In this document: positions 1 to 64,000 of the stretch, piece by piece
Layout: every line of letters starts with the position of its first letter
Position numbering within the stretch: position 1 is the first letter of the stretch
From: an uncultured delta proteobacterium
Lineage (GTDB): Bacteria; Desulfobacterota; Binatia; UBA9968
Length of the DNA stretch: 64,000 nucleotides
NCBI GenBank assembly: GCA_963745835.1
Contig: CAVUZH010000020.1
Coordinates: 32,001-96,000 of the forward strand
Reading direction: 5' to 3'
Position numbers and translations under genes: made by a program
The notes under the pieces: generated by a model
Database searches by the model: none
What the model was told of the DNA's origin: nothing
What the model saw: only the letters and a program-made list of their open reading frames with translations

Positions 1-1212
1 GATACCAAGAGCGCCGACGTGCACATCGCCGGAAAGCACCGTGACCCGGCATTTCTTGGCGTCAGCAAAGGCCAACAAACGGTGAATCAGCCGCAACCGT
101 TCTTGGCGGTGAGGCACGCTCAGCCACTGATCTCTGAGATCGTCTTCCAGCTCTTGCCGTCCAGGGAAAATCCCTAAAAGCTTCTCGAGCAGCGCAAACT
201 CAGGATGGACTACTGGAATACTGGACATCAGCAACAGGTGTCGAGCCGACGGGGTTTGGCTTCTTCTGCGCGGGGACGTTGCATCCAACCAGTCATAGAT
301 AGCCTTCCAAGATTCCGCACTGATGACCTGGCTCTTGGTTCTTTCGCTTCGCATGTCCAAGGCCAGCAGTGTCAGGCCGGCTATTTCAGCGCCGAGGCTA
401 AAAGCCTGCTGCGCTTTGATCGATAGCGGGTGAGTTTCGTCGCGGCCAAGTTGCAACTGGTAGAGCGCAAAATATTCTCTCGCGATGGCAAATATTCCCT
501 TGTAAACATCACACTGCTGAAGTTCCGCTTCATACGATCCCCAACCGTCGAAGATATCGTGATCGTCCCACATCATGATGCTCGGCACTTGAGCGAGAAC
601 GCGCGCGGGCTCGGCTTGCGACCATCGCTCCACGTAGACGTCCGCGTAGAACTGATCCACCAGCGAGCGCATTTCATCGGTAAACGGCTGCTTGATCCGT
701 TGTTCAAGCGGCAGTCTCGCCCATTCCTGGAGCGGCATAAGCTTGTCCCACATCGAATCGCAATAAAGCTGATCTCCACCCATCATCAACAGATGATATG
801 GCCTCGCCTCATGCTTTTCAGCAACCTGCCGCCATAACCGGTTGGCGTCTTTGGTGTCGTTCAGCAACTTCATACTGGAAAATCCATTGCAGGATGCATA
901 AAGCATGTTGGGAATGGCGTCGCGCGGCGGCACGACAAACAAATTTTCCACAGCGCCTATGGTGTAACTGACTGGCTGGGCGCGGGCAGTCTGTTTAACG
1001 GCAAAATCGAAGCGCCAGACCTGAAAAGTCGGATTGGACTCGGGAAACGCCTTTAGAAGTTTTGCCGCCCGCTTGATAGCTTTCCTGTTGCCGCTCTGAA
1101 GAATCAATTCCGGCGGGTTGCTTAAGATGTCGGTCACGATCAGCGCGCTTAAACTCCAACCAATCGTTGTCACTCCACGAAAACTAAGAATCGGCCCAAG
1201 AGAAATTTTCAT
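1..1212 (-). CDS. PhoD-like alkaline phosphatase D family protein (runs off window edge)
   Basis: Manual translation from ATG 1212 (AGGAGAG RBS): YASCNGFS, LMMGGDQLYCD, WDDHDIFDGWGSY, LSGDVH metallophosphatase motifs; absent from ORF track because open at the edge. Confidence 0.85.
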   Translation of the reverse strand, partial: MKISLGPILSFRGVTTIGWSLSALIVTDILSNPPELILQSGNRKAIKRAAKLLKAFPESNPTFQVWRFDFAVKQTARAQPVSYTIGAVENLFVVPPRDAIPNMLYASCNGFSSMKLLNDTKDANRLWRQVAEKHEARPYHLLMMGGDQLYCDSMWDKLMPLQEWARLPLEQRIKQPFTDEMRSLVDQFYADVYVERWSQAEPARVLAQVPSIMMWDDHDIFDGWGSYEAELQQCDVYKGIFAIAREYFALYQLQLGRDETHPLSIKAQQAFSLGAEIAGLTLLALDMRSERTKSQVISAESWKAIYDWLDATSPRRRSQTPSARHLLLMSSIPVVHPEFALLEKLLGIFPGRQELEDDLRDQWLSVPHRQERLRLIHRLLAFADAKKCRVTVLSGDVHVGALGI

Positions 1213-1234
1213 CGTCGCTCTCCTATCTCTGACG

Positions 1235-1263
1235 TTGAACGTTTGAACGTTGAACCATTGAAC
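1235..1263. repeat. TTGAAC(N1-2) short tandem repeat, half of a palindromic repeat family
   Basis: TTGAAC at 1235, 1243, 1250, 1258; same unit at 16114-16162, 24171-24297, 29980-30070, 34440-34510. Confidence 0.7.
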
Positions 1264-1269
1264 AGCTGT

Positions 1270-2448
1270 TCAGACTGCCTGTCCCGCGGCATTGCCGGAT
1301 GCCCAAGCCCACTGAAAATTGAATCCGCCGAGATGGCCGGTCACATCAACCACCTCGCCGATTATATAAAGCCCGGGTATCATTTTGGACTCCATGGTTG
1401 TCGAGGAAAGCTCATCGGTGTTGACGCCTCCTGCGGTCACCTCGGCGGTACGATACCCTTCCGTGCCGACCGGATGAAACGCCCATCCCTGTAGTTGGGC
1501 GGCAACTTGCCGCAGTTCGGCGGCGCGATACTGTCGCAGCGGCCGGCTGTCAAATTTGATCTCGGATAATCTCTGGGCGAGGCGCTTGGGAAATCTTTCG
1601 CCAAGCACATTTTTGAGTTCTGCCGCCGGCCGGGTCTGCTGCCGCTCCAGCAACCACTCGGCCCCATCGATGCTCGGCAAAAAATTCACGCGCAGCTCTT
1701 GGCCGTGTCTCCAGTAAGAAGATATCTGCAACATCGCCGGCCCGCTGATGCCGCGATGGGTAAACAGCATCGGGGCGGCAAAACTTTGACCGTTTGAAGT
1801 TGCTTCGACCGGTAATCCAATGCCGGCTAAATCCTGATAGCGTGTCAGATCCTCTGCGCTGAACGTAAACGGCACCAGCGCCGGATAGGTCGGCACGATG
1901 CTATGTCCAAACCGTTTGGCGAGCTCATAACCGAAATTCGTGGCGCCCATCTTCGGGATCGACAGGCCGCCTGAAGCGATGACTAACGATGCCGAGTGAA
2001 TCGGACCGCCGCCGGTCTCGATTATAAAACCCTCGCCCGCTCGCTCTACGGACGTCACCACGCCGTTTACTTCGATGCGGGCGCCGGCCTGCCGACATTC
2101 ATTCGCCAGCATCGTCACGATCGGCTTGGCCGAGTGATCGCAAAACAACTGGCCGCGCTCTTTTTCGTGATAGGCAATGCCATGGCGCTCCACCATGGCA
2201 ATGAAGTCTGAAGGTGTATAGCGCGCCAGTGCTGATTTGCAGAAATGCCGATTGGCCGATAAAAAATTTTCCGGCGTAACATGGAGGTTGGTGAAGTTAC
2301 AGCGGCCGCCGCCGGAGATGAGGATTTTTTTGCCGATCTGACCGCTGCGCTCGATGACCAGAACCCGCCGGCCGCGTTTGCCCGCCTCGATCGCGCACAT
2401 CAAACCGGCAGCGCCACCGCCGATGACGACTACATCATAACGGCGCAT
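1270..2448 (-). CDS. HI0933/BaiN-like NAD(P)/FAD-dependent oxidoreductase
   Basis: GGGAAG, GKKILISGGGRCNFTN, VTAGGV, GGFNFQWAWASG motifs. Confidence 0.92.
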   Translation of the reverse strand: MRRYDVVVIGGGAAGLMCAIEAGKRGRRVLVIERSGQIGKKILISGGGRCNFTNLHVTPENFLSANRHFCKSALARYTPSDFIAMVERHGIAYHEKERGQLFCDHSAKPIVTMLANECRQAGARIEVNGVVTSVERAGEGFIIETGGGPIHSASLVIASGGLSIPKMGATNFGYELAKRFGHSIVPTYPALVPFTFSAEDLTRYQDLAGIGLPVEATSNGQSFAAPMLFTHRGISGPAMLQISSYWRHGQELRVNFLPSIDGAEWLLERQQTRPAAELKNVLGERFPKRLAQRLSEIKFDSRPLRQYRAAELRQVAAQLQGWAFHPVGTEGYRTAEVTAGGVNTDELSSTTMESKMIPGLYIIGEVVDVTGHLGGFNFQWAWASGNAAGQAV

Positions 2449-2539
2449 CTATGAGATGAGGGGCGCGACCGATAAAATCATATTAAAGCCTTCAGATGAG
2501 GCTCGGCATTTGAAGATGGTATGCGATTGCTGCCGTTGG

Positions 2540-3715
2540 TTAGATCACGCCCTTGTCTTTGAGTTCCGCGATCTTCTTGCCGTCATATCCCAACGCCGTT
2601 AAGAATTCCGCGTTGTGCTCGCCGAGCTCGGGCGGCGGCCCGGGATGAGGTGATTTGGTCTCGCTGTACTCGTTGGGGAATTTAACCGTGCGAATGTCCG
2701 GCCTGTCTTTGCGGTCGATCTTTATTTCCAGACCCATGTGCCTTATCTGCGGGTCTTCGAACAGTTCGAGCATGTTGTAAACCGGCGTGTGCGGCACATC
2801 GTTGAGTTCGAGCTGCTCGAGCCAGAAGGAGCGCGGTTTCTCTTTGAAAAATTCGGTAAACACCGCGTTCAACTCCGAATAATTCTTGCGGCGGTTGGGC
2901 CGGGTGTTGAAGCGTGGATCATCGATCATCTCAGGGTGGCCGGCGGATTTGCACAAACCTTCCCAGAATTTCTGCGGCGACGAGAGATGGATGGCGAAGG
3001 GCAAGCCATCGGAGCCGCTGAACGCGTAAGTTTGCGACTGCATCGGTCGGGTGTAGGGTCCGGGGATTTTTCCAGTGGCGAGCGCATCGGTGGCCGGAGC
3101 ATTCAAAAAAGCCAGAACCGAGCCCGCCATCGTGGTATCGACCTGCTGGCCTTTGCCCGTTTTCGATCGCGCCACCAACGCGCTTAGAACACCGACGGTT
3201 GCGAATACCCCGCTCAAGCTATCGGCATAGTTGGGCCCGATCGGGCGTGGATCTTTCGCCTCCATCAGCAAACTCAGCATACCGCCAAGTCCCTGGCCCA
3301 CCGTGTCGTAGGCCGGCCGCTTAGCATAGGGACCGGTCGGGCCGGTGCCGGTGATCGAACAGTAAATGAGTTGCTGGTTGAGCTTGCTCAGGCTCTCGTA
3401 ATCGATGCCCAATCGCTTTGTCACTCCCGGCCGGTAGTTTTCCACAATCACATCGGCATCTTTGACCAAGCCAAGAAAGATCTCCTTGCCCTCCGGGGTT
3501 TGCAAATTCAACGTCACGCTTTTCTTGCCGCGGTTGTAAGCCCAGAAATTGGGTTGATCGCCGCCCAGATCCCAACCGCGAAAGGGATCGCCGCCTTGAG
3601 GATTTTCAATCTTGATGACTTCCGCGCCCAGATCCGCAAGCAACATCGCGCCATAAGGACCGGAAATAAAATTACCGAGCTCCAAAACCCTGATGCCTTC
3701 TAAACAACCATTCAT
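2540..3715 (-). CDS. CaiB/BaiF family III CoA-transferase
   Basis: LADLGAEVIKIE..GDPFR, NRGKKS, VENYRPG, PAYD. Confidence 0.93.
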   Translation of the reverse strand: MNGCLEGIRVLELGNFISGPYGAMLLADLGAEVIKIENPQGGDPFRGWDLGGDQPNFWAYNRGKKSVTLNLQTPEGKEIFLGLVKDADVIVENYRPGVTKRLGIDYESLSKLNQQLIYCSITGTGPTGPYAKRPAYDTVGQGLGGMLSLLMEAKDPRPIGPNYADSLSGVFATVGVLSALVARSKTGKGQQVDTTMAGSVLAFLNAPATDALATGKIPGPYTRPMQSQTYAFSGSDGLPFAIHLSSPQKFWEGLCKSAGHPEMIDDPRFNTRPNRRKNYSELNAVFTEFFKEKPRSFWLEQLELNDVPHTPVYNMLELFEDPQIRHMGLEIKIDRKDRPDIRTVKFPNEYSETKSPHPGPPPELGEHNAEFLTALGYDGKKIAELKDKGVI

Positions 3716-3768
3716 ATACTCTCTCCTACTGGAAATTCTCTCTCATCGTTTTGTGATTCGGAGCAGAC

Positions 3769-3837
3769 TCACCACGGAGATGCGGAAGATGCAGAGAAAT
3801 GATCATAAACACTCAGCGAACTCTGTCTGCGCGGTGA
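3769..3837. repeat. Degenerate palindromic intergenic element (TCACCACGGAGA...CTCTG..GCGGTGA)
   Basis: Imperfect inverted ends between the two CoA-transferase genes. Confidence 0.45.
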
Positions 3838-3846
3838 ATATCGCTT

Positions 3847-5022
3847 TTAAATAACGCCCTTCTGTTTGAGCTCGGCGATCCTTGTTTCGTCATAACCCAA
3901 GGACTTCAAGAATTCATTGTTATGTTCGCCAAGCTCCGGCGGCGGGGCGGGATGAGGCGATGGGGTTTCGCTGTGAGTCAAAGGGAACTTCACGGTTCGA
4001 ATCGTTGGCTTATTTTTTCGCTCAATCGCGATTTCCATGCCCATGTGTTTAACCTGCGGATCTCCGAACACCTCCTTCAAGTTATACACGGGCGTATGCG
4101 GCACGTCGTTGGCTTCGAGCGCCTCGATCCATGCCGACCGGGGCCGTTGTTTGAAAAACGCCGCGAAAGTCTGGCTGAGCGCGTCATAGTTGGAACGCCG
4201 CTCCGGCCGTGTTCTAAACCGGGGATCTTCGATCAATTCCGGATGGCCGACCGTTTTGCATAAACCTTCCCAGAATTTTTGCGGCGACGACAAGTGAATC
4301 GCCAGCAGTGCGCCGTCCGCGCAGGCGAAGGCATAAGTCTGCGATTGGCGCGGCCGGGTGTACGGACCTGGGATTCTTCCATCTGCGAGAGTTTCGGTTG
4401 CCGGCGCGTTCAAAAAAGCCAGAATCGAACCGACCATGGTGGCATCGATTTGTTGTCCCTTGCCGGTACGCATGCGCGCCGTCAGCGCTCCCAAAATGCC
4501 CAGCGCCGAGAACATGCCACTCAAGCAGTCCGCGTAGGCCGGGCCGACCGGCTTAGGATTCTGCGGGTCCATGAGAACACTCATCATGCCGCCCATTCCT
4601 TGACCCACCGTGTCATAGGCCGGCCGTTTGACGTAGGGCCCGGTCGGTCCGGTACCTGTGATCGAGCAGCATATAATTTTTTCATTGACCTTCTGCAGCG
4701 ATTCGAAATCGATACCCAGCTTCTTAGTTACGCCTGGACGGTAATTGTCCATGACTACGTCGGCCTGCTTCACGAGGCCATAAAAAATTTCCTTGCCTTC
4801 GGCTGTTTGCAAATTCAAGGTGACACTTTTTTTGCCGCGGTTATAGGCCCAGAAATTGGGCTGGTCGCCGCCAAAATCCCAGCCGCGAAAAGGATCGCCG
4901 CCCTTGGGATTCTCAACCTTGATAACTTCGGCGCCCATATCCGCGAGCAACATCGCGCCATAAGGACCGGAAATAAAATTTCCAAGCTCCAAAACTCTGA
5001 TGCCGTCCAAACAACCCTTCAT
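3847..5022 (-). CDS. CaiB/BaiF family III CoA-transferase (tandem paralog)
   Basis: Same motifs and same length (391 aa) as 2540-3715. Confidence 0.93.
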   Translation of the reverse strand: MKGCLDGIRVLELGNFISGPYGAMLLADMGAEVIKVENPKGGDPFRGWDFGGDQPNFWAYNRGKKSVTLNLQTAEGKEIFYGLVKQADVVMDNYRPGVTKKLGIDFESLQKVNEKIICCSITGTGPTGPYVKRPAYDTVGQGMGGMMSVLMDPQNPKPVGPAYADCLSGMFSALGILGALTARMRTGKGQQIDATMVGSILAFLNAPATETLADGRIPGPYTRPRQSQTYAFACADGALLAIHLSSPQKFWEGLCKTVGHPELIEDPRFRTRPERRSNYDALSQTFAAFFKQRPRSAWIEALEANDVPHTPVYNLKEVFGDPQVKHMGMEIAIERKNKPTIRTVKFPLTHSETPSPHPAPPPELGEHNNEFLKSLGYDETRIAELKQKGVI

Positions 5023-5136
5023 GCGTTTACCTCTTTAATTTTTACTCACGCCTGTCGCCGGCAGCGACGTCCGATAGACAGGAGTGGGCGATTTCGATAT
5101 TGGACTTTCATACCTTCCAATTCACAGGAGAACAAG

Positions 5137-6504
5137 ATGGCAACGCCACCGCCCGTCACCGAGACCTTAGCTCGTTTCGTCGCCGAGACCGACTATTCGG
5201 CCATCTCCGATAGTGCCTTGAGCAACGCCAAAATGCACCTGCTCGATACCATTGGCGCTGGCTTAGCGGCAGTGAGCACGACCGTGGCGGCCATTGCGGT
5301 CAATTATTGCAAACGAATGGGACATTCGCAGGAAGCCTCGATCTGGGGAACGACTGAGAAAGCTTCGGCTCCGATGGCGGCCTTTACCAACGGTTTATTA
5401 GCCCACACTTTGGATTTCGATGACTGGGATGCCTACCTGCGCGCGGGTCATCCGAGCAGCGTGATCACTGCCGCCGCGCTTGCGCTGGGCGAGAATATCG
5501 GCGCCTCCGGAAAAGATTTTTTGAAAGCCTATGTTTTTGGGATTGAAGTGCTCACGCAAATGGCCGCCGGTACCCCCGAGCTGCATAAACGCGGCTTTCA
5601 CAGCACGCCGGTGTGGGGCAGCATCGGCGGGGTCATCGCATCGGCCAGTTTGCTCAAATTGGATCCGGAAAAAATCAAAGCCGCTCTTGGCGTGGCCGCC
5701 TCGGGCGCGGCGGGGATCCAACGTCAACAGGGCTCGATGGTCAAACCGTTTCATGCCGGCAATGCCGCCCGCAACGGCGTCGAAGCCGCGCTTCTGGCGC
5801 AGCAAGGTTTTACCGCCGATCAGAATATCATCGAGGCGCCGCGCGGCTTTTGCGACACATTCTTCGGCTCGGGAACTTGCGATTACGAAAAGATGTTAAG
5901 AGGCATCGGTCAGCCCTATTTCCTGGAATCACCCGCACTCGGGCTGAAAATGCATCCGTGCAGCGCGCCACAATTTCTCGCGGCCGATGCGGCGCTGCAG
6001 CTCAAGCGCGAGCATGCAATCGATTTTGCCGATGTCGCCAAGATCGAGGTCAGTATTCCGCCGATGCGCTACCAACGGCATTTCCACGCCGAAGTGAAAA
6101 CCGGCCTGCGCGGAAAATTTGCGATCAATTATGTCGTTGCGCTCGGCGTACTCGACGGCAAGCTGGACAATGATACTTTCACCGATGCAAAAGCCAACGA
6201 TCCGCTGGTTCAGCAAGCCCTGCGCAGAGTTGACGTGATAATCGACGATTCGATTCCCGAACCCGGCACCTACTGCCCGGTGACCATTGAATTGAAGAAC
6301 GGCAGGCGGCTGAGTCACACGGCACGAATTGCCAAAGGCCATCCAGAAAATCCCATGAGCGAAAGCGAGATCTTGGCCAAGTTCAAGAACAACGTCAAGG
6401 GAGTCATCTCGACAGAACGTTCGGAACAGTTGATCGCCGCATTGAAGAATCTGGAAGAGATTGGCGATCTGCGACAGGTGACGGGTTTCTTGCGGCCGGC
6501 GTGA
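5137..6504 (+). CDS. MmgE/PrpD family protein
   Basis: ATG 5137 after CAGGAG; AHTLDFDD, GHPSS, GFHST, KPFHAG, AKGHPENP. Confidence 0.92.
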   Translation: MATPPPVTETLARFVAETDYSAISDSALSNAKMHLLDTIGAGLAAVSTTVAAIAVNYCKRMGHSQEASIWGTTEKASAPMAAFTNGLLAHTLDFDDWDAYLRAGHPSSVITAAALALGENIGASGKDFLKAYVFGIEVLTQMAAGTPELHKRGFHSTPVWGSIGGVIASASLLKLDPEKIKAALGVAASGAAGIQRQQGSMVKPFHAGNAARNGVEAALLAQQGFTADQNIIEAPRGFCDTFFGSGTCDYEKMLRGIGQPYFLESPALGLKMHPCSAPQFLAADAALQLKREHAIDFADVAKIEVSIPPMRYQRHFHAEVKTGLRGKFAINYVVALGVLDGKLDNDTFTDAKANDPLVQQALRRVDVIIDDSIPEPGTYCPVTIELKNGRRLSHTARIAKGHPENPMSESEILAKFKNNVKGVISTERSEQLIAALKNLEEIGDLRQVTGFLRPA

Positions 6505-6522
6505 GCCGGATAGGACGATAGT

Positions 6523-7377
6523 TTAACTCTGCGCCGGATGTTGACTGGCCAATCGCGGCACCTTGTGGCGATTGTAACTCCACAAGTATTGCTCGGGGCA
6601 GCGCCGCACCAGGTTTTCAACCAAGCGGTTGAGTGTGCTCTCATCGAAATTCTCGCTTGCCACCGGATCGAACTCAAGTTCGAAGCCGGTGCCGCAAGGC
6701 AGCCGTTTGCTAAAGACACTGATGAGCGAGGCGCCCGTGCTCTGCTGCAATTTTCGCACTAGAGGCATGGTATAGGCCGGACGGCCAAAGAAATCGGCCC
6801 ATACTCCGGCGGCGGACTTGGGCGCTTGATCCGGCAGTAAGGCAATCGCTTGACCGCTATGCAGAGTTTTCAAAAGCAATTGAACGCCTCCTCGATTGGT
6901 CGGCGCCAAGCGTAGTTGTTCGCGGCTGCGGCCGGCGATGATCAGGGACTTAACCCATTTTTGCCGCGGCGGCCGGTAGAGAACGGTCAGCGGCATTCGC
7001 TTGGCAACGTACTGAGCGGCAATTTCGAAGCAACCCAGATGTGGGGTAATGAATATTATTCCTTTGCCTAGCTTTCGCGCTGCTTCCACATGGGCCCAAC
7101 CTTGGCATTCGATAACCAGCTTGTTGATTTCACGATCTCGTCCGAACCAAACTTTCGCCAGCTCCACCGCTGCTTTACCCGATTCACGAACGGTTTCATG
7201 AAGCAACGCGCGATATTCGGTCTCACTGGCGCAAATCGCGCTGGCGCGCAGATTCTCTCTCAGACGCCGCGCATGGGTCGGCCAAATCCAGTATGTGACC
7301 CAGCCGACGATCACGCCGATGCGATGCAACCAACGAAGCGGCAGTCGAGCGATTATTCTTAATAAGGCAGGCAACAA
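6523..7377 (-). CDS. Lipid A late acyltransferase (LpxL/HtrB-like)
   Basis: TPHLGCFE, LLPDQ, FFGRPA, PEQYLWSYNRHK. Confidence 0.85.
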   Translation of the reverse strand: MLPALLRIIARLPLRWLHRIGVIVGWVTYWIWPTHARRLRENLRASAICASETEYRALLHETVRESGKAAVELAKVWFGRDREINKLVIECQGWAHVEAARKLGKGIIFITPHLGCFEIAAQYVAKRMPLTVLYRPPRQKWVKSLIIAGRSREQLRLAPTNRGGVQLLLKTLHSGQAIALLPDQAPKSAAGVWADFFGRPAYTMPLVRKLQQSTGASLISVFSKRLPCGTGFELEFDPVASENFDESTLNRLVENLVRRCPEQYLWSYNRHKVPRLASQHPAQS

Positions 7378-7601
7378 AATGAATACGAGGTAACTGGGCG
7401 CGGCTTTTCGATCTTAGAGGATGAGTTCCCATTAGGATACCTTCTAGGAGCTAATCCGGCAACTCTAAAACCCATCAGCCAAGATAATTAACGCTAATTT
7501 AGCTGGCGCGCTGCTGCCTTGCGCTGTGCTTGGACATCTATCCTCGGCTACGGTATGGGAACTCCATCCCGATTATTACCAATTTCTAAAAAACTCTAGG
7601 T

Positions 7602-7805
7602 GCAGGCTGCTCAAAAACTCAGAGGCTGTGCGCGCCGGTTCGACGTGCGTGCAGCGATGCGTGGGTACGTTGCAGCGAGGCAAATCGCGCGGACATGCGC
7701 GGGTTCAGCGGCTGGATGTCGGGAAACAAACAGCTATCCGGCCACTTACCGTTCATCGAACCGACACCAAGGCAACGAAGCATATGAATTTTTTTTGGAG
7801 CCTGC
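7602..7805. mobile_element. MITE-like element with CAGGCTGCTCAAAAA-type ends
   Basis: GCAGGCTGCTCAAAAA ... TTTTTTGGAGCCTGC; internal ACGTTG.AGCGAGGC and GCAAC.AAGCA shared with 26452-26578. Confidence 0.65.
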
Positions 7806-7830
7806 TAGAACAGAGATCACGGAGGATACC

Positions 7831-9951
7831 TTGGCCAACAACAGTCCTTTGGCTCCGCTGTTTGAGGCGGATCGTCTGGCCATCATCGGCGCCAGCGATC
7901 GCAATCACTACGCCGTCAATATAATCAAGAACCTGCAGAACATGGGCTTCGACTCTTCACGGATCGTGCCGATCAATCCGGGCCGGCCGGAAGTCTTCGG
8001 CTTGAAAGCATATCCGAGTGTTCTCGAAGTGCCCGGGGAAATTCCCCTTGCAGTGATCGCAGTCAATACCAACACGGTTGTCGGCGTGGTCGAGGAGTTA
8101 GGTATAAAAGCAGTGAAAGCCGGCGTCATTTTTGCCGACGGCTTCGCCGAAGGAGGAGAACAAGGGAACAAGCTCCAACAACGCCTGACCGATGCCGCCA
8201 AAGCCAGCGGGTTGAAGCTACTTGGTCCCAACTGCATGGGTTTTGTTTCGGTGCCCGCCAAGCTGGGTATTTGGGGCGGCGAACTGCCAAAAAATCTTCG
8301 CGCCGGCAACATCGGCTGCATCTTCCAAAGCAGCGGCATGATGAACTTGATCATGATCCTCGGCACTAAGCGCGGTTTCGGGTTTCATCTCTGCGCCAGC
8401 GGCGGCAATGAAATAATCTTAAATTCCGCCGACTATCTGGAATACCAAGCCGACTGTCCGGAGATTGATGTAATCGCCGCGTACTTGGAGGCGGCGCCGA
8501 AAGAACCAGAAAGGTTTGCTGCCGCGCTCGACCGCGCCATCGCCAACGGCAAAAGCGTGCTGATACTGCGCGCCGGCCGAACCGACCGAGCCAAACGCAA
8601 CGTCATCGCGCACACCGGCCAACTGGCCGGCTCGGCCGCCACATGGGACGCATTTTTCGAGCAACACGGCGCTATTCTGGTGAACGATCTCGATGATTTG
8701 ATCGACACCATCGCGCTCTTTGCCGGTGCCAAGGTCCGGCCGGATAGACACGAGCGCGGCGTTGGTCTGATAACCATATCCGGCGGCGATTGCACCTTGC
8801 TGTGCGATATCGCCGATCAGGAGAGTGTCACGCTTGCCGAACTCAGCCTGGAAACCCAAAATATTTTGACCGAAAGTCTCGACAAACCAACATTGCTGGG
8901 AAATCCCCTGGACGTCGAGGACCTGCAACGAATGAAGCCCGCAGCTTTTGATCTGTGTTTGCAGACATTCTTCCAAGAACCCAATATCGATATGTTGGGA
9001 ATTCGCCTGAATCTTCCGGAAACGATCACGCCGGCATCTGAAGAGCTCTACGGCAAAATTGCCGATCTCAGTAAAGCCACCGACAAGCGTGTCTTCGTGC
9101 TCACACGCGCTACGGAACCGCCCGCGGAAGTCTGGCACGAGCGGCTCAACGACTTAGGTTTGACCTTCACCGGCGATTACCGCAAATCACTGCGTGCTCT
9201 TGGCCGTTTGCGCCGCAACGAAGTTGATCGCGCCAACGGCCGCTTCACTCCAGCGATACGCTCAGACGCCGCGCCGACGCGGCCAAATTTGGGCCATGGC
9301 CTGCTGTCGTATCGCGCAGCCGAAACACTGTTGCAAGCCTACGATATAACGATGACTCAGACGATCCTGGCGCAATCAATGGATGAAGCGGTTACGGCCG
9401 CGGAGCAAGTCGGCTACCCATGCGTTCTTAAAGTAGCGTCGGTGGATCTGCCGCACAAAACCGAATTCGGCGCGCTGCGCTTGGGTTTAGAAAATCGTGA
9501 TAGTGTTCGGCGCGCACACGACGAAATGCTATCGCGAGTGCGCGCGCTCAAGCCTGAGGCTAACATCGAAGGCGTTCTGGTGCAGAAACAAATCAAAGGC
9601 ATCGAGTGTTTGCTGGGCGTCTCCCGTGACGAGCAACTTGGGCCCACGTTGGTCATGGGTCTCGGCGGCGTTTTCGTCGAGGTTCTCGCCGACGTGGCGC
9701 TGCGCATTCCGTCGATCAGCGCCGCCGAAGCGCGCCGTGCGCTGGAAGACTTGAAAGGCGCAAAAGTTTTCCACGGGATCCGTGGCGCACCGCCCGCCGA
9801 CATCGACGCTCTGGCCCAAATCGCTGCGCGGCTTTCCTGGCTCGCCTACGATCTGCGCGACGAGATTGCCGAGTTGGATTTAAATCCCGTGATCGTCCTG
9901 CCTAAGGATCAGGGTGCGTTCGCTGTAGACGCGTTGGTGGTAATGCGCTGA
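7831..9951 (+). CDS. Acetate/acyl-CoA ligase (ADP-forming) family, CoA-binding + ATP-grasp
   Basis: TTG 7831 after GGAGG; IIGAS, LGPNCMG, HTGQLAG, HKTEFG, ELDLNPV. Confidence 0.9.
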   Translation: MANNSPLAPLFEADRLAIIGASDRNHYAVNIIKNLQNMGFDSSRIVPINPGRPEVFGLKAYPSVLEVPGEIPLAVIAVNTNTVVGVVEELGIKAVKAGVIFADGFAEGGEQGNKLQQRLTDAAKASGLKLLGPNCMGFVSVPAKLGIWGGELPKNLRAGNIGCIFQSSGMMNLIMILGTKRGFGFHLCASGGNEIILNSADYLEYQADCPEIDVIAAYLEAAPKEPERFAAALDRAIANGKSVLILRAGRTDRAKRNVIAHTGQLAGSAATWDAFFEQHGAILVNDLDDLIDTIALFAGAKVRPDRHERGVGLITISGGDCTLLCDIADQESVTLAELSLETQNILTESLDKPTLLGNPLDVEDLQRMKPAAFDLCLQTFFQEPNIDMLGIRLNLPETITPASEELYGKIADLSKATDKRVFVLTRATEPPAEVWHERLNDLGLTFTGDYRKSLRALGRLRRNEVDRANGRFTPAIRSDAAPTRPNLGHGLLSYRAAETLLQAYDITMTQTILAQSMDEAVTAAEQVGYPCVLKVASVDLPHKTEFGALRLGLENRDSVRRAHDEMLSRVRALKPEANIEGVLVQKQIKGIECLLGVSRDEQLGPTLVMGLGGVFVEVLADVALRIPSISAAEARRALEDLKGAKVFHGIRGAPPADIDALAQIAARLSWLAYDLRDEIAELDLNPVIVLPKDQGAFAVDALVVMR

Positions 9952-10047
9952 GCCCTTGCCGCCTTGGCAAAATTGCGAGCCGTGACGCTTAGCCGTTCGT
10001 CACGACAATTCGCGGTTAACCATTACCACAGTAATCAAAGGCCGATC

Positions 10048-10734
10048 ATGCTGGCAGAGAAATTAATCCAGATTGCGGGGGTGATCGACGCCGCTGAGGC
10101 GCAAATGCTTCAGCAATGCGGCATTCGTTATTTGGGATTTCCGCTGCGGCTCCCGGTTCACCGCGAGGATCTCACCGAAGAGGAGGCCGCGGCCATCATC
10201 AAGAGCTTGGCGCCGCCGGTATTCGGAGTGCTGATTACGTATCTCCACGAGGCAAGCGAGATCGCCGCTTTCTGTCATGCGCTGGGCGCCCGGATTGTGC
10301 AGCTCCATGGCGACATCGAACGCGATGAGTTGAAGCATCTAAAAACTCTCGATCCAAATTTAACCGTGATCAAAAGTCTGGTTATCGGAATGCACGAGGA
10401 GAAAACTTTGGAAGCATTGGTCAGTAAGTTATCACCGTTCGTCGATGCGTTCATCACCGACACATTCGATCCAAAAACCGGCGCGTCGGGCGCCACCGGC
10501 AAGACCCACGACTGGCGGATTAGCCAGCGTCTGATAGAACTTGCCGATAAACCGGTTATTCTCGCCGGCGGACTAACGCCAGAGAACGTCAAGAGAGCGA
10601 TTCTGGAAGTACGGCCGGCCGGAGTCGATTCTCACACCGGCGTCGAAGACTCCAACGGCCGCAAGAGCCGTGAAAAAGTGCGCAAGTTCGTGTCGGAAGC
10701 CCAGGAAGCTTTTGAGCTCGTTAAAGCAAAGTAG
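10048..10734 (+). CDS. trpF: Phosphoribosylanthranilate isomerase (stand-alone)
   Basis: VQLHG, GATGKTHDW, ILAGGLTPENV, GVDSHTGVE. Confidence 0.85.
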   Translation: MLAEKLIQIAGVIDAAEAQMLQQCGIRYLGFPLRLPVHREDLTEEEAAAIIKSLAPPVFGVLITYLHEASEIAAFCHALGARIVQLHGDIERDELKHLKTLDPNLTVIKSLVIGMHEEKTLEALVSKLSPFVDAFITDTFDPKTGASGATGKTHDWRISQRLIELADKPVILAGGLTPENVKRAILEVRPAGVDSHTGVEDSNGRKSREKVRKFVSEAQEAFELVKAK

Positions 10735-10807
10735 CAATCATCAACCGCTTGGCTCAAACATAGGCGGATACCTCAGGGTGAGCCCAGTCCCCCGGCCGCT
10801 TACGAAT

Positions 10808-11839
10808 TTAAAGGAGCCCGATCATCTTACCGTAACTCTTCGCAAGTGATTCCACTTTCTCCGACTGCTCCTTGCGCATGTAGATCATTTCTTTACCCTT
10901 GGCTTTCTGATAATACGCCGTTCCGGGAATTAGTGCGGAACTTACGCCGACGGTTCTTTCCCACACCTGCTGTGACTCTGGCATCGTCATAAATAGCGCG
11001 AAGAGATGCGCCGCATTGGGATGCTGTGCGCCCTTGAGCACGCCTACGTGATAGGAAGGAGCAATAACCGGTTGCACATCACTGGCCTCGGCGATTGGAG
11101 CCCCCGTCTGTTTGGCAAGGTGGATATAACTATCGGTCAAGCTAAGCGCGACAAGGATCTCGCCCACTTGGAGCCGGGTATAGGTCGGTCCCAACTCGCC
11201 CACGACAGGATTCTGCTGCGCCAGAGCTTTTACATATGCAGTGGTCTTCTCTTCTCCCCATGGTCCGACGGCCAAACGCCCCAAATGGTGAGTCGCTGTG
11301 GTCAGGCCCACCTTACCTTTCCACTTTGGTTGGAGGAGATCTTCCCAGCTCTTCGGCGCATCTTTCGAGGAAACCATGCTGCTGTTATAAGCGGGGACGA
11401 TGTATTGGTGGACAAAGGAGATCGAGCCGCCGTCGTGATCGATCAATTTCTCGTCCACGCCCAAAGACTTGTAGTCGAACGGTTTTTGCAGCTTACGCAG
11501 CCACAAGCTCGCATGGTGCGCGTCTGTGGCAACCATGACATCCCATTCGGGGGGCGCGCCTGTGGCGGCTTGAGTCGCAACCTTGCCCACGTCCCGGGTC
11601 ATGGATCCCGAGGGAATGAATTTGACATCGATGTTGGTGCCGTATCTTTTGTTTAAGGCTTGAGCAAGAACCTGGGCGCCCTCGGGCTTCAAAGTGGATG
11701 GGCCATAAAAGTTGAGGGTGCCTTCTTTTCTTGCGGCGGCGATCAAATCGTCCAGCGGCGCGGCCGGAGCAACAGAGACCCACTGAAGCACAGCGAACGC
11801 GGCGGTTAAGCCCAAGTTAAGGAGACGCAACGATCGCAT
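10808..11839 (-). CDS. ABC extracellular solute-binding protein (Fe3+/polyamine-type)
   Basis: ATG 11839 after GGAGG; signal peptide, AARKEG, PKSWEDLL, HPNAAHLF. Confidence 0.85.
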   Translation of the reverse strand: MRSLRLLNLGLTAAFAVLQWVSVAPAAPLDDLIAAARKEGTLNFYGPSTLKPEGAQVLAQALNKRYGTNIDVKFIPSGSMTRDVGKVATQAATGAPPEWDVMVATDAHHASLWLRKLQKPFDYKSLGVDEKLIDHDGGSISFVHQYIVPAYNSSMVSSKDAPKSWEDLLQPKWKGKVGLTTATHHLGRLAVGPWGEEKTTAYVKALAQQNPVVGELGPTYTRLQVGEILVALSLTDSYIHLAKQTGAPIAEASDVQPVIAPSYHVGVLKGAQHPNAAHLFALFMTMPESQQVWERTVGVSSALIPGTAYYQKAKGKEMIYMRKEQSEKVESLAKSYGKMIGLL

Positions 11840-12146
11840 TGTCCACCTCCTGCTACGTGTCACTGGATCTTCTCGGGCGCCGAGCCATACCTGCGAGTCC
11901 ATTGTGCCCGAGCTCTTACCTGCACGGCGTCTATCGCTCGTGCTGAGAATTGTCAAGGCGGTTGAGATCGTCTTCTCAGATAATCACCCGGAAACCAGAA
12001 TTGACAAACTCCGCGGAAAACAACTCGTGCGTGATCTGTTGTCCGACTCTTCTTGGGATGCCTGACCACCGCCGAGCAGAAGCCACGCTCTGAGCTCAAC
12101 CAATTTTTCGGCCGCCGGGCTTGGCGACATCCTGCCGATCACGTCA

Positions 12147-12283
12147 TTGGCACGCGTCCTGGTAATGCTAGAACAGTTCGCCGGCGTCCCCCTACATCGC
12201 GGTAGTAGTCTCGGGTTTAATCGGGTTGACAATCGTGCACCGGGATCGCAGGGACCTACCTTGAGCACCCGCGGTCATGGATG
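12147..12283. repeat. Decayed gene fragment repeated at 38399-38534
   Basis: CTGGTAATGCT..AACAGTTCGCCGGCGTC...ATCGCGGTAGTAGTCTCG..TAATCGGGTT.ACAATCGTGCA...TTGAGCACCC shared by both copies. Confidence 0.8.
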
Positions 12284-12449
12284 GTTGAGCCGTAGGTCGG
12301 ACCACCGCTACATCTCCGGAGTTTCAGGCAGTTAAAACACTTTGTGGCACGCCAACACCTGGCCAAGCTATTCTCAATCCGATTCTGAACGAGAACTCCG
12401 TCCACCTGGTCAACAGCGTCCCTGATCCTCTCTCGCTCCCGCCCAGTCG

Positions 12450-12770
12450 GTGCTCACCGATAATAGCTCTGAGTTCATGAAGCACTTCGATGAGGAAATT
12501 AGAGGTCTGCACAAGAACCATTGGCATACCTATCCCAGAACACCCAATATTGAATGCCCATGGGAAATTTTAATCCACGATTAAAGAAGAATTTATTGAC
12601 TACCATGACGAACTGCTGATCACTCCCGATGAGTTCAACCGTCAACTGATCGCATGGCTCATCTGGTACAACGCTGAATGACCTAATTGGGCACCTGAAC
12701 TTAAGTCTCCAGTCGAATTTCCTGTTGAAAGAAAATCCCGCTCTGTGCAAATCATGGTGGGCCAATACAT
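12450..12770 (+). pseudogene. IS integrase-core (IS481-like) transposase C-terminal remnant
   Basis: Frameshifted VLTDNSSEF, HWHTYPRTP, EEFIDYH, WLIWYN, LKSPVEF; ends ...CCAATACA. Confidence 0.7.
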
Positions 12771-12935
12771 TTCATTGAGTTTGCCCATGACGCATGATAC
12801 GGTCGCGCGGAATCGTCGGTGCTCGAAATCCCGACAGGGCAAGGTAGCGGGCGAAGGTTTCAGATCGAATTGCATAGTCGTCATACTTTCTCCCATAGAA
12901 TCCAAACGCAGCCTCGATAAAATTTGGAGGCAGCA

Positions 12936-14579
12936 ATGTCAACTCCTTTATTCTCCACAGAGACGTCCGTACCGGCGGAGGTGTTGGGCCGACGCATCCA
13001 GCAGAGCCTGCAGGTAATCCTCGCCGGACTCCACGAGCGCAACGCCCTCTCCGCAGCGGACACGGAGGGGCTGCGGCGCGAGCTGCGCATGTTGCTCCAG
13101 CTCGAACTCATCCAGATCGCGACCTCGGAAGTCGACAAAGCCGAGCAGGTCCTGGAGTACATGCTGCGCCCGGGCATCGAAGAGTGCCTGAAGTTGTGGT
13201 TCGGCAAGTCCGAGCAGACCGACCAGGAGATTTGGAACCAGTTCGGCGCGGACGTTGCCCTGGCGTCAAGGGGGCACTACGACCACTGGGCCTTGGATCT
13301 CGAGCACCCGCGCCTGCTAGTGGCGCTGGTGATCATGCTCGACCAGTTCCCCCGCAACATGTACCGCGGCACGCCACAGATGTATGCGTGTGACGCGCGC
13401 TGCCTGGCCTTGGTCAAACGCGGGCTGCGCGTCGGCATGAGCGGACGACTGCGCCCAATCGAACGGGTCTTCCTCTGCTTGGTCCTGACCCACTCCGAGT
13501 CGCTGGACGACCAGTATCTGTGCATGGAGGAGTGGGGCCGGGCGATGGCGGATCTGGCGTCGGATGACCCTCTGAACGCCTTTCATGAAATCTTCCACCG
13601 GCATGTCGCGGTGATCAAGCGCTTCGGCCGGTTTCCCCACCGGAACGAGATCCTGCAGCGAGCCAACACTATGGCGGAGGAGGATTTCCTGCAGAACAGT
13701 TCGTTCCGCTTCGACCTGCCACTGACCCGGCGCTCGGACGACGTCATCGTGTTCGCCGGCACAGTCAAAAAGCGCACCGTGAAACTGCTCGACTACGAGT
13801 ACCAGACCCTACTACCAGACATCGACGAGCCGCACGGGACGTTCGAGTTTGAGTATGTGGGACCGGATAACGTCTTCGCCAAGACGCAAGAACAGCTCGA
13901 GAACCAGGGGTACATCCGCATCGGTGACACCGTCCCCGACTTCACCGCCGAGACCAGCATGGGCCCGATCAACTTCCACGAGTTCATCCACGACTCCTGG
14001 TGCGTGCTCTTCTCGCATCCTGCGGACTTCACGCCGGTGTGCACTACCGAGTTCGGGGCCACGGCAAAGCTCCACGCCGAGTGGAGCAAGCGCGGCACCA
14101 AGGTCATCGGTCTGAGCGTCGACAGTGCCGAGGACCACGAGCGTTGGATCGCGGACATCAACGAGACACAGCACACGCAGGTGAACTTCCCGATCATCGC
14201 GGACAAGGACCGAGCGGTGTCGATGCTCTTTGGCATGCTTGACCCTACCACCTTCCGCCACGGGCCAACCCTAGGTCAGACGATGACCGTGCGCAGCGTG
14301 TTCATCATCTCGCCTTTGAAGCGGGTCGAGCTGATCATCTCATACCCGGCCCACATCGGCCGCAACTTCAACGAGATTCTGCGCATCCTGGACGCCCTGC
14401 AGCTCTCCGCGAAATATCGGGTGGCAACGCCGGTGAACTGGCAGCCCGGAGATGACACGGTGGTGCTGCCTTTCATCTCGGATGAGGAGGCGGAGAGCAT
14501 ATTTGCCGACCAAGGTGGTTTCCGCAAAGTGCGCTCATACCTGCGCTACGTGCGGGATCCGTCGCTGCGTTGTTTATGA
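12936..14579 (+). CDS. DUF924 domain - 1-Cys peroxiredoxin (Prx6) fusion
   Basis: DQFPRNMYRG and RFGRFPHRN (DUF924) followed by FSHPADFTPVCTTE, GRNFNEILR, ATPVNW (Prx6). Confidence 0.88.
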   Translation: MSTPLFSTETSVPAEVLGRRIQQSLQVILAGLHERNALSAADTEGLRRELRMLLQLELIQIATSEVDKAEQVLEYMLRPGIEECLKLWFGKSEQTDQEIWNQFGADVALASRGHYDHWALDLEHPRLLVALVIMLDQFPRNMYRGTPQMYACDARCLALVKRGLRVGMSGRLRPIERVFLCLVLTHSESLDDQYLCMEEWGRAMADLASDDPLNAFHEIFHRHVAVIKRFGRFPHRNEILQRANTMAEEDFLQNSSFRFDLPLTRRSDDVIVFAGTVKKRTVKLLDYEYQTLLPDIDEPHGTFEFEYVGPDNVFAKTQEQLENQGYIRIGDTVPDFTAETSMGPINFHEFIHDSWCVLFSHPADFTPVCTTEFGATAKLHAEWSKRGTKVIGLSVDSAEDHERWIADINETQHTQVNFPIIADKDRAVSMLFGMLDPTTFRHGPTLGQTMTVRSVFIISPLKRVELIISYPAHIGRNFNEILRILDALQLSAKYRVATPVNWQPGDDTVVLPFISDEEAESIFADQGGFRKVRSYLRYVRDPSLRCL

Positions 14580-14695
14580 GCTTCCTAACCTCATTCCAGG
14601 GCCGAAATCGGATTTAAGCTTGGAGGCCTTGGCTGTCCTGCTGTTTCTACGCCCAGGATTTCAGAAAGGCTTCTTAAACGTTCGGTCTCGATCCG

Positions 14696-14840
14696 TTGCA
14701 GCAGACATCCCGCCGGCCATCACCACGCCCGATTTCATCGAGACGCGCCTCGGCACGCTTAAATTTCGACGGGTTTCCGGAGGACGCCACGGTCCAAAAG
14801 ATCTATGGCCAACCTCGATTTTTCATCGCGGTGTCATTGA
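14696..14840 (+). pseudogene. DUF1254-type protein N-terminal fragment
   Basis: ITTPDFIETRLGTLKF / DGFPEDATVQKIY / NLDFHRGV across frameshifts. Confidence 0.6.
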
Positions 14841-15173
14841 ATCCAGTATTGGGGCAGATCGAACTGTTTTCTGCTTCAGTTAAAAATCCTAACAAGAGAT
14901 ATCGACTTTCTTCCTTTTCTAAAACGGCCATAGATATCAACGGCTGACAATCCATGTCTTTGGCCGGTCTTGCTTTTCTCGTTGATGCTGAAGAGGATTA
15001 TAGGATCGCACAAAATGTGAATTCGTCGACGAGAGGGCTCCATGAAACGCGCCCTCATGAAACGCATCCTCTGTTCGCTGCTTGCCACCCTGCCGTTCGG
15101 CAGCGTCCTCGGTAGAAAACGAATCCACTCACGTCTGATACATCGAATCCCGTCAATCTACGCGCCAAAACAG

Positions 15174-15911
15174 CTAGCTACTGACCACACCGCCTCCGGC
15201 CTGGAGATTTTGTCCTGTTACCCACCGCGCCGCGTCGCTGGCGAGAAAGGACGCCACGTCGGCAATATCCTCCGGCGTGCCAACACGCTTGAAAGGCGAC
15301 TGACTGGCAGCGTAGTCGTGGTACTGTTCGGGCATCATGTCCGTATCAGTGAATCCTGGCGATAGAATGTTCACCGTAATATTGCGCGGGCCAAGTTCGG
15401 CCGCCAGGCATCGGGCAAACTGTTCGATGGCTCCCTTGCTCCCGAGGTAAACCGAGTTGTTGGGGAAAATCATCTTCGTGCCGCCCGTCGAAATGACGAC
15501 AATGCGGCCACCATCGCGCACGCGGCGGGCCGCTTCCTGCAGCGTGAAGAACACGCCCTTGGTGTTGATGCCGAAAACATAGTCGTAATCCGCTTCTGTG
15601 CTCTCAATGAACGGTTTCATAATATAGACACCGGCATTGGCAACCACGATATCGAGTTGTCCCATCGCTTTTTCGGCTTCGCTGAACAAGCGCGTGACGT
15701 CGGCAGCTTTGGAAATATCGGCCTGAATCGCTATTGCCTTGCCACCCTTACCAACAATCCTATTCACCACCGCTCGTGCCGGTTGTTCGTTGCGAGTGTA
15801 ATTGATGACAATCGCCGCGCCATCGGCGGCAAGCTGCTCAGCGATGGCCTGTCCAATACCACGCGAGCTCCCAGTTACGAGTGCGGTTCTTCCGTTAAGT
15901 GAAACAGACAT
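15174..15911 (-). CDS. Short-chain dehydrogenase/reductase
   Basis: ATG 15911 after AAGGAG; TGSSRGIG, NAG, YLGSK, PGFTDT. Confidence 0.92.
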   Translation of the reverse strand: MSVSLNGRTALVTGSSRGIGQAIAEQLAADGAAIVINYTRNEQPARAVVNRIVGKGGKAIAIQADISKAADVTRLFSEAEKAMGQLDIVVANAGVYIMKPFIESTEADYDYVFGINTKGVFFTLQEAARRVRDGGRIVVISTGGTKMIFPNNSVYLGSKGAIEQFARCLAAELGPRNITVNILSPGFTDTDMMPEQYHDYAASQSPFKRVGTPEDIADVASFLASDAARWVTGQNLQAGGGVVSS

Positions 15912-15973
15912 AAAATTCTCCTTGAAAGCTTGTCTAATCGTTCGCAGGGCACTTGATCTTCTATACCACCAAC

Positions 15974-16427
15974 GAGGAGTCTGTTGGAGAACCGTGAAGT
16001 GATCGAGCAAGCGGGCACGGACTATTACGCGCTAATTCACAGGCAAAACTGGATCTATGCGCTATGCGACCGATTCGTTGACCTCCTGAAACATTGGAAC
16101 TATTGAACGATTGGAACAGTCTATTTGAGTGTTCCGACGTTGAACGCTTGAACGATTGAACGACCGCCAAGGAGGCTGCGCGTGTTCGCCTCGGATTTTC
16201 GTACGAAATCGCGATGGAAGACGCATTGCATGAGACTCAATAAAATTCTCGAATGAAAAGACATCGACGATGATCACAAAGCCATGATACTCGGAGAAAA
16301 CGCCAAGAGATTCTACCACCTCTAGCGTGAGATTCTCCCTGTTGCAGTGAACATGCGAGCGGAGTGATTAAGAAACCGTTGCCAGGCAGTCAAAGAATTC
16401 TGCTGTCGCAACGCAAAGACCTGACCC
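15974..16427 (+). mobile_element. Composite module copy A (unknown fragment + TTGAAC repeats + amidohydrolase C-terminus + Y1-transposase-like end)
   Basis: Encodes VFASDF..EIAMEDALHE..ILGENAKRFY*; ends AAGACCTGACCC 16416-16427; homologous copies at 34251, 37001, 38151, 41818. Confidence 0.8.
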
Positions 16428-16428
16428 T

Positions 16429-16650
16429 GTGGCTTGCGCACGCTTGCTGATCGATTGGGCCCTGGCGGCCGACGGCGGAATGAAATATTTCGCCGAAAAA
16501 TTCGGCCGCACGCCGACGCGAACCGGACTTGAAGAGCGCTTTCCCCTGCTTCGGGTGAACAACTATCTGGTGGTCAAGCCCGAGATCGTCGGCCCGAACT
16601 TCAAAGAATTTACCAACCTGTACAACGAGATCTTCGCGATCGGAAAGTAA
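16429..16650 (+). pseudogene. C-terminal fragment of extracellular solute-binding protein
   Basis: ARLLIDWAL..GRTPTR..; starts right after the TGACCC end, with no N-terminus. Confidence 0.6.
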
Positions 16651-16692
16651 AACAGCGCGGTCTAGGCTAAGTACTAAGTCAAGATTTGACCC

Positions 16693-17013
16693 TCAAAGTT
16701 GTTCGAGCGTCAGGCCGTCCGGACGAGCGATTCGATAGATGTAGTTCGCGGCCTTTCGGTCACCGCCGCCAGTCATGTATTCCGTCACAATATTCGGCTG
16801 TCCAGGAATATGCTTTTTCAAATACGGTAACATCGACTTCAGCCGCAAATCTCCCAACCCTCCGGGCTCCTGGCCAGCGATCACCGTGATGGTCTTGCCT
16901 TGATAAAAGAGCGCCTGCGGCAGTACCGGGTGCGGCTGGGATAAAAGGAAGAACGCCGATACGCACATGACTGCGCCGGCATTGATACCAACTTTGCGTT
17001 TCCCTGCATTCAC
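16693..17013 (-). pseudogene. N-terminal fragment of TTT (TctC/Bug-like) binding protein
   Basis: FYQGKTITVIAGQEPGG..KHIPGQPNI..PDGLTL; truncated at AAGATTTGACCC 16681-16692. Confidence 0.75.
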
Positions 17014-17312
17014 GACTGGGTCTCTTTGGCCAGGTCAAACGAGTGCACGCAGAAGACCGTGAGCCTCACAGAAACAATAGATTTCCGCGTGGCTATTGGT
17101 GACAAAGCCATGCCACATGGCTTTTGCTTAGATAGCTCAGCTGCAAGATATATTAAACGGCGGTCTGTGGCGGGTCCGCAAGTATCGACTTGTTCAAAAA
17201 TGCCGCGATGTTTTCCTCTTAAGCTGGATGGTAATGGAACCTCATAACTTTGCCGTTCTTATTAGAAGGCATTGTACTCGGTGCGCCGCGCTTCGGCGCT
17301 CACCGCGTTGTG

Positions 17313-18497
17313 TTACTCAAACTTCTCAAATGGCAGGCCGACATAATTTTCAGCAAACATAGTCTGCCCGGCATCCGATGCGGTCAAGTAATCAAGCTCG
17401 GAAATTTGTAAACGCCTGCTCATGGGATCATCGTCGAACCTATGCAGCAGGGATGTATACCACCAGGAAAAGCGGACCGCCTTCCAAACGCGGCGCAGCG
17501 CTGTGTCGGAATAGCGATCGAGCAAGTCAGTTCGTTTTTCTTTGTAATAGGCGAGCAGGGCGCGCGCGAGATAATAAACATCCGAAGCCGCAAGGTTAAG
17601 TCCTTTTGCGCCTGTGGGCGGGACGATGTGCGCCGCATCGCCTGCCAGGAAGAGCCGACCAAAGCGCATGGGTTCAGCGACAAAACTATGCAGGGGCGTG
17701 ATGCTCATTTCGAGACGGGCACCTGTTGTAACGGAATCAGCCGCATCAGAAGGAAGGCGGCGGCGCAGTTCATCCCAAAAAGCATCGTCGCTCCAATTAT
17801 TGACGTTATCGTCGGTATTGCATTGCACATAGTAGCGACTGCGGGTGTGCGAGCGCATACTGCACAACGCAAAGCCGCGTGCATGGTTGGCATAAAGCAG
17901 TTCATCCATGACCGGCGGCACATCAGAGAGAATTCCCAGCCAGCTGAACGGATACGTTTTTTCAAAAGTTTTGATTTTGTCCGCCGGAAGGCTTCGACGT
18001 GCAACGCCATGATAGCCGTCACATCCTGCGACAAAATCGCAGACGAGTTCCCAGCGTCGGCCGTTTTGCTCGTAGAGGATTCGTGGGGAATCCGTATCGC
18101 TTCCTTCCACCTTGATGGCCGGCGCGTCGAAGTGGACAATTCCCCCCGCCTCATCGATGTGCGCTTTCATCAAGTCGTGAGTGATTTCGGTCTGGCCGTA
18201 GACCATCACAACTTTTCCATTCGTATGTTCGGGAAAATCAAGGCGTTCGAGCCGGCCGTCAAATGCGACATTGATACCCTCGTGGATCAAACCCTCGCGA
18301 TCCATGCGTTCGCCCGCTTTGGCTTCCCGCAGCAAATCCGCCATACCTTGTTCAATCACACCAGCGCGAATGCGACCTAGTATATAGTCGCGGCTGCGAT
18401 TCTCGACGATCACCGTGTCAATTCCTTGCAGATGCAGCAATCTTGCAAGCAGCAGACCCGCTGGTCCTGAACCGATGATTCCGACTTGGGTTCTCAT
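17313..18497 (-). CDS. pobA: 4-hydroxybenzoate 3-monooxygenase
   Basis: GSGPAGL, RIRAGVIEQG, VYGQTE, GCDGYHG, GDAAHIVPPTGAKGLNLA, AENYVGLP. Confidence 0.95.
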   Translation of the reverse strand: MRTQVGIIGSGPAGLLLARLLHLQGIDTVIVENRSRDYILGRIRAGVIEQGMADLLREAKAGERMDREGLIHEGINVAFDGRLERLDFPEHTNGKVVMVYGQTEITHDLMKAHIDEAGGIVHFDAPAIKVEGSDTDSPRILYEQNGRRWELVCDFVAGCDGYHGVARRSLPADKIKTFEKTYPFSWLGILSDVPPVMDELLYANHARGFALCSMRSHTRSRYYVQCNTDDNVNNWSDDAFWDELRRRLPSDAADSVTTGARLEMSITPLHSFVAEPMRFGRLFLAGDAAHIVPPTGAKGLNLAASDVYYLARALLAYYKEKRTDLLDRYSDTALRRVWKAVRFSWWYTSLLHRFDDDPMSRRLQISELDYLTASDAGQTMFAENYVGLPFEKFE

Positions 18498-18647
18498 CCT
18501 TGTTCCTGTCGGCTATTCATTGCGAAGCGCAGGAATTTTCAAATTCCAATTCCTTCGATCGCTACTCTGACGAAATCGCCGTTTTGGAGAGCATTGCGCG
18601 GTCGATCTATTCAGGCGTTGCGATATTTTCCAAAGAGCACCGGACCC

Positions 18648-19880
18648 TTAAGTTAACTGGCTGGTTGCATGGGTCGAGGCTAAGACCTGCTCGACGATCG
18701 CCTCGGCGAACTGCGGATCGTTGATGTGGCAGTCGAACTCGGTCACCGGCACGGACGCCGGCAGGGCCTTCTTCAGCGCTTCCGAGAACACCGGGCACAG
18801 CGACGGGTCGTGCAAATGCCCTTCGGGGCTGTCGTGGTGCGAGAAGCCCTTCAGCGGCACGAAGAACGAGACCGGCCCCTTGGCGCTGTTGATCAGGCCG
18901 CCCATGTGCTTCGCCAACTTCTGCAGTTCGCCAGCCTCGGTGCGTACCGCGGTAATTGCCTGGTTGTGGATGTGATAACGTTTTCCCGGGAATTGTGTCT
19001 TCGCCATGTCGATGGGTCCGGACAGCATGAAGTCCGCGTTGCCCGGCGCGAAGATTACCGGCACGCCCTTCTCGAGCGCCGCTTTGGCGCGGTCCGGGCC
19101 GGCGCTGAACATGCCGTTGTTCAGATAATCGTTGATCTCGACCAGCGACACGTCGACGACCGCGCTGACGTCGCGCTCCCGCACGATCTGGTCCATCGCC
19201 ATGCCGCCGGTACCGAGCGTGTGGAACACCATCACCTCGTAGCCTTTGCTCTCCAGCGACTTGCGCACGCGCACGGTGCAGCGATCGGTGGTGCCGAGCG
19301 TCGTCATCGCGATCAGCGGCTTCGTTTCCGCGCGCACGGGCGAGTAGCTCTTCGCCATCGCGGCGGTGGCGATCGCCGCGTTGCGGAACGCGTCGCGGGT
19401 GATGCTGTTGAGCCCGGCGATGTCACATACCGGGTTCACCATGATGATGTCCTTCGCGCCGACGAACGGCCGGGTGAAGCCCGATGCCATCGTCGACACC
19501 ATCACCTTCGGCAGGCCGTACGGGAACGCCTGCATCACTATGCTGCCGAGCGTGGTGCCCATCGATCCTCCCACACCGATGATGCCGGCAATGCCATGCT
19601 TTGACTGGGCCTCCAGCGCGCACTTGACGGCTCCTTCGATCATCACTGCCTGGCACTTGCCTTCATGACGAAGGTCGCGAACCTCCTGGATCGTCTTGCC
19701 TGCCGCCGCGGCGACGGCCTCCGGCGCGATCTCGACGTTCGGATCGGTCGAATCGCGGATGCTGGCGTCGAGGTGAACGACGTCCACTCCTTCGGCCTCC
19801 AGTGTCTGCCGGACGAATTGCGCTTCCACTGCCTTGGTGTCGAGGGTCACGATCATCAGAACCTTGGGTTTGCTGCTCAT
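18648..19880 (-). CDS. Tm-1-like / UPF0261 family protein
   Basis: TLDTK, GVGGSMGT, PKVMVST, DIAGLN, VFHTLGTGG, HINDPQFA. Confidence 0.88.
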   Translation of the reverse strand: MSSKPKVLMIVTLDTKAVEAQFVRQTLEAEGVDVVHLDASIRDSTDPNVEIAPEAVAAAAGKTIQEVRDLRHEGKCQAVMIEGAVKCALEAQSKHGIAGIIGVGGSMGTTLGSIVMQAFPYGLPKVMVSTMASGFTRPFVGAKDIIMVNPVCDIAGLNSITRDAFRNAAIATAAMAKSYSPVRAETKPLIAMTTLGTTDRCTVRVRKSLESKGYEVMVFHTLGTGGMAMDQIVRERDVSAVVDVSLVEINDYLNNGMFSAGPDRAKAALEKGVPVIFAPGNADFMLSGPIDMAKTQFPGKRYHIHNQAITAVRTEAGELQKLAKHMGGLINSAKGPVSFFVPLKGFSHHDSPEGHLHDPSLCPVFSEALKKALPASVPVTEFDCHINDPQFAEAIVEQVLASTHATSQLT

Positions 19881-20016
19881 GGCCTGTCTCCTGTCGAATG
19901 AAAGAGCACTTCAAATCGCCGGCGCCGACGGTAATCGGCACCGAGCACCGTCTCGGCGCCCTTCAGATGATAGAAATCCGCTTTTGGGAGGCTCGGCGAC
20001 GGTACATCTGCATAGA

Positions 20017-20424
20017 TTACACAGTGCGACCCATGTCGAAGACGATCTCCCGTGAGATCTTCCCGTCGCGCATCTCAAAGATGTGAACCAGCCGCATTTC
20101 AATCTTGCTGCCGATTGGAAAATGCCAGTATCCATCTTTCGCCACCTCGAACGTGACGATGCTGTCATCCACCACACGCTCTTCGGTAGCGAAGCGCTGA
20201 AGAAACTGGAACTTTACATTACGCATGGACGCAAAGAGTTCCCGGTAATTCTTGGTAGTAGCTTCCTTCCCGGAAAAAGATCGATTAAGGCCATTCGGGG
20301 CAGGTGCTTCCCAAACGATGTCGTCAGTGAAAGTCTCGAGCGCCGTTTCGACCTCATTCAGCGCTTCGCTGTGGAAGTGGCTCTCCACAGCCGCCAGATT
20401 TTGGGTTATGCGATCCCTATCCAT
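20017..20424 (-). CDS. SnoaL/NTF2-like protein
   Basis: FTDDIVWEAP, HIFEMRDGKISRE. Confidence 0.8.
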   Translation of the reverse strand: MDRDRITQNLAAVESHFHSEALNEVETALETFTDDIVWEAPAPNGLNRSFSGKEATTKNYRELFASMRNVKFQFLQRFATEERVVDDSIVTFEVAKDGYWHFPIGSKIEMRLVHIFEMRDGKISREIVFDMGRTV

Positions 20425-20513
20425 CTCGTTCCCTCCATCTCTTGCTTTACTTCGTGTTGCCGCCAAACGCCCAGAGCGCTTTGTTTCAAGTCACACAATT
20501 ATTGCATCTGCTT

Positions 20514-20690
20514 TAAGTCGACACCCACCACGTGTTACCTCCCGGATCGATAAAGCTCGCTTGGCGCTCGTCGTACGGTATGTCTTCTGGCGGGACATGG
20601 TCGTGGCTCCAAGTCGAATGGCTCGGCCGTACACCGCATCTACGTCGTCAACGTAGACGTGGATCGACCCGACCCAGGGTGAAACATGAA
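20514..20690 (-). pseudogene. VOC/glyoxalase family fragment
   Basis: IHVYVDDVDAVYGRAIRLGA / ERQASFIDPGGNTWWVST across a frameshift. Confidence 0.65.
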
Positions 20691-20945
20691 ATGATGGGAA
20701 TTTGCTTTTCGGATCTCGACGCGAGTAATTGAACCCCGGCTCCATCAGCCGCTTGCGAGCCAGCTGTCAACAGCTCGACAGCGAGTCGGACCAAAAGAGC
20801 AGCCTCCATTCGTACGATTTGGGCGTACCGTATCCGATAAAGGTGGTCTCATACAACTATAATCGGCTTGAGTGGGCAGGAAACAACCTTTGGCTCAATC
20901 ATCGTAGCTGATCCAAGGATATGTCGCTGCGAAAAATACCTTCTC

Positions 20946-21165
20946 TCAGAGGACAACGGGTTTTTTGACGAGGCTTTCGCTAACGAAAGGGAAATTGTCC
21001 GCGAGCCAGGCGTCGATTCCGCCTTCGAGTGGGCGAACCCTGGTGATTCCTTTGGCTCGCAGCAGCAGCGCTACACGGGCGCTGGTCGCTTCGTTGGGTC
21101 ACGAACAGTAGAGAACGACGTCGCGATCCCGGGGAATCTCCGTAGCGCTCTTCGATCTCTTCCAT
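20946..21165 (-). pseudogene. Rhodanese-like domain fragment with in-frame UGA (CxU, putative selenoprotein remnant)
   Basis: EIPRDRDVVLYCS-TGA(21101-21099)-PNEATSARVALLLRAKGITRVRPLEGGIDAW...*; hairpin CAGCGC-ccgtgta-GCGCTG downstream of the TGA. Confidence 0.75.
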
Positions 21166-21239
21166 GGTTAACTCGCAGCCATGGGCTGGCGAAGTCGACA
21201 ATTGAAAGTTCTTTGGCCGTAAGATCAGAAACCAGCGAT

Positions 21240-21627
21240 GTAGACTTGCCTGACTCGACTAAGTCTTCTCCAAACGATTGGCTGATCTTCGAGGATCGGA
21301 ACCAAGAAACTTGCCACCCTGGGAAGAGAGATAACCCTGTTCAAACACCGCCTCGCGGATGTCCGATTGCAGGATGCGTGCTGTCGGGCAGCGATCGACC
21401 TCCAATAAAAAGTGGAAGTGATTCGAGATCAAGACATAGGTGTCGAGAGAGATAGCGCTAGAGCACGGTCGGAAGCGCTTCGATGAAGGCCCAATAGTCA
21501 CTTTGCCTGATAAAAATCTTTGGCCTTCATGCACCAGGGCGTCACGTGATGACAACCTTTAACATAACTCGCGGGTGACGCGGCATCCCCAGCCTATAGG
21601 ATTAGTCGCCTAGGCAAGTCTGACGCC
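21240..21627 (-). pseudogene. Decayed, internally deleted Y1/RAYT-like transposase with residual inverted ends
   Basis: MPRHPRV start near 21586, YVLISNHFHFLLEV (HUH); AGACTTGCCT at 21242 vs AGGCAAGTCT at 21612. Confidence 0.7.
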
Positions 21628-21959
21628 GAGTTTCTTGCGTAAGCTAACTCATTTAGCAGTCTCGAATGGATTAAGTCAATCAATTGGCACAACTGAGTCG
21701 AACACATCGTCATTGATTTGCGCCACCCAATCGCCGATTTCACAATCCATGCCGCGAAGGGGCAACAATGGACCACGGCGCTAAATCAGCTTAATTCGTT
21801 GGCGCCGGAAAAACGACGATGAATACATCCGCATGATAACGTCGCTTCATACGGCGAATTCTCGGTAAGAAAGCAAAAGTAAAGACGCGACCCTACGCCG
21901 GCGCTCACGTCTGCGTCAGAACGCGTTTCTTTACTTCAGTAACGAATCATTCGGGATTA

Positions 21960-22226
21960 CCCAGGCAGAATGCCTGACGTTAAAAGAGATCGAATGGCGT
22001 TGACTACTTAAAACGAGGAAGTACCCCAACACCAGGCGCTCGTCGTGCGAGTTATTGAATCGATACAGCGGGCTTAAGCAACGGATGATCGGTGAGCGGT
22101 TCGGCGGGTAGGATGAGGGGTTGGCGCGGTCGCAGACGAGACGGGAAAGGATCGAGCCGGAACCGAAGATCCGAAAGTGGTTTCAGGATCTCTCGCGCTT
22201 AAGTACTTAAGTCAAGATTTGACCCC
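21960..22226 (+). pseudogene. C-terminal remnant plus right end of a Y1/RAYT-like element
   Basis: ELLNRYSGLKQRMIGERFGG matches ELMYRYSKISQEEIGKRFGG of 45545-46537; ends AAGATTTGACCCC 22214-22226. Confidence 0.72.
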
Positions 22227-22496
22227 AACCGACCCACAACGCCATGAGAGAAATGACGTCGCGTTATCAAACTCAAAAAAGCGACGGCGGACATTTTAAT
22301 CTGCATCAAGTCAGGTGAGTGCTCTCTCATTCCCCGCCCTCCAACGGCGCTCTCAAACTCTCCGACCCTTTCAGCTTCCAACAGCCGGTCTCCTTGACGA
22401 ACGTGCGGAACTTCGCATAGCGTAAAGCTCGCAGCCGACAAAACTTTTCTGTGTAGCGGCCGCGCGATTGATCACAAATACAGGGGAGGACACCAC

Positions 22497-24158
22497 ATGG
22501 CTGATAGTAACAATGGGTTAGACAAGATCTCCGCGCTCAATCCCGTTGGATATGCGCCAAAAGTGACCCCGAAGCCGATGGCGCCGCGGCTCGACGGCCT
22601 CGACGGCAAGACCATTTACTTGGTCGATCCGCGCTTCGATGACTCCGGCCTTTTTCTGCGCCAGGTGCAAGACTGGTTCGGCGAGCACATGCCTTCGGTC
22701 AAAACTAAGCTCGTCGAAATGTCGAGCGTCTACACCAAGGACGATCCGAAAACGTGGGAGATGATCAAGGCCAACGGCGACGGCGCGATTATCGGTGTCG
22801 GCCATTGAAGCACCTGCGCGCCGGCGGTCGCCGTGCATGCAATCGCGCTTGATAGTAAATACGGTGTTCCCACCGTTGCTATCCATACCAACGTCTTCGA
22901 GAAAGCCGTGCAGTCGGTGACACGCATGCACGGCATGCCCGAAGCGCGCCACACGTTCGTTCCCCAGCCGGTGATGGGCAAGACCGCGGCGCAGCTGCGC
23001 GCCTACGTCGACGGCAAAAGTCCGATCAGCGGCCGGCCGGTGATGCAGGAAGTCATCGAAGGTCTCACCCGTCCGGCCGAGGGAGATCGGATCAGAGAAA
23101 CCAAATTCGAGCGTACTACGCCGCGGCTCGTGGACGCCGACTCTGACGAGAACCTGCAGCGATTGTTCCTCGACAATAATTGGACCGACAAACTGCCGAT
23201 TGTTTTGCCCACGGAAAAGCGCGTAGTGGAAATGCTCTCTCACACGAGCCACAAGCCGGGCGAAATCGCCGGACATATTCGCTCGAACCAGTTTCGCCAG
23301 CACTGGGAATTTACTGTCGAGCAAGTCGCGGTCAACGCGGTGATGGCGGGCGCCCGCCCGGAATATTTTCCGGTCATTCTCGCTCTCGCAGCCAGCGGCG
23401 TGAGCGCGCGCGGCAGCACGACCAGCTCCATGGCGGCAATGGTCGTCGTCAACGGCCCGATCCGAAACGAGATCGCCATGAACTCCGGCACCGGCGCCAT
23501 GGCGCCGTACAATCATGCCAATGCGACCATCGGGCGCGCCTACGGCTTGCTGTCGCAAAATCTCCAGGGCGGCTCGATTCCAGGGGACAGCTACATGGGC
23601 TCCCAGGGCAACGGCTATGCCTACGGCACGGTCACATTCGCTGAGAATGAGGAACGCAGCCCGTGGACACCGTTCCACACGCAGCACGGATTCAAGCCGA
23701 CCGACAGCACGGTGAGCATATTCACCGGCTGCCGCTCGACCGCGTTTACCCTCGGCGTGCGCGAGAAGTACTGGCGCGAGCACGTGCGCAACATGCTACG
23801 CGGCATGGACGCACACAGCGCGCCGACGTTTTTGCTCGATCCCATCGCCGCGCGTCAGTACATCGACCGCGGCGGGTTTGACACCAAGGAAAAGCTCATC
23901 CAGTGGATTTATGAAAACGCATTGATGCCGGCCGGCGAATACTGGGATTATCAGTTGATTCAGAATTACATCTACCCACGCGCGACCTTCGGCGAGGAAC
24001 CCTACGCCTCCAAGCTGAAAGCCGCCCCCGACGAGATGGTCAAGATGTTCAAGCCCGACGAAATTCACGTCGTGGTCGTCGGCGGCGAAACCAATGGCTA
24101 CTGGCGCATCATGGGATGCAGTTATCAGAAAACTGTTTCGGTGGATGAGTGGAGATAG
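22497..24158 (+). CDS. Putative selenoprotein (UGSC-family-like, UxxC) fused to an uncharacterised C-terminal domain, 553 aa by UGA read-through
   Basis: ORFs 22497-22808 and 22833-24158 are in the same frame, joined by TGA 22806-22808 to give GVGH-U-STC; SECIS-like hairpin follows. Confidence 0.82.
22815..22841 (+). promoter_or_regulatory. Bacterial SECIS-like hairpin
   Basis: CGGC-GGTC-GCCG apical stem-loop (22822-22833), loop G 18 nt after the UGA, extendable with TGC/GCA. Confidence 0.65.
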
Positions 24159-24170
24159 ATTTACTGGCTC

Positions 24171-24297
24171 GTTCAAAACGTTCAAGCCGTTCAACCGCTA
24201 CGCTCCGTTCAAACCCCCACCTCTCGTCCTCCCCCGCGACGCGGGGGAGGATGAAGGAGGGGGCTTCAACGATTTGAACTTTTTGAACGGCTTGAAC
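24171..24297. repeat. Palindromic element: GTTCAA repeats - GC hairpin - TTGAAC repeats
   Basis: Inner perfect 11-bp stem TCCTCCCCCGC-gac-GCGGGGGAGGA 24227-24251. Confidence 0.8.
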
Positions 24298-24311
24298 CAA
24301 AGAATCTAAAT

Positions 24312-25241
24312 ATGTCTGAGTATGATGTAATCGTCGTCGGTTCCGGCCTCGCCGGGTTAACCGCCGGCTTGTTTTCCGCGCGGCACGGCCTTTCCACTCT
24401 GATTTTGGAATCGAATATTCCCGGCGGGCATCTCATCAGCATCGAGAAGATCGAGGATTTCCCCGGTTTTCCGGATGGCATCGCCGGTTATGACCTTTGC
24501 CCGACAGTTCAGCGCCAGGCGGCGGACCACGGAGCCGAGTTTGAACGCGCCGAAGTCGTCAAGCTGGAAGCCAAAGATCGTTTCTGGTCGGTTGCAATCG
24601 ACGAACAATCGCATCTCACCAAAGCCGTCATCGTCGCCACGGGTTCGGCGCTCAAAGAACTCGGCGTGCCTGGCGAAGAGAAACTGATGGGTCGAGGCGT
24701 AAGCCACTGCGCAAGCTGCGATGGCCCGCTCTACGACGGCCAGGTCGTCGGCGTGGTCGGCGGCGGTGACTCCGCGCTCCAGGAAGCGCTGACACTTGCC
24801 AATTTCGCGCAGTCGGTTTTAGTTTTTCAGCGCGAAGCAAGTTTTACCGGCCATCGTTGGTATCTCGACCGAGTATTGAACGAGTCGAAGATCGCGCCAC
24901 GCTATCGAACCACCGTCGAAGAGGTTTTGGGCGATGATAAACTCAGCGGCGTGCGGGTGCGCAACGTGGGTACAAGCGAGACATCTGAAATCGAGCTGGC
25001 AGGCTTATTCGTTTATGTCGGCTTGAAGCCGAATACTGCGTTGTTGAAAAATGTTCTAACGCTCAGCGACACCGGCCACGTGCCAACGGACGGCTGGATG
25101 AAAACCGAGCGGAACGGCCTGTACGCCGTAGGCGACATTCGCCAGGACTCGGCGGCGCAGGCGATTACGTCGGCGGGCGACGGCGCGACCGCGGCGATTG
25201 CGGCGTATCGATACATAAAGAGCCAGTTTCATGGAAGCTGA
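24312..25241 (+). CDS. trxB: Thioredoxin-disulfide reductase family
   Basis: GSGLAG, IVATGS, GVSHCASCDG, GGGDSA, AVGD, AGDGATAA. Confidence 0.88.
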   Translation: MSEYDVIVVGSGLAGLTAGLFSARHGLSTLILESNIPGGHLISIEKIEDFPGFPDGIAGYDLCPTVQRQAADHGAEFERAEVVKLEAKDRFWSVAIDEQSHLTKAVIVATGSALKELGVPGEEKLMGRGVSHCASCDGPLYDGQVVGVVGGGDSALQEALTLANFAQSVLVFQREASFTGHRWYLDRVLNESKIAPRYRTTVEEVLGDDKLSGVRVRNVGTSETSEIELAGLFVYVGLKPNTALLKNVLTLSDTGHVPTDGWMKTERNGLYAVGDIRQDSAAQAITSAGDGATAAIAAYRYIKSQFHGS

Positions 25242-25284
25242 GGTCGGCAGAAACCAACTGGGATTTTCCGATTTCGCGCACGCG

Positions 25285-25351
25285 CGTCGTTCCCGTGAAA
25301 ACGGGAACCCAGGTTTGCATAGTCTGGACTCTCGCCTCCGCGGCAGTGACG
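25285..25351. repeat. REP-like doublet GTC.TTCCCGTGAAAACGGGAA.CCA / inverted partner
   Basis: Same unit flanks the GIY-YIG remnant at 30858-31127. Confidence 0.75.
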
Positions 25352-25367
25352 AACGCGAGGAGAAAGC

Positions 25368-26423
25368 ATGAGAAGGTCTGCAATCCGGGTTAGCGTTATC
25401 GCCTCACTCATGTTTGCCGCTTGCATTCTATTTCTTACCCGGCCTCTCCACGCCCAACCCAACTTCTTCCAGGGAACATCGGTGAGAATCATCCGCGGCG
25501 GCCAGCCGGGCGATCTCTATGACCTATGGACGCGCCACATTGCAACTTATTTGGGAAAACACATTCCGGGAAATCCAAGCGTCACAGTGCAAAACATGCC
25601 GGGCGCGGGTTCGGTGATTGCGGCCAACTATGTGTACAACGTCGCCAAGCCGGACGGCCTCACTCTGGGCTCGCTCAATTCGGCCATCTACATGGATCAA
25701 CTGATCGGCCGCAAGGAAGTCCAGTTCGATTGGGCGAAGTTCAATTGGATCGGTACACCGGAACCGACCGAGCTGCTGTTCATTATGCGCGGCGACAGTC
25801 CGTATAAATCCATCGACGATATGCGCAAGGGCGGCGAGTCGCCAAAATGCGGCTCCACGGGCACCGCTTCGATCACCTATCACATTCCCAAGCTCCTCGA
25901 CGACGTGCTCGGCGCCAAGTCCACCATCATTGCCGGCTATCAAGGCGCCGGCGATATCGACGTCGCCCTCGAACGCGGCGAGTTGCAGTGCCGGCTGATC
26001 ACCATCGCGGCGTTTTTTGGCCGCGAGCCGCATATCTCCTGGTATAAAAAGGGGTTCACTCGTCCACTCGTGCAAACCGGCCGCAAGCGGGATCGCTTGT
26101 TACCGGATACGCCTACTTTTCATGAGCTATTGGATCGCTACAAGGCGAGCGACGCCGATCGCCGCTTGGTCACGTTGATTACCGCGTCCAATGAGTTTGG
26201 GCGGCCGTGGACCGCGCCGCCGAACATGCCCGCCGATCGAATCAAGATCCTTCGCGACGCTTGGGATAAGACGCTCAAAGATCCCGATCTCCTGGCCGAT
26301 GCAAAGAAGCGCGGCTGGCCCGTCGACCCCATCAGTGGTGAACAGCTCTCCGAATTGGCTAAAGAAGTAATTGCGCAGCCGCCCGAGGTGGTGGCGAGAT
26401 TGAAGAAACTCTTGGCAGAGTAA
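25368..26423 (+). CDS. TTT (TctC/Bug-like) substrate-binding protein
   Basis: KHIPGNPSVTVQNMPGAGS, KPDGLTL, GYQG, ALERGE, FGRP..APP. Confidence 0.88.
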   Translation: MRRSAIRVSVIASLMFAACILFLTRPLHAQPNFFQGTSVRIIRGGQPGDLYDLWTRHIATYLGKHIPGNPSVTVQNMPGAGSVIAANYVYNVAKPDGLTLGSLNSAIYMDQLIGRKEVQFDWAKFNWIGTPEPTELLFIMRGDSPYKSIDDMRKGGESPKCGSTGTASITYHIPKLLDDVLGAKSTIIAGYQGAGDIDVALERGELQCRLITIAAFFGREPHISWYKKGFTRPLVQTGRKRDRLLPDTPTFHELLDRYKASDADRRLVTLITASNEFGRPWTAPPNMPADRIKILRDAWDKTLKDPDLLADAKKRGWPVDPISGEQLSELAKEVIAQPPEVVARLKKLLAE

Positions 26424-26451
26424 GATTAGTTTAAATTTTCGCAATGTTTTA

Positions 26452-26578
26452 CAGGCCGATCAAAAAGGCCCAGATGCGAGGCGCGCGATTTATCGACGAG
26501 CGTAGGCGTACGTTAATGGTTACGTTGGAGCGAGGCGGTTGAGCGCAACAAAGCAGGTGGACCTTTTTCATCGGCCTG
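26452..26578. mobile_element. MITE-like element with 17-bp TIR
   Basis: CAGGCCGATCAAAAAGG ... CCTTTTTCATCGGCCTG (16/17 match). Confidence 0.75.
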
Positions 26579-26590
26579 ATAGGAGGTTTT

Positions 26591-27694
26591 ATGCCGGCTA
26601 AATATCGCGCCGACCACATCGGCAGCCTGCTTCGACCCGCTGAGCTGCTGCAAGCACGGAACGCAAGTTCTGACACCGTGCAGCTGCGCGCGCTCGAGGA
26701 CAAACACATCCTGCGGGTCATCGCGCGTCAGAAGGATCTCGGCTTCAAGATCTTTACCGACGGGGAGCTGCGCCGCAACAACTTCATGAGCGATTTCAAC
26801 GACGCCGTGGAAGGCATCGATGAAGGCGTGGCCGTGGCGCGCACTTGGCAAACCGGCACGGGCCCATCGTCCCGCCCTTCCATGGTGCCAGGCACGATCG
26901 TGGCCAAAATCAAACAGAAACGGCGTCTCACCGGTCATGAATTCGCTTTCATCAAGCAGCACAGCCCCGGCGACATCAAGGTCACCTTGCCCACCGCCAA
27001 TCAGTTTCCAGCGATCTATTATAAGAAAGGCATCAGCGACAAAGTCTATCCGAACTACTCCGATTTCTTGTGGGATATCGTGCCAATCTTCAAGGCGGAG
27101 ATTCAGGCGTTGGTCGATGAAGGAGCGCAGTACGTGCAAATCGACGCGCCTCGCTACAGCTATTACATCGATCCGAAATGGCGCAGCTACGTGAAAAATG
27201 AAATGGGGCTCGATCCCGACCAGGCGCTCGACGAAGCGATTAACATTGACAACGCTTGTCTGGAAGGCGCGAAACGGGCGGGCGCAGTTCTGGCGATTCA
27301 CCTTTGCCGCGGGAACAACCGCAGCCAGTGGTACGCCGAAGGCGGCTACGACGCGATCGCGGAAAAATTATTCGGCCGGCTCAAGGTCGATGCTTTTCTC
27401 CTCGAGTACGAGTCCGAGCGCGCCGGCACCTTCGAACCTCTGCGCTTCGTGCCGCGCGGTAAGACGGTGGTCCTGGGCCTCGTCAGCAGCAAGCTGGCTG
27501 ATATGGAATCGCCGGATCATCTCGCAAGAAGAATCGACGAAGCGAGCAAGTACGTACCGCTCGAGAATCTCGCTCTCAGCCCCCAATGCGGCTTTGCTTC
27601 GACCATGGAAGGCAACCTGCTCACGGAAGACCAACAGTGGCAAAAACTTGGCTTGGTCGTCGAGACAGCGCGCAAGGTATGGAGCACAGTTTAA
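26591..27694 (+). CDS. Cobalamin-independent methionine synthase II family (single barrel)
   Basis: DHIGSLLRP, TDGELRR, HLCRGN, LEY, SPQCGFAS. Confidence 0.9.
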   Translation: MPAKYRADHIGSLLRPAELLQARNASSDTVQLRALEDKHILRVIARQKDLGFKIFTDGELRRNNFMSDFNDAVEGIDEGVAVARTWQTGTGPSSRPSMVPGTIVAKIKQKRRLTGHEFAFIKQHSPGDIKVTLPTANQFPAIYYKKGISDKVYPNYSDFLWDIVPIFKAEIQALVDEGAQYVQIDAPRYSYYIDPKWRSYVKNEMGLDPDQALDEAINIDNACLEGAKRAGAVLAIHLCRGNNRSQWYAEGGYDAIAEKLFGRLKVDAFLLEYESERAGTFEPLRFVPRGKTVVLGLVSSKLADMESPDHLARRIDEASKYVPLENLALSPQCGFASTMEGNLLTEDQQWQKLGLVVETARKVWSTV

Positions 27695-27757
27695 CTTTGA
27701 CGCCTTAGATCGTTGGTGGTATCTATCGTCGCGCTCAAGAACACCCAAGGAGGCAAC

Positions 27758-28951
27758 ATGAGACGGCTGATTTGCGCTGCATTCTTTATTGTGCTCGCAC
27801 TGTTCGCTTCAAGCTCCGAAGGCGAGAGTCAGACGATCAAAGTCGGTGCGGTCGTGCCACTCACCGGCCGTTACGCGGCGCTCGGCGGCCAGGTCAAAAC
27901 CGGTTATGAGCTTGCCGTCCAGCACATCAACGCGGCCGGCGGTGTGTCGGTCGGCGGCAAAAAAATGCAGATCGAGCTGACGATGCTCGACGACGAGTCC
28001 GACCCGACCAAAACCGTCGCGCGCCTGGAAACACTCGCCACCCAGGGCGTGGTTGCCTACCTGGGCGGAGCGGGCTCCGATCTCCATGGCGCGGCGGCTT
28101 CCATCGCCGATAAGAACAAAATTCCCTACCTCGGCGTCGCTTTCGCCTTCTATGGAATCCACCAGCAGGGGCTGCGCTATCTCTTCTCGCCCTTTCCCAA
28201 ATCTCCCGACCTGACCAGAGAAACTTTTGTTTTTCTCGATGCGATGATTCCCGCCGCACAGCGGCCGCGTAAAGTTGCGCTGTTTCTCGAACGGACGGAC
28301 TGGGGAAAGGAGATGGGCTCTGGTTGGCAAGGTCTCGCCAAGAAACATGGTTACGAAGTGGTCGCCAGCGGCGAATACGCGCCCGGCTCAAAGGATTTTT
28401 CGGATCTGATCCTGAAAGCCAAAACAGCGGACGCCGAAGCGGTGTTTGCGCTGCCGTCGCCGCCCGACGGCATGACGATCGTCAAACAGATGAAAGAATT
28501 GGATTTCAACACCAAGGTGAATCTCTTCATCCGCGCCGCCGATCCACCCGTATGGTCGCAGAACTTGAGCAAAGACGGCGATTACGTGCTGCTTTCGCCC
28601 GGCTGGCACTTCGCCGCGAAGTATCCCAGAGTGAGCGAGATCAACGACGCGCATCAAAAATTATTCAACCGGCCGGCCGATCCTCTGGTCGGTCCGTCCT
28701 ACGCTTGCTTGCAGATCCTTGCCGATGCGGTCACGCGGGCCAAGACGATTGACCGCGATAAGCTACGCGATGCCGTCGCCGCGACGAAAATGACGACGGT
28801 CGTCGGCCCCGTGCGCTTTCGCTCCGACGGGACCGGCGAAGTCAAAGTGTTTTTCCAGCAATGGCTCAAAGGCAAGCAGGAACTCGTCTGGCCCAAGGAG
28901 TTCGCCACTGCGTCGTTCGGCTATCCCGCGCCACCGTTCGACAAGCGATAA
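27758..28951 (+). CDS. Branched-chain amino acid ABC substrate-binding protein
   Basis: IKVGAVVPLTGRYA, INAAGGV, DDESDP. Confidence 0.9.
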   Translation: MRRLICAAFFIVLALFASSSEGESQTIKVGAVVPLTGRYAALGGQVKTGYELAVQHINAAGGVSVGGKKMQIELTMLDDESDPTKTVARLETLATQGVVAYLGGAGSDLHGAAASIADKNKIPYLGVAFAFYGIHQQGLRYLFSPFPKSPDLTRETFVFLDAMIPAAQRPRKVALFLERTDWGKEMGSGWQGLAKKHGYEVVASGEYAPGSKDFSDLILKAKTADAEAVFALPSPPDGMTIVKQMKELDFNTKVNLFIRAADPPVWSQNLSKDGDYVLLSPGWHFAAKYPRVSEINDAHQKLFNRPADPLVGPSYACLQILADAVTRAKTIDRDKLRDAVAATKMTTVVGPVRFRSDGTGEVKVFFQQWLKGKQELVWPKEFATASFGYPAPPFDKR

Positions 28952-28995
28952 CCTTTTTGACGCATACGTAAACAGCGACAAGAACGGAGAATAAA

Positions 28996-29214
28996 AAGCA
29001 CGAAATCCGAAGCACGAAGCTCTAAACAAATTCGAATGATCCAAGCATGGCAAATTCCAAACGAGCCCAAATCGGATTCGAGGTTTTGGATTTTCTGGTT
29101 TTGGATTTATTTTGGCTCCGGTTTGTTTCGAATTTCGATATTCGGATTTCGGATTTACCCTTGTGGGGTTTGTTTCGGTCTGCGGGCCTCTTTCGTGCTT
29201 CGAATTTCGGATTT
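28996..29214. repeat. Heptamer-periodic palindromic element
   Basis: AAGCACG AAATCCG AAGCACG ... TTTCGAA TTTCGAT ATTCGGA TTTCGGA ... TTTCGTG CTTCGAA TTTCGGA. Confidence 0.75.
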
Positions 29215-29253
29215 GGATTCCTTGGGATCTTGGCGCGACAAATCTGCAATCTA

Positions 29254-29976
29254 GTGTCCCTCCTAACACTCGCATCCGTTTCTAAGTCTTTTGGCGGTGT
29301 CACCGCCGTAAAAAATGTCAGTTTAACTGTCGAACCCGGCGAGATCCTGGGCGTCATGGGCCCCAACGGCTCGGGAAAAACGACGCTGTTCAACCTCGTG
29401 AGCGGTGCGCTGGCGCCGGACAGCGGGGAAATCCGTATCGACGGCGAGTGCACCAACGGCTTACGCCCTCATCAACTCTGCCGGCGCGGAGTTGCGCGCA
29501 CGTTCCAATTGGTTCGGCCGTTTCTCGCGTTGACGGTATCGGAGAACGTCCTAGTGGGCCTCGGCTACGGGCGGGAGAAACTCAGCGGCGCGCCGGCACG
29601 TCAAAGGGTGGCGGAACTTCTAGACTCCGCAGGTCTGTTTGGACGATCGGATCGCCTCGCAAGCACACTCACGGTCATGGATCGCAAGCGCCTGGAGCTG
29701 GCGCGCGCGCTCGCGACGTCGCCCAAGCTTTTGCTGCTCGATGAGTTCATGGCGGGTTTGACACCCACTGAAACCGCGGCGGCGCTTCGCCTCATCAGGG
29801 AACTGCAGCGCCAAGGTCTAACAATCGTGCTGGTCGAGCATATCGTCTGGGCTTTGCTTGACGTTTCCCATCGCATCGTGGTGCTGAGCGCCGGGGAAAA
29901 AATCGCCGACGGCGCGCCGGCCAAGATCGCCAACGATCCGCAGGTGATCGAAGTCTATCTCGGCGGAAACACGTGA
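29254..29976 (+). CDS. livG: BCAA ABC ATP-binding protein
   Basis: GPNGSGKTT, ARTFQ, LLLLDE, VEH; GTG start 29254. Confidence 0.88.
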   Translation: MSLLTLASVSKSFGGVTAVKNVSLTVEPGEILGVMGPNGSGKTTLFNLVSGALAPDSGEIRIDGECTNGLRPHQLCRRGVARTFQLVRPFLALTVSENVLVGLGYGREKLSGAPARQRVAELLDSAGLFGRSDRLASTLTVMDRKRLELARALATSPKLLLLDEFMAGLTPTETAAALRLIRELQRQGLTIVLVEHIVWALLDVSHRIVVLSAGEKIADGAPAKIANDPQVIEVYLGGNT

Positions 29977-29979
29977 AGA

Positions 29980-30070
29980 GTTCAAATCGTTTAAGCCGTT
30001 CAAACCGCCAGAAAAAATACAAAAACAACGGTCTTAGAAAACGAGTTGAACTTTTTGAACGGCTTGAACG
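29980..30070. repeat. GTTCAA.../...TTGAAC palindromic element
   Basis: Right arm TTGAACTTTTTGAACGGCTTGAAC identical to that at 24274-24297. Confidence 0.75.
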
Positions 30071-30084
30071 ATTGTTATTGAGAT

Positions 30085-30810
30085 ATGCTCCAAGTAACTA
30101 ATCTCCACGTCGCCTACGGGGAATTACCCGCGCTCCAGGGCGTCAGCCTAAAGATTCAGCCGGGCGAGTTGGTGGCGCTCGTCGGTCCCAACGGCGCCGG
30201 CAAGACAACGCTGCTGAAAACCATTTCCGGCTTGTTGCCGGCGCGGGCCGGCACGGTTCGTTGGCAAGACGAGGCGATCAACGAGGCCTCACCGCAGCGC
30301 ATCGTAGAGCGAGGCATCGCCCTTGTTCCCGAAGGACGAAAGCTGTTCGCCGCGATGACAGTCAGGGAAAACCTCGAGCTTGGCGCCTTCATTTTGCGGG
30401 CGCAGAAAGAGAAATTTAGTCAGCTCGAAAAAATTTTCGCTCTTTTCCCGCGCCTCGCCGAACGCCAGCGTCAACGCGCAGGATCGCTCTCGGGCGGCGA
30501 GCAGCAGATGCTCGCTCTCGGACGCGCGCTCATGGGGTTGCCGCGGCTCCTTTTGCTCGATGAACCCTCGCTCGGCTTGGCGCCGCGCGTGGTCGAGTCG
30601 ATGATGTCGATCTTGTCCGATCTCCACCGCGGCGGCATGAGCGTGCTGATCGTGGAGCAAAACGTGCACGCCGTTCTCGCGCTCGCAGAGCGCGCTTATA
30701 TTCTCGAAGGCGGGCGCATCGTCGGCGAGGGCGAAGGCCGAAAACTCCTCGAAGATGATCATGTACGTGCGGCCTACCTCGGTCCCCTGGCGCGAGTTGG
30801 TGAGTCGTGA
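30085..30810 (+). CDS. livF: BCAA ABC ATP-binding protein
   Basis: GPNGAGKTT, VPEGR, LSGGEQQM, LDEPSLGLAP, VEQN. Confidence 0.92.
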   Translation: MLQVTNLHVAYGELPALQGVSLKIQPGELVALVGPNGAGKTTLLKTISGLLPARAGTVRWQDEAINEASPQRIVERGIALVPEGRKLFAAMTVRENLELGAFILRAQKEKFSQLEKIFALFPRLAERQRQRAGSLSGGEQQMLALGRALMGLPRLLLLDEPSLGLAPRVVESMMSILSDLHRGGMSVLIVEQNVHAVLALAERAYILEGGRIVGEGEGRKLLEDDHVRAAYLGPLARVGES

Positions 30811-30857
30811 TCATCGCCGAACGTGGGCTCACCACAACGAGCGCAAGCCACTTCAGC

Positions 30858-31127
30858 GTCATTCCCGTGAAAACGGGAATCCAGGCTAATTATGCCTAAA
30901 GAGCCAGCAGTCTACATTCTTTCAAGCAAGCGCAATGGAACGCTTTACGTCGGCGTAAGCTGCACCCCGATATGATTTCGGCAATAACCAGAGAGAAACA
31001 GATCAAGAAATGGAACCGCGCATGGAAGCTTGAGCTAATCGAAGGGCACAATCCCGAATGGAAGGACTTGTGGGACGAAATCATTTAAAAACGGACGGAC
31101 ATAGATTCTCGCTTTCGCTGGAATGAC
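30858..31127 (+). mobile_element. REP-flanked GIY-YIG nuclease remnant (CDS remnant 30892-31088)
   Basis: MPKEPAVYILSSKRNGTLYVGV / AITREKQIKKWNRAWKLELIE..NPEWKDL with internal deletion; inverted REP-like arms 30858-30883 and 31102-31127. Confidence 0.82.
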
Positions 31128-31184
31128 TTTACGCAACTGTTGGAGCTTCACTGCAGCGCTGAAAATTCTCGTCGGCTTTGTAAA

Positions 31185-32057
31185 ATGATTCTCACCCAAC
31201 AGCTCATACTCGGAGTTCTCGTCGGCGGGCTTTACGGGCTCGCCGCCGCCGGGCTGTCTCTTACGTTCGGTGTCCTTCGGGTGTTGAACGTCGCGCACGG
31301 CGAGCTGCTCATGCTCGGCGGCTACGGCACGTTCTGGCTGTTCACTCTTTGGAAGATCGATCCGTTCGCCTCGCTTCTCGCCGTCGCTCCGGCCATGTTC
31401 CTTTCGGGAGCGTTGCTTTACGTCGCGTTGTTTCAATTTGTCGTAAAAGCGCACGAGGAAGCGCGCATCAAGAACTCGCTGCTCATCGGCTTCGGTCTGA
31501 CCCTCGTTCTTCACGCCCTCGCGATACAACTTTGGACCGCCGACGAGCGCAGCGTCACAACAGCGTACTCCGGAGCCGTGCTGCGCCTCGGTCCCTTTGC
31601 GGTGCCGTGGCTGCGTCTAAGCAGCCTGCTGTTCGCCTTCGCGATCCTCGCCGCGCTGCACATGTTTCTTTCGGAAACGCGCTGGGGCCGGGCGATCCGC
31701 GCCACGGCGGAGGATTGGGAGGCCGCCGCGCTCATGGGCATCCCGGTGGGCAAAACCTACCTGCTGGCATTCGCTCTCGGCACCGCGCTGGCGGGTGTTG
31801 CCGGCGGGTTGGTCAGTATCTCTTATTCGATCAGTCCTTCGATCGGCATCGAGTGGACCTTAAAGGCTTTGATCGTCATCGTGCTCGCCGGCATGGGCTC
31901 GCTTTTCGGCAGCTTCGCCGGCGGCATTCTACTCGGCCTCGCTGAGGCGATGAGCGTGGTGTTTGTCGGCGGCCCGTACCGCGAGGTCATCGGCTTGATT
32001 CTCTTTCTTGTCGTTTTGATTCTGCGCCCTCAAGGATTGTTCGGAGCGCGCTCATGA
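31185..32057 (+). CDS. livH: BCAA ABC permease
   Basis: GLSLTFGVLRVLNVAHG, GRAIRA, LAGMGS, RPQGLFG. Confidence 0.9.
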   Translation: MILTQQLILGVLVGGLYGLAAAGLSLTFGVLRVLNVAHGELLMLGGYGTFWLFTLWKIDPFASLLAVAPAMFLSGALLYVALFQFVVKAHEEARIKNSLLIGFGLTLVLHALAIQLWTADERSVTTAYSGAVLRLGPFAVPWLRLSSLLFAFAILAALHMFLSETRWGRAIRATAEDWEAAALMGIPVGKTYLLAFALGTALAGVAGGLVSISYSISPSIGIEWTLKALIVIVLAGMGSLFGSFAGGILLGLAEAMSVVFVGGPYREVIGLILFLVVLILRPQGLFGARS

Positions 32058-32968
32058 AACTAGCCGGCGCCGGAATATTACTCGCGGCCGGCTTCGCCGC
32101 AATGCCGCTTTTCACCGCGCGCAACGATCTCCTGAATCTCGGCGTACAAATTTTTCTTGCCGTCGCCCTGGCGCAAAGCTGGAACTTGATCGGCGGCTAC
32201 GCCGGACAAATTAATCTCGGCCATGCTGCATTTTTTGGCTTGGGCGCGTTGGTGACGCGCATGCTGTGGGTGAGCGGGATGCCGCTGCTTTTGTCGATCG
32301 CTGCCGGCGCCGTGGTCGCTACAGCGTTTGGATGCTTGATCGGAGTCCCAGCCTTTCGGTTGCGCGGCGCATACTTTGCCATCGGCACTCTCGGCTTGGC
32401 GGAAATTCTTCGCATCACGATCGGCAATGTTCTCCCCGAGATCTCCACGATCCGCGCCGCCGAGCTCGCTTCCTACAACATGCTGCCGCGCTACTATTTG
32501 ACTCTCGGATTGGCTGTTCTGTGCGTCGCCGTCGTCGCCTGGATGGTTCCCTCGCGCGTGGGACTAGGCATTCGCGCCGTGCGCGAGGATGAAATTGCCG
32601 CCGAAGCTACAGGCGTAAGCGCAGTGCGCCATAAACTTCTCGCTCTCGCCGTCTCCACGGCGATGGCCGGCCTCGCCGGCGGCGCCTTCGCCTACTACCA
32701 CGTGAGCTATTACCCGCAGCATACTTTTTCGCCGGTCTGGACTTTCGATGCCGTGCTGATGTCTTTCATCGGTGGCGTTGGCACCGTTCATGGTCCGGTG
32801 TTGGGCGCCCTCTTTTATGTGATCCTCAAGGAAGTGCTCGCGCTCCGCTGGGTCGAGTTCCACCTGATCATTTTCGGCGTGTTATTCATCCTGGTCGTGC
32901 TGTTCCTGCCCGGTGGCTTGGTCGAAGCGTGGAACCGCGCCCGCCGGCTGATTGCCCGGCCACGCTGA
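32054..32968 (+). CDS. livM: BCAA ABC permease
   Basis: SWNLIGGYAGQINLGHAAFFG, RLRGAYFAI, AVREDE, PGGL. Confidence 0.9.
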   Translation: MKLAGAGILLAAGFAAMPLFTARNDLLNLGVQIFLAVALAQSWNLIGGYAGQINLGHAAFFGLGALVTRMLWVSGMPLLLSIAAGAVVATAFGCLIGVPAFRLRGAYFAIGTLGLAEILRITIGNVLPEISTIRAAELASYNMLPRYYLTLGLAVLCVAVVAWMVPSRVGLGIRAVREDEIAAEATGVSAVRHKLLALAVSTAMAGLAGGAFAYYHVSYYPQHTFSPVWTFDAVLMSFIGGVGTVHGPVLGALFYVILKEVLALRWVEFHLIIFGVLFILVVLFLPGGLVEAWNRARRLIARPR

Positions 32969-32989
32969 GCTTGGTACTGGATGCAACCT

Positions 32990-33180
32990 CGGTCGGCCAA
33001 TGAATTTTACCGCCGGAAATTCACCGGCGCCGATCCTCGACAAATCGATTCTCTGGACAATTTCATAAGCTGCCGTTAACCACCAAAGACGAGCTGGTTG
33101 AGGATCAACGAAAACATCCGCCGGTCGGCACCGACTTGACCTTTCCGGCAGATCGTTACGGTCCGCATCCACCAAACTTC
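32990..33180 (+). pseudogene. Phenylacetate-CoA ligase-like N-terminal fragment
   Basis: FYRRKF, KLPLTTKDELVEDQ, GTDLTFP, RIHQTS; cut just before the TIR at 33192. Confidence 0.65.
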
Positions 33181-33191
33181 GCGGGCGATTA

Positions 33192-34241
33192 GGGACGCTG
33201 TTGACTAACTGGACAAACTAGAATAGAGAGTGGAGAGAATCGATAAGGGCTACAGCGTATGCCGAGGCAGGCTAGACTGGATAGTCCCGGGACACTGCAC
33301 CATGTAATGATCCGAGGGATTGAAAAGAAGCGGATCGTCCTTGACGAGCAAGACCGAAAAGACTTTGTGCGCCGATTGGGTTTATTGGCCGTGGAAACGA
33401 AGACGGCGATCTATGCATGGGCGTTAATGAGCAACCATGCTCATTTGCTGGTTTGCAGCGGGACTGAGGGATTAGCCAAGTTTATGCGGCGATTTTTGAC
33501 CGGTTACGCGGTGAGTTATAACCTGCGCCATCGCCGGCATGGTCATCTTTTTCAGAACCGTTACAAATCGATGGTGTGCGACGGCGGCAGCTATTTCACC
33601 GAGCTGGTGCGCTACATCCACCTAAACCCGTTAAGAGTGGAGTTGGTAAAGGATTTGAGGCAACTGGAGAGATATCCCTATTGTGGACATGGAACAATCT
33701 TGGGAGCGCAATCAAACGCCTGGCAAGACCGCGACAGCGTGTTGGCCCAGTTTAGCCAACGCGAAGCGGAAGCGAAGGAGGCATACCGGCGCTATATTGC
33801 CGAAGGAGTCGTGCTGGGGCGGCGGCCGGAGCTGGTTGGGGGGAGTGGATCGGTTGGCGAATGGTTTGCGGTGAAATCCCAGCGGCGACGCAGGATTGAA
33901 GAGTCAACTGATGAGCGGATTTTGGGCAGCGGAGCATTTGTAAAGCGTGTTCTAAAAGAAGCAGATGCGCGGACACTCCGGCAAAACGCCTTCAAGAAAA
34001 CCAAACGCTATGCGGAGCGTGTCGTTGCCGCGGCCTGCAAGAAAGACGGCATATCGCTAACAGAACTCCGAAGCGGGAGCCGCCGTGGGAAACTGCCCGC
34101 CGTGAGAGTGAAGATCGTTCAGGGGCTTAGTGGAGGATTATGGCGTGCCCATCGCCGAGGTCGCTCGCCAAGTGGGTATCTCGACATCTGGAGTTTCAAA
34201 GATTCTGACACGAAGTTTGTCCAGCTAGTCAACAGCGTCCC
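33192..34241 (+). mobile_element. TIR-bounded Y1/RAYT-like element 1
   Basis: 28-bp TIR GGGACGCTGTTGACTA[A/G]CTGGACAAACT at 33192-33219 and 34214-34241; TA on both outer sides. Confidence 0.88.
33259..34228 (+). CDS. HUH Y1 (RAYT-like) transposase with C-terminal HTH; +1 frameshift near 34122
   Basis: HHVMIRG, MSNHAHLL, HLFQNRYKS, RYIHLNP; removing one G at 34122-34125 restores LVEDYGVPIAEVARQVGISTSGVSKIL..* with the stop inside the TIR. Confidence 0.88.
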
Positions 34242-34250
34242 TAGCTGCCG

Positions 34251-34638
34251 TACTCTTACCCGCTAAATTCACAGGCAAAAACTGGATCTATGCGCTATGC
34301 TTTGGGTCATGGCAGTCATGCGCGAGAGATCCGGCCACCACGAATCAGAACGCTTTTGAACATGGTCTAGCGGGAATCGCGCAACCCCGAGTAAACGGCG
34401 CACTGCCGAACGATTCGTTGCTCCTGAAATGTGAAATTATTGAATCGATTGGAACTGTCCTTTTGAGTGTTCCGACATTGAACCGTTGAACGCTTGAACG
34501 GTTTGAACCGATCGACGCGTGTTTGCGTCGGATTTTCCGCACGAAATCGCGATCGAAGACGCACTGCATGAGGTCAATGAAATTCTCGAACGGAAAAATA
34601 GAAACCTAAGCACAAAACCATGATATATCTGACCTACC
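34251..34638 (+). mobile_element. Composite module copy B
   Basis: ATTCACAGGCAAAA.CTGGATCTATGCGCTATGC, TTGAAC repeats, VFASDFPHEIAIEDALHEVNEILERK; ends ATCTGACCT. Confidence 0.75.
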
Positions 34639-34800
34639 GTTATGATCGAGAAGCCTCTATGAGCATAGGCCATGGGTTGAAACAATTTTTGCTGGCACTC
34701 CAGCAGAACAAATTACGCAAAACGAGACACGCGCCGACGGTTGAAAACAACGGCCAAGGTTGAGCTGGTTGCCAGTTAGGCGACAAGGAAGGCGATAGTA

Positions 34801-35967
34801 ATGCTTGATGGTTACCAAATATTCGATGCCGATGCGCACACGATGATGAGCCCTAGGATGTGGGCCGACTTGCCTGAAGATTTCGCCGCTCGTCGACCCC
34901 GCGCGGTGCGGATTTCCGACGAAAGCGGACTCGGGTATTGGAACACGGGTTGGTATGTGGATGGTCGATTGGAGCCGCATCCGTTTGGACCAGGAGCCCA
35001 GTCTGCCAATACGCCTGCCATGGTACTGGATGAATTCAAACCGGAACCGGGGAAACCTCGCGCAATGATCGGCTCCACTGATTTCGCGGTACCCGCGGCG
35101 AGCCTCGATCTATCGGACCCGGAAGCACGGTTGCAAAATCTTGAGCGCATGGCGGTGGACATTCAGATGCTTTTCCCATCCACTCTCTATGCTCATATGA
35201 CTTCCGATCCCCGCCTCGATGCGGCTCTCTGTCGTTCGTACAATCGCTATGTCGGCGGTCAATGTCGGTCGGCGCCCAAACGGCTCAAATGGGCCGGGCT
35301 CCTGCCGATGCGCGATCAAGGCGAGGCCATCAAGGCTCTGGACGAGATGCAACATCTAGGGGCGAGCGCCGCGGTGGTATTCGGAACGGTCGGAGAACGG
35401 CTCCTCTCCGACCCGACTTTTACACCCATATGGGACGAATTCGCGCGCAGAACGCTGCCACTTTGCATACACATGGGTATGAGCTATCCGCCGTTTCAGG
35501 ACCTCTGCCATTCAATTCAGGACGCCAATATGATCGCCAAGGCACTGCCCGCGCAGCTCGCCTTTGTCGCCGTTGTCGGTAATAAGATGCTCGACCGCTA
35601 TCCGAGTCTCCGCGTCGCCTTTCTTGAATTCGGCGCCGAATGGATCTTTTACATGTTCGGCCGGATGGAGCATTACCTAAAGGTGAATCGCCGGCGTATG
35701 CCCAGCGCCGCGGCGCTGCCGCAAAAAGATGTCGAGGATTATGCCAAGTGCGGGAGAATTTTCATCGCTCCTGAGTCCGACGACGCCATGCTCGCTCAGG
35801 AGATCGCGCTGCTCGGCGCCAATCAGATTCTTTTCTCTTCGGACTTTCCGCACGGCGAAGGACGGGAAAACGCCGCCCGCGGTATCCTCGATCGCACCGA
35901 TCTCACCGCGGAACAGAAGCGCAAGATTCTTTACGACAATCCGGTCAATTTATTTGGATCGCCATAA
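34801..35967 (+). CDS. Amidohydrolase_2 family protein
   Basis: DADAH, LFPS, CIHMG, FLEFG, FSSDFPH. Confidence 0.9.
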   Translation: MLDGYQIFDADAHTMMSPRMWADLPEDFAARRPRAVRISDESGLGYWNTGWYVDGRLEPHPFGPGAQSANTPAMVLDEFKPEPGKPRAMIGSTDFAVPAASLDLSDPEARLQNLERMAVDIQMLFPSTLYAHMTSDPRLDAALCRSYNRYVGGQCRSAPKRLKWAGLLPMRDQGEAIKALDEMQHLGASAAVVFGTVGERLLSDPTFTPIWDEFARRTLPLCIHMGMSYPPFQDLCHSIQDANMIAKALPAQLAFVAVVGNKMLDRYPSLRVAFLEFGAEWIFYMFGRMEHYLKVNRRRMPSAAALPQKDVEDYAKCGRIFIAPESDDAMLAQEIALLGANQILFSSDFPHGEGRENAARGILDRTDLTAEQKRKILYDNPVNLFGSP

Positions 35968-35996
35968 TCTCGATGAAAACGGCCAAGGAGTCTTCC

Positions 35997-36974
35997 ATGA
36001 AGTGGTTTCGTCGATTTGCCTACTCTGCGGTCGTAACCTTCACGCTTCTTAGCGCGGGGCACACCGCATGGGCACGCACGGTCAAGGTCGGCATTCCTGG
36101 TCACAACGTTACGCAAGCAGCTTTCTATGTCGCCAAGGAGCGGGGCTGGTATCGGGATGAAGGTTTGGATGTCCAGCTGATCATGATGCCCGCGCCGGTG
36201 AGCAATTTGGCGTTGATCGCAGGCAACGTAGATTTCACTTCCGTTCCCACCGCAGCGATTACGGCTGCGTTGCGCGGCGCTCCGCTCCGGGTGCTCTTCA
36301 CAAGCTTCGATAAACCACTTTTCTGGCTCTACGCCAGGCCGGAGATCCGCGAGCTCAAGGAGCTGAAAGGCAGAAAGATCGGGACCAGCGGACTCGGCGC
36401 GGCGGAAACGCTGTTGCGTGAATTCCTTCAAAAGCACGGTTTTGACGTCAGCCGAGATATCACTTTATTGAACACGGGAGCGGATTCAGTTCGTTATGTT
36501 TCTGTTGTGGCGGGCTCGACCGATGCAACTGTGATTACGTTGCCGTGGAATTTTTCCGCCGAGGATGCAGGCCTGCGCAGTCTGGTTTCCTTTACGAAAG
36601 AGGACATGGTGCAGCTCACGGGAAGCGTGGTCGCCCGTGAAGGCATTCTGCGATCCGAACCCAGCGTGGTGGAAAAATTCATCGCCGCTACCATGCGCGG
36701 GCACTTGGCCCTGCGTGAAGATCGTACCGAAGCGATCGCCACGCTGACTCGCAACGTAAAAATTTCCGATGCTCTCGCCGCTAGAAGCTACGATGTGATT
36801 CGCCCGGCTTTGACGCTCGACGGTGGACTCAATGAAGAGTCTCAGCGGAAGGCTCTCGATCTAATTTTACAAGCGCAAAGCATCAAAGATGCGCCCCCGG
36901 CAGAGCGCTTCTTCGATTTTGCGATTCAAAGACGCGTGAGCGCCGATCTTAAGAAAAAAGGCTGGAAACCGTGA
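35997..36974 (+). CDS. NitT/TauT-type ABC substrate-binding protein
   Basis: VAKERGWYRDEGLDV, ELKGRKIG. Confidence 0.85.
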   Translation: MKWFRRFAYSAVVTFTLLSAGHTAWARTVKVGIPGHNVTQAAFYVAKERGWYRDEGLDVQLIMMPAPVSNLALIAGNVDFTSVPTAAITAALRGAPLRVLFTSFDKPLFWLYARPEIRELKELKGRKIGTSGLGAAETLLREFLQKHGFDVSRDITLLNTGADSVRYVSVVAGSTDATVITLPWNFSAEDAGLRSLVSFTKEDMVQLTGSVVAREGILRSEPSVVEKFIAATMRGHLALREDRTEAIATLTRNVKISDALAARSYDVIRPALTLDGGLNEESQRKALDLILQAQSIKDAPPAERFFDFAIQRRVSADLKKKGWKP

Positions 36975-37000
36975 AGATACCAACGGTGCAATCGACCGGC

Positions 37001-37214
37001 TCGCGATGGAAGACGCACTGCATGAGATCAATGAAATTCTCGAACGGAAAGATATTCAATGGTAAGCGCAAAGCCATGATACTCGGTGAAAACGCTAAGG
37101 GATTCTACAAACTCTAATGTGAGATTCCCGTTGCTCTGAAGATGCGAGCAGGGTGATTAAGAAAGCGCTATCACGGCCAAATAATTCTGTTGGTGCAACA
37201 CAAGACCCGACGCC
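37001..37214 (+). mobile_element. Composite module copy C
   Basis: AMEDALHEINEILERKD..ILGENAKGFYKL*; ends AAGACCCGACGCC; the module's upstream piece recurs at 37293-37340. Confidence 0.78.
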
Positions 37215-37367
37215 ATGGCTGTTTCCTCTCACTTTTGACCGTGAAAAGTTAGTAGAGTTGGGCAAGTCTGACACGGGGGCGTTCTCCTTCTCGAGGAGTC
37301 TGTTGGAGAACCGTGAATTGATCTAGCGAGCGGGCACGGCATTCACCGATTGACCGAGGGCGAATGC

Positions 37368-37391
37368 TGCTGTACAGTTAGATGTACAGCA
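37368..37391. promoter_or_regulatory. Probable TA operator palindrome
   Basis: TGCTGTACA-gttaga-TGTACAGCA just upstream of the antitoxin RBS. Confidence 0.6.
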
Positions 37392-37398
37392 AAAGGAG

Positions 37399-37704
37399 GT
37401 GGGTTTGAAGCAATTATCGCTAACCGAAGCGCGCGCCAAATTGAGTAGCCTGGTGGCGGAAGTCGACAAGGGAAATGGGCCCATCGCGATTGCGCAGCGG
37501 TCGAAGGTCAAGGCACTGCTCGTCGATCCCGAATGGCATGGCCGGGTAGAGGAAGAACTCGCCCACTACCGAACTCGCTCGAGGCAATCGCCGTTAAAAC
37601 TGCGGGGCAGCATGACATTGACGGGAGACCTGGACGAAGCTCTCCAGGATCTCAAGAAAGAAAGAGAGCAGTCCCTCCAGGGCGTCATTGCCGCGCTCAA
37701 GTGA
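37399..37704 (+). CDS. Phd/YefM family antitoxin
   Basis: SLTEARAKLSSLV..PIAI; GTGA overlap with the PIN gene. Confidence 0.82.
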   Translation: MGLKQLSLTEARAKLSSLVAEVDKGNGPIAIAQRSKVKALLVDPEWHGRVEEELAHYRTRSRQSPLKLRGSMTLTGDLDEALQDLKKEREQSLQGVIAALK

Positions 37705-38102
37705 TTTACGTTACCGATATGCACCCGCTGGTTTTCTGGTCATCAAATCGTAGACGGCGGTTGGGAAACCGCGCACGGCGTATCTTGCAAGAGACGGAGC
37801 AGGGCAAACACTCCATCATCGTGCCGATTGTCGTTCTGGAAGAAATCAACCGGCTGGTGGAAAGAAAAATCGTTCGCTTGGAGGTTCCGTTTCGTCGCTG
37901 GGCCGAAGAGCTTGAACGCTCGCCCAACTTTCAAGTCCAGGCTTATACGTTGGAAGTTTTGCTGCAATCGGTCTCGCTCGCGGCAATCCGCGACCCGGCG
38001 GATAGAGCCATCGTCGCAACAGCCCGCCAGCTCCGCTGCCCGCTCATCACCGCCGATGACCTTATTCGAGACGGTGAGTGGGTCGATACGGTTTGGGACT
38101 GA
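37701..38102 (+). CDS. VapC/PIN toxin
   Basis: YVTDMH, VLEEI, DPADRAIVATA, LITAD. Confidence 0.85.
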   Translation: MIYVTDMHPLVFWSSNRRRRLGNRARRILQETEQGKHSIIVPIVVLEEINRLVERKIVRLEVPFRRWAEELERSPNFQVQAYTLEVLLQSVSLAAIRDPADRAIVATARQLRCPLITADDLIRDGEWVDTVWD

Positions 38103-38150
38103 CCGCCGCGAGATTATTCTCTTGCATCGATAGAACGGTCCGGAGAGGTC

Positions 38151-38392
38151 CGTGTTTGGGTCCGAGTTCCCGCACGAAACGCGATGGAGACGCATTGCAT
38201 GAGATCAATGAAATTCTCGAACGAAAAAATGTCAAGGATAGGCACAAAGCCATGATACTCAGAGACAACGCCAAGAGATTCTACAACCTCTAGTGTGAGA
38301 TCCTCCCTGTTGCACTGAATATGCGAGCGGAGCGAGTAAGAAACTATTGGGAGGCGTCAAAAGTTCTGTTGTCGTAATGCAAGACCTCACCC
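38151..38392 (+). mobile_element. Composite module copy D
   Basis: DALHEINEILERKNVKDRHKAMILRDNAKRFYNL*; ends AAGACCTCACCC. Confidence 0.8.
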
Positions 38393-38398
38393 TGCGGC

Positions 38399-38534
38399 TT
38401 GCCCGGCCGCGTGCTGGTAATGCTGCAACAGTTCGCCGGCGTCGCCTATCGCGGTAGTAGTCTCGCGTCTAATCGGGTTCACAATCGTGCATCGGGATCC
38501 CAAGGACCGAGCTTGAGCACCCGGGTCATGCACG
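38399..38534. repeat. Decayed gene fragment repeated at 12147-12283
   Basis: See 12147; begins just after the module D end. Confidence 0.75.
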
Positions 38535-38544
38535 GGGCTGAGAG

Positions 38545-38908
38545 AACCCTTAGTCTTTTTCCATCGACCGTTTCCTTGGTAGAAGGATCGTGGCTCAAGC
38601 CCTACGCGCAGTCAGTTAGACTGTCGAGCTTCACGTCGAGCACTTTGCTCCGGACGCTAAAGACGAAGTTTGGCTGACTGAAGTCGGGAGCCGTGGTTGC
38701 AGATCGTATCCGCTACAGAGTCACTGAACGAACGGCGCTCGCATCCGGGAGAGTCAGGGCTTTTGTGCTGACTTCAAGCCAACTGCTAGGGGCCGAAATG
38801 GCTACTGGCTTTGTAAAAGCACTTCCACGGATGAAGCGGCTTATCGCCAACCACACTCCTCCATTCATTGGCCGGGTTTCAAGAAATGGGAAAGTCTCAC
38901 TGTTGTGA
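38545..38908 (+). pseudogene. PIN-like (VapC45/DUF5615-type) toxin remnant
   Basis: IDRFLGRRIVAQALR*..HFAPDAKDEVWL / RIRYR..E..RAFVLTS..PPFIGRV with a stop and a frameshift. Confidence 0.6.
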
Positions 38909-39060
38909 GCCGTCGCCGAAATCGTCAAGAGGAATACGCTCGTATAAGCACCCGCTGGGACATAAGCGAGAATTTCATACTGCGAGATTGACTTGCCATC
39001 GGTAAGTTTCTCCCCTCTTCGTGCGAATGCCTTGACCATAGCCGGCCGGTACAGTACTTT

Positions 39061-39086
39061 AAGTAGACCAGAATTTTGGTCTACTT
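39061..39086. promoter_or_regulatory. Probable TA operator palindrome
   Basis: AAGTAGACCA-gaattt-TGGTCTACTT perfect 10-bp IR before the RBS. Confidence 0.65.
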
Positions 39087-39099
39087 GGAGGATGCGAGC

Positions 39100-39393
39100 A
39101 TGTCCAAAACAATGCCCATTTCAGAGGTTAAGACACGGTTGCCTGAGCTCGTCTCCGGCGTCGAGGAGCGGGAAGAAGAGATCGTCGTCACGCGTAACGG
39201 TAAGCCTGCGGCTGTATTGGTGAATTACAACGAGTACGAGCGCTTGAAAGCCACGCTGGATGTTTTGAGCGATCCGGTATCAATGAGGCAGATCGCTCAG
39301 AGTAAGAGCTTCTACGCTAAAGGGCGAGAAGGAGAATCCTTCGAAGCTGTGTTTGGCGATTCTCTGGTTACGCGTAAACGTCTAAAGAAATAA
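39100..39393 (+). CDS. Phd/YefM family antitoxin
   Basis: ISEVKTRLPELV..IVVTRNGKPAAVLV..EYERL. Confidence 0.88.
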   Translation: MSKTMPISEVKTRLPELVSGVEEREEEIVVTRNGKPAAVLVNYNEYERLKATLDVLSDPVSMRQIAQSKSFYAKGREGESFEAVFGDSLVTRKRLKK

Positions 39394-39728
39394 TGGCCGT
39401 CTACCGGCCCGATATCCCACCGCACGTGGCGGAAATCATCCGCCACTTACCTCCGGAATTAAAGCAGCGCATCAAGCGAGCAATCCGATCTTTAAGCGCC
39501 GATCCGTCCGCGGGTGAGCCTCTTATCGCAGAACTATCTGGACTCTGGAGCTTCAAAGTCAGACGATTTCGCATCATTTACGAATTGCATCGTAAAGCGC
39601 GGGTTCTCAGGATCTTCGCCATCGGCCATCGGCGGGAGGTTTATGAGCAACTGGCGGACCGATTGCGCCAGGTCGAGAGAGCGGAAATAGTGTGTTTGCA
39701 ACGAAGAGATAAATTCTTGCGTGTGTGA
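39393..39728 (+). CDS. RelE/ParE family toxin
   Basis: DPSAGEPL..LSGLWSFKVRRFRIIYE..IGHRREVY; TAATG coupling. Confidence 0.87.
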   Translation: MAVYRPDIPPHVAEIIRHLPPELKQRIKRAIRSLSADPSAGEPLIAELSGLWSFKVRRFRIIYELHRKARVLRIFAIGHRREVYEQLADRLRQVERAEIVCLQRRDKFLRV

Positions 39729-39874
39729 GAGCGCCCGTGCTTGCCGGGCGCATTTGGATCAACAAAGGCAACTTTTCAACCCAACTCGAGCGAGCCCGCG
39801 ACCACTTGGACTTCGATTCTTTCTCATCGATGTCTTTTAGAATTCATCAACTCCAATTTGACGCTAAGCCCTCC

Positions 39875-40132
39875 TCACACACCTGGCCAGGCTGGACTGA
39901 TTTGACTCGAGAGGCGGTAATCTAGCGCGAGGACTGCAAAGCCTCTGTCCGCCAGCCAGGGTCCCCAACTCTGCTTTTGTGAACCACGCAGCCAAGCGCC
40001 ACCGTGTAAACAAAGCAGTGCCGGATGCATACCGCCACTCGCAGGCAGATAGACGTCGGCGCAAAGATCTCCCTGCGGCCCGCCACCGTAAGGCACATCG
40101 ACGCGGATTTGAACGCTGGTATTGTTGTTCAT
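39875..40132 (-). pseudogene. Truncated alpha/beta hydrolase (HGG esterase)
   Basis: ADVYLP, LHGGAW, LDYRLS, then premature end. Confidence 0.7.
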
Positions 40133-40144
40133 ATCACCGATATC

Positions 40145-41272
40145 TCAGGCGACTTTGTATTCCTTAATCGCATCCTCGTTTAACTCTAGACCGAGTCCAG
40201 GCTTTTCGGTGAGAGTGATCCAACCGTTCACCGGTTCCGGCACCTCCTTGTAGACGACGTTCCAGGTAAGCCAATTGGTGATGTGAACTTCGGCGCGCCA
40301 GCCATTGGGCACCGCGGCGTGCAAATGGACGTCGAAATGGTGACCGTTGCCGATGGGCAGGTTGAAGGCATGGGCCAGGGCGGCGGCTTTCATGCCCATG
40401 GTGAAACCGCCCACCACGAGCACATGGAAATTCAGGAAGTCTACCGAATCTTGCTTCACCAACTCGGCAAGCTTTGAAAGATTATCGTATTGACCGGCGG
40501 CAATCGGAATACTCGTCTGCTTGCGCAGCTGGGCCAGCAGATGTGGATCGTTATACACAATCGGCTCTTCGAACCACATCAGGTTATAGGGCTCGAGGCG
40601 CTTGCACCAGCGCACGGCGGCTTCGAGTTTCATTAGACAGTTGGCGTCTACCATCAACTCCGCCTTGTCGCCGACAGCCTCGCGCACCGCTCTAACTCTT
40701 GCTTCGTCTTCCGCTGGGTCGTCTTCGCGATGCTCGCCGCTGGCACCGGAGGGATCAGTGGCGCCGCGGATGTTCGATCGGCCGACCTGGATTTTGAGGC
40801 GTGTTTCGCCGCGGCCTGCCCAATATCTTGCCGCTTCCACCAATTCCTCGCGGCTGTAGGCGCGCAAACCGAAAGTAATGTAAGCCGGAACTGATTTCTG
40901 TGCGCCGCCGAGAAGACGCCAGACCGGCACTTTGTAAAACTTTCCCTTGATGTCCCAGAGCGCCACGTCGATGGCACTTACCGCGAAGTTCCAGACCCCG
41001 GCATGGGCGCGATTGTTGAATTTCCACAGCATCTGATGCATCAAGCGCTCGTGTTCCAGAGGCGTCTGGCCTTTCAAGAAGGGGACAAGGTCTTTGAGAA
41101 TGAAAGCCGCGGTGGCGGAATACATGGGGCCGGCGATCTGCGATAGGCCAATGATACCGTCATCAGTCGTGATTTTTAGTATGCGCGCTCCGGTTCGCAC
41201 GGGCTGTTTGAAGAGCGGCGGTGTAACTTGGATATTTTGCAGCTCGATAATTTCGATTTCGGCAATCTTCAA
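40145..41272 (-). CDS. Mandelate racemase/muconate lactonizing enzyme family
   Basis: SAIDVALWDIKGK, LMVDAN, WFEEP, EKPGLG; TTG start after AAGGAG. Confidence 0.9.
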   Translation of the reverse strand: MKIAEIEIIELQNIQVTPPLFKQPVRTGARILKITTDDGIIGLSQIAGPMYSATAAFILKDLVPFLKGQTPLEHERLMHQMLWKFNNRAHAGVWNFAVSAIDVALWDIKGKFYKVPVWRLLGGAQKSVPAYITFGLRAYSREELVEAARYWAGRGETRLKIQVGRSNIRGATDPSGASGEHREDDPAEDEARVRAVREAVGDKAELMVDANCLMKLEAAVRWCKRLEPYNLMWFEEPIVYNDPHLLAQLRKQTSIPIAAGQYDNLSKLAELVKQDSVDFLNFHVLVVGGFTMGMKAAALAHAFNLPIGNGHHFDVHLHAAVPNGWRAEVHITNWLTWNVVYKEVPEPVNGWITLTEKPGLGLELNEDAIKEYKVA

Positions 41273-41400
41273 GATTAGTCTCCTTCGGTCTTTGGGGGCT
41301 ACCATCGGAATTAACAGGTAGCGCGACGAGTAAGCAACAGGTATAAACGATCTTGATTAAAAGAGGAAAGCAGAGGATCAGGTATTAGAGATTTGACCCC

Positions 41401-41782
41401 ATCACCGCATTGCCATCACGCCTTCACGCGTTTCTTCCTGGAAATGTGCATCGACCAGGTGAGATTTATGGGAGGGCTCGTGCAACCGGATCGTTTGGGT
41501 ATCCGCATCCGCATTTGGGCCGAGGAAGAGATTCGACTCGGCCATCTTCCTGCGAAATCAGGAAATATTCTCGAAGCCGTGCTCTATCGCGGTGAGCTGC
41601 CGCGCGGTGAAATGGCGGCAATAGTCGGCACGGGAGACCGCCAAGCGCGCCGGATCATCTCAGCTCTGGTTGACAAGGGTGTATTGCAATCCGAAAGCGC
41701 GCGCGCGCCGCTGCGCCTCGCATTTCCAGCTGCGCTCGCGTCGCGCTGGATGCCGGGACTTTTCCCTGAAAGAATCGAATAA
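41401..41782 (+). pseudogene. C-terminal fragment of a Fic family protein
   Basis: FTRFFLEMCIDQVRFM..LYRGELPRG..RQARR..LRLAFP..WMPGLFP; begins at GAGATTTGACCCC 41388-41400. Confidence 0.72.
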
Positions 41783-41817
41783 GACTGGATAACGCCTTCC
41801 CTCGGTTTGCCGCTGCT

Positions 41818-42012
41818 GCGCACGAAATCGCGATGGAAGACGCATTGATTGAGATCGATAAAATTCTCGAACGAAAAGATTTCAACGATAAGCACGAAGC
41901 CATGATACTCGGGTAAAAGCGAAGAGATTCTACAAAGAAGCCAGCGGAGTGATTAAGAAAGCGTTGTCAGGAGGTCAAATAATTCTGATGTCGCAACGCG
42001 TCACCTGACCCC
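41818..42012 (+). mobile_element. Composite module copy E
   Basis: CACGAAATCGCGATGGAAGACGCATTG...GCGGAGTGATTAAGAAAGCG...GTCGCAACGC..ACCTGACCCC. Confidence 0.78.
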
Positions 42013-42213
42013 ATGTCTGCCTCGTCGACAGCGCAGGGCATTTATTTGCTCGGCTCCGGTGCATGGGGCGTCAAAGATATCCTTGCGGCGGAAAACGATC
42101 TGGGTGTTCCCGTGGTTAATCCGGTTGCCGCCCGGGTTTGGTGCGTGCAAAAGCTTTTGAGAGTCAGGAATTTGTTAAAGGGAGCGAGCCGATTACTGGA
42201 GGAATTACCTTAG
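42013..42213 (+). pseudogene. C-terminal fragment of an Asp/Glu racemase / maleate isomerase-like protein
   Basis: GIYLLGSG.W....ENDLGVPVV; starts right after TGACCCC. Confidence 0.55.
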
Positions 42214-42560
42214 AGAGCCTTGCAGTACCCGACCGAGCAGGAAACCGTGATCAGTCCGGTGAACAAACGACATGGCTGGTCAGTCAATAGAGCACAACAG
42301 CCGCATTCAACTCTTAGGGGCCTCACCATAACGGATACTGCTTGTTAGCCGAATGTTGCAGTACAAGACCTGGCCCCGCGTGACCTCTCCTAACCCCCGC
42401 TTTCACTGACACCCGACGCCTCTTTGGAACTGAGCGCCAATTCTATCGCAAAGCGGCGCTGCGCGAGGCGGTCACTGCAAAAAGCGTTTCACACACATGC
42501 TAAGTCATAGTACAAAGTATCCATATTATACTATTATTACTACACTGGGGAGGATAAACG

Positions 42561-43172
42561 ATGCTACGTCTATACGGCGCCGCGAGATCTCGTGCCGTGC
42601 GCACCTTGTGGATGCTCGGTGAGCTAGGACTGAACTACGACCACAAGGATTACCTGCCCCGCGCACCGGAGACGCGGACTCCGGAGTTTCGCGCGTTGAA
42701 TCCCAATGGCCGCGTACCGGTGATAGACGACGACGGCTTCGTGCTGTCGGAATCGATGGCGATCAATTTGTATCTCTCGAAGAAGTACGAGAGCCCGCTG
42801 TATCCGTCGGATCCCAGAAACGAGGCGCTTGCCTGGCAGTGGAGCCTATGGGAGACCGACCGGCTCGACCGTCAGATCGTGAACTACGTCAGGCATACCA
42901 CGGAGTTTCCGGAGGCCGAGCGCAAAAAGGAGATCGCCGAGGCCGCATGGCAGCAAGTGACGGAATCGTTCGATGTGCTGGAGGCTGCGCTCGCGAAAGC
43001 GGAGTGGCTTGCCGGCCCTGCATTTTCAGTCGGCGATCTCAACGTCGCCGCAGCGCTTTACCGTGCGTTGGCGATCGATACCAAGAAATGGCCACGCACG
43101 CAGGCCTGGCTCCACCGCTGCTGGGAGCGCCCGGCAGCGAAGCGGGCGCGCGCCATGCGCGAAGGCAAATAG
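42561..43172 (+). CDS. Glutathione S-transferase family
   Basis: SRAVRTLWML, LNPNGRVP, LSESMAINLYL, FSVGDL. Confidence 0.92.
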   Translation: MLRLYGAARSRAVRTLWMLGELGLNYDHKDYLPRAPETRTPEFRALNPNGRVPVIDDDGFVLSESMAINLYLSKKYESPLYPSDPRNEALAWQWSLWETDRLDRQIVNYVRHTTEFPEAERKKEIAEAAWQQVTESFDVLEAALAKAEWLAGPAFSVGDLNVAAALYRALAIDTKKWPRTQAWLHRCWERPAAKRARAMREGK

Positions 43173-43332
43173 AACTGGGGTAAGAGGCTTTTATATCAGC
43201 CCGGAGAGGGAGGTGCGGGTCGGACCAAGGCAAGTTCTTGATTTAGCGATGTAAGATAGCATAAAAGGCATCGGCTAAGCGCTTAGAAGGCCATTTTTGT
43301 GGCCGAAAGATAGCGCCTAAAGGGAACTTCCG

Positions 43333-44133
43333 ATGCCCCGAGCAAACCGCCACTTTCTTCCCGGTCATGTCTGGCATATAACCCACCGCTGTCATCAAAA
43401 GCAGTTCCTATTAAAGTTTCCCCGCGATCGTCGTTGTTATGTGTATTGGGTCTTTGAAGCCAAGAAGCGATTTGGTCTTTGCGTACTGAATTACATCGTG
43501 ACTTCTAACCACGTTCATCTTTTAGTGAAAGACACAGGTGGAAACGTTATCGCAGCCGAGCATGCAGTTCATCGCCGGTCGAACCGCGCAGGAGTACAAT
43601 CAGCGAAAGGACGCCACGGTGCATTCTGGGAAGACCATTATCATGCCACAGCCATCCAAGCTGACGAGCACCTGCATCGCTGTCTGGTCTAATCGACCTG
43701 AATATGGTTCGCGCAGGGGTAGTGAGCCATCCATGAAATGGGTGCACAGCGGTTACCGAGAGATTCAGAGACCTCCCAAGCGATACGCGATCATCGACCT
43801 CCGGGAATTAACGGGATTGTGCGGCTTTGCCGATTCGGGAGATTTTCAATTAGCGCATCGCCAGTGGGTGGAACAGACGCTTGAGCGCGGGCGCACAGTG
43901 CGTGAGGACCGCTGGTCGGAGGCCATTGCGGTCGGCAGTTTGGCATTTGTTGAGAGCGTCAAAAGTGAGCTAGCGGCAGAGCGATACATCGCGCAGTTGA
44001 GGAGAAAGACGGAGCCTATGCGTTGCGTGAACGGAGTGAGGCTTACAACGGAGATTTCGGCGGTGAAAGTGAGCCGCTAACGCTAGAAAACACGGTCTTA
44101 TGGAACGAAAACGCTGCAGCGGCAGAGACATAA
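43333..44133 (+). pseudogene. Frameshifted Y1/RAYT-like transposase
   Basis: WHITHRCH, TSNHVHLL, AFWEDHYHAT, *IDLNMVRAG, WSEAIAVGS across several frameshifts; left end GGGTCGGACCA 43217. Confidence 0.82.
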
Positions 44134-44363
44134 TTTTTCTCATCGCTGCGTCGCTAGGTACCCTTACCTACCCTTAATTAAATCCTCGCCACATGGCATG
44201 AGCTGCTTGGTATCTCCGAATCGCACGATTGTTGGGAGAATAGCCTATAGTTATCGTCGTGCGAACGATCCTCGCTGAAGAGTATGACAACCCGCGAAGA
44301 TTGACCCAGGTTGAATAACCTGCTCCACAAGACATGTAGAAGCCGTCGCTTACGCTTTGTCCA

Positions 44364-44661
44364 CTAACGCCGGGTGGCCATGATATAGAAGCCCCAACGA
44401 CGAAAAAATCGACTTTGACATGCAGGCATCCATTTCTGCGCAGCTGAACCCATGAATTGGTGGTATAACTCCGCTCTTATGGTATCAATACGCCAACGCT
44501 GATCGCCCTGGTACAATTGACCCGTCCCTGCGCCCAAACATTTCCCCATCAGAGGATACAAAATTAAACGCGTCTTGTTCTTGGTATCGGTAATTCTGAG
44601 CTAAAAGCTGCTCGCTGTTCAGCATCACCCCTACTAACACCAGCACTCGCAGTAAAATCAT
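44364..44661 (-). pseudogene. Probable frameshifted small secreted protein
   Basis: Signal-peptide ORF (ATG 44661 after GGAGG) overlapping a second ORF 44364-44561. Confidence 0.3.
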
Positions 44662-44684
44662 TTGTTGCCTCCACACTTTCTGTC

Positions 44685-45317
44685 TCAGCGCCCGTAAGGT
44701 TTAGGTGGAGCGTTAGGTGGAGGAGTAGGTTGAGGACGGGCGTTCGTGTTTTGATCGCGGTGCGTTCCTTTGTCACCATGCGGGGTGCCGTCATATCTAC
44801 CGCAGTCCTGGCCACGCTGAGGTTGACAGTCGGGCGTTATGAACGCGCCTCCGCTACTAGGTGGTATGCCAGGAACGCCTTTATAACCCGGTAGGTTCGG
44901 ATTCCCGCCTTCGACGCCAGGCAAGCCCGGCATGTTAAAGACCGCTCCCCCCCCCTGCTGCCCCTGCTGCTGATTCGCGGCTTGCATTTCCGCAAGAAGT
45001 TGCTTCCCTTGGGGGTGAGTAGCCATCGGGTGCCACCCTTGTTGGGTCAAAATATATAGGACTCCGCCGCGGTCGGCCACCCAGAAGCCGGTTTTCTGAT
45101 CTTGCATAGCCTGCCAAGGCACGTGGTAGTACCAGCTCCGTCCACTGCCGGTGCTGTAGCAGCCGACAAGCTGGTTTGTGCCTTGTTGATATATGCACTC
45201 GCCTTTCCTGTATTGCTGTGGCGTCCGTTGCTGTGGTTGGGCATCAGCACTCTCAGTCAGCGCGATGGCGAAAACAATCGCGAGACAGGCGACAACTACC
45301 CGGACTAATTTTTTCAT
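44685..45317 (-). CDS. Hypothetical secreted protein with Q/G/P-rich tail
   Basis: AAGGAG RBS, signal peptide MKKLVRVVVACLAIVFAIALTESADA. Confidence 0.65.
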   Translation of the reverse strand: MKKLVRVVVACLAIVFAIALTESADAQPQQRTPQQYRKGECIYQQGTNQLVGCYSTGSGRSWYYHVPWQAMQDQKTGFWVADRGGVLYILTQQGWHPMATHPQGKQLLAEMQAANQQQGQQGGGAVFNMPGLPGVEGGNPNLPGYKGVPGIPPSSGGAFITPDCQPQRGQDCGRYDGTPHGDKGTHRDQNTNARPQPTPPPNAPPKPYGR

Positions 45318-45380
45318 CTACTTTCTCCTTCAAGGTTAAACGCGGTGCTCAACGCTAGTCACATTCTCGAACAGATATCA

Positions 45381-45450
45381 AGAGACTGCCATCATCGGCC
45401 AGAGACTGCCATCATCGGCGAGAGACTGCCATCATCGGCCAGAGACTGCC
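45381..45450. repeat. 20-bp tandem repeat x3.5
   Basis: AGAGACTGCCATCATCGGC[C/G] x3 + AGAGACTGCC. Confidence 0.92.
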
Positions 45451-45492
45451 AGCAGTTGCCAGTCTTTCATCCCAATGAGAAAGCGCCCGAGG

Positions 45493-46540
45493 GGGTCAAA
45501 TCTTTACGTTTGTAATCCCGCCGTTTCGGTGTATAGGAAGCACCATGGCTCGGCCATTACGGATCGCCTATGCTCACGCCTTCTATCACGTAGGTTGCCG
45601 TGGTAACGATCGGAGAGAGATCTATAAGGACGATATCGATCGGACTGTCTTTTTGGAAAAGCTTCAGAGCTCGTTAGAAATCTATGGAGTTAAGCTTCAC
45701 GCCTACGTGCTCATGAGCAATCATTTTCATCTCATCATCGAGACGCCCAAGGCGAACCTGTCTGAATTCATGAGGCATTTCAATATTGCATACACCGGCG
45801 CCTATAACCGCCGGCATAAGCGAGTAGGGCATCTCTATCAGGGACGCTATAAAGCTATACTCGTGGACAAAGACAGCTATTTGTCGGAGCTGAGCCGTTA
45901 TGTGCACGTCAATCCTGTGAGGGTGGGCACGCAGAAGAGCAAAAGCCCTGATCAACAGCTTCGGCTATTGGAGAAATATCGCTGGAGTAGTTTGGCGGGA
46001 TACCTAGCATCCCATCAGAAACAAGCATGGGTTATTTACTACGCGGTGCTGGGCCAGTTTGGTGGTTCCAGGAGCAAGTACAGAGAGTTTGTCGCTGAGG
46101 CGATCCAGCAGGGATACGCCACGCCGTGGAAGGATCTCAAAGCGCAGGTTGTACTGGGCAGTGCTGAGTTTTTTACCAAAGTGAAAGCACGAGTCAGTCA
46201 TACCGGGTCGCGCCGTGAACAGCCGGCTATGAGGGCCTTTGAAGCAATCGATGCCGACGATGTGGTGAACCGGGTAAGCCGCTATTTGAAGGTCAAGGCG
46301 CAGGAATTAACAAAGAAACGGACACCTTACCGAGACTCCCGGTCGATTGCCATGGAGTTGATGTATCGTTATAGCAAGATCAGTCAGGAAGAGATCGGCA
46401 AGCGATTCGGTGGTCTCGATTACAGCGCGGTGAGTCGGGAGAGAAAGAGGCTAAGAGAGCGAATGCAAGTAGATCGAAACTTACGTGAGTCGGCGCAAGC
46501 AATCGATGCGATGCTTATCACAAAGGTAAAGATTTGACCC
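45493..46540 (+). mobile_element. TIR-bounded Y1/RAYT-like element 2
   Basis: 21-bp TIR GGGTCAAATCTTTAC[G/C]TTTGT at 45493-45513 and 46520-46540. Confidence 0.88.
45545..46537 (+). CDS. HUH Y1 (RAYT-like) transposase with C-terminal HTH, intact
   Basis: YHVGCRGN, MSNHFHLI, HLYQGRYKA, RYVHVNP, YRWSS, QEEIGKRFGGLDYSAVS; TGA lies in the TIR. Confidence 0.92.
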   Translation: MARPLRIAYAHAFYHVGCRGNDRREIYKDDIDRTVFLEKLQSSLEIYGVKLHAYVLMSNHFHLIIETPKANLSEFMRHFNIAYTGAYNRRHKRVGHLYQGRYKAILVDKDSYLSELSRYVHVNPVRVGTQKSKSPDQQLRLLEKYRWSSLAGYLASHQKQAWVIYYAVLGQFGGSRSKYREFVAEAIQQGYATPWKDLKAQVVLGSAEFFTKVKARVSHTGSRREQPAMRAFEAIDADDVVNRVSRYLKVKAQELTKKRTPYRDSRSIAMELMYRYSKISQEEIGKRFGGLDYSAVSRERKRLRERMQVDRNLRESAQAIDAMLITKVKI

Positions 46541-46573
46541 GGCGACGATGTTCGCATGGAAGATCATTGAAGT

Positions 46574-47366
46574 TCACGAGTGTAGTCTCTTTGCGAGCAC
46601 GGGGATGATTTTCTCGATGACGCGCTTTTGGCCTTTTGGCGTTAGGGCAATGTCACCAGTACCAGTGGATCTAATTTCATTTGTCGCAAGAAGGCGCGAT
46701 AGGCCAGTTGCAAGACTGTTGGGAGTGTTATTCTTGGCGTGTTTTGAGCAATTCATCTTTGGGCAGCCGATGGCCCTCCGCATGGTTGAGAAGTAATAGC
46801 ATTTCCTCCGGCGCGCTTATCTTCTGATCGAGCACCAACGGAACGCCATCCATTTCGTGAATCAGCGAGTATTCGAGTTGAACGATCTGGGCGATTGTGT
46901 CGGCTATTATTGCTTTGTCTTTATTCCATGCGAGTCGCAGGAATTCTGCAAAAATCCATTTTGCGGCGTGCACCATGAACATCGAGTCCATGTAGTCGGC
47001 AGTATAGAACGTAGAGATGTGTACCGAGCCGCGATCCGAGCGGAATTTATATAAGAGTCTAATTGCGCGGCAGATGTGATAACGATCCTGTAGGTTTAGA
47101 GCATGCTGTTTCTGCGGGTTGGCATCCTCCATTTTGCCGCACAATTCGGCAGGTAGTTGGCTGTGCGTTACGATGCCGGTATCGAGTTGATAGCAGCCGC
47201 GAGCGATGGCCTCGCAGAGCCGTCCACTGTCTAGCTCGGTAGGTTGCCAGTCGCCAGCCAGGAACCGCTGCTGCATTTGGACGTAACTATCAACAGCGGC
47301 CTTCGCCATATCGGGATCAACAACCTTCCCCAGTTCAGCTGTTAATTGTGCAGAACTCAGCGGCAT
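46574..47366 (-). CDS. Hypothetical protein with HEPN-like RxxxxxxH and C-terminal wHTH-like region; frameshift near 46743
   Basis: YKFRSDRGSVH; removing one base in the 4-nt run 46742-46745 joins it to ORF 46574-46783. Confidence 0.55.
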
Positions 47367-47368
47367 TA

Positions 47369-48229
47369 TTACTTAGTCCCCGTTTTTCGCTTTCGGGTGG
47401 TCTTCTTATCGGGATTCCATTGATCAGGTATCTCTGAATTTAATGCATCATTCAGGTATTTGATAGCCGCCTCGCGCCCTGGCTGCGTAAGTTTCAGGTT
47501 GTCGTCTTCGTCTTGGTTGAAGCCTTTCTTCCTCGCCAACCATCTTCTTGCATTGCCGGAGTTATCCAGAATCTTTGCGGCGTCGAGCATTTTGATCAGA
47601 TCCGCTTTCGGCGTGTTTGTTCTGCCGTGGCATTCATGTGCGTAAAGAAACAAATAAGTAAGCCGCCGTAGGAAGTCCGCGCCGGTCTCTGCCTTTAGTC
47701 GATTGTCCTTCAACTCTAGGGCTGTTCCATTGGCATGAAATAAACGCATGATTCTGGTCTTGTCGACAACGTCAGTATGAACGGCGGCCGCGTCTCCCGT
47801 CTGCGGCGTTTCCGACGCTGGATCAGGTGGTGGAGGTATTGGGAGCGATCCTTGTGCGTCCACTAGGGAATTGGTTGATATAGATCGGGCCAATGACGGC
47901 GGTCGGGTGGCGCCACGCTGGAGGAACACGTCCCCAAGTACGCCGCCTAGACCCTGTATGGCGTTGTCGGTCAGTGATGCTTCGAAACTGCGGCTGTTGC
48001 GATCCTCACGATAGGTGAGAGTATTTCGTTGAAGTGTTGGAGCCAGCGAAGGAGAAGTGGGACCCGGATCGGCATTGGGCCGTTCGCCGACCTTTGCGCC
48101 GCATTCCACGCATGCAAGGGCCTCAGATTCGAGAATCTCATGGCAGTTGAGGCATCGAGCTTGCGTTCCGCAAAATTTACAAAAAGAGCCTCGTTCCGAC
48201 AGCGCCTGAGCGCAGGTTGGACAATTCAT
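47369..48229 (-). CDS. Double zinc-ribbon hypothetical protein
   Basis: CPTC..CKFC..CLNC..CVEC; ATG 48229 after AGGAG. Confidence 0.75.
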   Translation of the reverse strand: MNCPTCAQALSERGSFCKFCGTQARCLNCHEILESEALACVECGAKVGERPNADPGPTSPSLAPTLQRNTLTYREDRNSRSFEASLTDNAIQGLGGVLGDVFLQRGATRPPSLARSISTNSLVDAQGSLPIPPPPDPASETPQTGDAAAVHTDVVDKTRIMRLFHANGTALELKDNRLKAETGADFLRRLTYLFLYAHECHGRTNTPKADLIKMLDAAKILDNSGNARRWLARKKGFNQDEDDNLKLTQPGREAAIKYLNDALNSEIPDQWNPDKKTTRKRKTGTK

Positions 48230-48703
48230 GCTGGTTCTCCTGAGACTGTCTCTGGAAACTGAATGGGACGCTCGAGGCCACCACACTGACATCAAGTATT
48301 GCTTGCGCGTGCGGCGCGGCTTCTGGTTCTATTACTATTACGGGGGGCCACCCTCCCGTTCCCCATGTCGAGTTATATAATCACAGGCGTTCGAAACCAC
48401 CGGCCGCGTACTTGATAATCTCCGGTTTTATTCGTTTTTCAGTGCCGTAATCTAGCTTGAAGCATAGTCGGCGAGTTGACGAAGAGCAGCAACGGGCACA
48501 AGCGCAGAAGCAACATCCGGAATTCGTTAGGGACCGTAGCGGCGAGTCGGCCATCGGGAGAGCTAAAAGGGCAAATTTAATCGATAGCGATGCATTTGAG
48601 CGTTCACTACTTTTGACATCGCCGCAAGGGGAAATTCACGGCTCGAAGTTGTCGTTTCCTTCATCCGCATAGGCAGTCAGAGAACAAAACTTGTTCTTTT
48701 GCT

Positions 48704-48830
48704 TCACCGCGACGGCAACGGATCGGCGCCGGTGAGCTTTTTAACAGCTCGATCACCTCGGCGTCGCGCGGCATTTCCCTGATCACTTTCTCCATCTCTT
48801 CCGGCATGATCGGGCGGAGTTCTAGTCCTA
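48704..48830 (-). pseudogene. C-terminal fragment of a TTT binding protein
   Basis: MPEEMEKVIREMPRDAEVIE..LTGADPLPSR*; homologous fragment at 49972-50100. Confidence 0.55.
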
Positions 48831-48856
48831 AATGTCGAGGCAGGAGACCTGACGGT

Positions 48857-49806
48857 CTAATCGATACAGCCTAGAATCCAACCCTCTTCGCTGCGGATGA
48901 TATTATCGTCCCTGATCCGCTGATGATGCCCGGCGGGATGGCGAACTCGTGGATAAGCGAGTCCTTTGCGTCGAGGTCGCGCGCCCAGTGCCACATGGCG
49001 CACACTTGGCCGCGGTCTTTGATGGTGTCGGTGAGCGGCGCGCGGACGCTGGGATAGATCTCGGCATGCATAATTCGCATGGCCGGGTCGAGCCATGTTC
49101 CATCTTTGGGCGCCCATCCGGTCTCGAAAGGCCAGACGGCGGAGCATTCGGCAAACGATGCATCGAAGCGGATAGCGTTGAGACGCGGGATGCCGGTGAG
49201 TATCTGGCTGCCGACGCTGCCATTACCGAAGAGACGGAACGGAGTATTACTCTTGGCCTTCGTATCCGTGATACGAAGCGGAGCAACCGGTCCGCAAGCA
49301 CAGGAAAAAGGCTGCGAGGGCTGTTCCTGTGGAATGCAAGTGTAGACATCCGCTTTGAACTGACACCAGAATGGACCCGCGGAAGCGGGACCCGATACTA
49401 TGGAGTTGATGGCGCTTGCGACCTCGAAGCGATTGCTGCGATTGGTCGGTCGGTGGCCCGGTTTCGTCCCGAGGTCATCCTGCAAGTGCCGGCTCAAATA
49501 CTGCCAGACGGTGCGCCATGGCGGCAGCGGACCGCAATCCACGCCCGGCAGCAGCGACGCGAAGCCGGCCGGATAGCCATACCCGAAGTCGGCGCAGAGC
49601 AGCACGCGGCCTTTGTACGCCGAGACAATCGACTGAAGCTGCGCGCGGATGATCTGGTCCGCTTCCGTCCTTGACGGTGGGCTTTCGGTAACCGGTTTGC
49701 CGGCTGTGACCGGACCATGCGCAATCCAAATGCAATCGACTGTTCCCGCGCGACGCCGATTGGTCGCAGACCAATCGACCATCACATATTCGTCGAAAAG
49801 CGGCAT
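48857..49806 (-). CDS. DUF429-like protein, probably RNase H-fold (homologs often labelled CbiG-like); frameshift near 48911
   Basis: VDWSA, DFGYGYP, VGSQILTGIP, VWPFETG, AEIYPS; conserved-looking EEGWILG tail lies in another frame. Confidence 0.6.
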
Positions 49807-49971
49807 TTTGTTTCACCCGGCGAGTGCCACGAAGGTTAGGTCGTTACCTTTGCAACCGCCATCAACTTGTCGAGTTGCATCGGGCCGGACCAAAACCTCG
49901 ATGAAGCTACCGAGAGAAAATCGCAAGAATCTTACTCATGCTGTTACGCGCAGCCATACTGGCCCTTGCCG

Positions 49972-50100
49972 TTATCGCGCGGGAAGCGGGCCGTCGCCGG
50001 AAATTTTCTTAGCAGATCGATCACCTCGTGTCACGCGGCATTTCCCTGAACGCTTTCCCCATCTCTTCGGGCACGAGCGGATCGGGATCTCCCCGGTGAG
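49972..50100 (-). pseudogene. C-terminal fragment of a TTT binding protein
   Basis: Homologous to 48704-48830 (GATCACCTCG..GCGGCATTTCCCTGA..CCATCTCTTC). Confidence 0.5.
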
Positions 50101-50312
50101 TCATCTGCCATGGACCACGCTCACTGCGGCGAGTTTTTGAATCAGCTTTTTTCTGAGTGCTTCTCTGCCGCCATCAGGCTCAGGTCTGTGGCGGGGCAGA
50201 TTTCTCTCGCGTTGATGAAACCAACTTTCTTGAAGGTCGACAAATGCTCTTCGACCGTCATGAAATGGGCGGCTCGATGACCGGAAGGCGACGAAGATTG
50301 ACGTCCAGCCAG

Positions 50313-50600
50313 TTCCAGGGTCAGGTCTATCATCGCTGCACAAACACATGCGCCGGTTAACCATGCTCGCTTCCGAATCCCAATCTCAAACTCGATGATG
50401 CCGCGACCGCTGGTAATGCTGGCGCAGCAGATCTCTGCCGTAATCGTTGCCGTTGGGCGTCCGCACGATGACGTGAATATGATCTTTGTAATGCTCTTTG
50501 TATTGGGGAAAGGCCTGGCCGGCTTGATGATCGAACTCGACCAACAACACCGGGCTATGGATGCGGTAATAGAAAACGCTGTCTTCTTCCACGCCGCCGA
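50313..50600 (-). repeat. 288-bp direct duplicate of 52878-53165 (DUF3500 C-terminus + end motif)
   Basis: 286/288 identical by eye; starts TTCCAGGGTCAGGTCT. Confidence 0.92.
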
Positions 50601-50719
50601 CCTTGCTTATGGTTCGAAGCGGTCTGTCGGCCGCCGCGTCAGGCGAAAAATTTAATGTCCTGGACTTTACCGTGCTGTCTGAGAGAAAGTGCGAAAGTAA
50701 AGCCGAGGAGGGTAGATCG

Positions 50720-51724
50720 ATGAGATTCGTCTTTCGCCCAATGACGATCCTGACGGCGGTGGTGCTGTTGGGGACAGTGTCCAGTGATCTGTTTTCCCAG
50801 ACGAAGGCATTGAAGGAACTCAATACCTCGTACCCTCTCGGCGGCTCGAGCAGTTTTTTTTGGGTTGCCTATCGTTCAGGTTCCTTCGAAAGACAGGGTT
50901 TGAGACTTAAACCGATCTTCATCCCGGGAGGTGTCACCGCGCTCCAGTCTCTGCTGGCGAAGGAAGTATCGATTCAGTTGACCGCCGGTCCCGCCGCCAT
51001 TCGCGCCTGGGCTAGAGGCGCCAGAGAGGTCACCTTTATTGGAGCAGTCGGTAACCGGCTCGATTACATTATCGTTGCCCATCCCTCGGTGCGTAACGTC
51101 AATGATTTGAAAGGTAAGCGAATCGGCGTGAGTCAACTCGGCGCCAGCCCCGATTTCATCGCCCGGATGGGACTGCGGCGCTTGGGGCTGAATCCGGAAA
51201 AGGACGTTACCATCGTGCCGATTGGCTCGCCCGGAGAACGGTGGTCGGCACTGACAGCCGGTCATGTCCAGGCCTCGCTCTTCCAGGCGCCGTTCACCCT
51301 GCGGGCCCGCAAAGCCGGGTATGTGTCCCTGCTAGATTTTGCCACGCAAGATTTTGAGTACATCCTCTCCGGCGTTCTGACCACGCGCTCCTTCATTAAC
51401 TCGGACAGAGACACGGTAATGAATTTCATGCGTGGGTTGGCGGACGGGATGGACTTTTATCGCGACGAGAGAAATCGCGAGAAGACAATGAGCTATCTTC
51501 GTGAATATTATCGATCCAACGCCAACGAAGAGCTGGAAGAGACGATCAACATGTACAGCCGGGTCACTCCCGGCCTTCCGGCGGTGACAGCGAAGTCCAT
51601 CGAAAACGTCATCGTCAGCGACGGCGATCTTTCCGGCATGGGCCTCAAAGCGGCCGATATGCTCGATCTGTCATTCTTGCAGAAGCTTGCGGAAGAAAGA
51701 AAAGCCAAAGGCAAAGAGTCCTAA
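50720..51724 (+). CDS. NitT/TauT-type ABC substrate-binding protein
   Basis: GAGGAG RBS; DLKGKRIGVS, GLNPEKDV. Confidence 0.85.
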   Translation: MRFVFRPMTILTAVVLLGTVSSDLFSQTKALKELNTSYPLGGSSSFFWVAYRSGSFERQGLRLKPIFIPGGVTALQSLLAKEVSIQLTAGPAAIRAWARGAREVTFIGAVGNRLDYIIVAHPSVRNVNDLKGKRIGVSQLGASPDFIARMGLRRLGLNPEKDVTIVPIGSPGERWSALTAGHVQASLFQAPFTLRARKAGYVSLLDFATQDFEYILSGVLTTRSFINSDRDTVMNFMRGLADGMDFYRDERNREKTMSYLREYYRSNANEELEETINMYSRVTPGLPAVTAKSIENVIVSDGDLSGMGLKAADMLDLSFLQKLAEERKAKGKES

Positions 51725-51789
51725 AGTAGCCAGGCCGCTGAAGCCGTCCATTCGAGAAGAGACATCGGTGGCCTCGACCCGTGAGCCGC

Positions 51790-52929
51790 TCACTGGGCTT
51801 TCTTCAGTCGATCGAACTGGGACTTGAACTTTTCACAAGGGTCTTCGTCGTCGATCCGTGGCGTGAACCAAACGTAATCAAAAGGCAATCGGCCATCGGA
51901 GTACGGCAGCGCGTAACTCTGCGGCGTGGTCTTCTGTTTATCGACTTCGACGAAAGATATGCTGATCACCCGCTTGTCCGGCGCCTTTGCTCTGATGTAA
52001 ACGGGTATGCCGTAATCGTCGCGGACATGACCGGCTCCGGCTACCAGGATCGCACCGCCGGGATCTCCCGCTGCAATCAAGCTCTGCGCCATCTGAGCGT
52101 CCCTGGCCCGCTGTACATCAACCATCGGTTTCAGGCTTTTCTCCGGTGCATAGCCGCAATGAGCGTCGCGTATATCAGCCGCCATGCTAGCGAACACAGG
52201 TTCGGGCGGCGGCCTGTCGAGACCCAATTCGCGCATCACCCGCGGATCGAGAGCGGCCAAGCCATCCCTGCTCATCTTCCTCGCAGTCGCAAGCGGCAAA
52301 TTCGTCGCGACGATTCTTAACTTTGCTTGAAGCGCGGCCTCGGCGATCGGCTGATACATCGCCCAATCCGGCCATCCACGTTGGTTCCAATTCACTGCCC
52401 TGCCAAGCCCGGCAGCATCGTTCGGAGCGGCGGCGAGATGTCCGGCGATAATGCTGGCGTCGTCAAGGCCGAGCATTTCAAATGCCACTGCGGGATGTCG
52501 TCCAACGGCGATCAGGCTCCGAAGCACTTCGGCCTGCAGCATGTGATGGTCGGGGTTGTCATGCCGCTCGCCGAGAAGGACGAAATCAGCGCGAGCCAAA
52601 CGCTCGACCAGAGTCTCGCGATCGATGAATCGGTCGGAGGAGACGTCCCAAATACGTCCGGCGAGAGGATGATTTCGACCTAGTGGTGATTTCCACGAGG
52701 TGGCCGAGCATCCTGCCAGGACACACGCTACGTAGCCCACGAGCAGTGCAAGTAAAGTCGTCGCGTGATGTCTTACTTGAAACCCAGCGGGCGATATCCC
52801 TCGTGCATCTGCAAGTGAAAAGTCGATTCCTTCACGGAATAACCGCGCCGTCTGTTGATTTTCAGCAGCAGTAAAATTTCCAGGGTCAGGTCTATCATCG
52901 CAGCGCAAACACATGCGCCGGTTAACCAT
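51790..52929 (-). CDS. ChaN family lipoprotein (true start probably downstream of 52880)
   Basis: LAGC lipobox, VLLGERHDNPDHH, AFEM, QRARDAQMA, AGAGHVR. Confidence 0.82.
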   Translation of the reverse strand: MVNRRMCLRCDDRPDPGNFTAAENQQTARLFREGIDFSLADARGISPAGFQVRHHATTLLALLVGYVACVLAGCSATSWKSPLGRNHPLAGRIWDVSSDRFIDRETLVERLARADFVLLGERHDNPDHHMLQAEVLRSLIAVGRHPAVAFEMLGLDDASIIAGHLAAAPNDAAGLGRAVNWNQRGWPDWAMYQPIAEAALQAKLRIVATNLPLATARKMSRDGLAALDPRVMRELGLDRPPPEPVFASMAADIRDAHCGYAPEKSLKPMVDVQRARDAQMAQSLIAAGDPGGAILVAGAGHVRDDYGIPVYIRAKAPDKRVISISFVEVDKQKTTPQSYALPYSDGRLPFDYVWFTPRIDDEDPCEKFKSQFDRLKKAQ

Positions 52930-52950
52930 GCTCGCTTCCGAATCCCAATC

Positions 52951-54138
52951 TCAAACTCGATGATGCCGCGACCGCTGGTAATGCTGGCGCAGCAGATCTC
53001 TGCCGTAATCGTTGCCGTTGGGCGTCCGCACGATGACGTGAATATGATCTTTGTAATGCTCTTTGTATTGGGGAAAGGCCTGGCCGGCTTGATGATCGAA
53101 CTCGACCAACAACACCGGGCTATGGATGCGGTAATAGAAAACGCTGTCTTCTTCCACGCCGCCGATCCAGGCAAAATAAGTGTCTTTGAAGTGCGAATGG
53201 GTTTCGGCCAATTTGATCGCCGCGTGACCGGGCCGCAGTTTGCCGACGTGAATCTCGACCAGCTGCGCCAGCAAATCATGCTGGGCGCCGTTTAACTGGT
53301 CATAGCGGATGCCTTGATACCCGAGTTCCAGGTTATCGCGGAAAGCCGTGGTGAATAGGTCCTTGGGCAGGCTCGCGCCGATCACCGCTTTGCCGCGCTG
53401 TTCGCCGGTCAGGCTGCGCATTAGCGCGAGGCCGCGCGCTTCTTCGGCCTGAAAGACCCGTGTGCCGGCGTATTTGCCGCTCAAGGCATGCACGGGCTCG
53501 GAGCCGAGAAATGCCGGCGTCATGGTTACCTGATCGCCGAGCACAAAAAAGTTGACGTTCAAATGATGACCGTCGATCTGCCAGCCCCAGGGCTCTTTTT
53601 CGGAGGGTGTGCCCATGATGCTGAGCCAATACAGATCCTCGCCGAACTCGTCGAGCTTGCCGGTCATTTCCATGACGGTCTCGTTAAGTCGCATGATGTC
53701 CCGCGCAGTTTGAAATCCTTGGGCGCTGAGGCTTTCTTGGAGCAGAGCCAACGCGTGATCGATCTGGCGGTCGGTCATGGCAAACAACGGCATACCATGG
53801 CGCATGATCGTGCGGTGGATATTGCTCCACAAGCGCCATTCGGGCGCGTCGACGGGGAAGAGCGTGTGGCGGCGCTGCTCGGCATCGAGCGAGGCGAGAA
53901 ACGCTTCAGCGGCTTCGCGGATGGGCTCCGTCGAAACTCCGGTCTTCTGAATGGGAAATAGTCCCTGAAGCGGCGCGCCGTCGGTAGTAACGCCTTTCCA
54001 GTTTTCGCCGAGCGCCTTGGCGGCGTTGTCGGCATAGTTCGGCGGACCGCCGCCGATGCGCAACGGCCGGCCGTTGCGCCGCGCCGCGGCGATGGCCGCA
54101 GGTTGATTGGTCGGTTTGGCTTCGCTGATGCTCATCAC
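52951..54138 (-). CDS. DUF3500 domain protein
   Basis: WSNIH, WGWQIDGHHL, TPAFLG, FYYRIHSP..VEFDH, HIH..RTPNGNDYG. Confidence 0.88.
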   Translation of the reverse strand: MMSISEAKPTNQPAAIAAARRNGRPLRIGGGPPNYADNAAKALGENWKGVTTDGAPLQGLFPIQKTGVSTEPIREAAEAFLASLDAEQRRHTLFPVDAPEWRLWSNIHRTIMRHGMPLFAMTDRQIDHALALLQESLSAQGFQTARDIMRLNETVMEMTGKLDEFGEDLYWLSIMGTPSEKEPWGWQIDGHHLNVNFFVLGDQVTMTPAFLGSEPVHALSGKYAGTRVFQAEEARGLALMRSLTGEQRGKAVIGASLPKDLFTTAFRDNLELGYQGIRYDQLNGAQHDLLAQLVEIHVGKLRPGHAAIKLAETHSHFKDTYFAWIGGVEEDSVFYYRIHSPVLLVEFDHQAGQAFPQYKEHYKDHIHVIVRTPNGNDYGRDLLRQHYQRSRHHRV

Positions 54139-54303
54139 GGTTCTCCTGATCTGATAACAGTAAAATTACGCGCTCGCCTTTACCCATGTCAAACCGCGCC
54201 GGCGGATTTTCGCATTGACTGGTTTCGGCTCCGGTGTTACCTAAGCTTGACCGCGCGGGCCACGGCGGTCCGAACGGCTGTTCGGTCTGGCGGATTTTCG
54301 GCT

Positions 54304-55299
54304 ATGCGATTGATCATGAAATCACTGCGAATCATTTTTATTGGGTTGGCATGTTTGCTGACTCCGACTTCAAAGCTTTGGAGTGCGCAGGTCGTGCGCG
54401 TGGGCTATCCTTCGCTCGCCACAGGGTTTGCCGCCTCATGGGTGACGGTGGACAAGGGCATATGGAAAAAACACGGCCTCGATGTCGAGTTGATTTTCCT
54501 GCGCGGCGGCTCGCGCACGGTTTCCGCCTTGATCAGCGGCAGTGTCGATTTCATTCTCGGTTCGGATTTGGGGATCACGACGGCGATCATCCAGGGGGCA
54601 AGTTTGACCCGGGTCGGCGTGACGACCAACACGTTGGGCTATTCCATGGTCACGCAGCCGGGGATCAAAACCGTGCGCGATCTCAAGGGTAAGGTCATCG
54701 GCATTACACCCGGCCGTGACGCCGCCTATGCGCGCGTGGTCAAGCTGTTGCGCGACAACGGCATGGACTCGGCGAAGGATGTAACCTTTCTTTCGGTCGG
54801 CGACGGCGGCCCGGCGGCGCGCGTAGCGGCGCTGTCGAGCGGCGTGATTCAGGCGACCATGTTCACGCCGCCATCGGACAAGATCTCCGAGAAGGCGGGC
54901 ATGAGCATTCTTACCCGGCTGGATGTCGCCAACGTCGGCGGCGGCATCAATACGACGCCGGCATTTATCCAGAAAAACCGGCCCCAAGCGCTGGCCTTTC
55001 TGCGCGGTTATGTGGAGGGGATCCACTACTTGAAGGCGAACAAAGACGAGAGCCTGAAAATTTTTTCCAAGTATGTGCGCAACCCCGACCTCGGTATCAT
55101 GGCCTATCTCTATGAAGAGATTTCCACGCGGGCGGAAAAAGATCTGCGGCCGCAAGGCGAAGCTGTCCGCGCGCTGCTTGATCTCGCCGCCCTGGATTTT
55201 CCCCAGGCGAAGAAATTATCTGAGAAAGACAATTGGGATCTGAGCCTCCTCGACGAAATTCAGCGCTCGGGCTTTGTCGATCAGCTGTATCGGAAGTAA
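54304..55299 (+). CDS. NitT/TauT-type ABC substrate-binding protein
   Basis: KKHGLDVELI, DLKGKVIG. Confidence 0.85.
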   Translation: MRLIMKSLRIIFIGLACLLTPTSKLWSAQVVRVGYPSLATGFAASWVTVDKGIWKKHGLDVELIFLRGGSRTVSALISGSVDFILGSDLGITTAIIQGASLTRVGVTTNTLGYSMVTQPGIKTVRDLKGKVIGITPGRDAAYARVVKLLRDNGMDSAKDVTFLSVGDGGPAARVAALSSGVIQATMFTPPSDKISEKAGMSILTRLDVANVGGGINTTPAFIQKNRPQALAFLRGYVEGIHYLKANKDESLKIFSKYVRNPDLGIMAYLYEEISTRAEKDLRPQGEAVRALLDLAALDFPQAKKLSEKDNWDLSLLDEIQRSGFVDQLYRK

Positions 55300-55786
55300 A
55301 CGGGAAGCTGTCAGGAGTGAAGGGTAAATAGTAAGGACTCAACCCGGGTCAAATTTGTGTCCGTCTCCTGGACCTAATTCCGTTCACTCGTCACATTTTG
55401 CTCCTGACTCTTCACTGTTCCGATGGGTTCGCAGCAGATCCCATCGAAGTTTATCCTCAAGCACTCCGGCTTGAATCCCGACAAAGACGTGATCGATCGC
55501 GTCCATCGATACCATAATCGCAGCGGTGCAGTCTCGGGCTACATTGACAGCTCCCGGATATATTAAGTGAGGCGTTTTGGTGGATGTCACCTTTGCTCCA
55601 ATAAGCGCCTAACGAGCATTGCGGTAGAAATTAAACGTGCAACACCGCTGGGCTCGTTTCTTTTGACACCGATCCAGAGACGGCGAAATCTCCGATGCGA
55701 CAGCATCGCTACTAAGTCGTTTGCCAGTCTCGTTCCGTCCATATATGAGCTAGAGATCATTTCGTTGACAAAAGCGAGGAGTCCCC

Positions 55787-57508
55787 ATGGAATCCAACAA
55801 GACCGTAACTCTACCCGTCGAGACCGTCGGCCAGGCTTATTTAGAAGTCCTGCGCGCGCGGGGGATAAAATATTTTTTCGGCAACAGCGGAACTGACTTC
55901 GGCCCGATCATCGATGCGTTGGCCAAGCTGGCGGCGGATAAGAAAGAATTTCCAAGGCCGATCACGGTTGCCCACGAGTTCGTCGCGGTGAGCATGGCGC
56001 AGGGCTATGCAATGATCACCGGTGAGCCGCAGGTCGTCATGGTTCACGTGATCGTCGGCACGGGAAACGCTTCGGCGGCGGTGATGAATGCGTCGCGGCT
56101 GAATGTGCCGATGATTTTTTCCGCGGGACGGACACCGCTCACCGAAGAGGGGCTGACCGGCAGCCGGAGCAATTTCATCCACTGGGGCCAGGAATCCTTC
56201 GATCAGGGCAGTTTGCTGCGCGAGTTCACCCGCTGGGATTACGAGCTGCGCAACGGTCAGCAAGTGGAGACAGTGGTCGATCGCGCGCTAGAAATGACGC
56301 TGGGCACGCCGCAAGGGCCGGTGTACTTGACCTTGCCCCGCGAAGTCCTGGCGCAGAAGATGGACTCGATTACAATCCATCCGTATCGGAAAAACAGAGA
56401 AGAGCCTTTGCAGCCGAGTGCGGAATCGATCAGGCGTACCGCGGAAATCCTCCGCAGGGCGACCAATCCGTTGATCATCACCGGCCGGCTGGGTTCAGAT
56501 CCGACGGCGGTCAGCGCAATGGTTTCCTTTGCGGAAGCGTTGGTTGCGCCCGTGGTCGCGCCGGCAAGTCCGTTCGTGAGCATGCCCAACACGCACGACT
56601 ATCACCTTGGCGTGAGCTCAGCCCCTTACATCAAAGATGCGGATGTCGTGGTGGTCGTCGAAAGCGATGTGCCCTGGTATCCAGCTCAGGGAAAGCCGCC
56701 GGAAACTGCCAAGGTCATTCAGATCGCGCGCGATCCGAACTACAGCGGCGTGCCGATCCGCAGCTTTCCGAAAGATATTTCCATCGGCGGCGATCCCAAG
56801 CTCTCGCTCCAATTGCTGGCTGAAGAATTACGAAAAGGACCACGCGATGAGAAGGCTCTTTCGGAGCGCGCCGAGCACATCCGCGCTAGGCATAAGAAAT
56901 ATCGTGAGGACGTGAAGCAAAAAGCGGAGAAGGCGAGCGGCTACCGGCCGATCAGTCACGCTTGGCTGGCGTGTTGCGTCGATCAGGTGCGCGATCGCGA
57001 CACGGTTGTGTTGAGCGATCATGGCATCGGCAACGAAGTGCTCAACTTGAGCGAACCGGAAACTTATTTCGGCGGCTCGCCCGCGGGAGGATTGGGTTGG
57101 GGCATCGGCGGCGGTTTGGGCATGAAGCTCGCGCGTCCGGAAAAAACTTTCATCGTCACCGTCGGTGACGGGACCTACATGTTCAACAATCCGACCGCCT
57201 GCCATCTGGTGTCGCAATCTTACGGTCTGCCGATGCTGACGATCATCTGTAACAACGCGATCTGGCATGCCAGCAAAGCGGCGACACAGCAGGTGATGCC
57301 GGACGGGTGGGCGGTCAGCACGGGCAATTTCCCGTTGTGCGATCTCACACCGTCACCGCGCTACGAAAAGATCGTCGAAGCGCACGACGGTTACGGCGAA
57401 ATGGTCGAAGATCCTCAGCAACTGCTATCGGCGCTGCAGCGGGCGCTCAAAGTTGTCAAAGAGGAAAAACGCCAGGCGGTGCTGAACGTGATTTGCGGCA
57501 GTCACTGA
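55787..57508 (+). CDS. Thiamine pyrophosphate-requiring enzyme (ALS/benzoylformate decarboxylase-like)
   Basis: FGNSGTDF, HEFVAVSMA, GPVYLTLPRE, GDGTYMF..NN. Confidence 0.9.
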   Translation: MESNKTVTLPVETVGQAYLEVLRARGIKYFFGNSGTDFGPIIDALAKLAADKKEFPRPITVAHEFVAVSMAQGYAMITGEPQVVMVHVIVGTGNASAAVMNASRLNVPMIFSAGRTPLTEEGLTGSRSNFIHWGQESFDQGSLLREFTRWDYELRNGQQVETVVDRALEMTLGTPQGPVYLTLPREVLAQKMDSITIHPYRKNREEPLQPSAESIRRTAEILRRATNPLIITGRLGSDPTAVSAMVSFAEALVAPVVAPASPFVSMPNTHDYHLGVSSAPYIKDADVVVVVESDVPWYPAQGKPPETAKVIQIARDPNYSGVPIRSFPKDISIGGDPKLSLQLLAEELRKGPRDEKALSERAEHIRARHKKYREDVKQKAEKASGYRPISHAWLACCVDQVRDRDTVVLSDHGIGNEVLNLSEPETYFGGSPAGGLGWGIGGGLGMKLARPEKTFIVTVGDGTYMFNNPTACHLVSQSYGLPMLTIICNNAIWHASKAATQQVMPDGWAVSTGNFPLCDLTPSPRYEKIVEAHDGYGEMVEDPQQLLSALQRALKVVKEEKRQAVLNVICGSH

Positions 57509-57683
57509 GGCGGCGGGTTTCTTCCTGGGTCGCCCGTTGAAAGGATCCGGCGCTACGCGTCAAGGTTGCGCCAGTGCGGAGATCGATGTCCTTACCCCGC
57601 AGCACCGATCATTCGCTCCTGGCGAACGGATCTTTGATCGACGCCCCGCTTGTCGCGGTGTGCCCGTGCCGGCGCTCCGATAA

Positions 57684-58265
57684 TCAGCGAGCTAACGACG
57701 TACTTGGCTTGCCTCTTTGCAGCACCGACCCGACGATTGCCCCGCCGACCGCCGCGCTCAGGATTGTCCTCCATGGCCGGGGACGTTGCACGAGTTCGAA
57801 CTCGACGCTTCGAATATGATCATCCTTCTTGAGCATGACAGACGCGCTCTGTGGCTCGATGCTGCGAGAGCCAATTAATACAACCGCAACCGGATTGGCC
57901 CGGCTCCATATGCCTCTTAGAGTCGGCGTGATTCGATACTGCCCGTCGGGAAAAGCATTCAGATGGATGCCTTGCCCCCAGATTTGAAAACTAAGCTGGT
58001 GGTAATCGCCTTCATCCGGTAAGTCCCAACAAGAAACAGAATCAACCACATCTTTCCAGATGCCGGTGCCGGGAATCGGCTCGTACTTTCCACCGCCGAC
58101 AGCGCGGAACTGAGTTGCCGTATGCTCTTCCACGCGAATGTTGAAACCGCTGCACAGATCGCCCAGAGGTCTACCGATGTATTTCTTCCAACGGATGGTG
58201 CCAAAGATCGTCGGTGGTAATGCCACGAGATCGTCGATCGAAACTGTGTCAAACGCTTGCATCAT
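57684..58265 (-). CDS. Hypothetical protein
   Basis: 193-aa ORF with GGAGAG RBS; no recognised motif. Confidence 0.5.
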   Translation of the reverse strand: MMQAFDTVSIDDLVALPPTIFGTIRWKKYIGRPLGDLCSGFNIRVEEHTATQFRAVGGGKYEPIPGTGIWKDVVDSVSCWDLPDEGDYHQLSFQIWGQGIHLNAFPDGQYRITPTLRGIWSRANPVAVVLIGSRSIEPQSASVMLKKDDHIRSVEFELVQRPRPWRTILSAAVGGAIVGSVLQRGKPSTSLAR

Positions 58266-58430
58266 CTTCTCTCCCCATGCGGACTAGAATATTCACGTCT
58301 TCTTCAAACAGTGGCAGTAGTAGGGTCGATCTCTATCTTTGACATTGCTCCAGGTGTTTGACTCAGACTTTGACTTCTCGGCGCGGGTCAGGATTTCAAA
58401 ATACCTGTTCCTTGTCCCGTCGTAAGTCGC

Positions 58431-59438
58431 TTACCTATAAATTTGCTCGATGAAACCACTCTTTTCCAGTTCCCGGACGACGCTGTCATCAATCAGGTCG
58501 TCAATCTTGAGTGTGGCGCCCGGTCTGCGACTCAGCGCTTCATTGATCTGAACTTGGGTCCCTTCGCGGGTTACCAATGGAACCCGATCATGCAACTTGA
58601 CCATGGCGTTGTAGGAGGCTTCTAAGAACTGTGGATTGTACTGCCGGGCGTACTTGCCGATTAATTTCTTGCTTTCTTCCTTTCGAGTTTTGAGAAAATG
58701 TGTCGTCTCAATCAGCGCCATGGTAATTCGTTTAACCGTATCTCGACGGGTCAGCAGAAAGTTCTTGGTCATTACGGAACAAATGAACGGGAAATCGTAG
58801 CGCTTTTTAAAATCCGCTGTGCTGATGAGTATGCGATGCGGCATCCCCTGAGCAAGATGAATAATGCCCGGAGGCGATGGGAACCCTGCGATTCTTCCGG
58901 TTCGAAATGCGCTGGCGCGTTCAGAGCTGCCCCCGACTTGAAGAATCGGCACGTCTTTCACTGGTTCAAGACCCAGCCCGCGAACCAAAACCCGGGCGGC
59001 CACATCTGAGGAGCTGCCGAGCCGGCTGATACCGATGTTTTTTCCGCGTAGGTCTTCAGCCGACTTGATCGATTCGTTAACTACGAGTTCGTAGGGTAAG
59101 GTGTTGATGTAGCAAGCCGTCAGCACTAGGTTTGCCCCGCCGACCGCCGCGCTTGCCACCACGCCTCCGGAGGTGTTTGCAACCTGAATGTCGCCCGCTA
59201 CCACGCTCAGAACAGTGGTCGTTGAGCTGGGGATGAAAATCAACTCGACATCGAGCCCGTATTTTTTATAGATGCCGGTGTCGAGGGCGGAATACCAGAT
59301 TACGTTGGTGGAGTTGTCGGCGCTATAGGCAATCTTTATTCGCTCCTGAGCCGCACTTTGCTCGGCCATCGCAAACTGGCCACAAGCCGACAATGCCATA
59401 GCGACAATAATTAATTGGCTTCTCACTTTTAGCTTCAT
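58431..59438 (-). CDS. NitT/TauT-type ABC substrate-binding protein
   Basis: KKYGLDVELI, DLRGKNIGISRLGSSSD. Confidence 0.85.
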   Translation of the reverse strand: MKLKVRSQLIIVAMALSACGQFAMAEQSAAQERIKIAYSADNSTNVIWYSALDTGIYKKYGLDVELIFIPSSTTTVLSVVAGDIQVANTSGGVVASAAVGGANLVLTACYINTLPYELVVNESIKSAEDLRGKNIGISRLGSSSDVAARVLVRGLGLEPVKDVPILQVGGSSERASAFRTGRIAGFPSPPGIIHLAQGMPHRILISTADFKKRYDFPFICSVMTKNFLLTRRDTVKRITMALIETTHFLKTRKEESKKLIGKYARQYNPQFLEASYNAMVKLHDRVPLVTREGTQVQINEALSRRPGATLKIDDLIDDSVVRELEKSGFIEQIYR

Positions 59439-59665
59439 GTGTATCTGCTAACTGAGATTGTCATCGTACTAACGATGGAGATATCAGGATTACAGACGAA
59501 TGTTCAACAGTTTTTAGGTGTTGGAGAAAATGAGTAGAATCATTCTTACATAAAAAATTCTGTTGGCAGAATTTCGAATTGACTATTGTCTGGCCGTGCT
59601 TCCAAGCTCGGATCGCAGTTTACAGTCTGATGAGCAATGCTAGTCCACTTAGTCATCCATGTCCG

Positions 59666-60055
59666 TTATTTTTCCTTATTGGCTGACATGTTCATTCGCC
59701 CTACCCAGATGAAGGCAACGGCGAAAAGCAGATGAATGACAGCGAACAGCTTGGTCAACGGCCGCGCCCCACTGAACAATCCCCATAAGTCCAAGGCCGC
59801 TATGGCAGCAAATCCGATAAGATTGCCGAGTATGATAGCGTTCCGTGCCCTGGACGGCTCAGCGTTTCGCGCCATCCAGTTAAGGACCGCAATTCCCAGT
59901 AAAGGGCTGCCGAAAAACCGCAGATAGGCAATTAGCGCGGCGGAGGCGTCGTTGGGAACAGCGTCAACGCCGAAGCGCTGCGGGGCAAAGATTAATCCGA
60001 GGCCGACAAAAGCCAGGTAGATAGAGGCGACGCTGAGCAGGATCCTGAGTTTCAT
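59666..60055 (-). CDS. Small 4-TM membrane protein
   Basis: Four hydrophobic segments, AAGGAA RBS. Confidence 0.65.
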   Translation of the reverse strand: MKLRILLSVASIYLAFVGLGLIFAPQRFGVDAVPNDASAALIAYLRFFGSPLLGIAVLNWMARNAEPSRARNAIILGNLIGFAAIAALDLWGLFSGARPLTKLFAVIHLLFAVAFIWVGRMNMSANKEK

Positions 60056-60142
60056 GGGAAAAGCTTCCTTTCGGTAATTGAGTTGTCTGAATTACCCCTA
60101 GGCACAGGAGGGCTTTCCGGTAAGTGATGGATGAAGAGATGG

Positions 60143-60171
60143 GGGATATAGTTTGACTAGCTGGATAAACT
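60143..60171 (+). repeat. Solo degenerate copy of the element-1 TIR
   Basis: TTGACTAGCTGGATAAACT vs TTGACTAGCTGGACAAACT. Confidence 0.6.
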
Positions 60172-60323
60172 CCACTGCTTGCAAGGTCGAAATTTACAGT
60201 CTCGCTATTCGTTCTATTAACAGCGTTATCATTTAAAAGTCGCGAGAGCGTCTGGTGGGCTCTGACCGCAAATCACCTGAAGGACGTTCGGAGCGTTTTT
60301 GCCTGACAGAGATAGTGGCGAAT

Positions 60324-60722
60324 TCACCGGTCAAAGTCTTCCGCTCTTAATTGGATCGGTTTTCCATGCGGCGTTCGGCGCGTCGCGCGCTCCCACGCTT
60401 GGTAATGTTGCGCCAGAGCTTGGGCCGAGGTCGCGCTTTTTTCGGCGACCATGCGCTCGAGGGTTGCGAGCCAATGAAGATAATAAGTTTCGCCTGTGTC
60501 GGGGTCGCCGGCAGCCTGCGCCTTTTTGATCTCCTCGCCAAGCATCGCCGACCACTCGCTCCAGGCGAACAGACCTTTTTGATAGAGCGCCAGCGCCATG
60601 GCAAACGCGTGGGCTTCCCAGGGCGCGCTAAAGACCGGGCCGTTATCATCGCGCGGCATGCCTGGAACAGCTTCGGCGACGCGCCGGGCGGCTTCCGGTT
60701 CGATGGATGACGATTCAGACAC
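60324..60722 (-). CDS. Nitrile hydratase accessory protein
   Basis: PVFSAPWEAHAFA, YYLHWLATLE, TPHGKPI. Confidence 0.88.
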   Translation of the reverse strand: MSESSSIEPEAARRVAEAVPGMPRDDNGPVFSAPWEAHAFAMALALYQKGLFAWSEWSAMLGEEIKKAQAAGDPDTGETYYLHWLATLERMVAEKSATSAQALAQHYQAWERATRRTPHGKPIQLRAEDFDR

Positions 60723-61374
60723 GTTCGAGATAAGGTTCAAAGGCTTCGATGGAGACTTTCAATTTCGGGTCGGTGTCCGGGCCCCAAAGCTCTTGGGCGT
60801 CGAAGCGAACGGTGTAAAGCCACTGCGGATCCTCGCCCTTGCCGGAAGCTACGGAGTCCGGAAAGATGTGCGAGCCATGCAATCGCTCCACCACGCCGAC
60901 ACGGCCTCGCGCGTAGCGCGGCAGACGCGTGTGCGTCGTTGGATGAATGTTTTTCGTGCGCACCCGGTCGCCGACTTTGAATTGCGCGGGCGCCGGCGCG
61001 GGACGGCTGTACGATCCACGTTTCGTGACCTTTTCCACATCGGCCAGCGTGAATGGGCCTCGGGTTAAATTTTTAGCCGGACGCAGCGCCCGCCCGGCGG
61101 CGACTTCGTCGGCGTCGATGAGGCCGCGCTCGATGAGCAGATTTTGATTGCGCAGAAACCATTTCTCGTAGTAGGAGCGGGTCAAATAGAACGAGGGCGC
61201 CATCAATTCAATGGCATAACGGCTGGTGTCGATGGTCCAGGCGCGGAATACGCCGATGGCACGGCTCATCGCCAGCACGCGTCCTTCCCAACGATGATGA
61301 AATACCGGCTCGTTGGGCTCGGGCTCGACTTTGCCAAACCCGTCCATTCCGCCCATATCGTGAACGCCGTCCAT
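60715..61374 (-). CDS. nthB: Nitrile hydratase beta subunit
   Basis: MDGVHDMGG, WEGR, SYYEKW, HTRLPRYARG, YTVRF..ELWG. Confidence 0.93.
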   Translation of the reverse strand: MDGVHDMGGMDGFGKVEPEPNEPVFHHRWEGRVLAMSRAIGVFRAWTIDTSRYAIELMAPSFYLTRSYYEKWFLRNQNLLIERGLIDADEVAAGRALRPAKNLTRGPFTLADVEKVTKRGSYSRPAPAPAQFKVGDRVRTKNIHPTTHTRLPRYARGRVGVVERLHGSHIFPDSVASGKGEDPQWLYTVRFDAQELWGPDTDPKLKVSIEAFEPYLERV

Positions 61375-62000
61375 CAGGCCACCTCGCTTGGTTTCTTCGC
61401 CAGGCCGGCGCCGATCATGCTGTCGCGCGTGACCAATGCGGCGAGCTGAGCTTCGCTCCAGCCCTCGGTTCCCGCCGGCCGCATCGGCACGACCAGGTAG
61501 CGTGTCTCGGCGGTGGAGTCCCAAACTCGTATCTCGGTTTCGACCGGCAGCGCAACGCCGAAATCCGCCAGTACCGCGCGCGGCTCCTTGACGGCGCGCG
61601 AGCGATACGCAAACGACTTGTACCAGGCCGGCGGCAGGCCGAGCACGTCCGTCGGATAACAGGAGCACAAGGTGCACACGACCATATTGTGCAGCTGCGG
61701 CGTATTCTCGACAGCGATAAGATGCTCGCCGACGTTTCCTACTTGGTGCGCAAGCGTAGCAACTGCCTTGCTTGCGTCCTCGAGCAGCGCTTTGCGAAAC
61801 CCGGGATCGCTCCACGCTTTGGCGACCACCTGGGCGCCGATATGCGGCCCGATCTTGGTTTCATAGAGCTCGACGATGCGATCGAGCGCAGCGCTTTCGA
61901 TATAGCCCTTCTCGACGAGAATCGTCTCGAGGGCGCGCACCCGCAGCTCCATCTCTGAAAGATTGGAGCCTCCGCTTTGATCGTGATCATGTTTGGCCAT
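61374..62000 (-). CDS. nthA: Nitrile hydratase alpha subunit (Co-type)
   Basis: VVCTLCSCYP, PAWYKS..YRSR, WDSTAE.RY.V.P.RP. Confidence 0.95.
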   Translation of the reverse strand: MAKHDHDQSGGSNLSEMELRVRALETILVEKGYIESAALDRIVELYETKIGPHIGAQVVAKAWSDPGFRKALLEDASKAVATLAHQVGNVGEHLIAVENTPQLHNMVVCTLCSCYPTDVLGLPPAWYKSFAYRSRAVKEPRAVLADFGVALPVETEIRVWDSTAETRYLVVPMRPAGTEGWSEAQLAALVTRDSMIGAGLAKKPSEVA

Positions 62001-62089
62001 AGGCGAAATATAGCCAAGAAAGCTGACGTTGTGCAATCCGAATTGAAAGGCTACCCGCTATAATACTATCAGCGCAATCTGGCAGGTAG

Positions 62090-62268
62090 CAGAAGCCCGC
62101 CGCGCGTGTGCCGTAGGCATTGACGCTCTCGCCTAAATGGCCGCGCGGTTTTTCTGGCTGGCCTACGATCTGCGCGACAACATCGCCGAGCTGGATCTAA
62201 ATCCCGTGATGGTTCTGTCACAAGGCCAAGGCGCATTCGCCGTCGATGCGTTGGTGGTAATGCGCTAA
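62090..62268 (+). pseudogene. C-terminal fragment of an acyl-CoA ligase paralogous to 7831-9951
   Basis: WLAYDLRDNIAELDLNPVMVLSQGQGAFAVDALVVMR* aligns with 9838-9951. Confidence 0.8.
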
Positions 62269-62339
62269 GCCGTCGGCGTAGTACAAAAGTGAACCCAGAT
62301 TGCACCCGGGTTCGCTTTGATAAAGCAAATCTCAAGCTA

Positions 62340-63365
62340 TCAATTCTTGGGAACCATAACTTCCTTCAATCTGGTAAGCAGCGTAGGAGGAATTTTTGCA
62401 AAGCTCGAAATGATGGCGGTAGCTTCGTCGGTGCTAACTGGATCAATTTCCACTCGCGACTTTTGCGCTTCAGCAAGAAAGTCCGGATCTTTCATGGTTT
62501 CAGAAAACGCTTTCCTCAATACTGCAACGTTCTGTTTCGGTGTTCCGGGTGGAGCGGTAAAAATGGTGCTCACGGCGGCGGGATCCTGAATTCCGACCTC
62601 CAAGAGCTGTCGGGCCTCGTTTGTCTTCGCAATATTTACCGCCAAAGGGACACTAGATAGATCCTTATGTGGCTTCGCAACTACCTGCAGAAGGACGTTC
62701 ATGTTGGGCAACAATTTCTGCCACGTGGCTTTTGCGACTTCCCAGGGGACCCCACACATACCGTCCGCCTCGCCCGACTCGATTGCGAGCCTCGCCTCCG
62801 GACCTCCTTTGTAACCATCGATTAGCTGAAGCGGCAAGCCGGTTGCTGCGGAAAGAACCCTTGGCACATCGCTCGCCGGCGAGCCCGGTGCTAACCCGGT
62901 TAACTTTACCGGCCGCTTAGAGTTCATCCACGCGTCGAGAGTGGTGACGCCGGTTGATTTGTTTACAACACATACTTGAGTATTCCCTACGGGTACGCCG
63001 ATGACCTCGAACTTTGTCGGATCAAACTGTGTTCCTCCTGATCCCAGATATTGCTGAAGAGCAAGCCCGCCTTGCCAGCTGCCGATAGTCAGACCGTCGG
63101 GCTTAGCCTGGTGGTATAAATAAGTCACCCCGACCAGCCCGCCGGCGCCTGGCTTGTTCTCCACCAACGTACCCGGATTGCCGCTGATGTGCTTGCCAAT
63201 ATGCCTGGCCACAATACGTGTATAGGTATCCCAACCTCCACCTGGTGAAGAGGCAACTACAAAGCGAAGCGTTTGTCCTTCATAGAATCGTTCCGCCGCG
63301 CGGGCATATGGCATCTGTTGAAAGAAGAGCAACAGACTCACCACCAAGAGCAAAACTTTTTTCAT
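62340..63365 (-). CDS. TTT (TctC/Bug-like) substrate-binding protein
   Basis: FYEGQT..SSPGGGWD, KPGAGG, KPDGLTI, GYKG. Confidence 0.88.
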   Translation of the reverse strand: MKKVLLLVVSLLLFFQQMPYARAAERFYEGQTLRFVVASSPGGGWDTYTRIVARHIGKHISGNPGTLVENKPGAGGLVGVTYLYHQAKPDGLTIGSWQGGLALQQYLGSGGTQFDPTKFEVIGVPVGNTQVCVVNKSTGVTTLDAWMNSKRPVKLTGLAPGSPASDVPRVLSAATGLPLQLIDGYKGGPEARLAIESGEADGMCGVPWEVAKATWQKLLPNMNVLLQVVAKPHKDLSSVPLAVNIAKTNEARQLLEVGIQDPAAVSTIFTAPPGTPKQNVAVLRKAFSETMKDPDFLAEAQKSRVEIDPVSTDEATAIISSFAKIPPTLLTRLKEVMVPKN

Positions 63366-63393
63366 GGTTGTCTCCTGTAACGCAGGTTGGCAA

Positions 63394-64000
63394 TTACTGC
63401 CTGCATAGCTCACTCCACCAATTTGCCACTTCGGAACAAGTTGCCGGCCACACGCCCGGTTGATTCAAAGCGCGCCTCAAGAAATTCTCGAGTTCCGCAA
63501 GCGGCGCAGGCCTCCCAACGAGGAACGGATGACAAGCTAAGGTTATCAACTTGGGCTGCGCGAGTGATTCTTCATAGAGTACATCGAATTCGTCAGTCCA
63601 AACTTCAAACAACTCTCGAGCCGATCCTCGTGGGCTGGGAAGGTAGTACATATGTTTGTCGTAGGTCCACATGGACGCCGGTATTTCGACGATTTTGCGG
63701 CCTGCGACGTCAAGAATGTACGGCACCTCGCTATTGAGAAGATCGCTGTCCCAAGCAAAGCCGCGTTCCGCCAGCAGGCGAAGGGTATTATCGCTTATTT
63801 TAAAATCCGGACAGCGCCAGCCTGTGGGCCGTTTTCCGGTAGCCTTTTCGATAGCAGCGATTGACCGGTCGATGACATCAGCTTCTTGCTCGGCAGAAAG
63901 TGCCCAGAGGTTCTCATAGCTATAGGTAAAACCAGCTATGTCGTGACCGCGATCGCCAATCTCCTTGATTGTCTGACCGTACTTTTCGGCCGTCACACCA
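63394..64000 (-). CDS. Polysaccharide deacetylase family (5' truncated by window)
   Basis: PTGWRCP, WDSD, EIP, LACHPFLVGRP. Confidence 0.82.
   Translation of the reverse strand, partial: GVTAEKYGQTIKEIGDRGHDIAGFTYSYENLWALSAEQEADVIDRSIAAIEKATGKRPTGWRCPDFKISDNTLRLLAERGFAWDSDLLNSEVPYILDVAGRKIVEIPASMWTYDKHMYYLPSPRGSARELFEVWTDEFDVLYEESLAQPKLITLACHPFLVGRPAPLAELENFLRRALNQPGVWPATCSEVANWWSELCRQ

What the first reader, a model, noticed from the sequence alone, without database searches (positions are those of the whole stretch)
12060..58395. About 20 orphan TGACCC-type ends, many at junctions between unrelated gene fragments
Seen: motif variants near 12061, 16416, 16681, 17028(-), 21616, 21882, 22214, 34627, 37202, 37264, 38381, 41388, 42003, 42365, 42411, 44297, 48845, 50318(-), 52883(-), 55346(-) and 58386(-). 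All are in intergenic or debris zones. Fragments start or stop within a few bases of several: SBP C-terminus (16429), TTT N-terminus (16693), repeated fragment (38399), Fic C-terminus (41401), racemase-like C-terminus (42013). AAGATTTGACCC is identical to the right TIR end of the intact transposase at 46529-46540. Inference: these are recombination scars of the Y1 system that build cassette-like mosaics, functionally reminiscent of an integron array but with no integrase or attC.
Basis: partly seen in the sequence, partly recalled or inferred. Interest (0 to 1): 0.8.

Follow-up and report, generated by a model that had tools for sequence, protein, structure and literature searches.

The report
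Decayed tyrosine-transposon ends mark gene-fragment junctions
The repeated TGACCC motif is the outer tip of the inverted repeats that flank a little-studied class of tyrosine (HUH) transposons, and this stretch of a soil bacterium's genome is a graveyard of such elements whose leftover ends sit at the breakpoints of broken and reshuffled genes.

Summary
AAGAYYTGACCC occurs 5 times exactly in the window (0.11 expected from the rest of the genome) and 5 times with one mismatch (1.06 expected). Two-mismatch variants are at background. In all, 15 of the 21 listed sites hold up and 6 do not.

The motif is the outer terminus of the terminal inverted repeats (TIRs) of TIRYT/TIRtron elements. These are Y1 HUH transposases with a DnaA_C-like HTH, described in silico in 2013 and 2018. 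The same terminus flanks the gene in 61 of 80 related loci from other phyla.

The window holds one intact element (45493-46540), one multi-copy element (33192-34241), six decayed transposase-gene remnants (two of them weak matches) and about a dozen solo or derivative TIRs.

Four truncated genes (SBP, TctC, Fic, racemase) abut TIR outer ends. Ten of 21 TIR ends lie within 10 nt of a homology-block boundary (1.4 expected).

A module made of an Amidohydro_2 C-terminus, about 110 nt and a TIR occurs 5 times here and 7 times in three congeners. Its TIR boundary is sharp and its inner boundary varies.

No integron integrase or attC-like fold was found, and genes between the repeats are not co-oriented, so the integron analogy is not supported. 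I cannot tell whether the breakpoints arose by transposase action or by ordinary recombination between the repeats.

The parts
45493..46540 (+). Intact TIRtron, my label 'IS-B', 1048 bp. Left TIR 45493-45516, TIRYT gene 45545-46537 (330 aa), right TIR 46517-46540. The gene's TGA stop codon lies inside AAGATTTGACCC.
   Evidence: Pfam Y1_Tnp 8.9e-14 and Bac_DnaA_C 1.5e-8. The two arms match at 22 of 24 positions (read by eye). Related elements are 1044-1140 bp long in 61 of 80 loci. Independent PWM scores are 21.0 and 17.8 bits.
33192..34241 (+). Second Y1 element, 'IS-A', with 25-bp TIRs GGGACGCTGTTGACTAnCTGGACAA. ORF 33259-34266. One extra A shifts the C-terminal frame relative to the copy on contig C13.
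   Evidence: Pfam Y1_Tnp 2.3e-8. Copies of 97.9% and 98.4% nucleotide identity lie on C13 and C5. Ends were defined by a three-copy alignment. The 14-mer of the end occurs 11 times in the genome.
12400..12422 (+).
   Evidence: Exact 14-mer GTCAACAGCGTCCC with similar inner bases.
16173..16427 (+). Module copy c16: Amidohydro_2 C-terminal remnant (frameshifted), about 110 nt, then a TIR ending AAGACCTGACCC. A left extension 16018-16172 is shared with c34.
   Evidence: The coding part matches residues 249-328 of a 346-aa Amidohydro_2 protein of G021.
16429..16650 (+). C-terminal 73 codons of an extracellular solute-binding protein gene. The fragment starts at the outer end of the c16 TIR.
   Evidence: The 396-aa orthologue is intact in G001:C46 (SBP_bac_6). 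DNA identity is 93% over 16445-16657.
16658..16692 (+). Solo TIR ending AAGATTTGACCC, same sub-type as 22196-22225.
   Evidence: Exact 12-mer. PWM built from other phyla scores 13.4 bits. The inner 20 nt are shared with 22214.
16693..17013 (-). N-terminal 106 codons of a TctC-type (tripartite tricarboxylate) binding protein gene, cut off at the outer end of the solo TIR.
   Evidence: It aligns to the N-terminal parts of paralogue frames of 357-398 aa (seven of 95 hits printed). The family label rests on the paralogue 25368-26423, Pfam TctC.
21367..21627 (-). Decayed TIRYT N-terminal fragment (21367-21558) with its left-end TIR GCAAGTCTGACGCC at 21614-21627.
   Evidence: tblastn E 0.004, weak. 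The TIR sub-family has 4 copies in the genome.
21868..21893 (+). Solo TIR of the sub-type ending AAGACGCGACCC.
   Evidence: The 12-mer has 5 copies in the genome, all with TIR-like inner sequence. Aligned to the right end of IS-B.
22022..22225 (+). Decayed C-terminal (HTH) part of a TIRYT gene with its right TIR (22196-22225).
   Evidence: tblastn E 2.3e-5 to residues 284-352 of the IS-B frame. PWM 17.1 bits.
34407..34625 (+). Module copy c34, broken off before the TIR. It lies just right of IS-A.
37001..37213 (+). Module copy c37 with a degenerate TIR (AAGACCCGACGC). It starts 26 nt after the stop codon of an NMT1-type binding protein gene.
37250..37275 (+). Solo TIR of the GCAAGTCTGACAC sub-type.
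   Evidence: 29 nt at 96.6% identity to C22:281675-281703. Four copies in the genome.
38125..38392 (+). Module copy c38 (TIR AAGACCTCACCC). It starts 23 nt after the stop codon of a PIN gene.
   Evidence: The orthologue in G005:C140 is 91% identical up to 38395 and unrelated beyond.
41373..41399 (+). Solo TIR (GAGATTTGACCC). Its inner part is shared with 58385-58410.
41401..41782 (+). C-terminal roughly 120 codons of a Fic-family gene, starting within about 20 nt of the TIR outer end.
   Evidence: 78-84% identity to the C-termini of 412-428-aa frames in 6 genomes. The Fic domain lies at residues 131-238 of the 410-aa ORF in G050.
41819..42014 (+). Module copy c41 with an internal deletion and the TIR ...ACCTGACCC.
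42013..42213 (+). C-terminal 61-66 codons of an Asp/Glu-racemase-like gene, starting at the TIR outer end.
Evidence: 90% identity to residues 234-295 of a 295-aa frame on C2 and C21.
42237..42376 (-). Decayed N-terminal TIRYT fragment with its left TIR (42352-42376, AAGACCTGGCCC on the + strand).
   Evidence: tblastn E 0.001. 86.6% identity to C2:6126-6476. One mismatch to the motif.
43217..43733 (+). Remnant of a fourth Y1 gene family with the left end GGGTCGGACCAAGGCAAGTTCTTGATT.
   Evidence: tblastn E 7e-10. Pfam Y1_Tnp 19.2 bits, below the cut-off of 23. The left end is shared with two copies on C22.
44297..44307 (+). TIR-like 11-mer AAGATTGACCC (one base missing). It may be the right end of the 43217 remnant or a solo end.
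   Evidence: Weak.
50313..50600 (-). 288-bp copy (99.3%) of the DUF3500 gene's 3' end plus downstream DNA. One boundary lies 5 nt outside TAGACCTGACCC.
52878..53165 (-). Master copy of the same 288 bp: the end of the intact DUF3500 gene (52951-54138) and the TIR-like site between it and the next gene.
58385..58410 (-). TIR-like end GGGTCAGGATTTCAAAATACCTGTTCC, related to 41373-41399.

Best explanation
The TGACCC-type motif is the outer terminus of the terminal inverted repeats of TIRYT/TIRtron elements. These are small (about 1.05 kb) mobile elements. Each encodes a Y1 HUH tyrosine transposase fused to a DnaA_C-like helix-turn-helix.

The window is a sink where at least six or seven sub-families of these elements have landed and decayed. 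It holds one intact copy, one copy of a currently multi-copy element, six transposase-gene remnants (four of them with tblastn E at or below 0.004, two weaker) and about a dozen solo or derivative ends.

Shown:
- what the motif is;
- its conservation across phyla;
- the remnants;
- that element ends coincide with the truncation points of four genes;
- that element ends coincide with the points where otherwise near-identical relatives diverge.

Inferred:
- elements and one end-bearing module inserted repeatedly into this region;
- later deletions, duplications and exchanges anchored at the ends produced the mosaic of gene fragments. These arose either by recombination between the dispersed repeat copies or by transposase-mediated events at a single end.

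The array is debris of transposition. It is not an organised cassette system.
For: Identity of the gene:
- The gene 45545-46537 has Y1_Tnp (8.9e-14) and Bac_DnaA_C (1.5e-8).
- It is flanked by inverted 24-bp repeats whose tips are the motif.

Literature:
- Passages read in PMC3733652 and PMC6006769 describe exactly this architecture. Both give the TIR consensus GGGGWSAS.
- PMC3733652 notes solo, dimeric and clustered TIR copies.
- PMC6006769 found no REP-like sequences near the genes of its subclass 2.1.

Conservation:
- 61 of 80 related loci from other phyla carry GGGTCA...TGACCC arms 1044-1140 bp apart. The consensus is TGGGGTCAAATCTTTATTCTTGACATTT.
- A PWM built only from those 122 foreign ends finds 11 sites of 14 bits or more in this genome against 1 in the reversed genome. 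Three of the 11 are in the window.

Enrichment in the window:
- 5 exact and 5 one-mismatch sites, against 0.11 and 1.06 expected.

Other sub-families on other contigs:
- On C2 the variant AAGACCTGACCC flanks another TIRYT gene in inverted orientation.
- On C3 GGGTCAAATC precedes a 61%-identical gene.

Remnants:
- Transposase remnants sit at the expected distance from orphan ends at 21616, 22214 and 42365.

Breakpoints:
- Four truncated genes abut TIR outer ends.
- 10 of 21 TIR outer ends lie within 10 nt of a within-genome homology boundary. The random mean is 1.42, and 0 of 5000 random sets reach 10.
- G001:C46 and G004:C552 are 94.7% identical over 1.9 kb up to the last base of a TIR and unrelated beyond.
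- G000 and G005 behave likewise at 38392-38395.

Assembly:
- Contigs from independent metagenome runs cross the junctions at 34241, 38392 and 42014.
Against: - No experiment has shown that any TIRYT transposes. Both papers I read are in silico, and I saw passages of them only.
- The tests of junction coincidence are not independent, because module copies are paralogues of one another.
- Recombination between any dispersed repeat would place breakpoints at its borders. The coincidence alone therefore does not implicate the transposase.
- Six of the 21 sites are not distinguishable from chance.
- Two remnants (21367-21558; 14595-14672) rest on weak tblastn matches, with E 0.004 and 0.06.
- I found no target-site duplication pattern in the flanks of 61 foreign elements (read by eye). 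The true cleavage points are therefore unknown.
- The relatives are fragmented metagenome-assembled genomes whose contigs often stop in repeats.
Confidence: 0.8

Rival explanations
1. One-ended, TIR-anchored copying. A single inverted repeat lying next to host DNA is used in trans by a TIRYT as an origin or terminus. Segments are copied that all share the TIR end but stop at variable distances inside. This would resemble IS91/ISCR one-ended transposition or Helitron gene capture, and it would spread gene 3' ends and create TIR|new-DNA junctions.
For: - The Amidohydro_2-tail module: 9 copies with a TIR across 4 genomes all end at AAGACCTGAC. Their inner boundaries vary between about 195 and more than 400 nt.
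- A second array on contig C13 (561-572 kb and 629 kb) has the same geometry, with inner boundaries at -294, -223, -194, -130 and -63.
- A 99.3%-identical 288-bp duplicate has one border 5 nt outside the TIR.
- In an unrelated 7.8-Mb genome (L115) three 300-430-nt modules end in the TIR. A 97.7% duplicate of an asparaginase-like 3' gene fragment starts 14 nt outside one of them. The asparaginase name is my reading of the translation and was not tested.
Against: - The copies c16 and c38 share about 10 nt beyond the TIR by blastn, and about 25-30 nt by my reading of the alignment. At least that pair therefore arose by ordinary segmental duplication.
- Short remnants may simply be what survives deletion.
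- No junction motif was found at the inner borders.
- No circular or joined forms were seen, though Logan contigs cannot show rare forms.
- IS91-type enzymes are a different HUH class. I saw IS91 papers only as a search listing.
Confidence: 0.2
2. One reading: an integron-like cassette system. The Y1 enzyme recombines solo ends site-specifically, so that genes bounded by the repeats are excised, inserted and reordered as cassettes.
For: - The repeats lie mostly in one orientation between 12 and 45 kb: 13 of 14 orphan ends are on the + strand (my tally).
- Three module copies start 23-37 nt after the stop codon of a same-strand gene.
- The intervening blocks include toxin-antitoxin genes (PIN; Phd/ParE).
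- The order of blocks differs between congeners, with breaks at the ends.
Against: - No integron integrase.
- The ends do not fold better than shuffles.
- Genes between the repeats lie on both strands, and many are fragments.
- The inner border of the repeat is variable.
- The module is found in only 4 of 8 genomes of the genus searched, at 1-5 copies each, and in none of the 53 other genomes of the family except as a coding-only match in 2.
- No block was found intact in two different array positions.
Confidence: 0.07
3. A domesticated REP/RAYT-like system. The short repeats are host-maintained REPIN-like sequences with a cellular role, such as mRNA stability or termination, and the Y1 gene is a single-copy domesticated partner.
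For: - The intact gene is single-copy in this genome.
- Several repeats sit just downstream of genes.
- Y1 enzymes of the RAYT type are the closest characterised relatives.
Against: - No palindrome: fold z-scores are near zero.
- Low copy number: 17 exact motif copies in 7.3 Mb.
- Several diverged sub-families exist, with decayed transposase genes.
- A sister element is present in three full copies of about 98% identity, plus fragments.
- The repeats abut broken genes.
Confidence: 0.04
4. Chance matches or a chimeric assembly.
For: - Two-mismatch variants occur at the background rate: 15 against 13.3 expected.
- Six listed sites have no other support.
- The genome is a metagenome-derived assembly with 9.3% estimated contamination.
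Against: - Exact and one-mismatch sites are 45-fold and 5-fold enriched.
- An independent PWM recovers them.
- The same module and junction types occur in three other genomes of the genus.
- Contigs of runs from other studies span the junctions.
Confidence: 0.02

Closest known systems
TIRYT / TIRtron elements (Di Nocera et al. 2013, PMC3733652; subclass 2.1.2 of Quentin et al. 2018, PMC6006769)
   Same: - Y1 HUH transposase with HUH and catalytic Tyr motifs.
- C-terminal Bac_DnaA_C-like HTH.
- Flanked by terminal inverted repeats carrying GGGGWSAS, here GGGGTCAA/G.
- No REP hairpins.
- Solo, paired and clustered TIR copies in the genome.
   Different: - The host lineage appears to be new for this class. 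Its nearest relatives are named Binatia or Deltaproteobacteria MAGs.
- Several co-resident TIR sub-families have decayed in one 46-kb stretch.
- TIR ends lie at the truncation points of host genes.
- A gene-tail + TIR module has a variable inner border. I did not see this described in the passages I read. The figures and supplements of both papers were not available to me.
REP/RAYT (REPIN) systems
   Same: Related Y1 enzyme. Short repeats dispersed in trans, often just after genes.
   Different: REPs are GTAG- or CGTC-tagged palindromes in tens to hundreds of copies, with a single-copy domesticated gene. Here the repeats do not fold, are few, and come with multi-copy and decayed genes.
IS200/IS605 family
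   Same: Same Pfam transposase domain (PF01797). Single-strand HUH chemistry is presumed.
   Different: As I recall it, IS200/IS605 elements have sub-terminal hairpins, no inverted repeats and no HTH domain, and they insert next to a fixed tetra- or pentanucleotide. None of these features is seen here.
IS91/ISCR and Helitrons (rolling-circle, one-ended transposition)
   Same: HUH enzymes. They produce copies that share one end and vary at the other, and they capture neighbouring gene pieces. This geometry resembles the modules here.
   Different: A different HUH class (recalled). The ends are not inverted repeats. The likeness is in outcome only and is untested.
Integron cassette arrays
   Same: A row of like-oriented repeats separating unrelated genes, among them toxin-antitoxin pairs.
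   Different: No IntI, no attC fold, no co-orientation of genes. Many of the would-be cassettes are gene fragments.

Membership tests
TIRYT/TIRtron | Y1 HUH transposase domain (PF01797) with the HUH motif and a catalytic tyrosine | tested here: met
   Y1_Tnp 8.9e-14 for 45545-46537 and 2.3e-8 for 33259-34266. HFH (in SNHFHLII) and RYVHVNP are visible in the translation.
TIRYT/TIRtron | C-terminal HTH (Bac_DnaA_C, HTH_23 or HTH_28), as in subclass 2.1.2 | tested here: met
   Bac_DnaA_C 1.5e-8, residues 238-299 of the 45545 protein. Pfam does not detect it in the 33259 protein, whose C-terminus is frameshifted.
TIRYT/TIRtron | Gene flanked by terminal inverted repeats carrying GGGGWSAS, not by REP palindromes | tested here: met
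   24-bp arms, 22 of 24 positions matching, with the tip GGGGGTCAAATC. The C2 element has the tip GGGGTCAG. 61 of 80 relatives have the same arms. Folding of the ends is no better than shuffles.
TIRYT/TIRtron | TIR copies also present away from the gene (single, dimeric, clustered) | tested here: met
   for this genome. Unpaired copies are also present in 3 other genomes, G073, G075 and G076.
TIRYT/TIRtron | Transposition activity of the protein on its TIRs | not testable with these tools
   Indirect only: three full copies of about 98% identity, plus fragments, of the sister element.
Integron | IntI-type tyrosine recombinase next to the array | tested here: not met
   Best TIGR02249 match in the genome is 86 bits against a cut-off of 265. 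None lies on contig C20.
Integron | attC sites: imperfect palindromes that fold as single strands, with RYYYAAC / GTTRRRY boxes | tested here: not met
   Fold z-scores of the module end are 0.11 and 0.43. The boxes are not seen by eye. No formal attC covariance model was available.
Integron | Co-oriented, mostly promoterless single-gene cassettes | tested here: not met
   Genes between the repeats lie on both strands, number one to several, and many are fragments.
REP/RAYT | High-copy GTAG/CGTC-tagged palindromic repeats flanking a single-copy gene | tested here: not met
   17 exact motif copies in the genome. No palindrome.
IS200/IS605 | Sub-terminal hairpins, no inverted repeats, fixed target tetranucleotide at the left end | tested here: not met
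   Inverted repeats are present. No hairpin. The flanks of 61 elements are not conserved.
IS91/ISCR-type one-ended transposition | Copies sharing one defined end, with variable length at the other | tested here: inconclusive
   The geometry is met in three arrays. It is also explained by deletion or segmental duplication, since c16 and c38 share flank beyond the end.

The most novel reading that the evidence does not exclude
TIRYT enzymes act on single inverted repeats. They copy or join DNA from one end only, so that a solo repeat next to a host gene seeds short copies of that gene's tail, anchored at the end. These copies land elsewhere and truncate other genes. TIRYTs would then be a bacterial Y1-HUH counterpart of IS91/ISCR or Helitron gene capture. 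This would explain TIR-anchored modules in unrelated phyla: this window, contig C13, and L115 from another lineage.
Probability: 0.2. Interest if true: 0.7.

Novelty: new member of a known kind. Interest (0 to 1): 0.4.

Why it matters
TIRYT elements are widespread. A single query found 187 relatives, and the titles of the records kept name many phyla. In the library searched, the term TIRYT occurs in three held papers (two distinct works) and TIRtron in one. The passages I read are computational, and nothing I saw tests how these elements move.

This window gives a compact natural record of what their ends do over time. It holds intact, multi-copy, decayed and solo forms side by side, with ends at the breakpoints of four host genes and at the points where near-identical relatives diverge.

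It also supplies a precise, cross-phylum consensus of the end (TGGGGTCAAATCTTTATTCTTGACATTT) and defined substrates for a first biochemical test.

For annotation, recognising the 12-mer explains a set of otherwise puzzling pseudogene borders as ordinary mobile-element debris.

Tried and rejected
- **Rfam:** no family reached its gathering score anywhere in the window.
- **Folding:** the module end, both ends of the intact element and their reverse strands fold no better than shuffles. I dropped a REP-like or IS200-like hairpin reading.
- **Integron integrase:** nothing over the cut-off.
- **Target-site duplication:** the flanks of 61 foreign elements show no consistent direct repeat (by eye). 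Three of four local elements have matching dinucleotides at their flanks, but that is too few to claim.
- **Spacing of flanking homology:** homology often resumes 12-22 nt beyond the GACCC tip. The three IS-A copies diverge within 3 nt of their tips, so I make no claim about a distant cleavage site.
- **Strand bias:** 13 of 14 orphan ends left of 45 kb are on the + strand, and 3 of 3 right of 50 kb are on the - strand. These are paralogues, not independent events. GC skew changes sign near 24-32 kb, not there. Unexplained.
- **GC content:** only a shallow dip to 0.52 at 44-48 kb. No clear island signature.
- **Pfam on the module's translation:** nothing for the 71-aa and 91-aa pieces. Identity was settled through the full-length G021 homologue instead, which has no TIR downstream.
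- **Left borders of the modules:** no shared motif.
- **Read laying:** bins between about 44.4 and 48.4 kb, which include the intact element, had little or no cover in the four runs. I draw nothing from that. The joints listed there mostly reflect paralogous copies (c16 contigs laid on c34/c41).
- **Unpublished genomes:** G012 and G018 appeared in the tables.
- **Papers:** supplementary files and figures were not available. Figure 9 and Additional file 5 of PMC3733652 and the supplementary tables of PMC6006769 may already list this TIR type or related taxa. Of both papers I read passages only. The RAYT and IS91 papers I saw only as search listings and abstracts.

Full report
**What is there**

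The 12-mer AAGATTTGACCC occurs exactly at 16681, 22214 and 46529 on the + strand and at 45493 on the - strand. The whole 7.28-Mb genome holds 9 copies, so 4 of the 9 lie in this 64-kb window.

I widened the motif to AAGAYYTGACCC and used the rest of the genome as the background:

| mismatches | genome | window | expected in window |
|---|---|---|---|
| 0 | 17 | 5 | 0.11 |
| 1 | 124 | 5 | 1.06 |
| 2 | 1513 | 15 | 13.3 |

The two-mismatch class is at background.

**What the motif is**

The copies at 45493(-) and 46529(+) are the tips of two 24-bp inverted repeats, which match at 22 of 24 positions. They bracket an ORF at 45545-46537.

- The ORF has a Y1_Tnp domain (8.9e-14) and a Bac_DnaA_C helix-turn-helix (1.5e-8).
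- Its TGA stop codon lies inside the motif.

This architecture has a name.

- Di Nocera et al. 2013 called such genes TIRYTs and the units TIRtrons. They gave GGGGWSAS as the shared TIR motif and noted single, dimeric and grouped TIR copies (passages of PMC3733652).
- Quentin et al. 2018 placed most of these genes in their subclass 2.1, whose subgroup 2.1.2 carries the Bac_DnaA_C or HTH extension. They found no REP-like sequences beside them (passages of PMC6006769).

The tips here read GGGGTCAA and, in a second sub-family, GGGGTCAG.

A scan of one genome per species found 187 relatives of the protein. The best 80 loci were kept, at up to 68% identity, from MAGs whose record titles name many phyla.

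- 61 of the 80 loci have GGGTCA...TGACCC arms 1044-1140 bp apart, with at least 17 of 26 matching positions.
- In an earlier pass with a different script, 31 of 36 loci gave an inverted pair.
- The consensus end is TGGGGTCAAATCTTTATTCTTGACATTT.
- A weight matrix built only from those 122 foreign ends finds 11 sites of 14 bits or more in this genome, against 1 in the reversed genome. Three are in the window; at 12 bits or more, 4 of 14 are. This test is independent of the window.

**Other sub-families in the same genome**

- On contig C2 a 44%-identical TIRYT gene is flanked by inverted AAGACCTGACCC.
- On C3 a 61%-identical gene has GGGTCAAATC upstream, twice.
- The window's second Y1 gene (33259-34266, Y1_Tnp 2.3e-8) belongs to an element of 1050 bp with 25-bp arms GGGACGCTGTTGACTAnCTGGACAA. 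I defined its ends by aligning three copies of about 98% identity. The 14-mer of its tip occurs 11 times in the genome. One of these is an unlisted solo copy at 12409-12422.
- Further tip variants recur with TIR-like inner sequence: GCAAGTCTGACRC (4 copies, including 21614 and 37262) and AAGACGCGACCC (5 copies, including 21882).
- The site at 58386(-) aligns with the repeat at 41388.
- A fourth Y1 gene family leaves a remnant at 43309-43733, with its own GGGTCGGACC-type left end at 43217.

**Verdict on the list**

- **15 of 21 sites are real members of this TIR family:** 16416, 16681, 21616, 21882, 22214, 37202, 37264, 38381, 41388, 42003, 42365, 44297 (weakest), 50318, 52883 and 58386.
- **6 of 21 are not supported:** 12061, 17028, 34627, 42411, 48845 and 55346.

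**Remnants**

tblastn with ten Y1 frames of the genome finds these pieces:

| place | strand | E | note |
|---|---|---|---|
| 21367-21558 | - | 0.004 | left end at 21616 |
| 22022-22219 | + | 2e-5 | right end at 22214 |
| 42237-42335 | - | 0.001 | left end at 42365 |
| 43309-43733 | + | 7e-10 | |
| 48487-48534 | + | 0.035 | |
| 14595-14672 | + | 0.06 | |

The spacing between remnant and end matches that in intact elements, where the tip lies 49-64 nt before the start codon in 30 of the 31 loci that gave a pair.

**Junctions**

Four broken genes abut TIR outer ends.

- **SBP.** The fragment 16429-16650 is the last 73 codons of a gene that is intact (396 aa, SBP_bac_6) in G001.
- **TctC-type.** The fragment 16693-17013(-) is the first 106 codons of a gene whose printed paralogue frames run to 357-398 aa.
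- **Fic.** 41401-41782 is the C-terminal 120 residues of a roughly 415-aa Fic protein.
- **Racemase-like.** 42013-42213 is residues 234-295 of a 295-aa paralogue frame.

Of 21 TIR outer ends, 10 lie within 10 nt of a boundary of within-genome homology. Random positions give a mean of 1.42, and 0 of 5000 random sets reach 10. The copies are paralogues, so this overstates independence.

**The repeated module**

A unit of about 200-270 nt occurs five times, only in this window (16173-16427, 34407-34625, 37001-37213, 38125-38392, 41819-42014). It has three parts:

- the last 50-90 codons of an Amidohydro_2 gene (pairwise E 1e-13 to residues 249-328 of a 346-aa Amidohydro_2 protein of G021);
- about 110 nt;
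- a TIR of the AAGACCTGACCC type.

Seven more copies or pieces lie in three congeners, G001, G004 and G005. Among the other 57 genomes of the family searched, only two coding-only matches were found.

In all 9 copies that keep the TIR, similarity ends at AAGACCTGAC, while the inner border varies.

The same geometry appears in two other places:

- an array on contig C13;
- an unrelated genome, where three 300-430-nt modules end in the canonical TIR and a 97.7% duplicate of a gene's 3' part starts 14 nt outside one of them.

A 288-bp, 99.3% duplicate in the window (50313-50600 = 52878-53165) has one border 5 nt outside a TIR-like site.

**Comparison of relatives**

- G001:C46 and G004:C552 are 94.7% identical for 1.9 kb up to the last base of a module TIR and unrelated after it. 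The next block of G001 is 98.4% identical to a different G004 contig, and there it begins within about 10 nt of where similarity to the window's 42365-type decayed element end stops.
- G005:C140 matches the window at 91% up to 38395. It then continues with a different piece of the racemase fragment.

These are fragmented MAGs, so contig ends in repeats limit what can be said.

**Reality of the assembly**

Logan contigs of four runs from four studies were laid on 33101-53100. Contigs without a mismatch span 34217-36360, 38348-38718 and 41825-42207. One with a single gap spans 44152-44528. Loose letters reproduce the c16 junctions.

**How it most likely works**

*Shown:*
- the ends belong to TIRYT elements;
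- several sub-families have inserted here and decayed;
- their ends coincide with gene truncations and with synteny breaks.

*Inferred:*
- the HTH domain reads the conserved repeat, and the HUH/Tyr centre cuts near its tip;
- repeated insertion, followed by deletion or exchange anchored at the ends, produced the mosaic.

Two routes fit the data, and I cannot separate them.

1. **Recombination between dispersed copies.** This necessarily places breaks at the borders of the repeat.
2. **Transposase-mediated one-ended events.** These would explain the sharp TIR border, the variable inner border, and the duplicates whose border lies at an end.

Blastn extends the similarity between c16 and c38 about 10 nt beyond the TIR, and I read about 25-30 nt in the alignment. 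At least that pair therefore arose by plain duplication.

**Against an integron-like system**

- No IntI.
- No attC-like fold.
- Genes lie on both strands, and many are fragments.
- The inner border of the repeat is variable.
- Copy number is low and the distribution is narrow.

**Novelty**

The class is known, so this is a new member of a known kind, in a lineage not listed in the passages I could read. In the library searched, the term TIRYT occurs in three held papers (two distinct works) and TIRtron in one. I saw no experimental work on their mechanism, but subscription journals are not covered.

The end-anchored gene-tail modules and the ends at gene breakpoints were not described in the passages I read. 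I could not see the figures or supplements.

**Limits**

Only contigs, not raw reads, could be laid. The relatives are draft MAGs.

Noticed in passing
window 26449-26582: A roughly 135-nt intergenic repeat with many copies at 72-83% identity on most contigs of the genome. I estimate at least 70 rows, not counted exactly. Its two ends pair over about 20 bp (fold z -3.2). It looks like a MITE-type element unrelated to the TIRYT ends. No Rfam match.
   Followed up: partly
window 22497-24158: Two ORFs in the same frame are separated by one TGA. Both halves hit Pfam UGSC (profile positions 3-92 and 104-159). Read with TGA=U, the site is GVGH-U-STC. This is probably one selenoprotein gene, not a broken gene.
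   Followed up: partly
window 45381-45454: Three to four tandem copies of a 20-nt unit (AGAGACTGCCATCATCGGCC) lie 38 nt outside the left end of the intact element. Function unknown.
   Followed up: no
window 16100-16160 and 34446-34500: Runs of the heptamer TTGAACG and variants lie just left of two module copies. They are also present in one copy in G004. They look like iterated binding sites.
   Followed up: no
window 34127: The IS-A copy here and the one on C5 carry one extra A relative to the C13 copy. This shifts the C-terminal HTH out of frame. Metagenome contigs show both forms. It could be a pseudogene or a frameshift-regulated gene.
   Followed up: partly
window 24167-24300: Another short repeat with copies in both orientations on at least five other contigs. 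Palindromic arrangement.
   Followed up: no
L115 (G076:C3:873000-879000) 2064-2297, 3196-3429, 4394-4627: In an unrelated genome, the canonical TIR sits about 60 nt upstream of three paralogous 77-aa ORFs with no Pfam match, where the transposase gene would normally be. They lie next to a DUF6119 gene. This may be a TIR-borne cargo gene.
   Followed up: partly
genome contig C13:561000-572100 and 628660-629060: A second array of TIR-anchored modules with variable inner borders. Some copies carry two TIR-like tips 24 nt apart (AAGACCTGACCC ... AAGACTTGACC).
   Followed up: partly
window 12-45 kb versus 50-58 kb: Orphan ends point one way left of 45 kb (13 of 14 on the + strand) and the other way right of 50 kb (3 of 3 on the - strand). 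This is not matched by the GC-skew turn at 24-32 kb.
   Followed up: partly
window 47369-49806: Two ORFs right of the intact element: 308 aa with double zinc-ribbon hits at or below the Pfam cut-offs (47369-48295), and 311 aa with no Pfam match (48871-49806). Their roles are unknown.
   Followed up: no

Follow-up and report, generated by a model that had tools for sequence, protein, structure and literature searches.

Families of terminal inverted repeats (TIRs), and the Y1 elements known as TIRtrons or TIRYT, have been described by Di Nocera et al. 2013 (PMC3733652), and the latter correspond to subclass 2.1 of Quentin et al. 2018 (PMC6006769). In the accessible parts of these papers, TIRYT/TIRtron proteins have a C-terminal helix-turn-helix of the Bac_DnaA_C, HTH_23 or HTH_28 type, and experimental knowledge of the TIRYT mode of action is lacking. 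Here, we describe a locus of an uncultured delta proteobacterium in which a TIR-like sequence forms the nearly constant 3' end of repeated, 5'-truncated fragments of host genes.

The window, i.e., the whole stretch of 64,000 nucleotides that was analyzed, is part of contig C20 of a 7.28 Mb assembly. The initial annotation had reported five + strand copies of a module that carries the C-terminus of an amidohydrolase. These copies are indeed direct repeats, all on the + strand and inside one 26 kb stretch of C20. When each copy was compared by blastn with the whole assembly, these five places were the sole matches, and the pairwise identity of the copies is 73-86%. The amidohydrolase likeness is significant (tblastx to paralogue C-termini, 44-67% identity over 24-36 aa), and all copies map onto residues 280/295-341 of an intact 346-aa orthologue (tblastn). 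The places were correct, but copies A and B as first delimited also took in unrelated short modules, m1 to m3. The amidohydrolase remnant starts at 16180, 34517, 37001, about 38125 and 41805 in copies A to E, respectively. The copies and short modules are located as follows.

15973 to 16162, + strand: short modules m1 to m3 upstream of copy A, outside the amidohydrolase/TIR module proper
15973 to 16020: m1, recurring at 37292 to 37339 (94% identity)
16018 to 16067: m2, matching 34249 to 34300
about 16094 to 16162: m3, TTGAACG-rich, matching 34446 to 34500
16180 to 16444, + strand: copy A, with amidohydrolase remnant, RNase HI remnant, TIR piece and a spacer of about 17 nt common to copy D
16180 to 16325, + strand: amidohydrolase remnant of copy A, stop codon at 16323 to 16325
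16326 to 16345, + strand: the amidohydrolase gene's own downstream 20 nt in copy A
16346 to 16381, + strand: RNase HI 3' remnant of copy A
16382 to 16427, + strand: TIR-bearing piece of copy A
34517 to 34638, + strand: copy B, reduced to the amidohydrolase remnant (residues about 295-321), tail lost
37001 to 37214, + strand: copy C, residues 304-341 plus tail
38125 to 38407, + strand: copy D, residues about 285-341 plus tail, TIR core at 38380 to 38392, then spacer
41805 to 42025, + strand: copy E, residues 302-332, tail with TIR core at 42000 to 42012, then spacer

In the related genome G005, m1 adjoins an SDR gene and a toxin-antitoxin pair.

The module is a three-part chimera that joins the 3' end of an amidohydrolase gene, the 3' end of an RNase HI gene and a TIR-bearing piece. 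The first part is the 3' remnant of an Amidohydro_2 gene. Intact relatives of this donor gene are absent from the genus; the full-length gene of the donor lineage, the search for which had been proposed initially, was found in G098 (G098:C14). The intact donor-lineage gene L119:5701-6722(-) matches PF04909 (E 1.7e-28) and is 88.6% identical to the module over 405 nt. The gene at 34801-35967, which the initial annotation had also discounted, was ruled out as donor, since it is only 26% identical to the module's orthologue. The second part comes from the end of an RNase HI gene: its last six codons and stop codon, plus about 17 nt of downstream sequence. In L079, 95 nt of this piece are continuous with the ends of single-copy genes in many genomes (E down to 1e-16), and one such gene (G007, L105) matches RNase_H with E 1.5e-30 and also Cauli_VI. 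The peptide "ASGVIKK...", previously taken for the C-terminus of a Y1 transposase, is this gene end read out of frame. The third part is about 45 nt long, and its last 22-mer is TIR-like. The tail ends in ...AAGACCTGACCC in copy A and in close variants in copies C, D and E, and its loss from copy B had been described correctly. All tail-bearing copies have the same unique junction and therefore derive from one common ancestor.

The module copies are old, have no present function and are decaying neutrally. Compared with an in-frame relative, all five window copies contain frame-shifting indels; copy A also has an in-frame stop, and copy E has lost 33 nt internally, around the stop codon. Among copies whose orthology follows from their flanks, identity is 80-82%, versus 91% for the flanks of copies D and G5_a. 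A functional role of the repeat, as a structured RNA or as a small protein (about 47 aa), is in our view the least probable of all the readings weighed here. An identity of 73-92% is kept across genomes, but the frameshifts affect every window copy and the orthologous copies diverge faster than their flanks. Moreover, Rfam searches of the whole window (gathering thresholds) and of 36900-42300 (E up to 1) were empty, and the RNAalifold energy for 272 columns was -17.8 kcal/mol, the covariation term being +0.75. The structured ncRNA with non-significant amidohydrolase likeness that the initial annotation had considered was thus not found.

In total, 16 copies were detected in 6 of 90 family genomes: five in the genome studied here (G000), three each in G001, G004 and G092, and one each in G005 and G088. 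They have at least seven distinct 5' breakpoints (7041, 7102-4, 7120, 7238-41, ≤7264-7, 7271, 7292 and 7297 in coordinates of the longest copy, in L079). In three copies the TIR end is cut off by contig ends. Of the other 13, whose 3' ends are informative, two (B and G92_b) have lost the TIR end, and 11 retain it and stop at the TIR core or within about 14-18 nt past it. The fixed 3' end and ragged 5' ends reported initially, as opposed to equally variable ends, therefore hold for the window and five more genomes. At the base level, however, the 3' boundary is inexact: six copies have a further 8-18 nt past the TIR core in common, and the end is therefore not a clean transposase cut. Pairwise identities are star-like, with the longest, in-frame copy nearest to every other copy. 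The arrays in relatives are spaced 1.4-5 kb, and the 21 kb that separate the two copies of m1 are absent from G005. Neither an empty site nor an event in progress was found for the module.

The TIR-anchored, 5'-truncated layout is also present in an Amdase-like gene and in TIRYT genes themselves. The other fragments and features of the window are given below.

16445 to 16692, + strand: 3' end of an SBP_bac_6 solute-binding gene, 5'-truncated, 73 codons, followed by a solo TIR (CAAGATTTGACCC) at 16680 to 16692
22213 to 22225, + strand: solo TIR core of the subtype found at 16680
33180 to 34246, + strand: TIRtron "W", Y1_Tnp ORF 33259-34266 between 30-nt inverted repeats (33190 to 33219 and 34214 to 34243)
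34801 to 35967, + strand: intact Amidohydro_2 gene of another subfamily (Pfam)
37399 to 38102, + strand: toxin-antitoxin pair (PIN toxin, Phd/YefM antitoxin; Pfam), located between copies C and D
38408 to 38530, + strand: 3' end piece of an Ion_trans_2 channel gene, 5'-truncated
41393 to 41782, + strand: ORF directly after a TIR-like end (..AGATTTGACCCC, 41385 to 41397), weak HTH_Crp_2 match only
42026 to 42384, + strand: second module family, 5'-truncated Amdase-like gene end (to 42213), then about 150 nt, then TIR2 at 42364 to 42376
45493 to 46540, + strand: intact TIRtron "3", RAYT-like Y1 ORF, 21-nt TIRs at 45493 and 46540

The SBP_bac_6 fragment matches, at 93% identity, the end of a full-length gene of G001 (396 aa, L016:311-1501(-)). 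Likewise, region 42026-42384 is 86.6% identical to C2:6126-6476, the end of a full-length 242-aa Amdase-like gene, and the Amdase-like modules of relatives have different 5' ends (G005). The Ion_trans_2 piece is 86.6% identical to window positions 12153-12279 and 78% identical to C22:103634-103716, inside a full ORF. Judged by eye, ORF 41393-41782 possibly encodes a C-terminal piece of a Fic-family protein. Contig C22 contains four fragments of C2-type TIRYT (444, 400, 297 and 94 nt), co-oriented and within 17 kb, and one fragment of element W (419 nt, 97.9% identity to the parent) starts 33 nt past the stop codon of a gene. Several module copies also start tens of bases past the stop codon of a co-oriented gene, or right after another TIR: copy C starts 26 nt past that of an NMT1-like gene (35973-36974), and copy D at most 22 nt past that of the PIN gene. 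Of 11 distinct G000 junctions, four lie 16-33 nt past a co-oriented ORF of at least 150 aa, versus 3.2% of random positions (13 rows were scored; three of them, at 1280-1600 nt, are alternatives for copies A and B and were counted as one). Some fragments, such as the ion-channel piece and a TIRYT fragment in G004, are cut at both ends.

Ordinary decay might also generate such an array, through segmental or tandem duplications of a module block followed by independent deletions and insertions, with the TIR as a passive passenger. The presence of five copies in one orientation within 26 kb, the loss of the 3' end in B, the internal deletion in E and the homology past the TIR in six copies would all fit. 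The duplication of m1, m2 and m3 and the 21 kb absent in G005 fit as well, and from these we conclude that ordinary recombination is also at work here. As an account of the whole pattern, though, we judge decay to be unlikely. The DNA between copies is unrelated from interval to interval, and a minimum of seven deletions would be needed, every one of them sparing a 3' end that is kept in 11 of 13 informative copies. In addition, the layout recurs on other contigs, with other genes and TIRYT genes and in one case at nearly full identity, and junctions are enriched just past stop codons.

Serial insertion of cassettes or small islands at an att-like recombination site at the module 3' end, comparable to integron arrays or tandem islands, is a good deal less probable still. 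Co-oriented repeats lie 1.2-18 kb apart with unrelated genes between them, including two toxin-antitoxin pairs (orthologous Phd/YefM-PIN pairs are present in other genomes), relatives also have arrays (spaced 1.4-5 kb), and there is an abrupt change in sequence at the TIR or close to it. However, C20 encodes no tyrosine recombinase (all 13 Phage_integrase matches are on other contigs) and inspection by eye revealed no inverted core sites of the attC type, on which grounds an integron cassette array was rejected. Furthermore, the DNA past the TIR is often a truncated gene rather than a cassette, neither array end has an intact target gene, and the repeats decay neutrally.

We then consider the TIR end itself. 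That the tail is the end of a Y1 element was proposed initially, and its last 22-26 nt or so indeed resemble the right TIR of TIRYT-type elements. Of the 22 terminal positions, 19 are identical to the TIR of an intact Y1 element of the same assembly, C2:18696-19588, whose 20-nt inverted repeats are at C2:18696 and C2:19588. A 20-mer search allowing up to three mismatches gave five non-self matches versus about 0.4 expected by our own arithmetic. Three are at C2-family termini (both ends of the C2 element and end fragment C13:636154), and another, at C2:8643, is a solo end that differs at 1 position in 20. The bin contamination is 9.3%, and contigs C2 and C20 therefore possibly come from different cells. 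The TIR core motif occurs seven times in the window versus 0.5 expected, a number reached by none of 100 shuffles; genome-wide, the 14-mer core (up to two mismatches) gave 60 matches versus 45-109 for shuffled patterns, i.e., no enrichment. A profile built from six Y1 element ends (last 130 nt of each) recovered C13:636154 and left the tails unmatched (E above 10), and no intact TIRYT carrying the exact tail subtype was found. The left end of the C2 element, GGGGTCAG, carries the GGGGWSAS motif, which is present in the 11 module tails at 8/8 positions in two, 7/8 in five and 6/8 in four.

TIRtron "3" represents the type cognate to the solo TIRs at 16680 and 22213. Its stop codon lies inside the right TIR (...AAG ATT TGA CCC), with a parallel in the module tail (...AAG ACC TGA CCC). 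The outer right end of TIRtron "W" adjoins module m2 of copy B; 97-98% identical copies of this element are present on C13 and C5, together with truncated ones. The Y1 proteins are RAYT-like, 297-335 aa long and encoded between inverted repeats. Y1_Tnp (Pfam) matches ORF 33259-34266 with E 2.3e-8 and the C2 element with E 6.6e-13. The C2 protein scores slightly below the HTH_23 cut-off (E 4.3e-5, 23.6 bits versus 24.6), and a putative helix-turn-helix in the other two proteins was judged by eye alone.

Together, these data suggest that TIRYT elements are able to copy adjoining host DNA from one end. We give about even chances to the reading that one-ended copying, anchored at the solo TIR of a TIRYT/TIRtron-type Y1 (HUH) element, multiplied the dead chimera. 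A break or nick at a TIR would start DNA synthesis or strand transfer, and synthesis would run into the DNA on the 5' side of the TIR for about 60-570 nt and then abort. TIRYT might mobilize DNA in trans from a single end; alternatively, a TIR already behind a gene would be cut, and its end would invade another TIR elsewhere, copy neighboring DNA and be rejoined (abortive gap repair). The slightly ragged 3' boundary is better explained by this second route, and the rolling-circle copying proposed initially was not borne out. Several observations argue against TIR-anchored copying: neither an event nor an empty site was found, the copies are clustered rather than dispersed, no intact TIRYT has the exact tail subtype, the profile of longer Y1 3' ends misses the tails, the TIR core is genome-wide no commoner than shuffles, the 3' boundary extends past the TIR in six copies, some fragments are truncated on both sides, ordinary recombination acts here too, and C2 and C20 may stem from different cells.

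Copies of such a shape (fixed 3' end, ragged 5' end, 60-570 nt), co-oriented with genes, might also be mRNA 3' fragments that were protected by a TIR or REP-like element, decayed from the 5' end, and were reverse transcribed and integrated. Apart from the shape and co-orientation, this would fit with REPs being mostly downstream of genes and many of them transcribed, according to the accessible text of PMC3733652. However, no reverse transcriptase was found among 30 ORFs scanned, and the consensus RNA fold is weak, with covariation support absent. No such mechanism of cDNA integration is known from bacteria, and we regard this reading as very improbable.

Returning to TIR-anchored copying, a more general view would be that one terminal repeat is enough for RAYT-like TIRYT enzymes to mobilize or copy host DNA, yielding 5'-truncated "transduplicates" of gene ends that would land behind other genes or beside other TIRs. 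We put this forward tentatively and hold it to be somewhat doubtful. If true, Helitron or Pack-MULE gene-fragment capture would have a counterpart in bacteria, and TIRYT/RAYT enzyme action in vivo would have its first visible footprint here.

In P elements, abortive gap repair (synthesis-dependent strand annealing) follows transposon excision. The locus resembles this in that copying would be one-sided, primed from the element end and aborted at variable length; the difference is that we found no description of it in the literature for bacterial REP or TIR elements. IS91/ISCR elements and Helitrons use Y2 or Rep-helicase enzymes, and their termination end is the variable one. They share with our locus, as far as the accessible text on Helraiser goes (PMC4778049), one fixed and one variable end, carried host gene fragments and fragment chains in one orientation. 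However, their terminal motifs are different from the ...CTGACCC end found here, no Y2 or Rep-helicase gene was detected by Pfam among 30 ORFs at 12.9-43.2 kb, and the Y1 proteins are RAYT-like, so that the initial annotation's view of the pattern as a Helitron/ISCR-like capture signature was abandoned. IS200/IS605 elements have no inverted repeats. The accessible description of their "peel and paste" mechanism (PMC5027513) concerns an enzyme with the same Y1 HUH fold that acts strand-specifically on single strands, and a mechanism of this kind could explain the single orientation of the module. Unlike the elements studied here, they have a small TnpA and precise ends, and membership was rejected (NCBIfam transpos_IS200, NF033573, 17 bits versus a cut-off of 55; inverted repeats present).

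REPINs, in the parts of PMC3116915 available, are short, non-autonomous repeats whose mobility is ascribed to a single-copy Y1 enzyme (RAYT) acting in trans. They persist long within lineages, as do our modules, but they are hairpin doublets of fixed length without host DNA. The nearest NCBIfam model for the Y1 proteins is REP_Tyr_transpos; with 56-71 bits versus a cut-off of 80, TIR flanks and no GTAG REPs seen, RAYT/REPtron membership was rejected. The closest likeness is to the TIRtrons, which, in the accessible text, have RAYT-like Y1 genes with a C-terminal helix-turn-helix, flanking TIRs with GGGGWSAS, and solo and grouped TIR copies mostly behind genes. That text describes TIR repeats alone, whereas here solo TIRs are joined to 60-570 nt of host gene ends, and this host-DNA side is present in many copies with ragged inner ends.

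The repeat finder returned five + strand copies of the module, at the places where the initial annotation had put them. When each copy was compared by blastn with the whole assembly (7.28 Mb in 25 contigs, the window being C20:32001-96000), matches were obtained at these five places only, which indicates a local array rather than a dispersed repeat, and the pairwise identities among the copies are 73-86%. A tail of ~100 nt ending in ...AAGACCTGACCC or a variant is present in four copies and absent from copy B. All five copies are broken, as seen by direct reading and by projection onto an in-frame relative.

Copies of the module in the window (amidohydrolase orthologue residues covered, and lesions by projection onto the in-frame relative)
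Copy A, 16180-16444, + strand: residues about 295-339; indels of -1 and +1, in-frame stop
Copy B, 34517-34638, + strand: residues 295-321; a -1 indel, shortened
Copy C, 37001-37214, + strand: residues 304-341; a +1 indel
Copy D, 38125-38407, + strand: residues about 280-341; three -1 indels
Copy E, 41805-42025, + strand: residues 302-332; a -3 and a -1 indel

A structured RNA, as another explanation for the repeat, is opposed by the lack of Rfam matches, both in the window as a whole (gathering thresholds) and at 36900-42300 (E values up to 1), and by the weak RNAalifold fold, for which covariation support is absent. A diversity-generating retroelement was considered and rejected, as the differences, inspected by eye, are not restricted to adenines. 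We regard the copies' being retro-copies, or a functional element, as weak readings.

The assembly contains more than 100 Amidohydro_2 paralogues, among which blastn and tblastx did not reveal a close donor; tblastx of the remnant gave 44-67% identity over only 24-36 aa. The amidohydrolase at 34801-35967 had already been dismissed as the donor, rightly so, since it is a member of another subfamily (26% identity). The remnants do match an intact 346-aa orthologue in the related genome G027, and another in an unpublished genome (G012). Other genera of the family and of the order have orthologues with 65-83% protein identity, and the best protein match inside this genus reaches 49%. In G098, contig C14 carries an intact gene of 341 codons that, over 405 nt, shows 88.6% nucleotide identity with the module; what lies behind it is another gene instead of the module tail. 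The homology between the module and the orthologues ends at the stop codon.

At a threshold of 84% identity, 16 copies were detected in 6 of the 90 family genomes, again forming small arrays of a single orientation, with three copies within 5.2 kb in G001, a pair 1.6 kb apart in G004 and a pair separated by 5 kb in G092. The pattern of staggered 5' ends and a fixed 3' end originally described is borne out by the 16 copies, with a 3' boundary that is near-fixed and slightly ragged. The 5' breakpoints occupy eight or more positions, for which no common motif was found, and the end with the putative terminal inverted repeat (TIR) is retained in 11 copies, lost in two and cut off by a contig end in three. 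Six copies share 8-18 nt past the TIR core, after which the DNA is unrelated. The identities are star-like, the long in-frame copy of G092 being nearest to all others (84-93%). Copies with orthologous flanks (copy D and its G005 counterpart; one copy each of G001 and G004) are only 80-82% identical, whereas the flanks of the former pair are 91% identical, which argues that the modules are old and evolve neutrally. No empty site was recovered, as in none of the genomes searched were the flanks of the G092 copies, or those of the recent fragment at C13:573102, contiguous; most of these relatives are fragmented. In addition, the bin has 9.3% contamination and is bigger than those of its congeners, and G092 is labelled as another genus although its ABC operon shows 92-95% identity, so that contigs may stem from more than one strain.

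Ordinary duplication and deletion, which we consider fairly unlikely, is supported by the clustering of the copies, by the three short modules m1, m2 and m3, unrelated to the rest, inside copies A and B as initially delimited, and by the absence of 21 kb from G005. It leaves the left/right asymmetry unexplained, and also the recurrence on other contigs described below. Module m1 consists of 48-nt direct repeats at 15973-16020 and 37292-37339 (94% identical). The 21.3 kb between them are missing from G005, where the order is SDR-m1-TA-copy D, reflecting either a deletion between the m1 repeats or an insertion via recombination at m1. A second toxin-antitoxin pair (Phd/YefM with ParE, 39076-39728) lies between copies D and E.

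The tail sequence "ASGVIKK..." had been taken as the C-terminus of a Y1 transposase; it is actually the end of an RNase HI gene plus downstream bases, read out of frame. This follows from the longest copy, on contig C13 of G092 (locus L079), which covers residues 219-341 in frame without a stop and has a tail ~97 nt longer than the common one. Joined to the first ~36 nt of the common tail, these extra ~97 nt make up the end of an RNase HI gene (3' side), reading ...GNELADRMAMLGAQ.KEKELRLYQE.MDIPTLLKMRAG up to the stop. The matching RNase HI gene is single-copy in most genomes that match, across several genera, and in G007 it has matches to RNase_H and Cauli_VI. In one unpublished genome (G089) the RNase HI gene comes directly after a Phd/PIN pair, and a distance of 1.5 kb separates them in G097; copy D is located at exactly this place, behind PIN. 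It may be, then, that the RNase HI piece is native to the Phd/PIN locus and that the amidohydrolase end was imported.

The remaining ~45 nt of the tail terminate in TGTCGCAACGCAAGACCTGACC, which agrees at 19 of 22 positions with the inverted repeats on either side of the Y1 gene at C2:18696-19588, which is intact. With a 20-mer and a limit of three mismatches, five non-self matches were obtained versus ~0.4 expected by our own arithmetic. Three of them mark ends of the element family, namely the two termini of the C2 element and an end fragment at C13:636154; another, differing from the tail end by 1 in 20, is a solo end at C2:8643. A longer profile built from six Y1-element 3' ends did not detect the tails, indicating that only the terminal repeat is shared.

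The Y1 proteins are RAYT-like, with scores of 56-71 bits for NF047646 (below its cut-off of 80) and only 17 bits for transpos_IS200; they have a putative, weakly matching C-terminal helix-turn-helix, and inverted repeats are present. According to passages of two papers (PMC3733652, PMC6006769), the TIRs of the TIRYT/TIRtron class have GGGGWSAS in common, and judged by sequence the elements found here fit this class. Two of them lie in the window:

33180-34246: element W, whose right end abuts copy B; 97-98% identical copies on C13 and C5
45493-46540: element "3" (TIRYT at 45545-46552), with its stop codon within the right TIR

In the window, seven occurrences of the TIR core motif were counted versus 0.5 expected; two of these cores bound element "3", and the other five are solo ends, all on the + strand. 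Genome-wide, a 14-mer TIR core with up to two mismatches showed no excess (60 versus 45-109 for shuffled patterns). The Y1 ORF of element W (33259-34266) shifts frame around 34127-34129, before the helix-turn-helix, leaving ...IAEVARQVGISTSGVSKILTRSLSS and a stop. One base fewer is present there in the C13 copy and also in contigs from each of the four public runs, so the window copy is probably a frameshift mutant or an assembly error. A back-to-back TIR dimer of nearly the module's type, GGGGCCAGGTCTTGC...GCAAGACGCGACCCC, is present at C15:25563-25610 and looks like a REPIN-like doublet. By eye, a TIR-like TTGTGGCACGCCAACACCTGGCC and a W-type TIR-like CTGGTCAACAGCGTC lie at 12335-12420, behind a decayed ion-channel end. 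A W-type TIR is also found behind rnhA in the unpublished genome G018.

The DNA past a TIR is often another gene's 5'-truncated end, as in the following three cases:

after copy A: SBP_bac_6 gene end; full length in G001
after copy D: Ion_trans_2 gene end; longer copy at 12153-12279, full ORF on C22
after copy E: Amdase-like gene end, terminating in its own TIR (TIR2)

A full-length Amdase-like copy (86.6% identity) is located at C2:5586-6468, and the G005 copy begins at a different codon. The same Amdase-like end plus TIR2 occurs at C2:6126-6476 and C21:2147-2497 with identical match statistics, and these contigs may overlap or represent two strains in one bin.

TIRYT genes, too, are present as TIR-anchored fragments of varied lengths. 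Four co-oriented 3' fragments of the C2 type (444, 297, 400 and 94 nt) end at the same TIR within 17 kb (C22:95198-111997), a region that has an ion-channel gene piece in common with the window. W-type fragments measure 419, 356 and 215 nt, the first being 97.9% identical to its parent and starting 33 nt past a stop codon. Of the 11 distinct junctions scored in this assembly, four follow a co-oriented ORF (150 aa or longer) at a distance of 16-33 nt, versus 3.2% of random positions (the 11 come from 13 rows, three alternative A/B rows at 1280-1600 nt being counted once). A position close behind an ORF end is likewise seen for copy E and for copies of G001 and G092. The ABC operon is 97.6-98.6% identical between this assembly and G004, and divergence is complete within ~10-20 nt past the shared permease stop (window 32968-33180), where G004 has a 5'-truncated TIRYT fragment (L087:1-1560), a variant also present on a contig of public run X6.

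Of the 21 runs listed, from soil, rhizosphere and winery samples, 20 contain parts of the stretch. In contigs from four runs, only two joints can be traced to a source through the letters inserted in them, 34300>34446 and 34500>41822, which carry copy A sequence and derive from another module copy; a clean alternative junction was not found in these contigs. One run contig of 2144 nt corresponds to 34217-36360 without any difference.

The window is rich in TctC, NMT1 and Peripla_BP_6 binding-protein genes. A ~130-nt interspersed repeat (26449-26582, also ~28995-29156), located between TctC and Meth_synt_2 genes, has dozens of copies with 77-84% identity in G001, G004, G005, G006 and G092, and resembles an unclassified family of MITEs or REP-like repeats.

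Build-up at an att site, as in an integron or island, is a weak explanation, the contig of the window having no integrase. Copying anchored at a TIR is the reading we favor, with about even confidence. A nick or break at a TIR would start the process, and DNA on the inner side of the TIR would be synthesized or transferred for 60-570 nt before the event aborts. This might be a one-ended event driven by the transposase, as proposed in the initial annotation in Helitron/ISCR-like form, or abortive gap repair in which one TIR primes on another. Abortive gap repair would account equally well for the shape of the copies, for their landing behind genes, at places that already have TIRs, and for a 3' boundary that is slightly ragged.

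In passages of PMC3733652 and PMC6006769, the spread of TIRYT/RAYT repeats is a genomic inference only, and assays are called for. Our literature search did not return a paper in which gene fragments or one-ended events are connected with TIRYT or RAYT. Should ordinary decay be the right reading, the locus would be no more than a well-resolved case of intergenic junk. If a single TIR suffices to drag or copy neighboring DNA, this would define the substrate (one end), the direction, and where the copies prefer to land, immediately after genes or beside other TIRs, and would add to bacteria a mechanism of gene-fragment shuffling that, to our knowledge, has so far been well documented only for eukaryotic transposons.

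What the first reader, a model, noticed from the sequence alone, without database searches (positions are those of the whole stretch)
33192..46540. Y1/HUH (RAYT-like) transposase genes bounded by terminal inverted repeats that contain their own stop codons
Seen: element 1 (33192-34241) has a 28-bp TIR with 1 mismatch and TA on both outer sides. Element 2 (45493-46540) has a 21-bp TIR with 1 mismatch. Both are about 1.05 kb, and in both the transposase stop codon lies inside the right TIR. Two decayed relatives have comparable ends (GGGTCGGACCA 43217; GGCGTCAGACTT on the minus strand at 21616-21627). Established: IS200/IS605 TnpA uses subterminal hairpins rather than TIRs, and canonical RAYTs are largely sedentary beside REP palindromes. 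Inference: a mobile class of HUH element with TIR-defined ends (GGG[T/A]C-like termini) that may be poorly described; prior literature needs checking.
Basis: partly seen in the sequence, partly recalled or inferred. Interest (0 to 1): 0.85.

Follow-up and report, generated by a model that had tools for sequence, protein, structure and literature searches.

The report
Tyrosine-transposase elements with inverted-repeat ends
These are two members of a little-studied but already described class of small bacterial mobile elements, a single tyrosine-transposase gene framed by inverted repeats, and one of them shows clear signs of having jumped within its genome.

Summary
The inverted repeats are real and above chance. 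Both elements are TIRtrons: a Y1/HUH "TIRYT" gene with a C-terminal helix-turn-helix, bounded by TIRs that start GGG[A/T]C. The class was named by Di Nocera et al. 2013 and equated with TnpAY1 subclass 2.1 by Quentin et al. 2018, so it is not new.

Correction: the window copy of element 1 has a 1-nt insertion. Its ORF runs through the right TIR. Only the ancestral frame, intact in another genomic copy, stops inside it.

- Element 1 behaves like an insertion sequence. It has 3 full copies (~98% identical) in unrelated flanks, with homology ending exactly at the TIR tips. Two copies share the frameshift. There are also 2 internal-deletion derivatives that keep both TIRs.
- Among 76 testable homologous loci from many phyla, 49 have gene-specific TIRs above a 99% null. 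The stop codon lies in the right arm in 39 of 53 scorable pairs.
- No target duplication and no subterminal hairpins were found.
- 28 of 186 ends carry short tandem duplications spanning the flank/tip junction (0.24% at random positions). I found no report of this in print.

Mechanism is inferred, not shown. Verdict: new members of a known kind, moderate interest.

The parts
33192..34241 (+). Element 1: a 1050-bp TIRtron. It is a frameshifted (non-autonomous) copy of a multi-copy element.
   Evidence: blastn homology to the two other full copies runs 1-1050, exactly tip to tip. Flanks at each locus are unique.
33192..33219 (+). Element 1 left TIR (GGGACGCTGTTGAC...).
34214..34241 (+). Element 1 right TIR. 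It contains TAG 34226-34228, the stop codon of the ancestral frame.
33259..34266 (+). Element 1 TIRYT gene as it stands: 335 aa with Y1_Tnp at residues 15-121. A 1-nt insertion near 34127-34129 puts the C-terminal helix-turn-helix out of frame.
45493..46540 (+). Element 2: a 1048-bp TIRtron with an intact gene, single copy in this genome.
45493..45516 (+). Element 2 left TIR (GGGTCAAATCTTTAC...), 52 nt upstream of the ATG.
46517..46540 (+). Element 2 right TIR. The TGA inside the tip TGACCC is the gene's stop codon.
45545..46537 (+). Element 2 TIRYT gene, 330 aa: Y1_Tnp (13-121) plus Bac_DnaA_C (238-299).
43217..44080 (+). Decayed, frameshifted Y1 gene (ORFs 43333-43692 and 43538-44080) with a GGGTCGGACC motif 116 nt upstream. 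No right arm was found.
21262..21627 (-). Decayed Y1 N-terminal remnant (SNHFHFLL) with GGCGTCAGACTT about 60 nt upstream of its start.
   Evidence: The evidence is weak.
21902..22225 (+). Remnant of a TIRYT C-terminal helix-turn-helix region. It is 39% identical to element 2 residues 262-330, has internal stops, and ends ...VKI* in a right TIR tip (AAGATTTGACCC, 22210-22225).
16677..16692 (+). Solo right-end tip of the element 2 type (AGTCAAGATTTGACCC).
12383..12422 (+). Remnant right end of the element 1 type (...CACCTGGTCAACAGCGTCCC).

Best explanation
Both features are TIRtrons. Each is a compact element of about 1.05 kb made of one gene for a TIRYT, framed by terminal inverted repeats of 21-28 nt. 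A TIRYT is a RAYT-like Y1/HUH single-strand DNA nuclease-ligase with a C-terminal DnaA-domain-IV-like helix-turn-helix. The left arm lies about 50-65 nt upstream of the ATG. The coding region runs into the right arm.

Element 1 belongs to a multi-copy, insertion-sequence-like lineage in this genome. The window copy is a frameshifted, non-autonomous copy. It most likely moved using protein supplied by an intact copy, such as the one on contig C13. Element 2 is an intact single copy whose own mobility is not shown.

The mechanism below is inferred, not shown. The element moves without target duplication by Y1/HUH chemistry on single-stranded DNA. The two arms of one strand pair into a panhandle, making the element in effect a giant REPIN that carries its own transposase in the loop. 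The helix-turn-helix domain holds the double-stranded arm, and the HUH/Tyr centre cuts and rejoins at or just inside the conserved GGG(G)[T/A]C tip. The short tandem duplications that span the flank/tip junction at many ends are read as a by-product of a block to replication, or of a nick, about 6 nt into the tip.

The confidence given (0.8) is for the identity as TIRtrons and for the mobility of element 1. The panhandle route alone I would put near 0.4.
For: Protein identity:
- Pfam Y1_Tnp matches both genes (34.6 and 52.1 bits, cut-off 23). Bac_DnaA_C matches element 2 (34.9 bits, cut-off 31.5).
- HUH (N59 H60 F61 H62) and Y119-H121-N123-P124 are invariant in 16 aligned homologs.
- The AlphaFold model (mean pLDDT 71.3) best matches the REP-associated tyrosine transposase 4er8_A (E 1.3e-5, TM by target 0.64, rmsd 2.9). 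IS608 and ISDra2 TnpA follow. The C-terminal part matches DnaA domain IV, 1j1v_A (TM by target 0.86, rmsd 1.5).

TIRs.

Mobility of element 1:
- There are 3 full copies at 98% identity, with homology ending exactly at the tips and unique 300-bp flanks.
- The 1-nt insertion is shared by 2 of the 6 copies examined, at different loci.
- Deletion derivatives of 663 bp and 427 bp keep both TIRs, and there are 2 truncated copies.
- Contigs from soil and rhizosphere runs diverge from the window exactly at 33192 and 34241 into other flanks (table 7).
- In related genomes the element matches tip to tip at 70-77%, while isolated TIR matches are 96-100% identical.

Family trait:
- 49 of 76 testable loci have a flanking inverted repeat above the 99% null.
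- 53 of 76 have a GGGTCA...TGACCC pair with at least 15 of 24 identities. The stop codon lies in the right arm in 39 of those 53.

No target duplication: direct repeats of 4 nt or more across the junctions occur in 3 of 56 pairs, against 5.7% in the null.

No local hairpins at the four ends: z-scores are 0.47, -0.06, 0.00 and -0.14.

Panhandle is feasible: the ssDNA minimum-energy folds of the whole elements pair the arms (35 and 24 left-right pairs), with arm duplex energies of -38.8 and -27.5 kcal/mol.

Stutter: 28 of 186 ends, against 71 of 30000 random junctions.

Published class.
Against: - No empty site, circle junction or excision product was seen, so transposition is inferred from copy structure only.
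- No biochemical data exist for any TIRYT in the papers read.
- The panhandle fold follows automatically from any inverted repeat, so it is no independent evidence. TIRs that co-vary between the arms are equally expected if a protein binds double-stranded ends.
- Element 2 is single-copy here.
- Quentin et al. report a mean of 1.9 copies per genome at 49% identity for subclass 2.1. Many family members may therefore be sedentary.
- The NCBIfam REP_Tyr_transpos scores (56.2 and 66.5) are below the cut-off of 80.
- Element 1's tip (GGGACGC) matches GGGGWSAS at only 6 of 8 positions.
- Its C-terminal HTH matches Pfam only below threshold: HTH_24 at E 0.011 and HTH_23 at E 0.02.
Confidence: 0.8

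Rival explanations
1. The gene and its inverted repeats are a domesticated, sedentary RAYT-like module. Copies arise by segmental duplication or horizontal transfer, not by self-transposition.
For: Quentin et al. 2018 describe class 2 as low-copy, with low identity between copies, and note a lack of evidence for autonomous mobility. Element 2 is single-copy in this genome. Homologs are rare on plasmids: 4 of 72,556 records at E <= 1e-20.
Against: For element 1, homology between the three full copies stops exactly at the TIR tips and the 300-bp flanks are unrelated. Deletion derivatives keep both ends. A frameshifted copy occurs at two loci. Other flanks appear in independent metagenome contigs.
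Confidence: 0.1
2. The TIRs belong to an unrelated DDE-type element or MITE (for example IS630/Tc1-like, given the TA flanks) that happens to enclose a Y1 gene.
For: TA lies on both sides of 2 of 3 full copies of element 1.
Against: The third full copy and both deletion derivatives lack TA/TA. There is no target duplication across 56 family members. The same tip (GGGTCA invariant in 106 of 106 arms at positions 1-3 and 5) travels with the gene across many phyla, and the gene's stop codon lies in it. The element holds no second protein-sized ORF with a DDE match.
Confidence: 0.03
3. The element is mobile through TIRYT, but on double-stranded ends. The helix-turn-helix domain binds each duplex TIR and two or more protomers nick both strands, in the manner of a classical cut-or-copy IS. 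No single-stranded panhandle is involved.
For: The DnaA-domain-IV-like fold is a duplex-DNA binder. The TIRs are gene-specific along their whole length, as for protein-bound IS ends. Local hairpins are absent.
Against: Solved Y1 relatives (4er8, IS608, ISDra2) act on single-stranded DNA; this is established knowledge, with the fold match. No target duplication is seen. One catalytic Tyr per protomer cannot by itself make a double-strand cut.
Confidence: 0.15

Closest known systems
TIRtrons / TIRYT (Di Nocera, De Gregorio and Rocco 2013, BMC Genomics 14:522, PMC3733652)
   Same: A RAYT-like Y1 gene is flanked by long TIRs instead of REPs. The tips fit or nearly fit GGGGWSAS. The arms lie at fixed distances from the gene and may overlap its 3' end (marked '3'ov' in their figure legends). 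The class is found in many phyla.
   Different: That paper lists single genes and, in a few species, families of solo TIR repeats. Here the whole gene-bearing unit is multi-copy with exact ends, has deletion derivatives, and includes a frameshifted copy at two loci. The solo tip motif is not enriched in this genome: 85 found against about 126 expected. Element 1's tip is GGGACG[C/T]TGTTGAC.
TnpAY1 subclass 2.1 (Quentin et al. 2018, PMC6006769), given there as Bertels et al. 2017 RAYT Group 1
   Same: The HuH motif is NH[YF]H-like and the Y motif is Y[IV]HLNP-like. Proteins are long, with a C-terminal Bac_DnaA_C or short HTH tail. No REP-like hairpins are present. Bertels et al. report Group 1 as the most IS-like true RAYT group, with 6.3% duplicates and 1.2% on plasmids.
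   Different: The reported mean is 1.9 copies per genome at 49% identity. Here there are 3 full copies at about 98%. I could not run their classifier, and the supplements are closed.
REPtron: RAYT / TnpAREP with REP or REPIN sequences (E. coli TnpAREP, PDB 4er8)
   Same: It gives the best structural match for the catalytic domain. The gene is framed by inverted copies of the sequence the enzyme presumably acts on. A REPIN is two inverted REPs that form a hairpin, which is the proposed analogy for the panhandle.
   Different: There is no GT[AG]G-tagged palindrome and no local hairpin. There are no hundreds of dispersed short repeats. These proteins have an extra helix-turn-helix domain. The NCBIfam equivalog score is below cut-off.
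IS200/IS605 family (IS608, ISDra2)
   Same: They share the Y1/HUH fold and the absence of target duplication.
   Different: IS200/IS605 elements have subterminal hairpins in direct orientation and no TIRs. Their TnpA is about 150 aa with a Y---Q motif and is often paired with TnpB. Here there are TIRs, 322-330-aa proteins with Y--(H)-NP, and no TnpB. NCBIfam transpos_IS200 scores 16.4 bits against a cut-off of 55.

Membership tests
TIRYT / TIRtron (Di Nocera 2013) | The protein is a RAYT-like Y1/HUH enzyme with an HUH motif and a catalytic Tyr. | tested here: met
   Pfam Y1_Tnp matches both genes above cut-off. H60/H62 and Y119 are invariant in 16 homologs. The top Foldseek hit is 4er8_A.
TIRYT / TIRtron (Di Nocera 2013) | The gene is flanked by long terminal inverted repeats rather than REP palindromes. 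| tested here: met
   The TIRs are 28 nt with 1 mismatch and 24 nt with 2 mismatches. No end folds better than its shuffles.
TIRYT / TIRtron (Di Nocera 2013) | The TIR tip fits GGGGWSAS. The paper says this holds for 'some' TIRs, so it is typical rather than strictly defining. | tested here: inconclusive
   Element 2's left tip, GGGGTCAA, matches at 7 of 8 positions. Element 1 matches at 6 of 8 as AGGGACGC (7 of 8 in the C5 copy, GGGGACGC). Other Y1 genes in this genome fit fully: GGGGACAG and GGGGTCAG.
TnpAY1 subclass 2.1 (Quentin 2018) | Key motifs: HuH is NHVH or NH[YF]H, and Y is YIELNP or Y[IV]HLNP. | tested here: met
   Element 2 has NHFH and YVHVNP. Element 1 has NHAH and YIHLNP (motifs from Table 1). 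These are near fits, each one residue off in one motif.
TnpAY1 subclass 2.1 (Quentin 2018) | A C-terminal HTH extension is present (Bac_DnaA_C, HTH_23 or HTH_28). | tested here: met
   Element 2 matches PF08299 at 34.9 bits against a cut-off of 31.5. PDB DnaA domain IV matches at E 4.3e-6 with the profile, and the fold TM by target is 0.86. In the intact copy of element 1, HTH_24 and HTH_23 match only below threshold. In the window copy this part is out of frame.
TnpAY1 subclass 2.1 (Quentin 2018) | Assignment by the authors' own clustering and HMMs. | not testable with these tools
Canonical RAYT / REPtron | The gene is flanked by GT[AG]G-tagged REP hairpins that are dispersed in many copies in the genome. 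| tested here: not met
   No hairpins are found. The tip motif is not enriched genome-wide. The NCBIfam equivalog NF047646 scores below cut-off.
IS200/IS605 | Subterminal hairpins without TIRs, and a short TnpA with a Y---Q motif. | tested here: not met
   The Y motif ends in NP. NF033573 scores 16.4 bits against a cut-off of 55.
DDE insertion sequences with TIRs | A DDE transposase and a regular target-site duplication. | tested here: not met
   The only domains found are Y1_Tnp and HTH. Direct repeats of 4 nt or more occur in 3 of 56 pairs, against 5.7% in the null.

The most novel reading that the evidence does not exclude
TIRtrons are a true and widespread insertion-sequence family that no report found in the library searches treats as one; IS catalogues themselves could not be consulted. 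6512 homologs at E <= 1e-10 were found in the protein collection. In this reading they transpose by Y1/HUH chemistry on a TIR-TIR panhandle instead of the local hairpins of IS200/IS605 and REPs. The junction-spanning stutter duplications mark the in vivo position of the nick or replication block. They occur at 15% of ends and most often copy exactly the first 6 nt, GGGTCA. That would give a sequence-only readout of the cleavage site of an uncharacterised transposase class.
Probability: 0.3. Interest if true: 0.6.

Novelty: new member of a known kind. Interest (0 to 1): 0.4.

Why it matters
TIRYT genes are numerous: 6512 relatives at E <= 1e-10. They are routinely annotated as 'REP-associated tyrosine transposase', although they have no REPs. 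No experiment on them was found in the papers read, and the main survey treats them as not demonstrably mobile.

This genome offers a clean natural case of whole-unit mobility. It has exact ends, one intact copy that is the likely protein donor, frameshifted copies that were probably mobilised in trans, and miniature derivatives. That makes a direct test practical and gives defined substrates for it.

The lack of target duplication and of local hairpins narrows the possible mechanisms. The stutter at the tips is a new clue to where the enzyme or the replisome stops.

For annotation, the practical gain is a rule for element boundaries: GGG(G)TCA...TGACCC(C), about 0.9-1.2 kb apart, with the stop codon in or just before the right tip.

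Tried and rejected
Empty sites. I searched 40 related genomes with the element 1 locus plus flanks, and 5 same-genus genomes with the C13 and C5 loci. The flanks were either not found or ended short of the insertion point: G004 matches the left flank only up to 206 bp before the element. These genomes are fragmented, so this says nothing for or against mobility.

Copies in relatives. Only divergent or partial copies were found, and no near-identical pairs that would let me define ends in a second genome.

Reads. All four runs are Logan contigs. No joint skipped the element and no back-joint (circle) was listed. Contigs drop rare forms, so this is not evidence of absence.

PDB by sequence. Only the DnaA-like tail was found. 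The HUH domain needed the fold search.

Other searches:
- Rfam over the whole window returned nothing.
- Plasmids returned only 4 records.
- A genome-wide count of the tip motif showed no enrichment, so I dropped the idea of a dispersed solo-TIR (REP-like) family in this genome.
- A purine-rich (GGAA-type) flank preference for element 1 and a shared CATGT[T/C]CCC right flank were noticed by eye at several loci but were not tested statistically. I make no claim about them.
- A right-hand partner for the 43217 motif was sought and not found.

Supplements of PMC6006769 and PMC3733652 (lists of TIRYT genes, copy-number figures S12 and S13, alignments) could not be seen. They may already hold multi-copy cases.

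Full report
**What is in the sequence.**
- Element 1 (33192-34241, 1050 bp) has 28-nt arms with one mismatch. Counting the TA on each outer side gives 30 nt at 97%.
- Element 2 (45493-46540, 1048 bp) has arms of 24 nt at 92%, or 21 nt with one mismatch.
- As a control, the left flank of one homologous locus was paired with the right flank of another. Over 400 such pairs the best inverted-repeat score had mean 9.4 and a 99th percentile of 16. Element 1 scores 25-27 and element 2 scores 18.
- Each element holds one gene. In element 2, ATG 45545 to TGA 46535-46537 gives 330 aa, and the stop is the TGA of the tip TGACCC.
- In element 1 the ORF from 33259 does not stop in the TIR. It reads through to 34264-34266.
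- The other frame encodes ...GLVEDYGVPIAEVARQVGISTSGVSKILTRSLSS and stops at TAG 34226-34228 inside the arm.

**The frameshift in element 1.** Six genomic copies were compared at this point:
- The window copy and the full copy on contig C5 read CTTAGTG.
- Four other copies read CTAGTG or CTTGTG.
- So the window copy carries a 1-nt insertion. The copy at C13:630833-631880 is intact, at 322 aa with its stop in the TIR.

**What the genes are.**
- Both proteins match Pfam Y1_Tnp above cut-off. Element 2 also matches Bac_DnaA_C.
- NCBIfam's REP-associated tyrosine transposase model matches below its cut-off (56.2 and 66.5 bits against 80). The IS200 model hardly matches at all.
- In an alignment of element 2 with 15 homologs at 56-72% identity, N59-H60-F61-H62 and Y119/H121/N123/P124 are invariant.
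- An AlphaFold model from that alignment has mean pLDDT 71.3, with the C-terminal domain near 90.
- Its best PDB match is the E. coli REP-associated tyrosine transposase, 4er8_A. IS608 and ISDra2 TnpA follow. The C-terminal part superposes on DnaA domain IV (1j1v_A, TM by target 0.86, rmsd 1.5).
- By sequence, only the DnaA part is detectable in the PDB.
- The intact element 1 protein has only sub-threshold short-HTH matches: HTH_24 at E 0.011 and HTH_23 at E 0.02.

**Element 1 is multi-copy with exact ends.**
- The assembly is 7.28 Mb in 25 contigs, and the window is C20:32001-96000.
- Element 1 has three full copies, on C20, C5 and C13, at about 98% identity. blastn homology runs from base 1 to base 1050, tip to tip.
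- The 300-bp flanks of each copy match nothing at the other loci.
- There are two internal-deletion derivatives that keep both TIRs: C5:162438-163100 (663 bp) and C15:8370-8796 (427 bp). There are also two 5'-truncated copies.
- The 1-nt insertion is shared by two copies at different loci. The simplest reading is that an already defective copy moved, with protein supplied in trans.
- In four soil or rhizosphere runs from four studies, contigs leave the window sequence exactly at 33192 and exactly at 34241 into other flanks. One of these is the C5 flank. Contigs with the in-frame versions of the frameshift site occur in all four runs.
- In related genomes the element matches tip to tip at 70-77%, whereas isolated TIR matches are 96-100% identical. 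One of these genomes, G018, is unpublished.

**The architecture is a family trait.**
- The protein collection holds 6512 relatives of element 2 at E <= 1e-10 among 7539 candidates. Most are 325-330 aa and are named RayT or REP-associated tyrosine transposase by their sources.
- A scan of one genome per species found 586 stretches that encode a relative. The best 80 were kept, with 1.5-kb flanks. Four of these had flanks too short to test.
- Of the 76 testable loci, 49 have a flanking inverted repeat above the 99% null.
- 53 of the 76 have a GGGTCA...TGACCC pair with at least 15 of 24 identical positions. In 39 of these 53 the stop codon lies inside the 24-nt right arm. In 21 of the 53, by my reading of the rows, the stop is the TGA of the tip itself.
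- The left arm starts 43-102 nt upstream of the ATG in all but two of these, mostly 45-75 nt.
- Over 106 arms, positions 1-3 and 5 (GGG and C) and position 10 (C) are invariant. Position 4 is T in 105, position 6 is A in 104, and position 11 is T in 100.
- The hosts named in the records span Deltaproteobacteria, Nitrospirota, Verrucomicrobiota, Acidobacteriota, Gamma- and Betaproteobacteria and others.
- In the window's own genome, PF01797 finds 14 places, 12 of them above cut-off. Most are framed by inverted repeats that begin GGGGAC or GGGGTCAG.

**The literature.**
- Di Nocera et al. 2013 (PMC3733652; passages read) describe RAYT-like genes flanked by long TIRs. They name them TIRtrons and TIRYTs, give the tip consensus GGGGWSAS, and mark arms that overlap the gene's 3' end.
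- Quentin et al. 2018 (PMC6006769; passages and sections 17 and 20 read) place 20 of those 26 genes in TnpAY1 subclass 2.1. They note the Bac_DnaA_C, HTH_23 or HTH_28 tail and find no REP-like structures.
- Quentin et al. report a mean of 1.9 copies per genome at 49% identity, and write of an absence of evidence for autonomous mobility in class 2.
- Bertels et al. 2017 (PMC5581495; passages read) find their Group 1, which Quentin's table equates with subclass 2.1, to be the most IS-like of the true RAYT groups, with 6.3% duplicates.
- Three papers in the library hold the word TIRYT. Two further searches found nothing newer on the class.
- The class is therefore known. The elements here are new members.

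**Constraints on mechanism.**
- Across 56 family members, direct repeats of 4 nt or more at the two junctions occur in 3, against 5.7% in the shuffled-partner null.
- Among element 1 copies, TA/TA flanks only 2 of 3 full copies. There is no target duplication, which fits HUH chemistry and not a DDE enzyme.
- The four ends of the two window elements fold no better than their shuffles as single-stranded DNA. The local hairpins of IS200/IS605 and REPs are therefore absent.
- Folded whole as ssDNA, both elements pair their arms (35 and 24 left-right pairs), with arm duplex energies of -38.8 and -27.5 kcal/mol. This shows feasibility only, because any inverted repeat would do the same.
- My preferred model is inferred. 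It is a panhandle on single-stranded DNA, with the helix-turn-helix on the duplex arm and the HUH/Tyr centre acting at the tip, like a REPIN that carries its own enzyme.
- A double-stranded-end route cannot be excluded.

**An unexpected feature of the ends.**
- In 28 of 186 TIR ends (23 of 95 loci), the 60 nt outside the tip contain an exact copy of at least 5 nt of the adjacent flank followed by at least 4 nt of the tip.
- The same test gives 71 of 30000 at random junctions and 20 of 1394 at other GGG[AT]C sites.
- A simpler 7-mer test gave 37 of 187 against 131 of 20000.
- The copied piece of the tip is most often exactly 6 nt (12 of 28). Periods are 12-42 nt, and some ends have three iterations.
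- It occurs at both ends and in an isolate genome (L080).
- Two of the 28 hits come from the unpublished genomes G018 and G012.
- In this genome only the C13 copy of element 1 shows it, and the other copies have different flanks. The duplicated flank is therefore host DNA and the event is local to one insertion.
- I read this as slippage at a block, or a nick, about 6 nt into the tip. It remains unexplained, and I found no report of it.

**The window as a whole.** Besides the two elements, the window holds several relics:
- a frameshifted Y1 gene at 43333-44080 (Y1_Tnp at E 0.0014);
- an N-terminal remnant on the minus strand at 21262-21555;
- a C-terminal remnant with stops that ends in a tip at 22225;
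- a solo tip at 16677-16692;
- an element-1-like right end at 12403-12422.

**Verdict.**
- No empty site or circle was found, and nothing here shows the chemistry.

Noticed in passing
window 16181-16437, 34407-34625, 37001-37220, 38151-38402, 41819-42011: A repeat family of about 110-260 bp at 73-86% identity. It holds the last ~40 codons of an ORF (...ILGENAKRFYNL*) plus about 130 nt, and in at least three copies it ends in CAAGACCTGACCC, a TIRtron-type tip. No left tip was found. In all four metagenome runs, contigs break at 34517.
   Followed up: partly
G000:C13:681047-696034 (locus L019 covers part): Eight copies of GGGGACAGGCTACTTT lie in this stretch; inverted pairs about 734 bp apart frame 136-141-aa Y1 genes, recurring roughly every 3.3 kb. 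This looks like a tandem cluster of small TIRtron-like units.
   Followed up: partly
G000:C3:239826-241177 (locus L016): A relative of element 2 (61% aa identity) carries a tandem duplication of about 308 nt of its left end (TIR plus the first ~76 codons). This is a larger version of the junction stutter.
   Followed up: partly
G000:C15:8070-8110: A 40-nt repeat with 62 blastn-short hits across the genome. It bears no resemblance to the TIR tips, and its nature is unknown.
   Followed up: no
window 45400-45460: About three tandem copies of a 20-nt unit (CAGAGACTGCCATCATCGGC-like) lie 35-90 nt upstream of element 2's left tip.
   Followed up: no
window 50313-50600 and 52878-53165; 2540-3715 and 3847-5022: A 288-bp repeat at 99% identity and a 1.18-kb pair at 73% identity. 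Neither was examined.
   Followed up: no
right flanks of G000 C5:165135, C5:163101 and C18:509048, and of loci L034, L035 and L081: Several unrelated family members in different hosts have CATGT[T/C]CC just outside the right tip. By eye, element 1 flanks are often purine-rich (GGAA-type). This could be an extended end or a target preference. It was not tested statistically.
   Followed up: no
window 42561-43172: A glutathione S-transferase gene (GST_N and GST_C) lies between the repeat at 41819-42011 and the decayed Y1 gene.
   Followed up: yes
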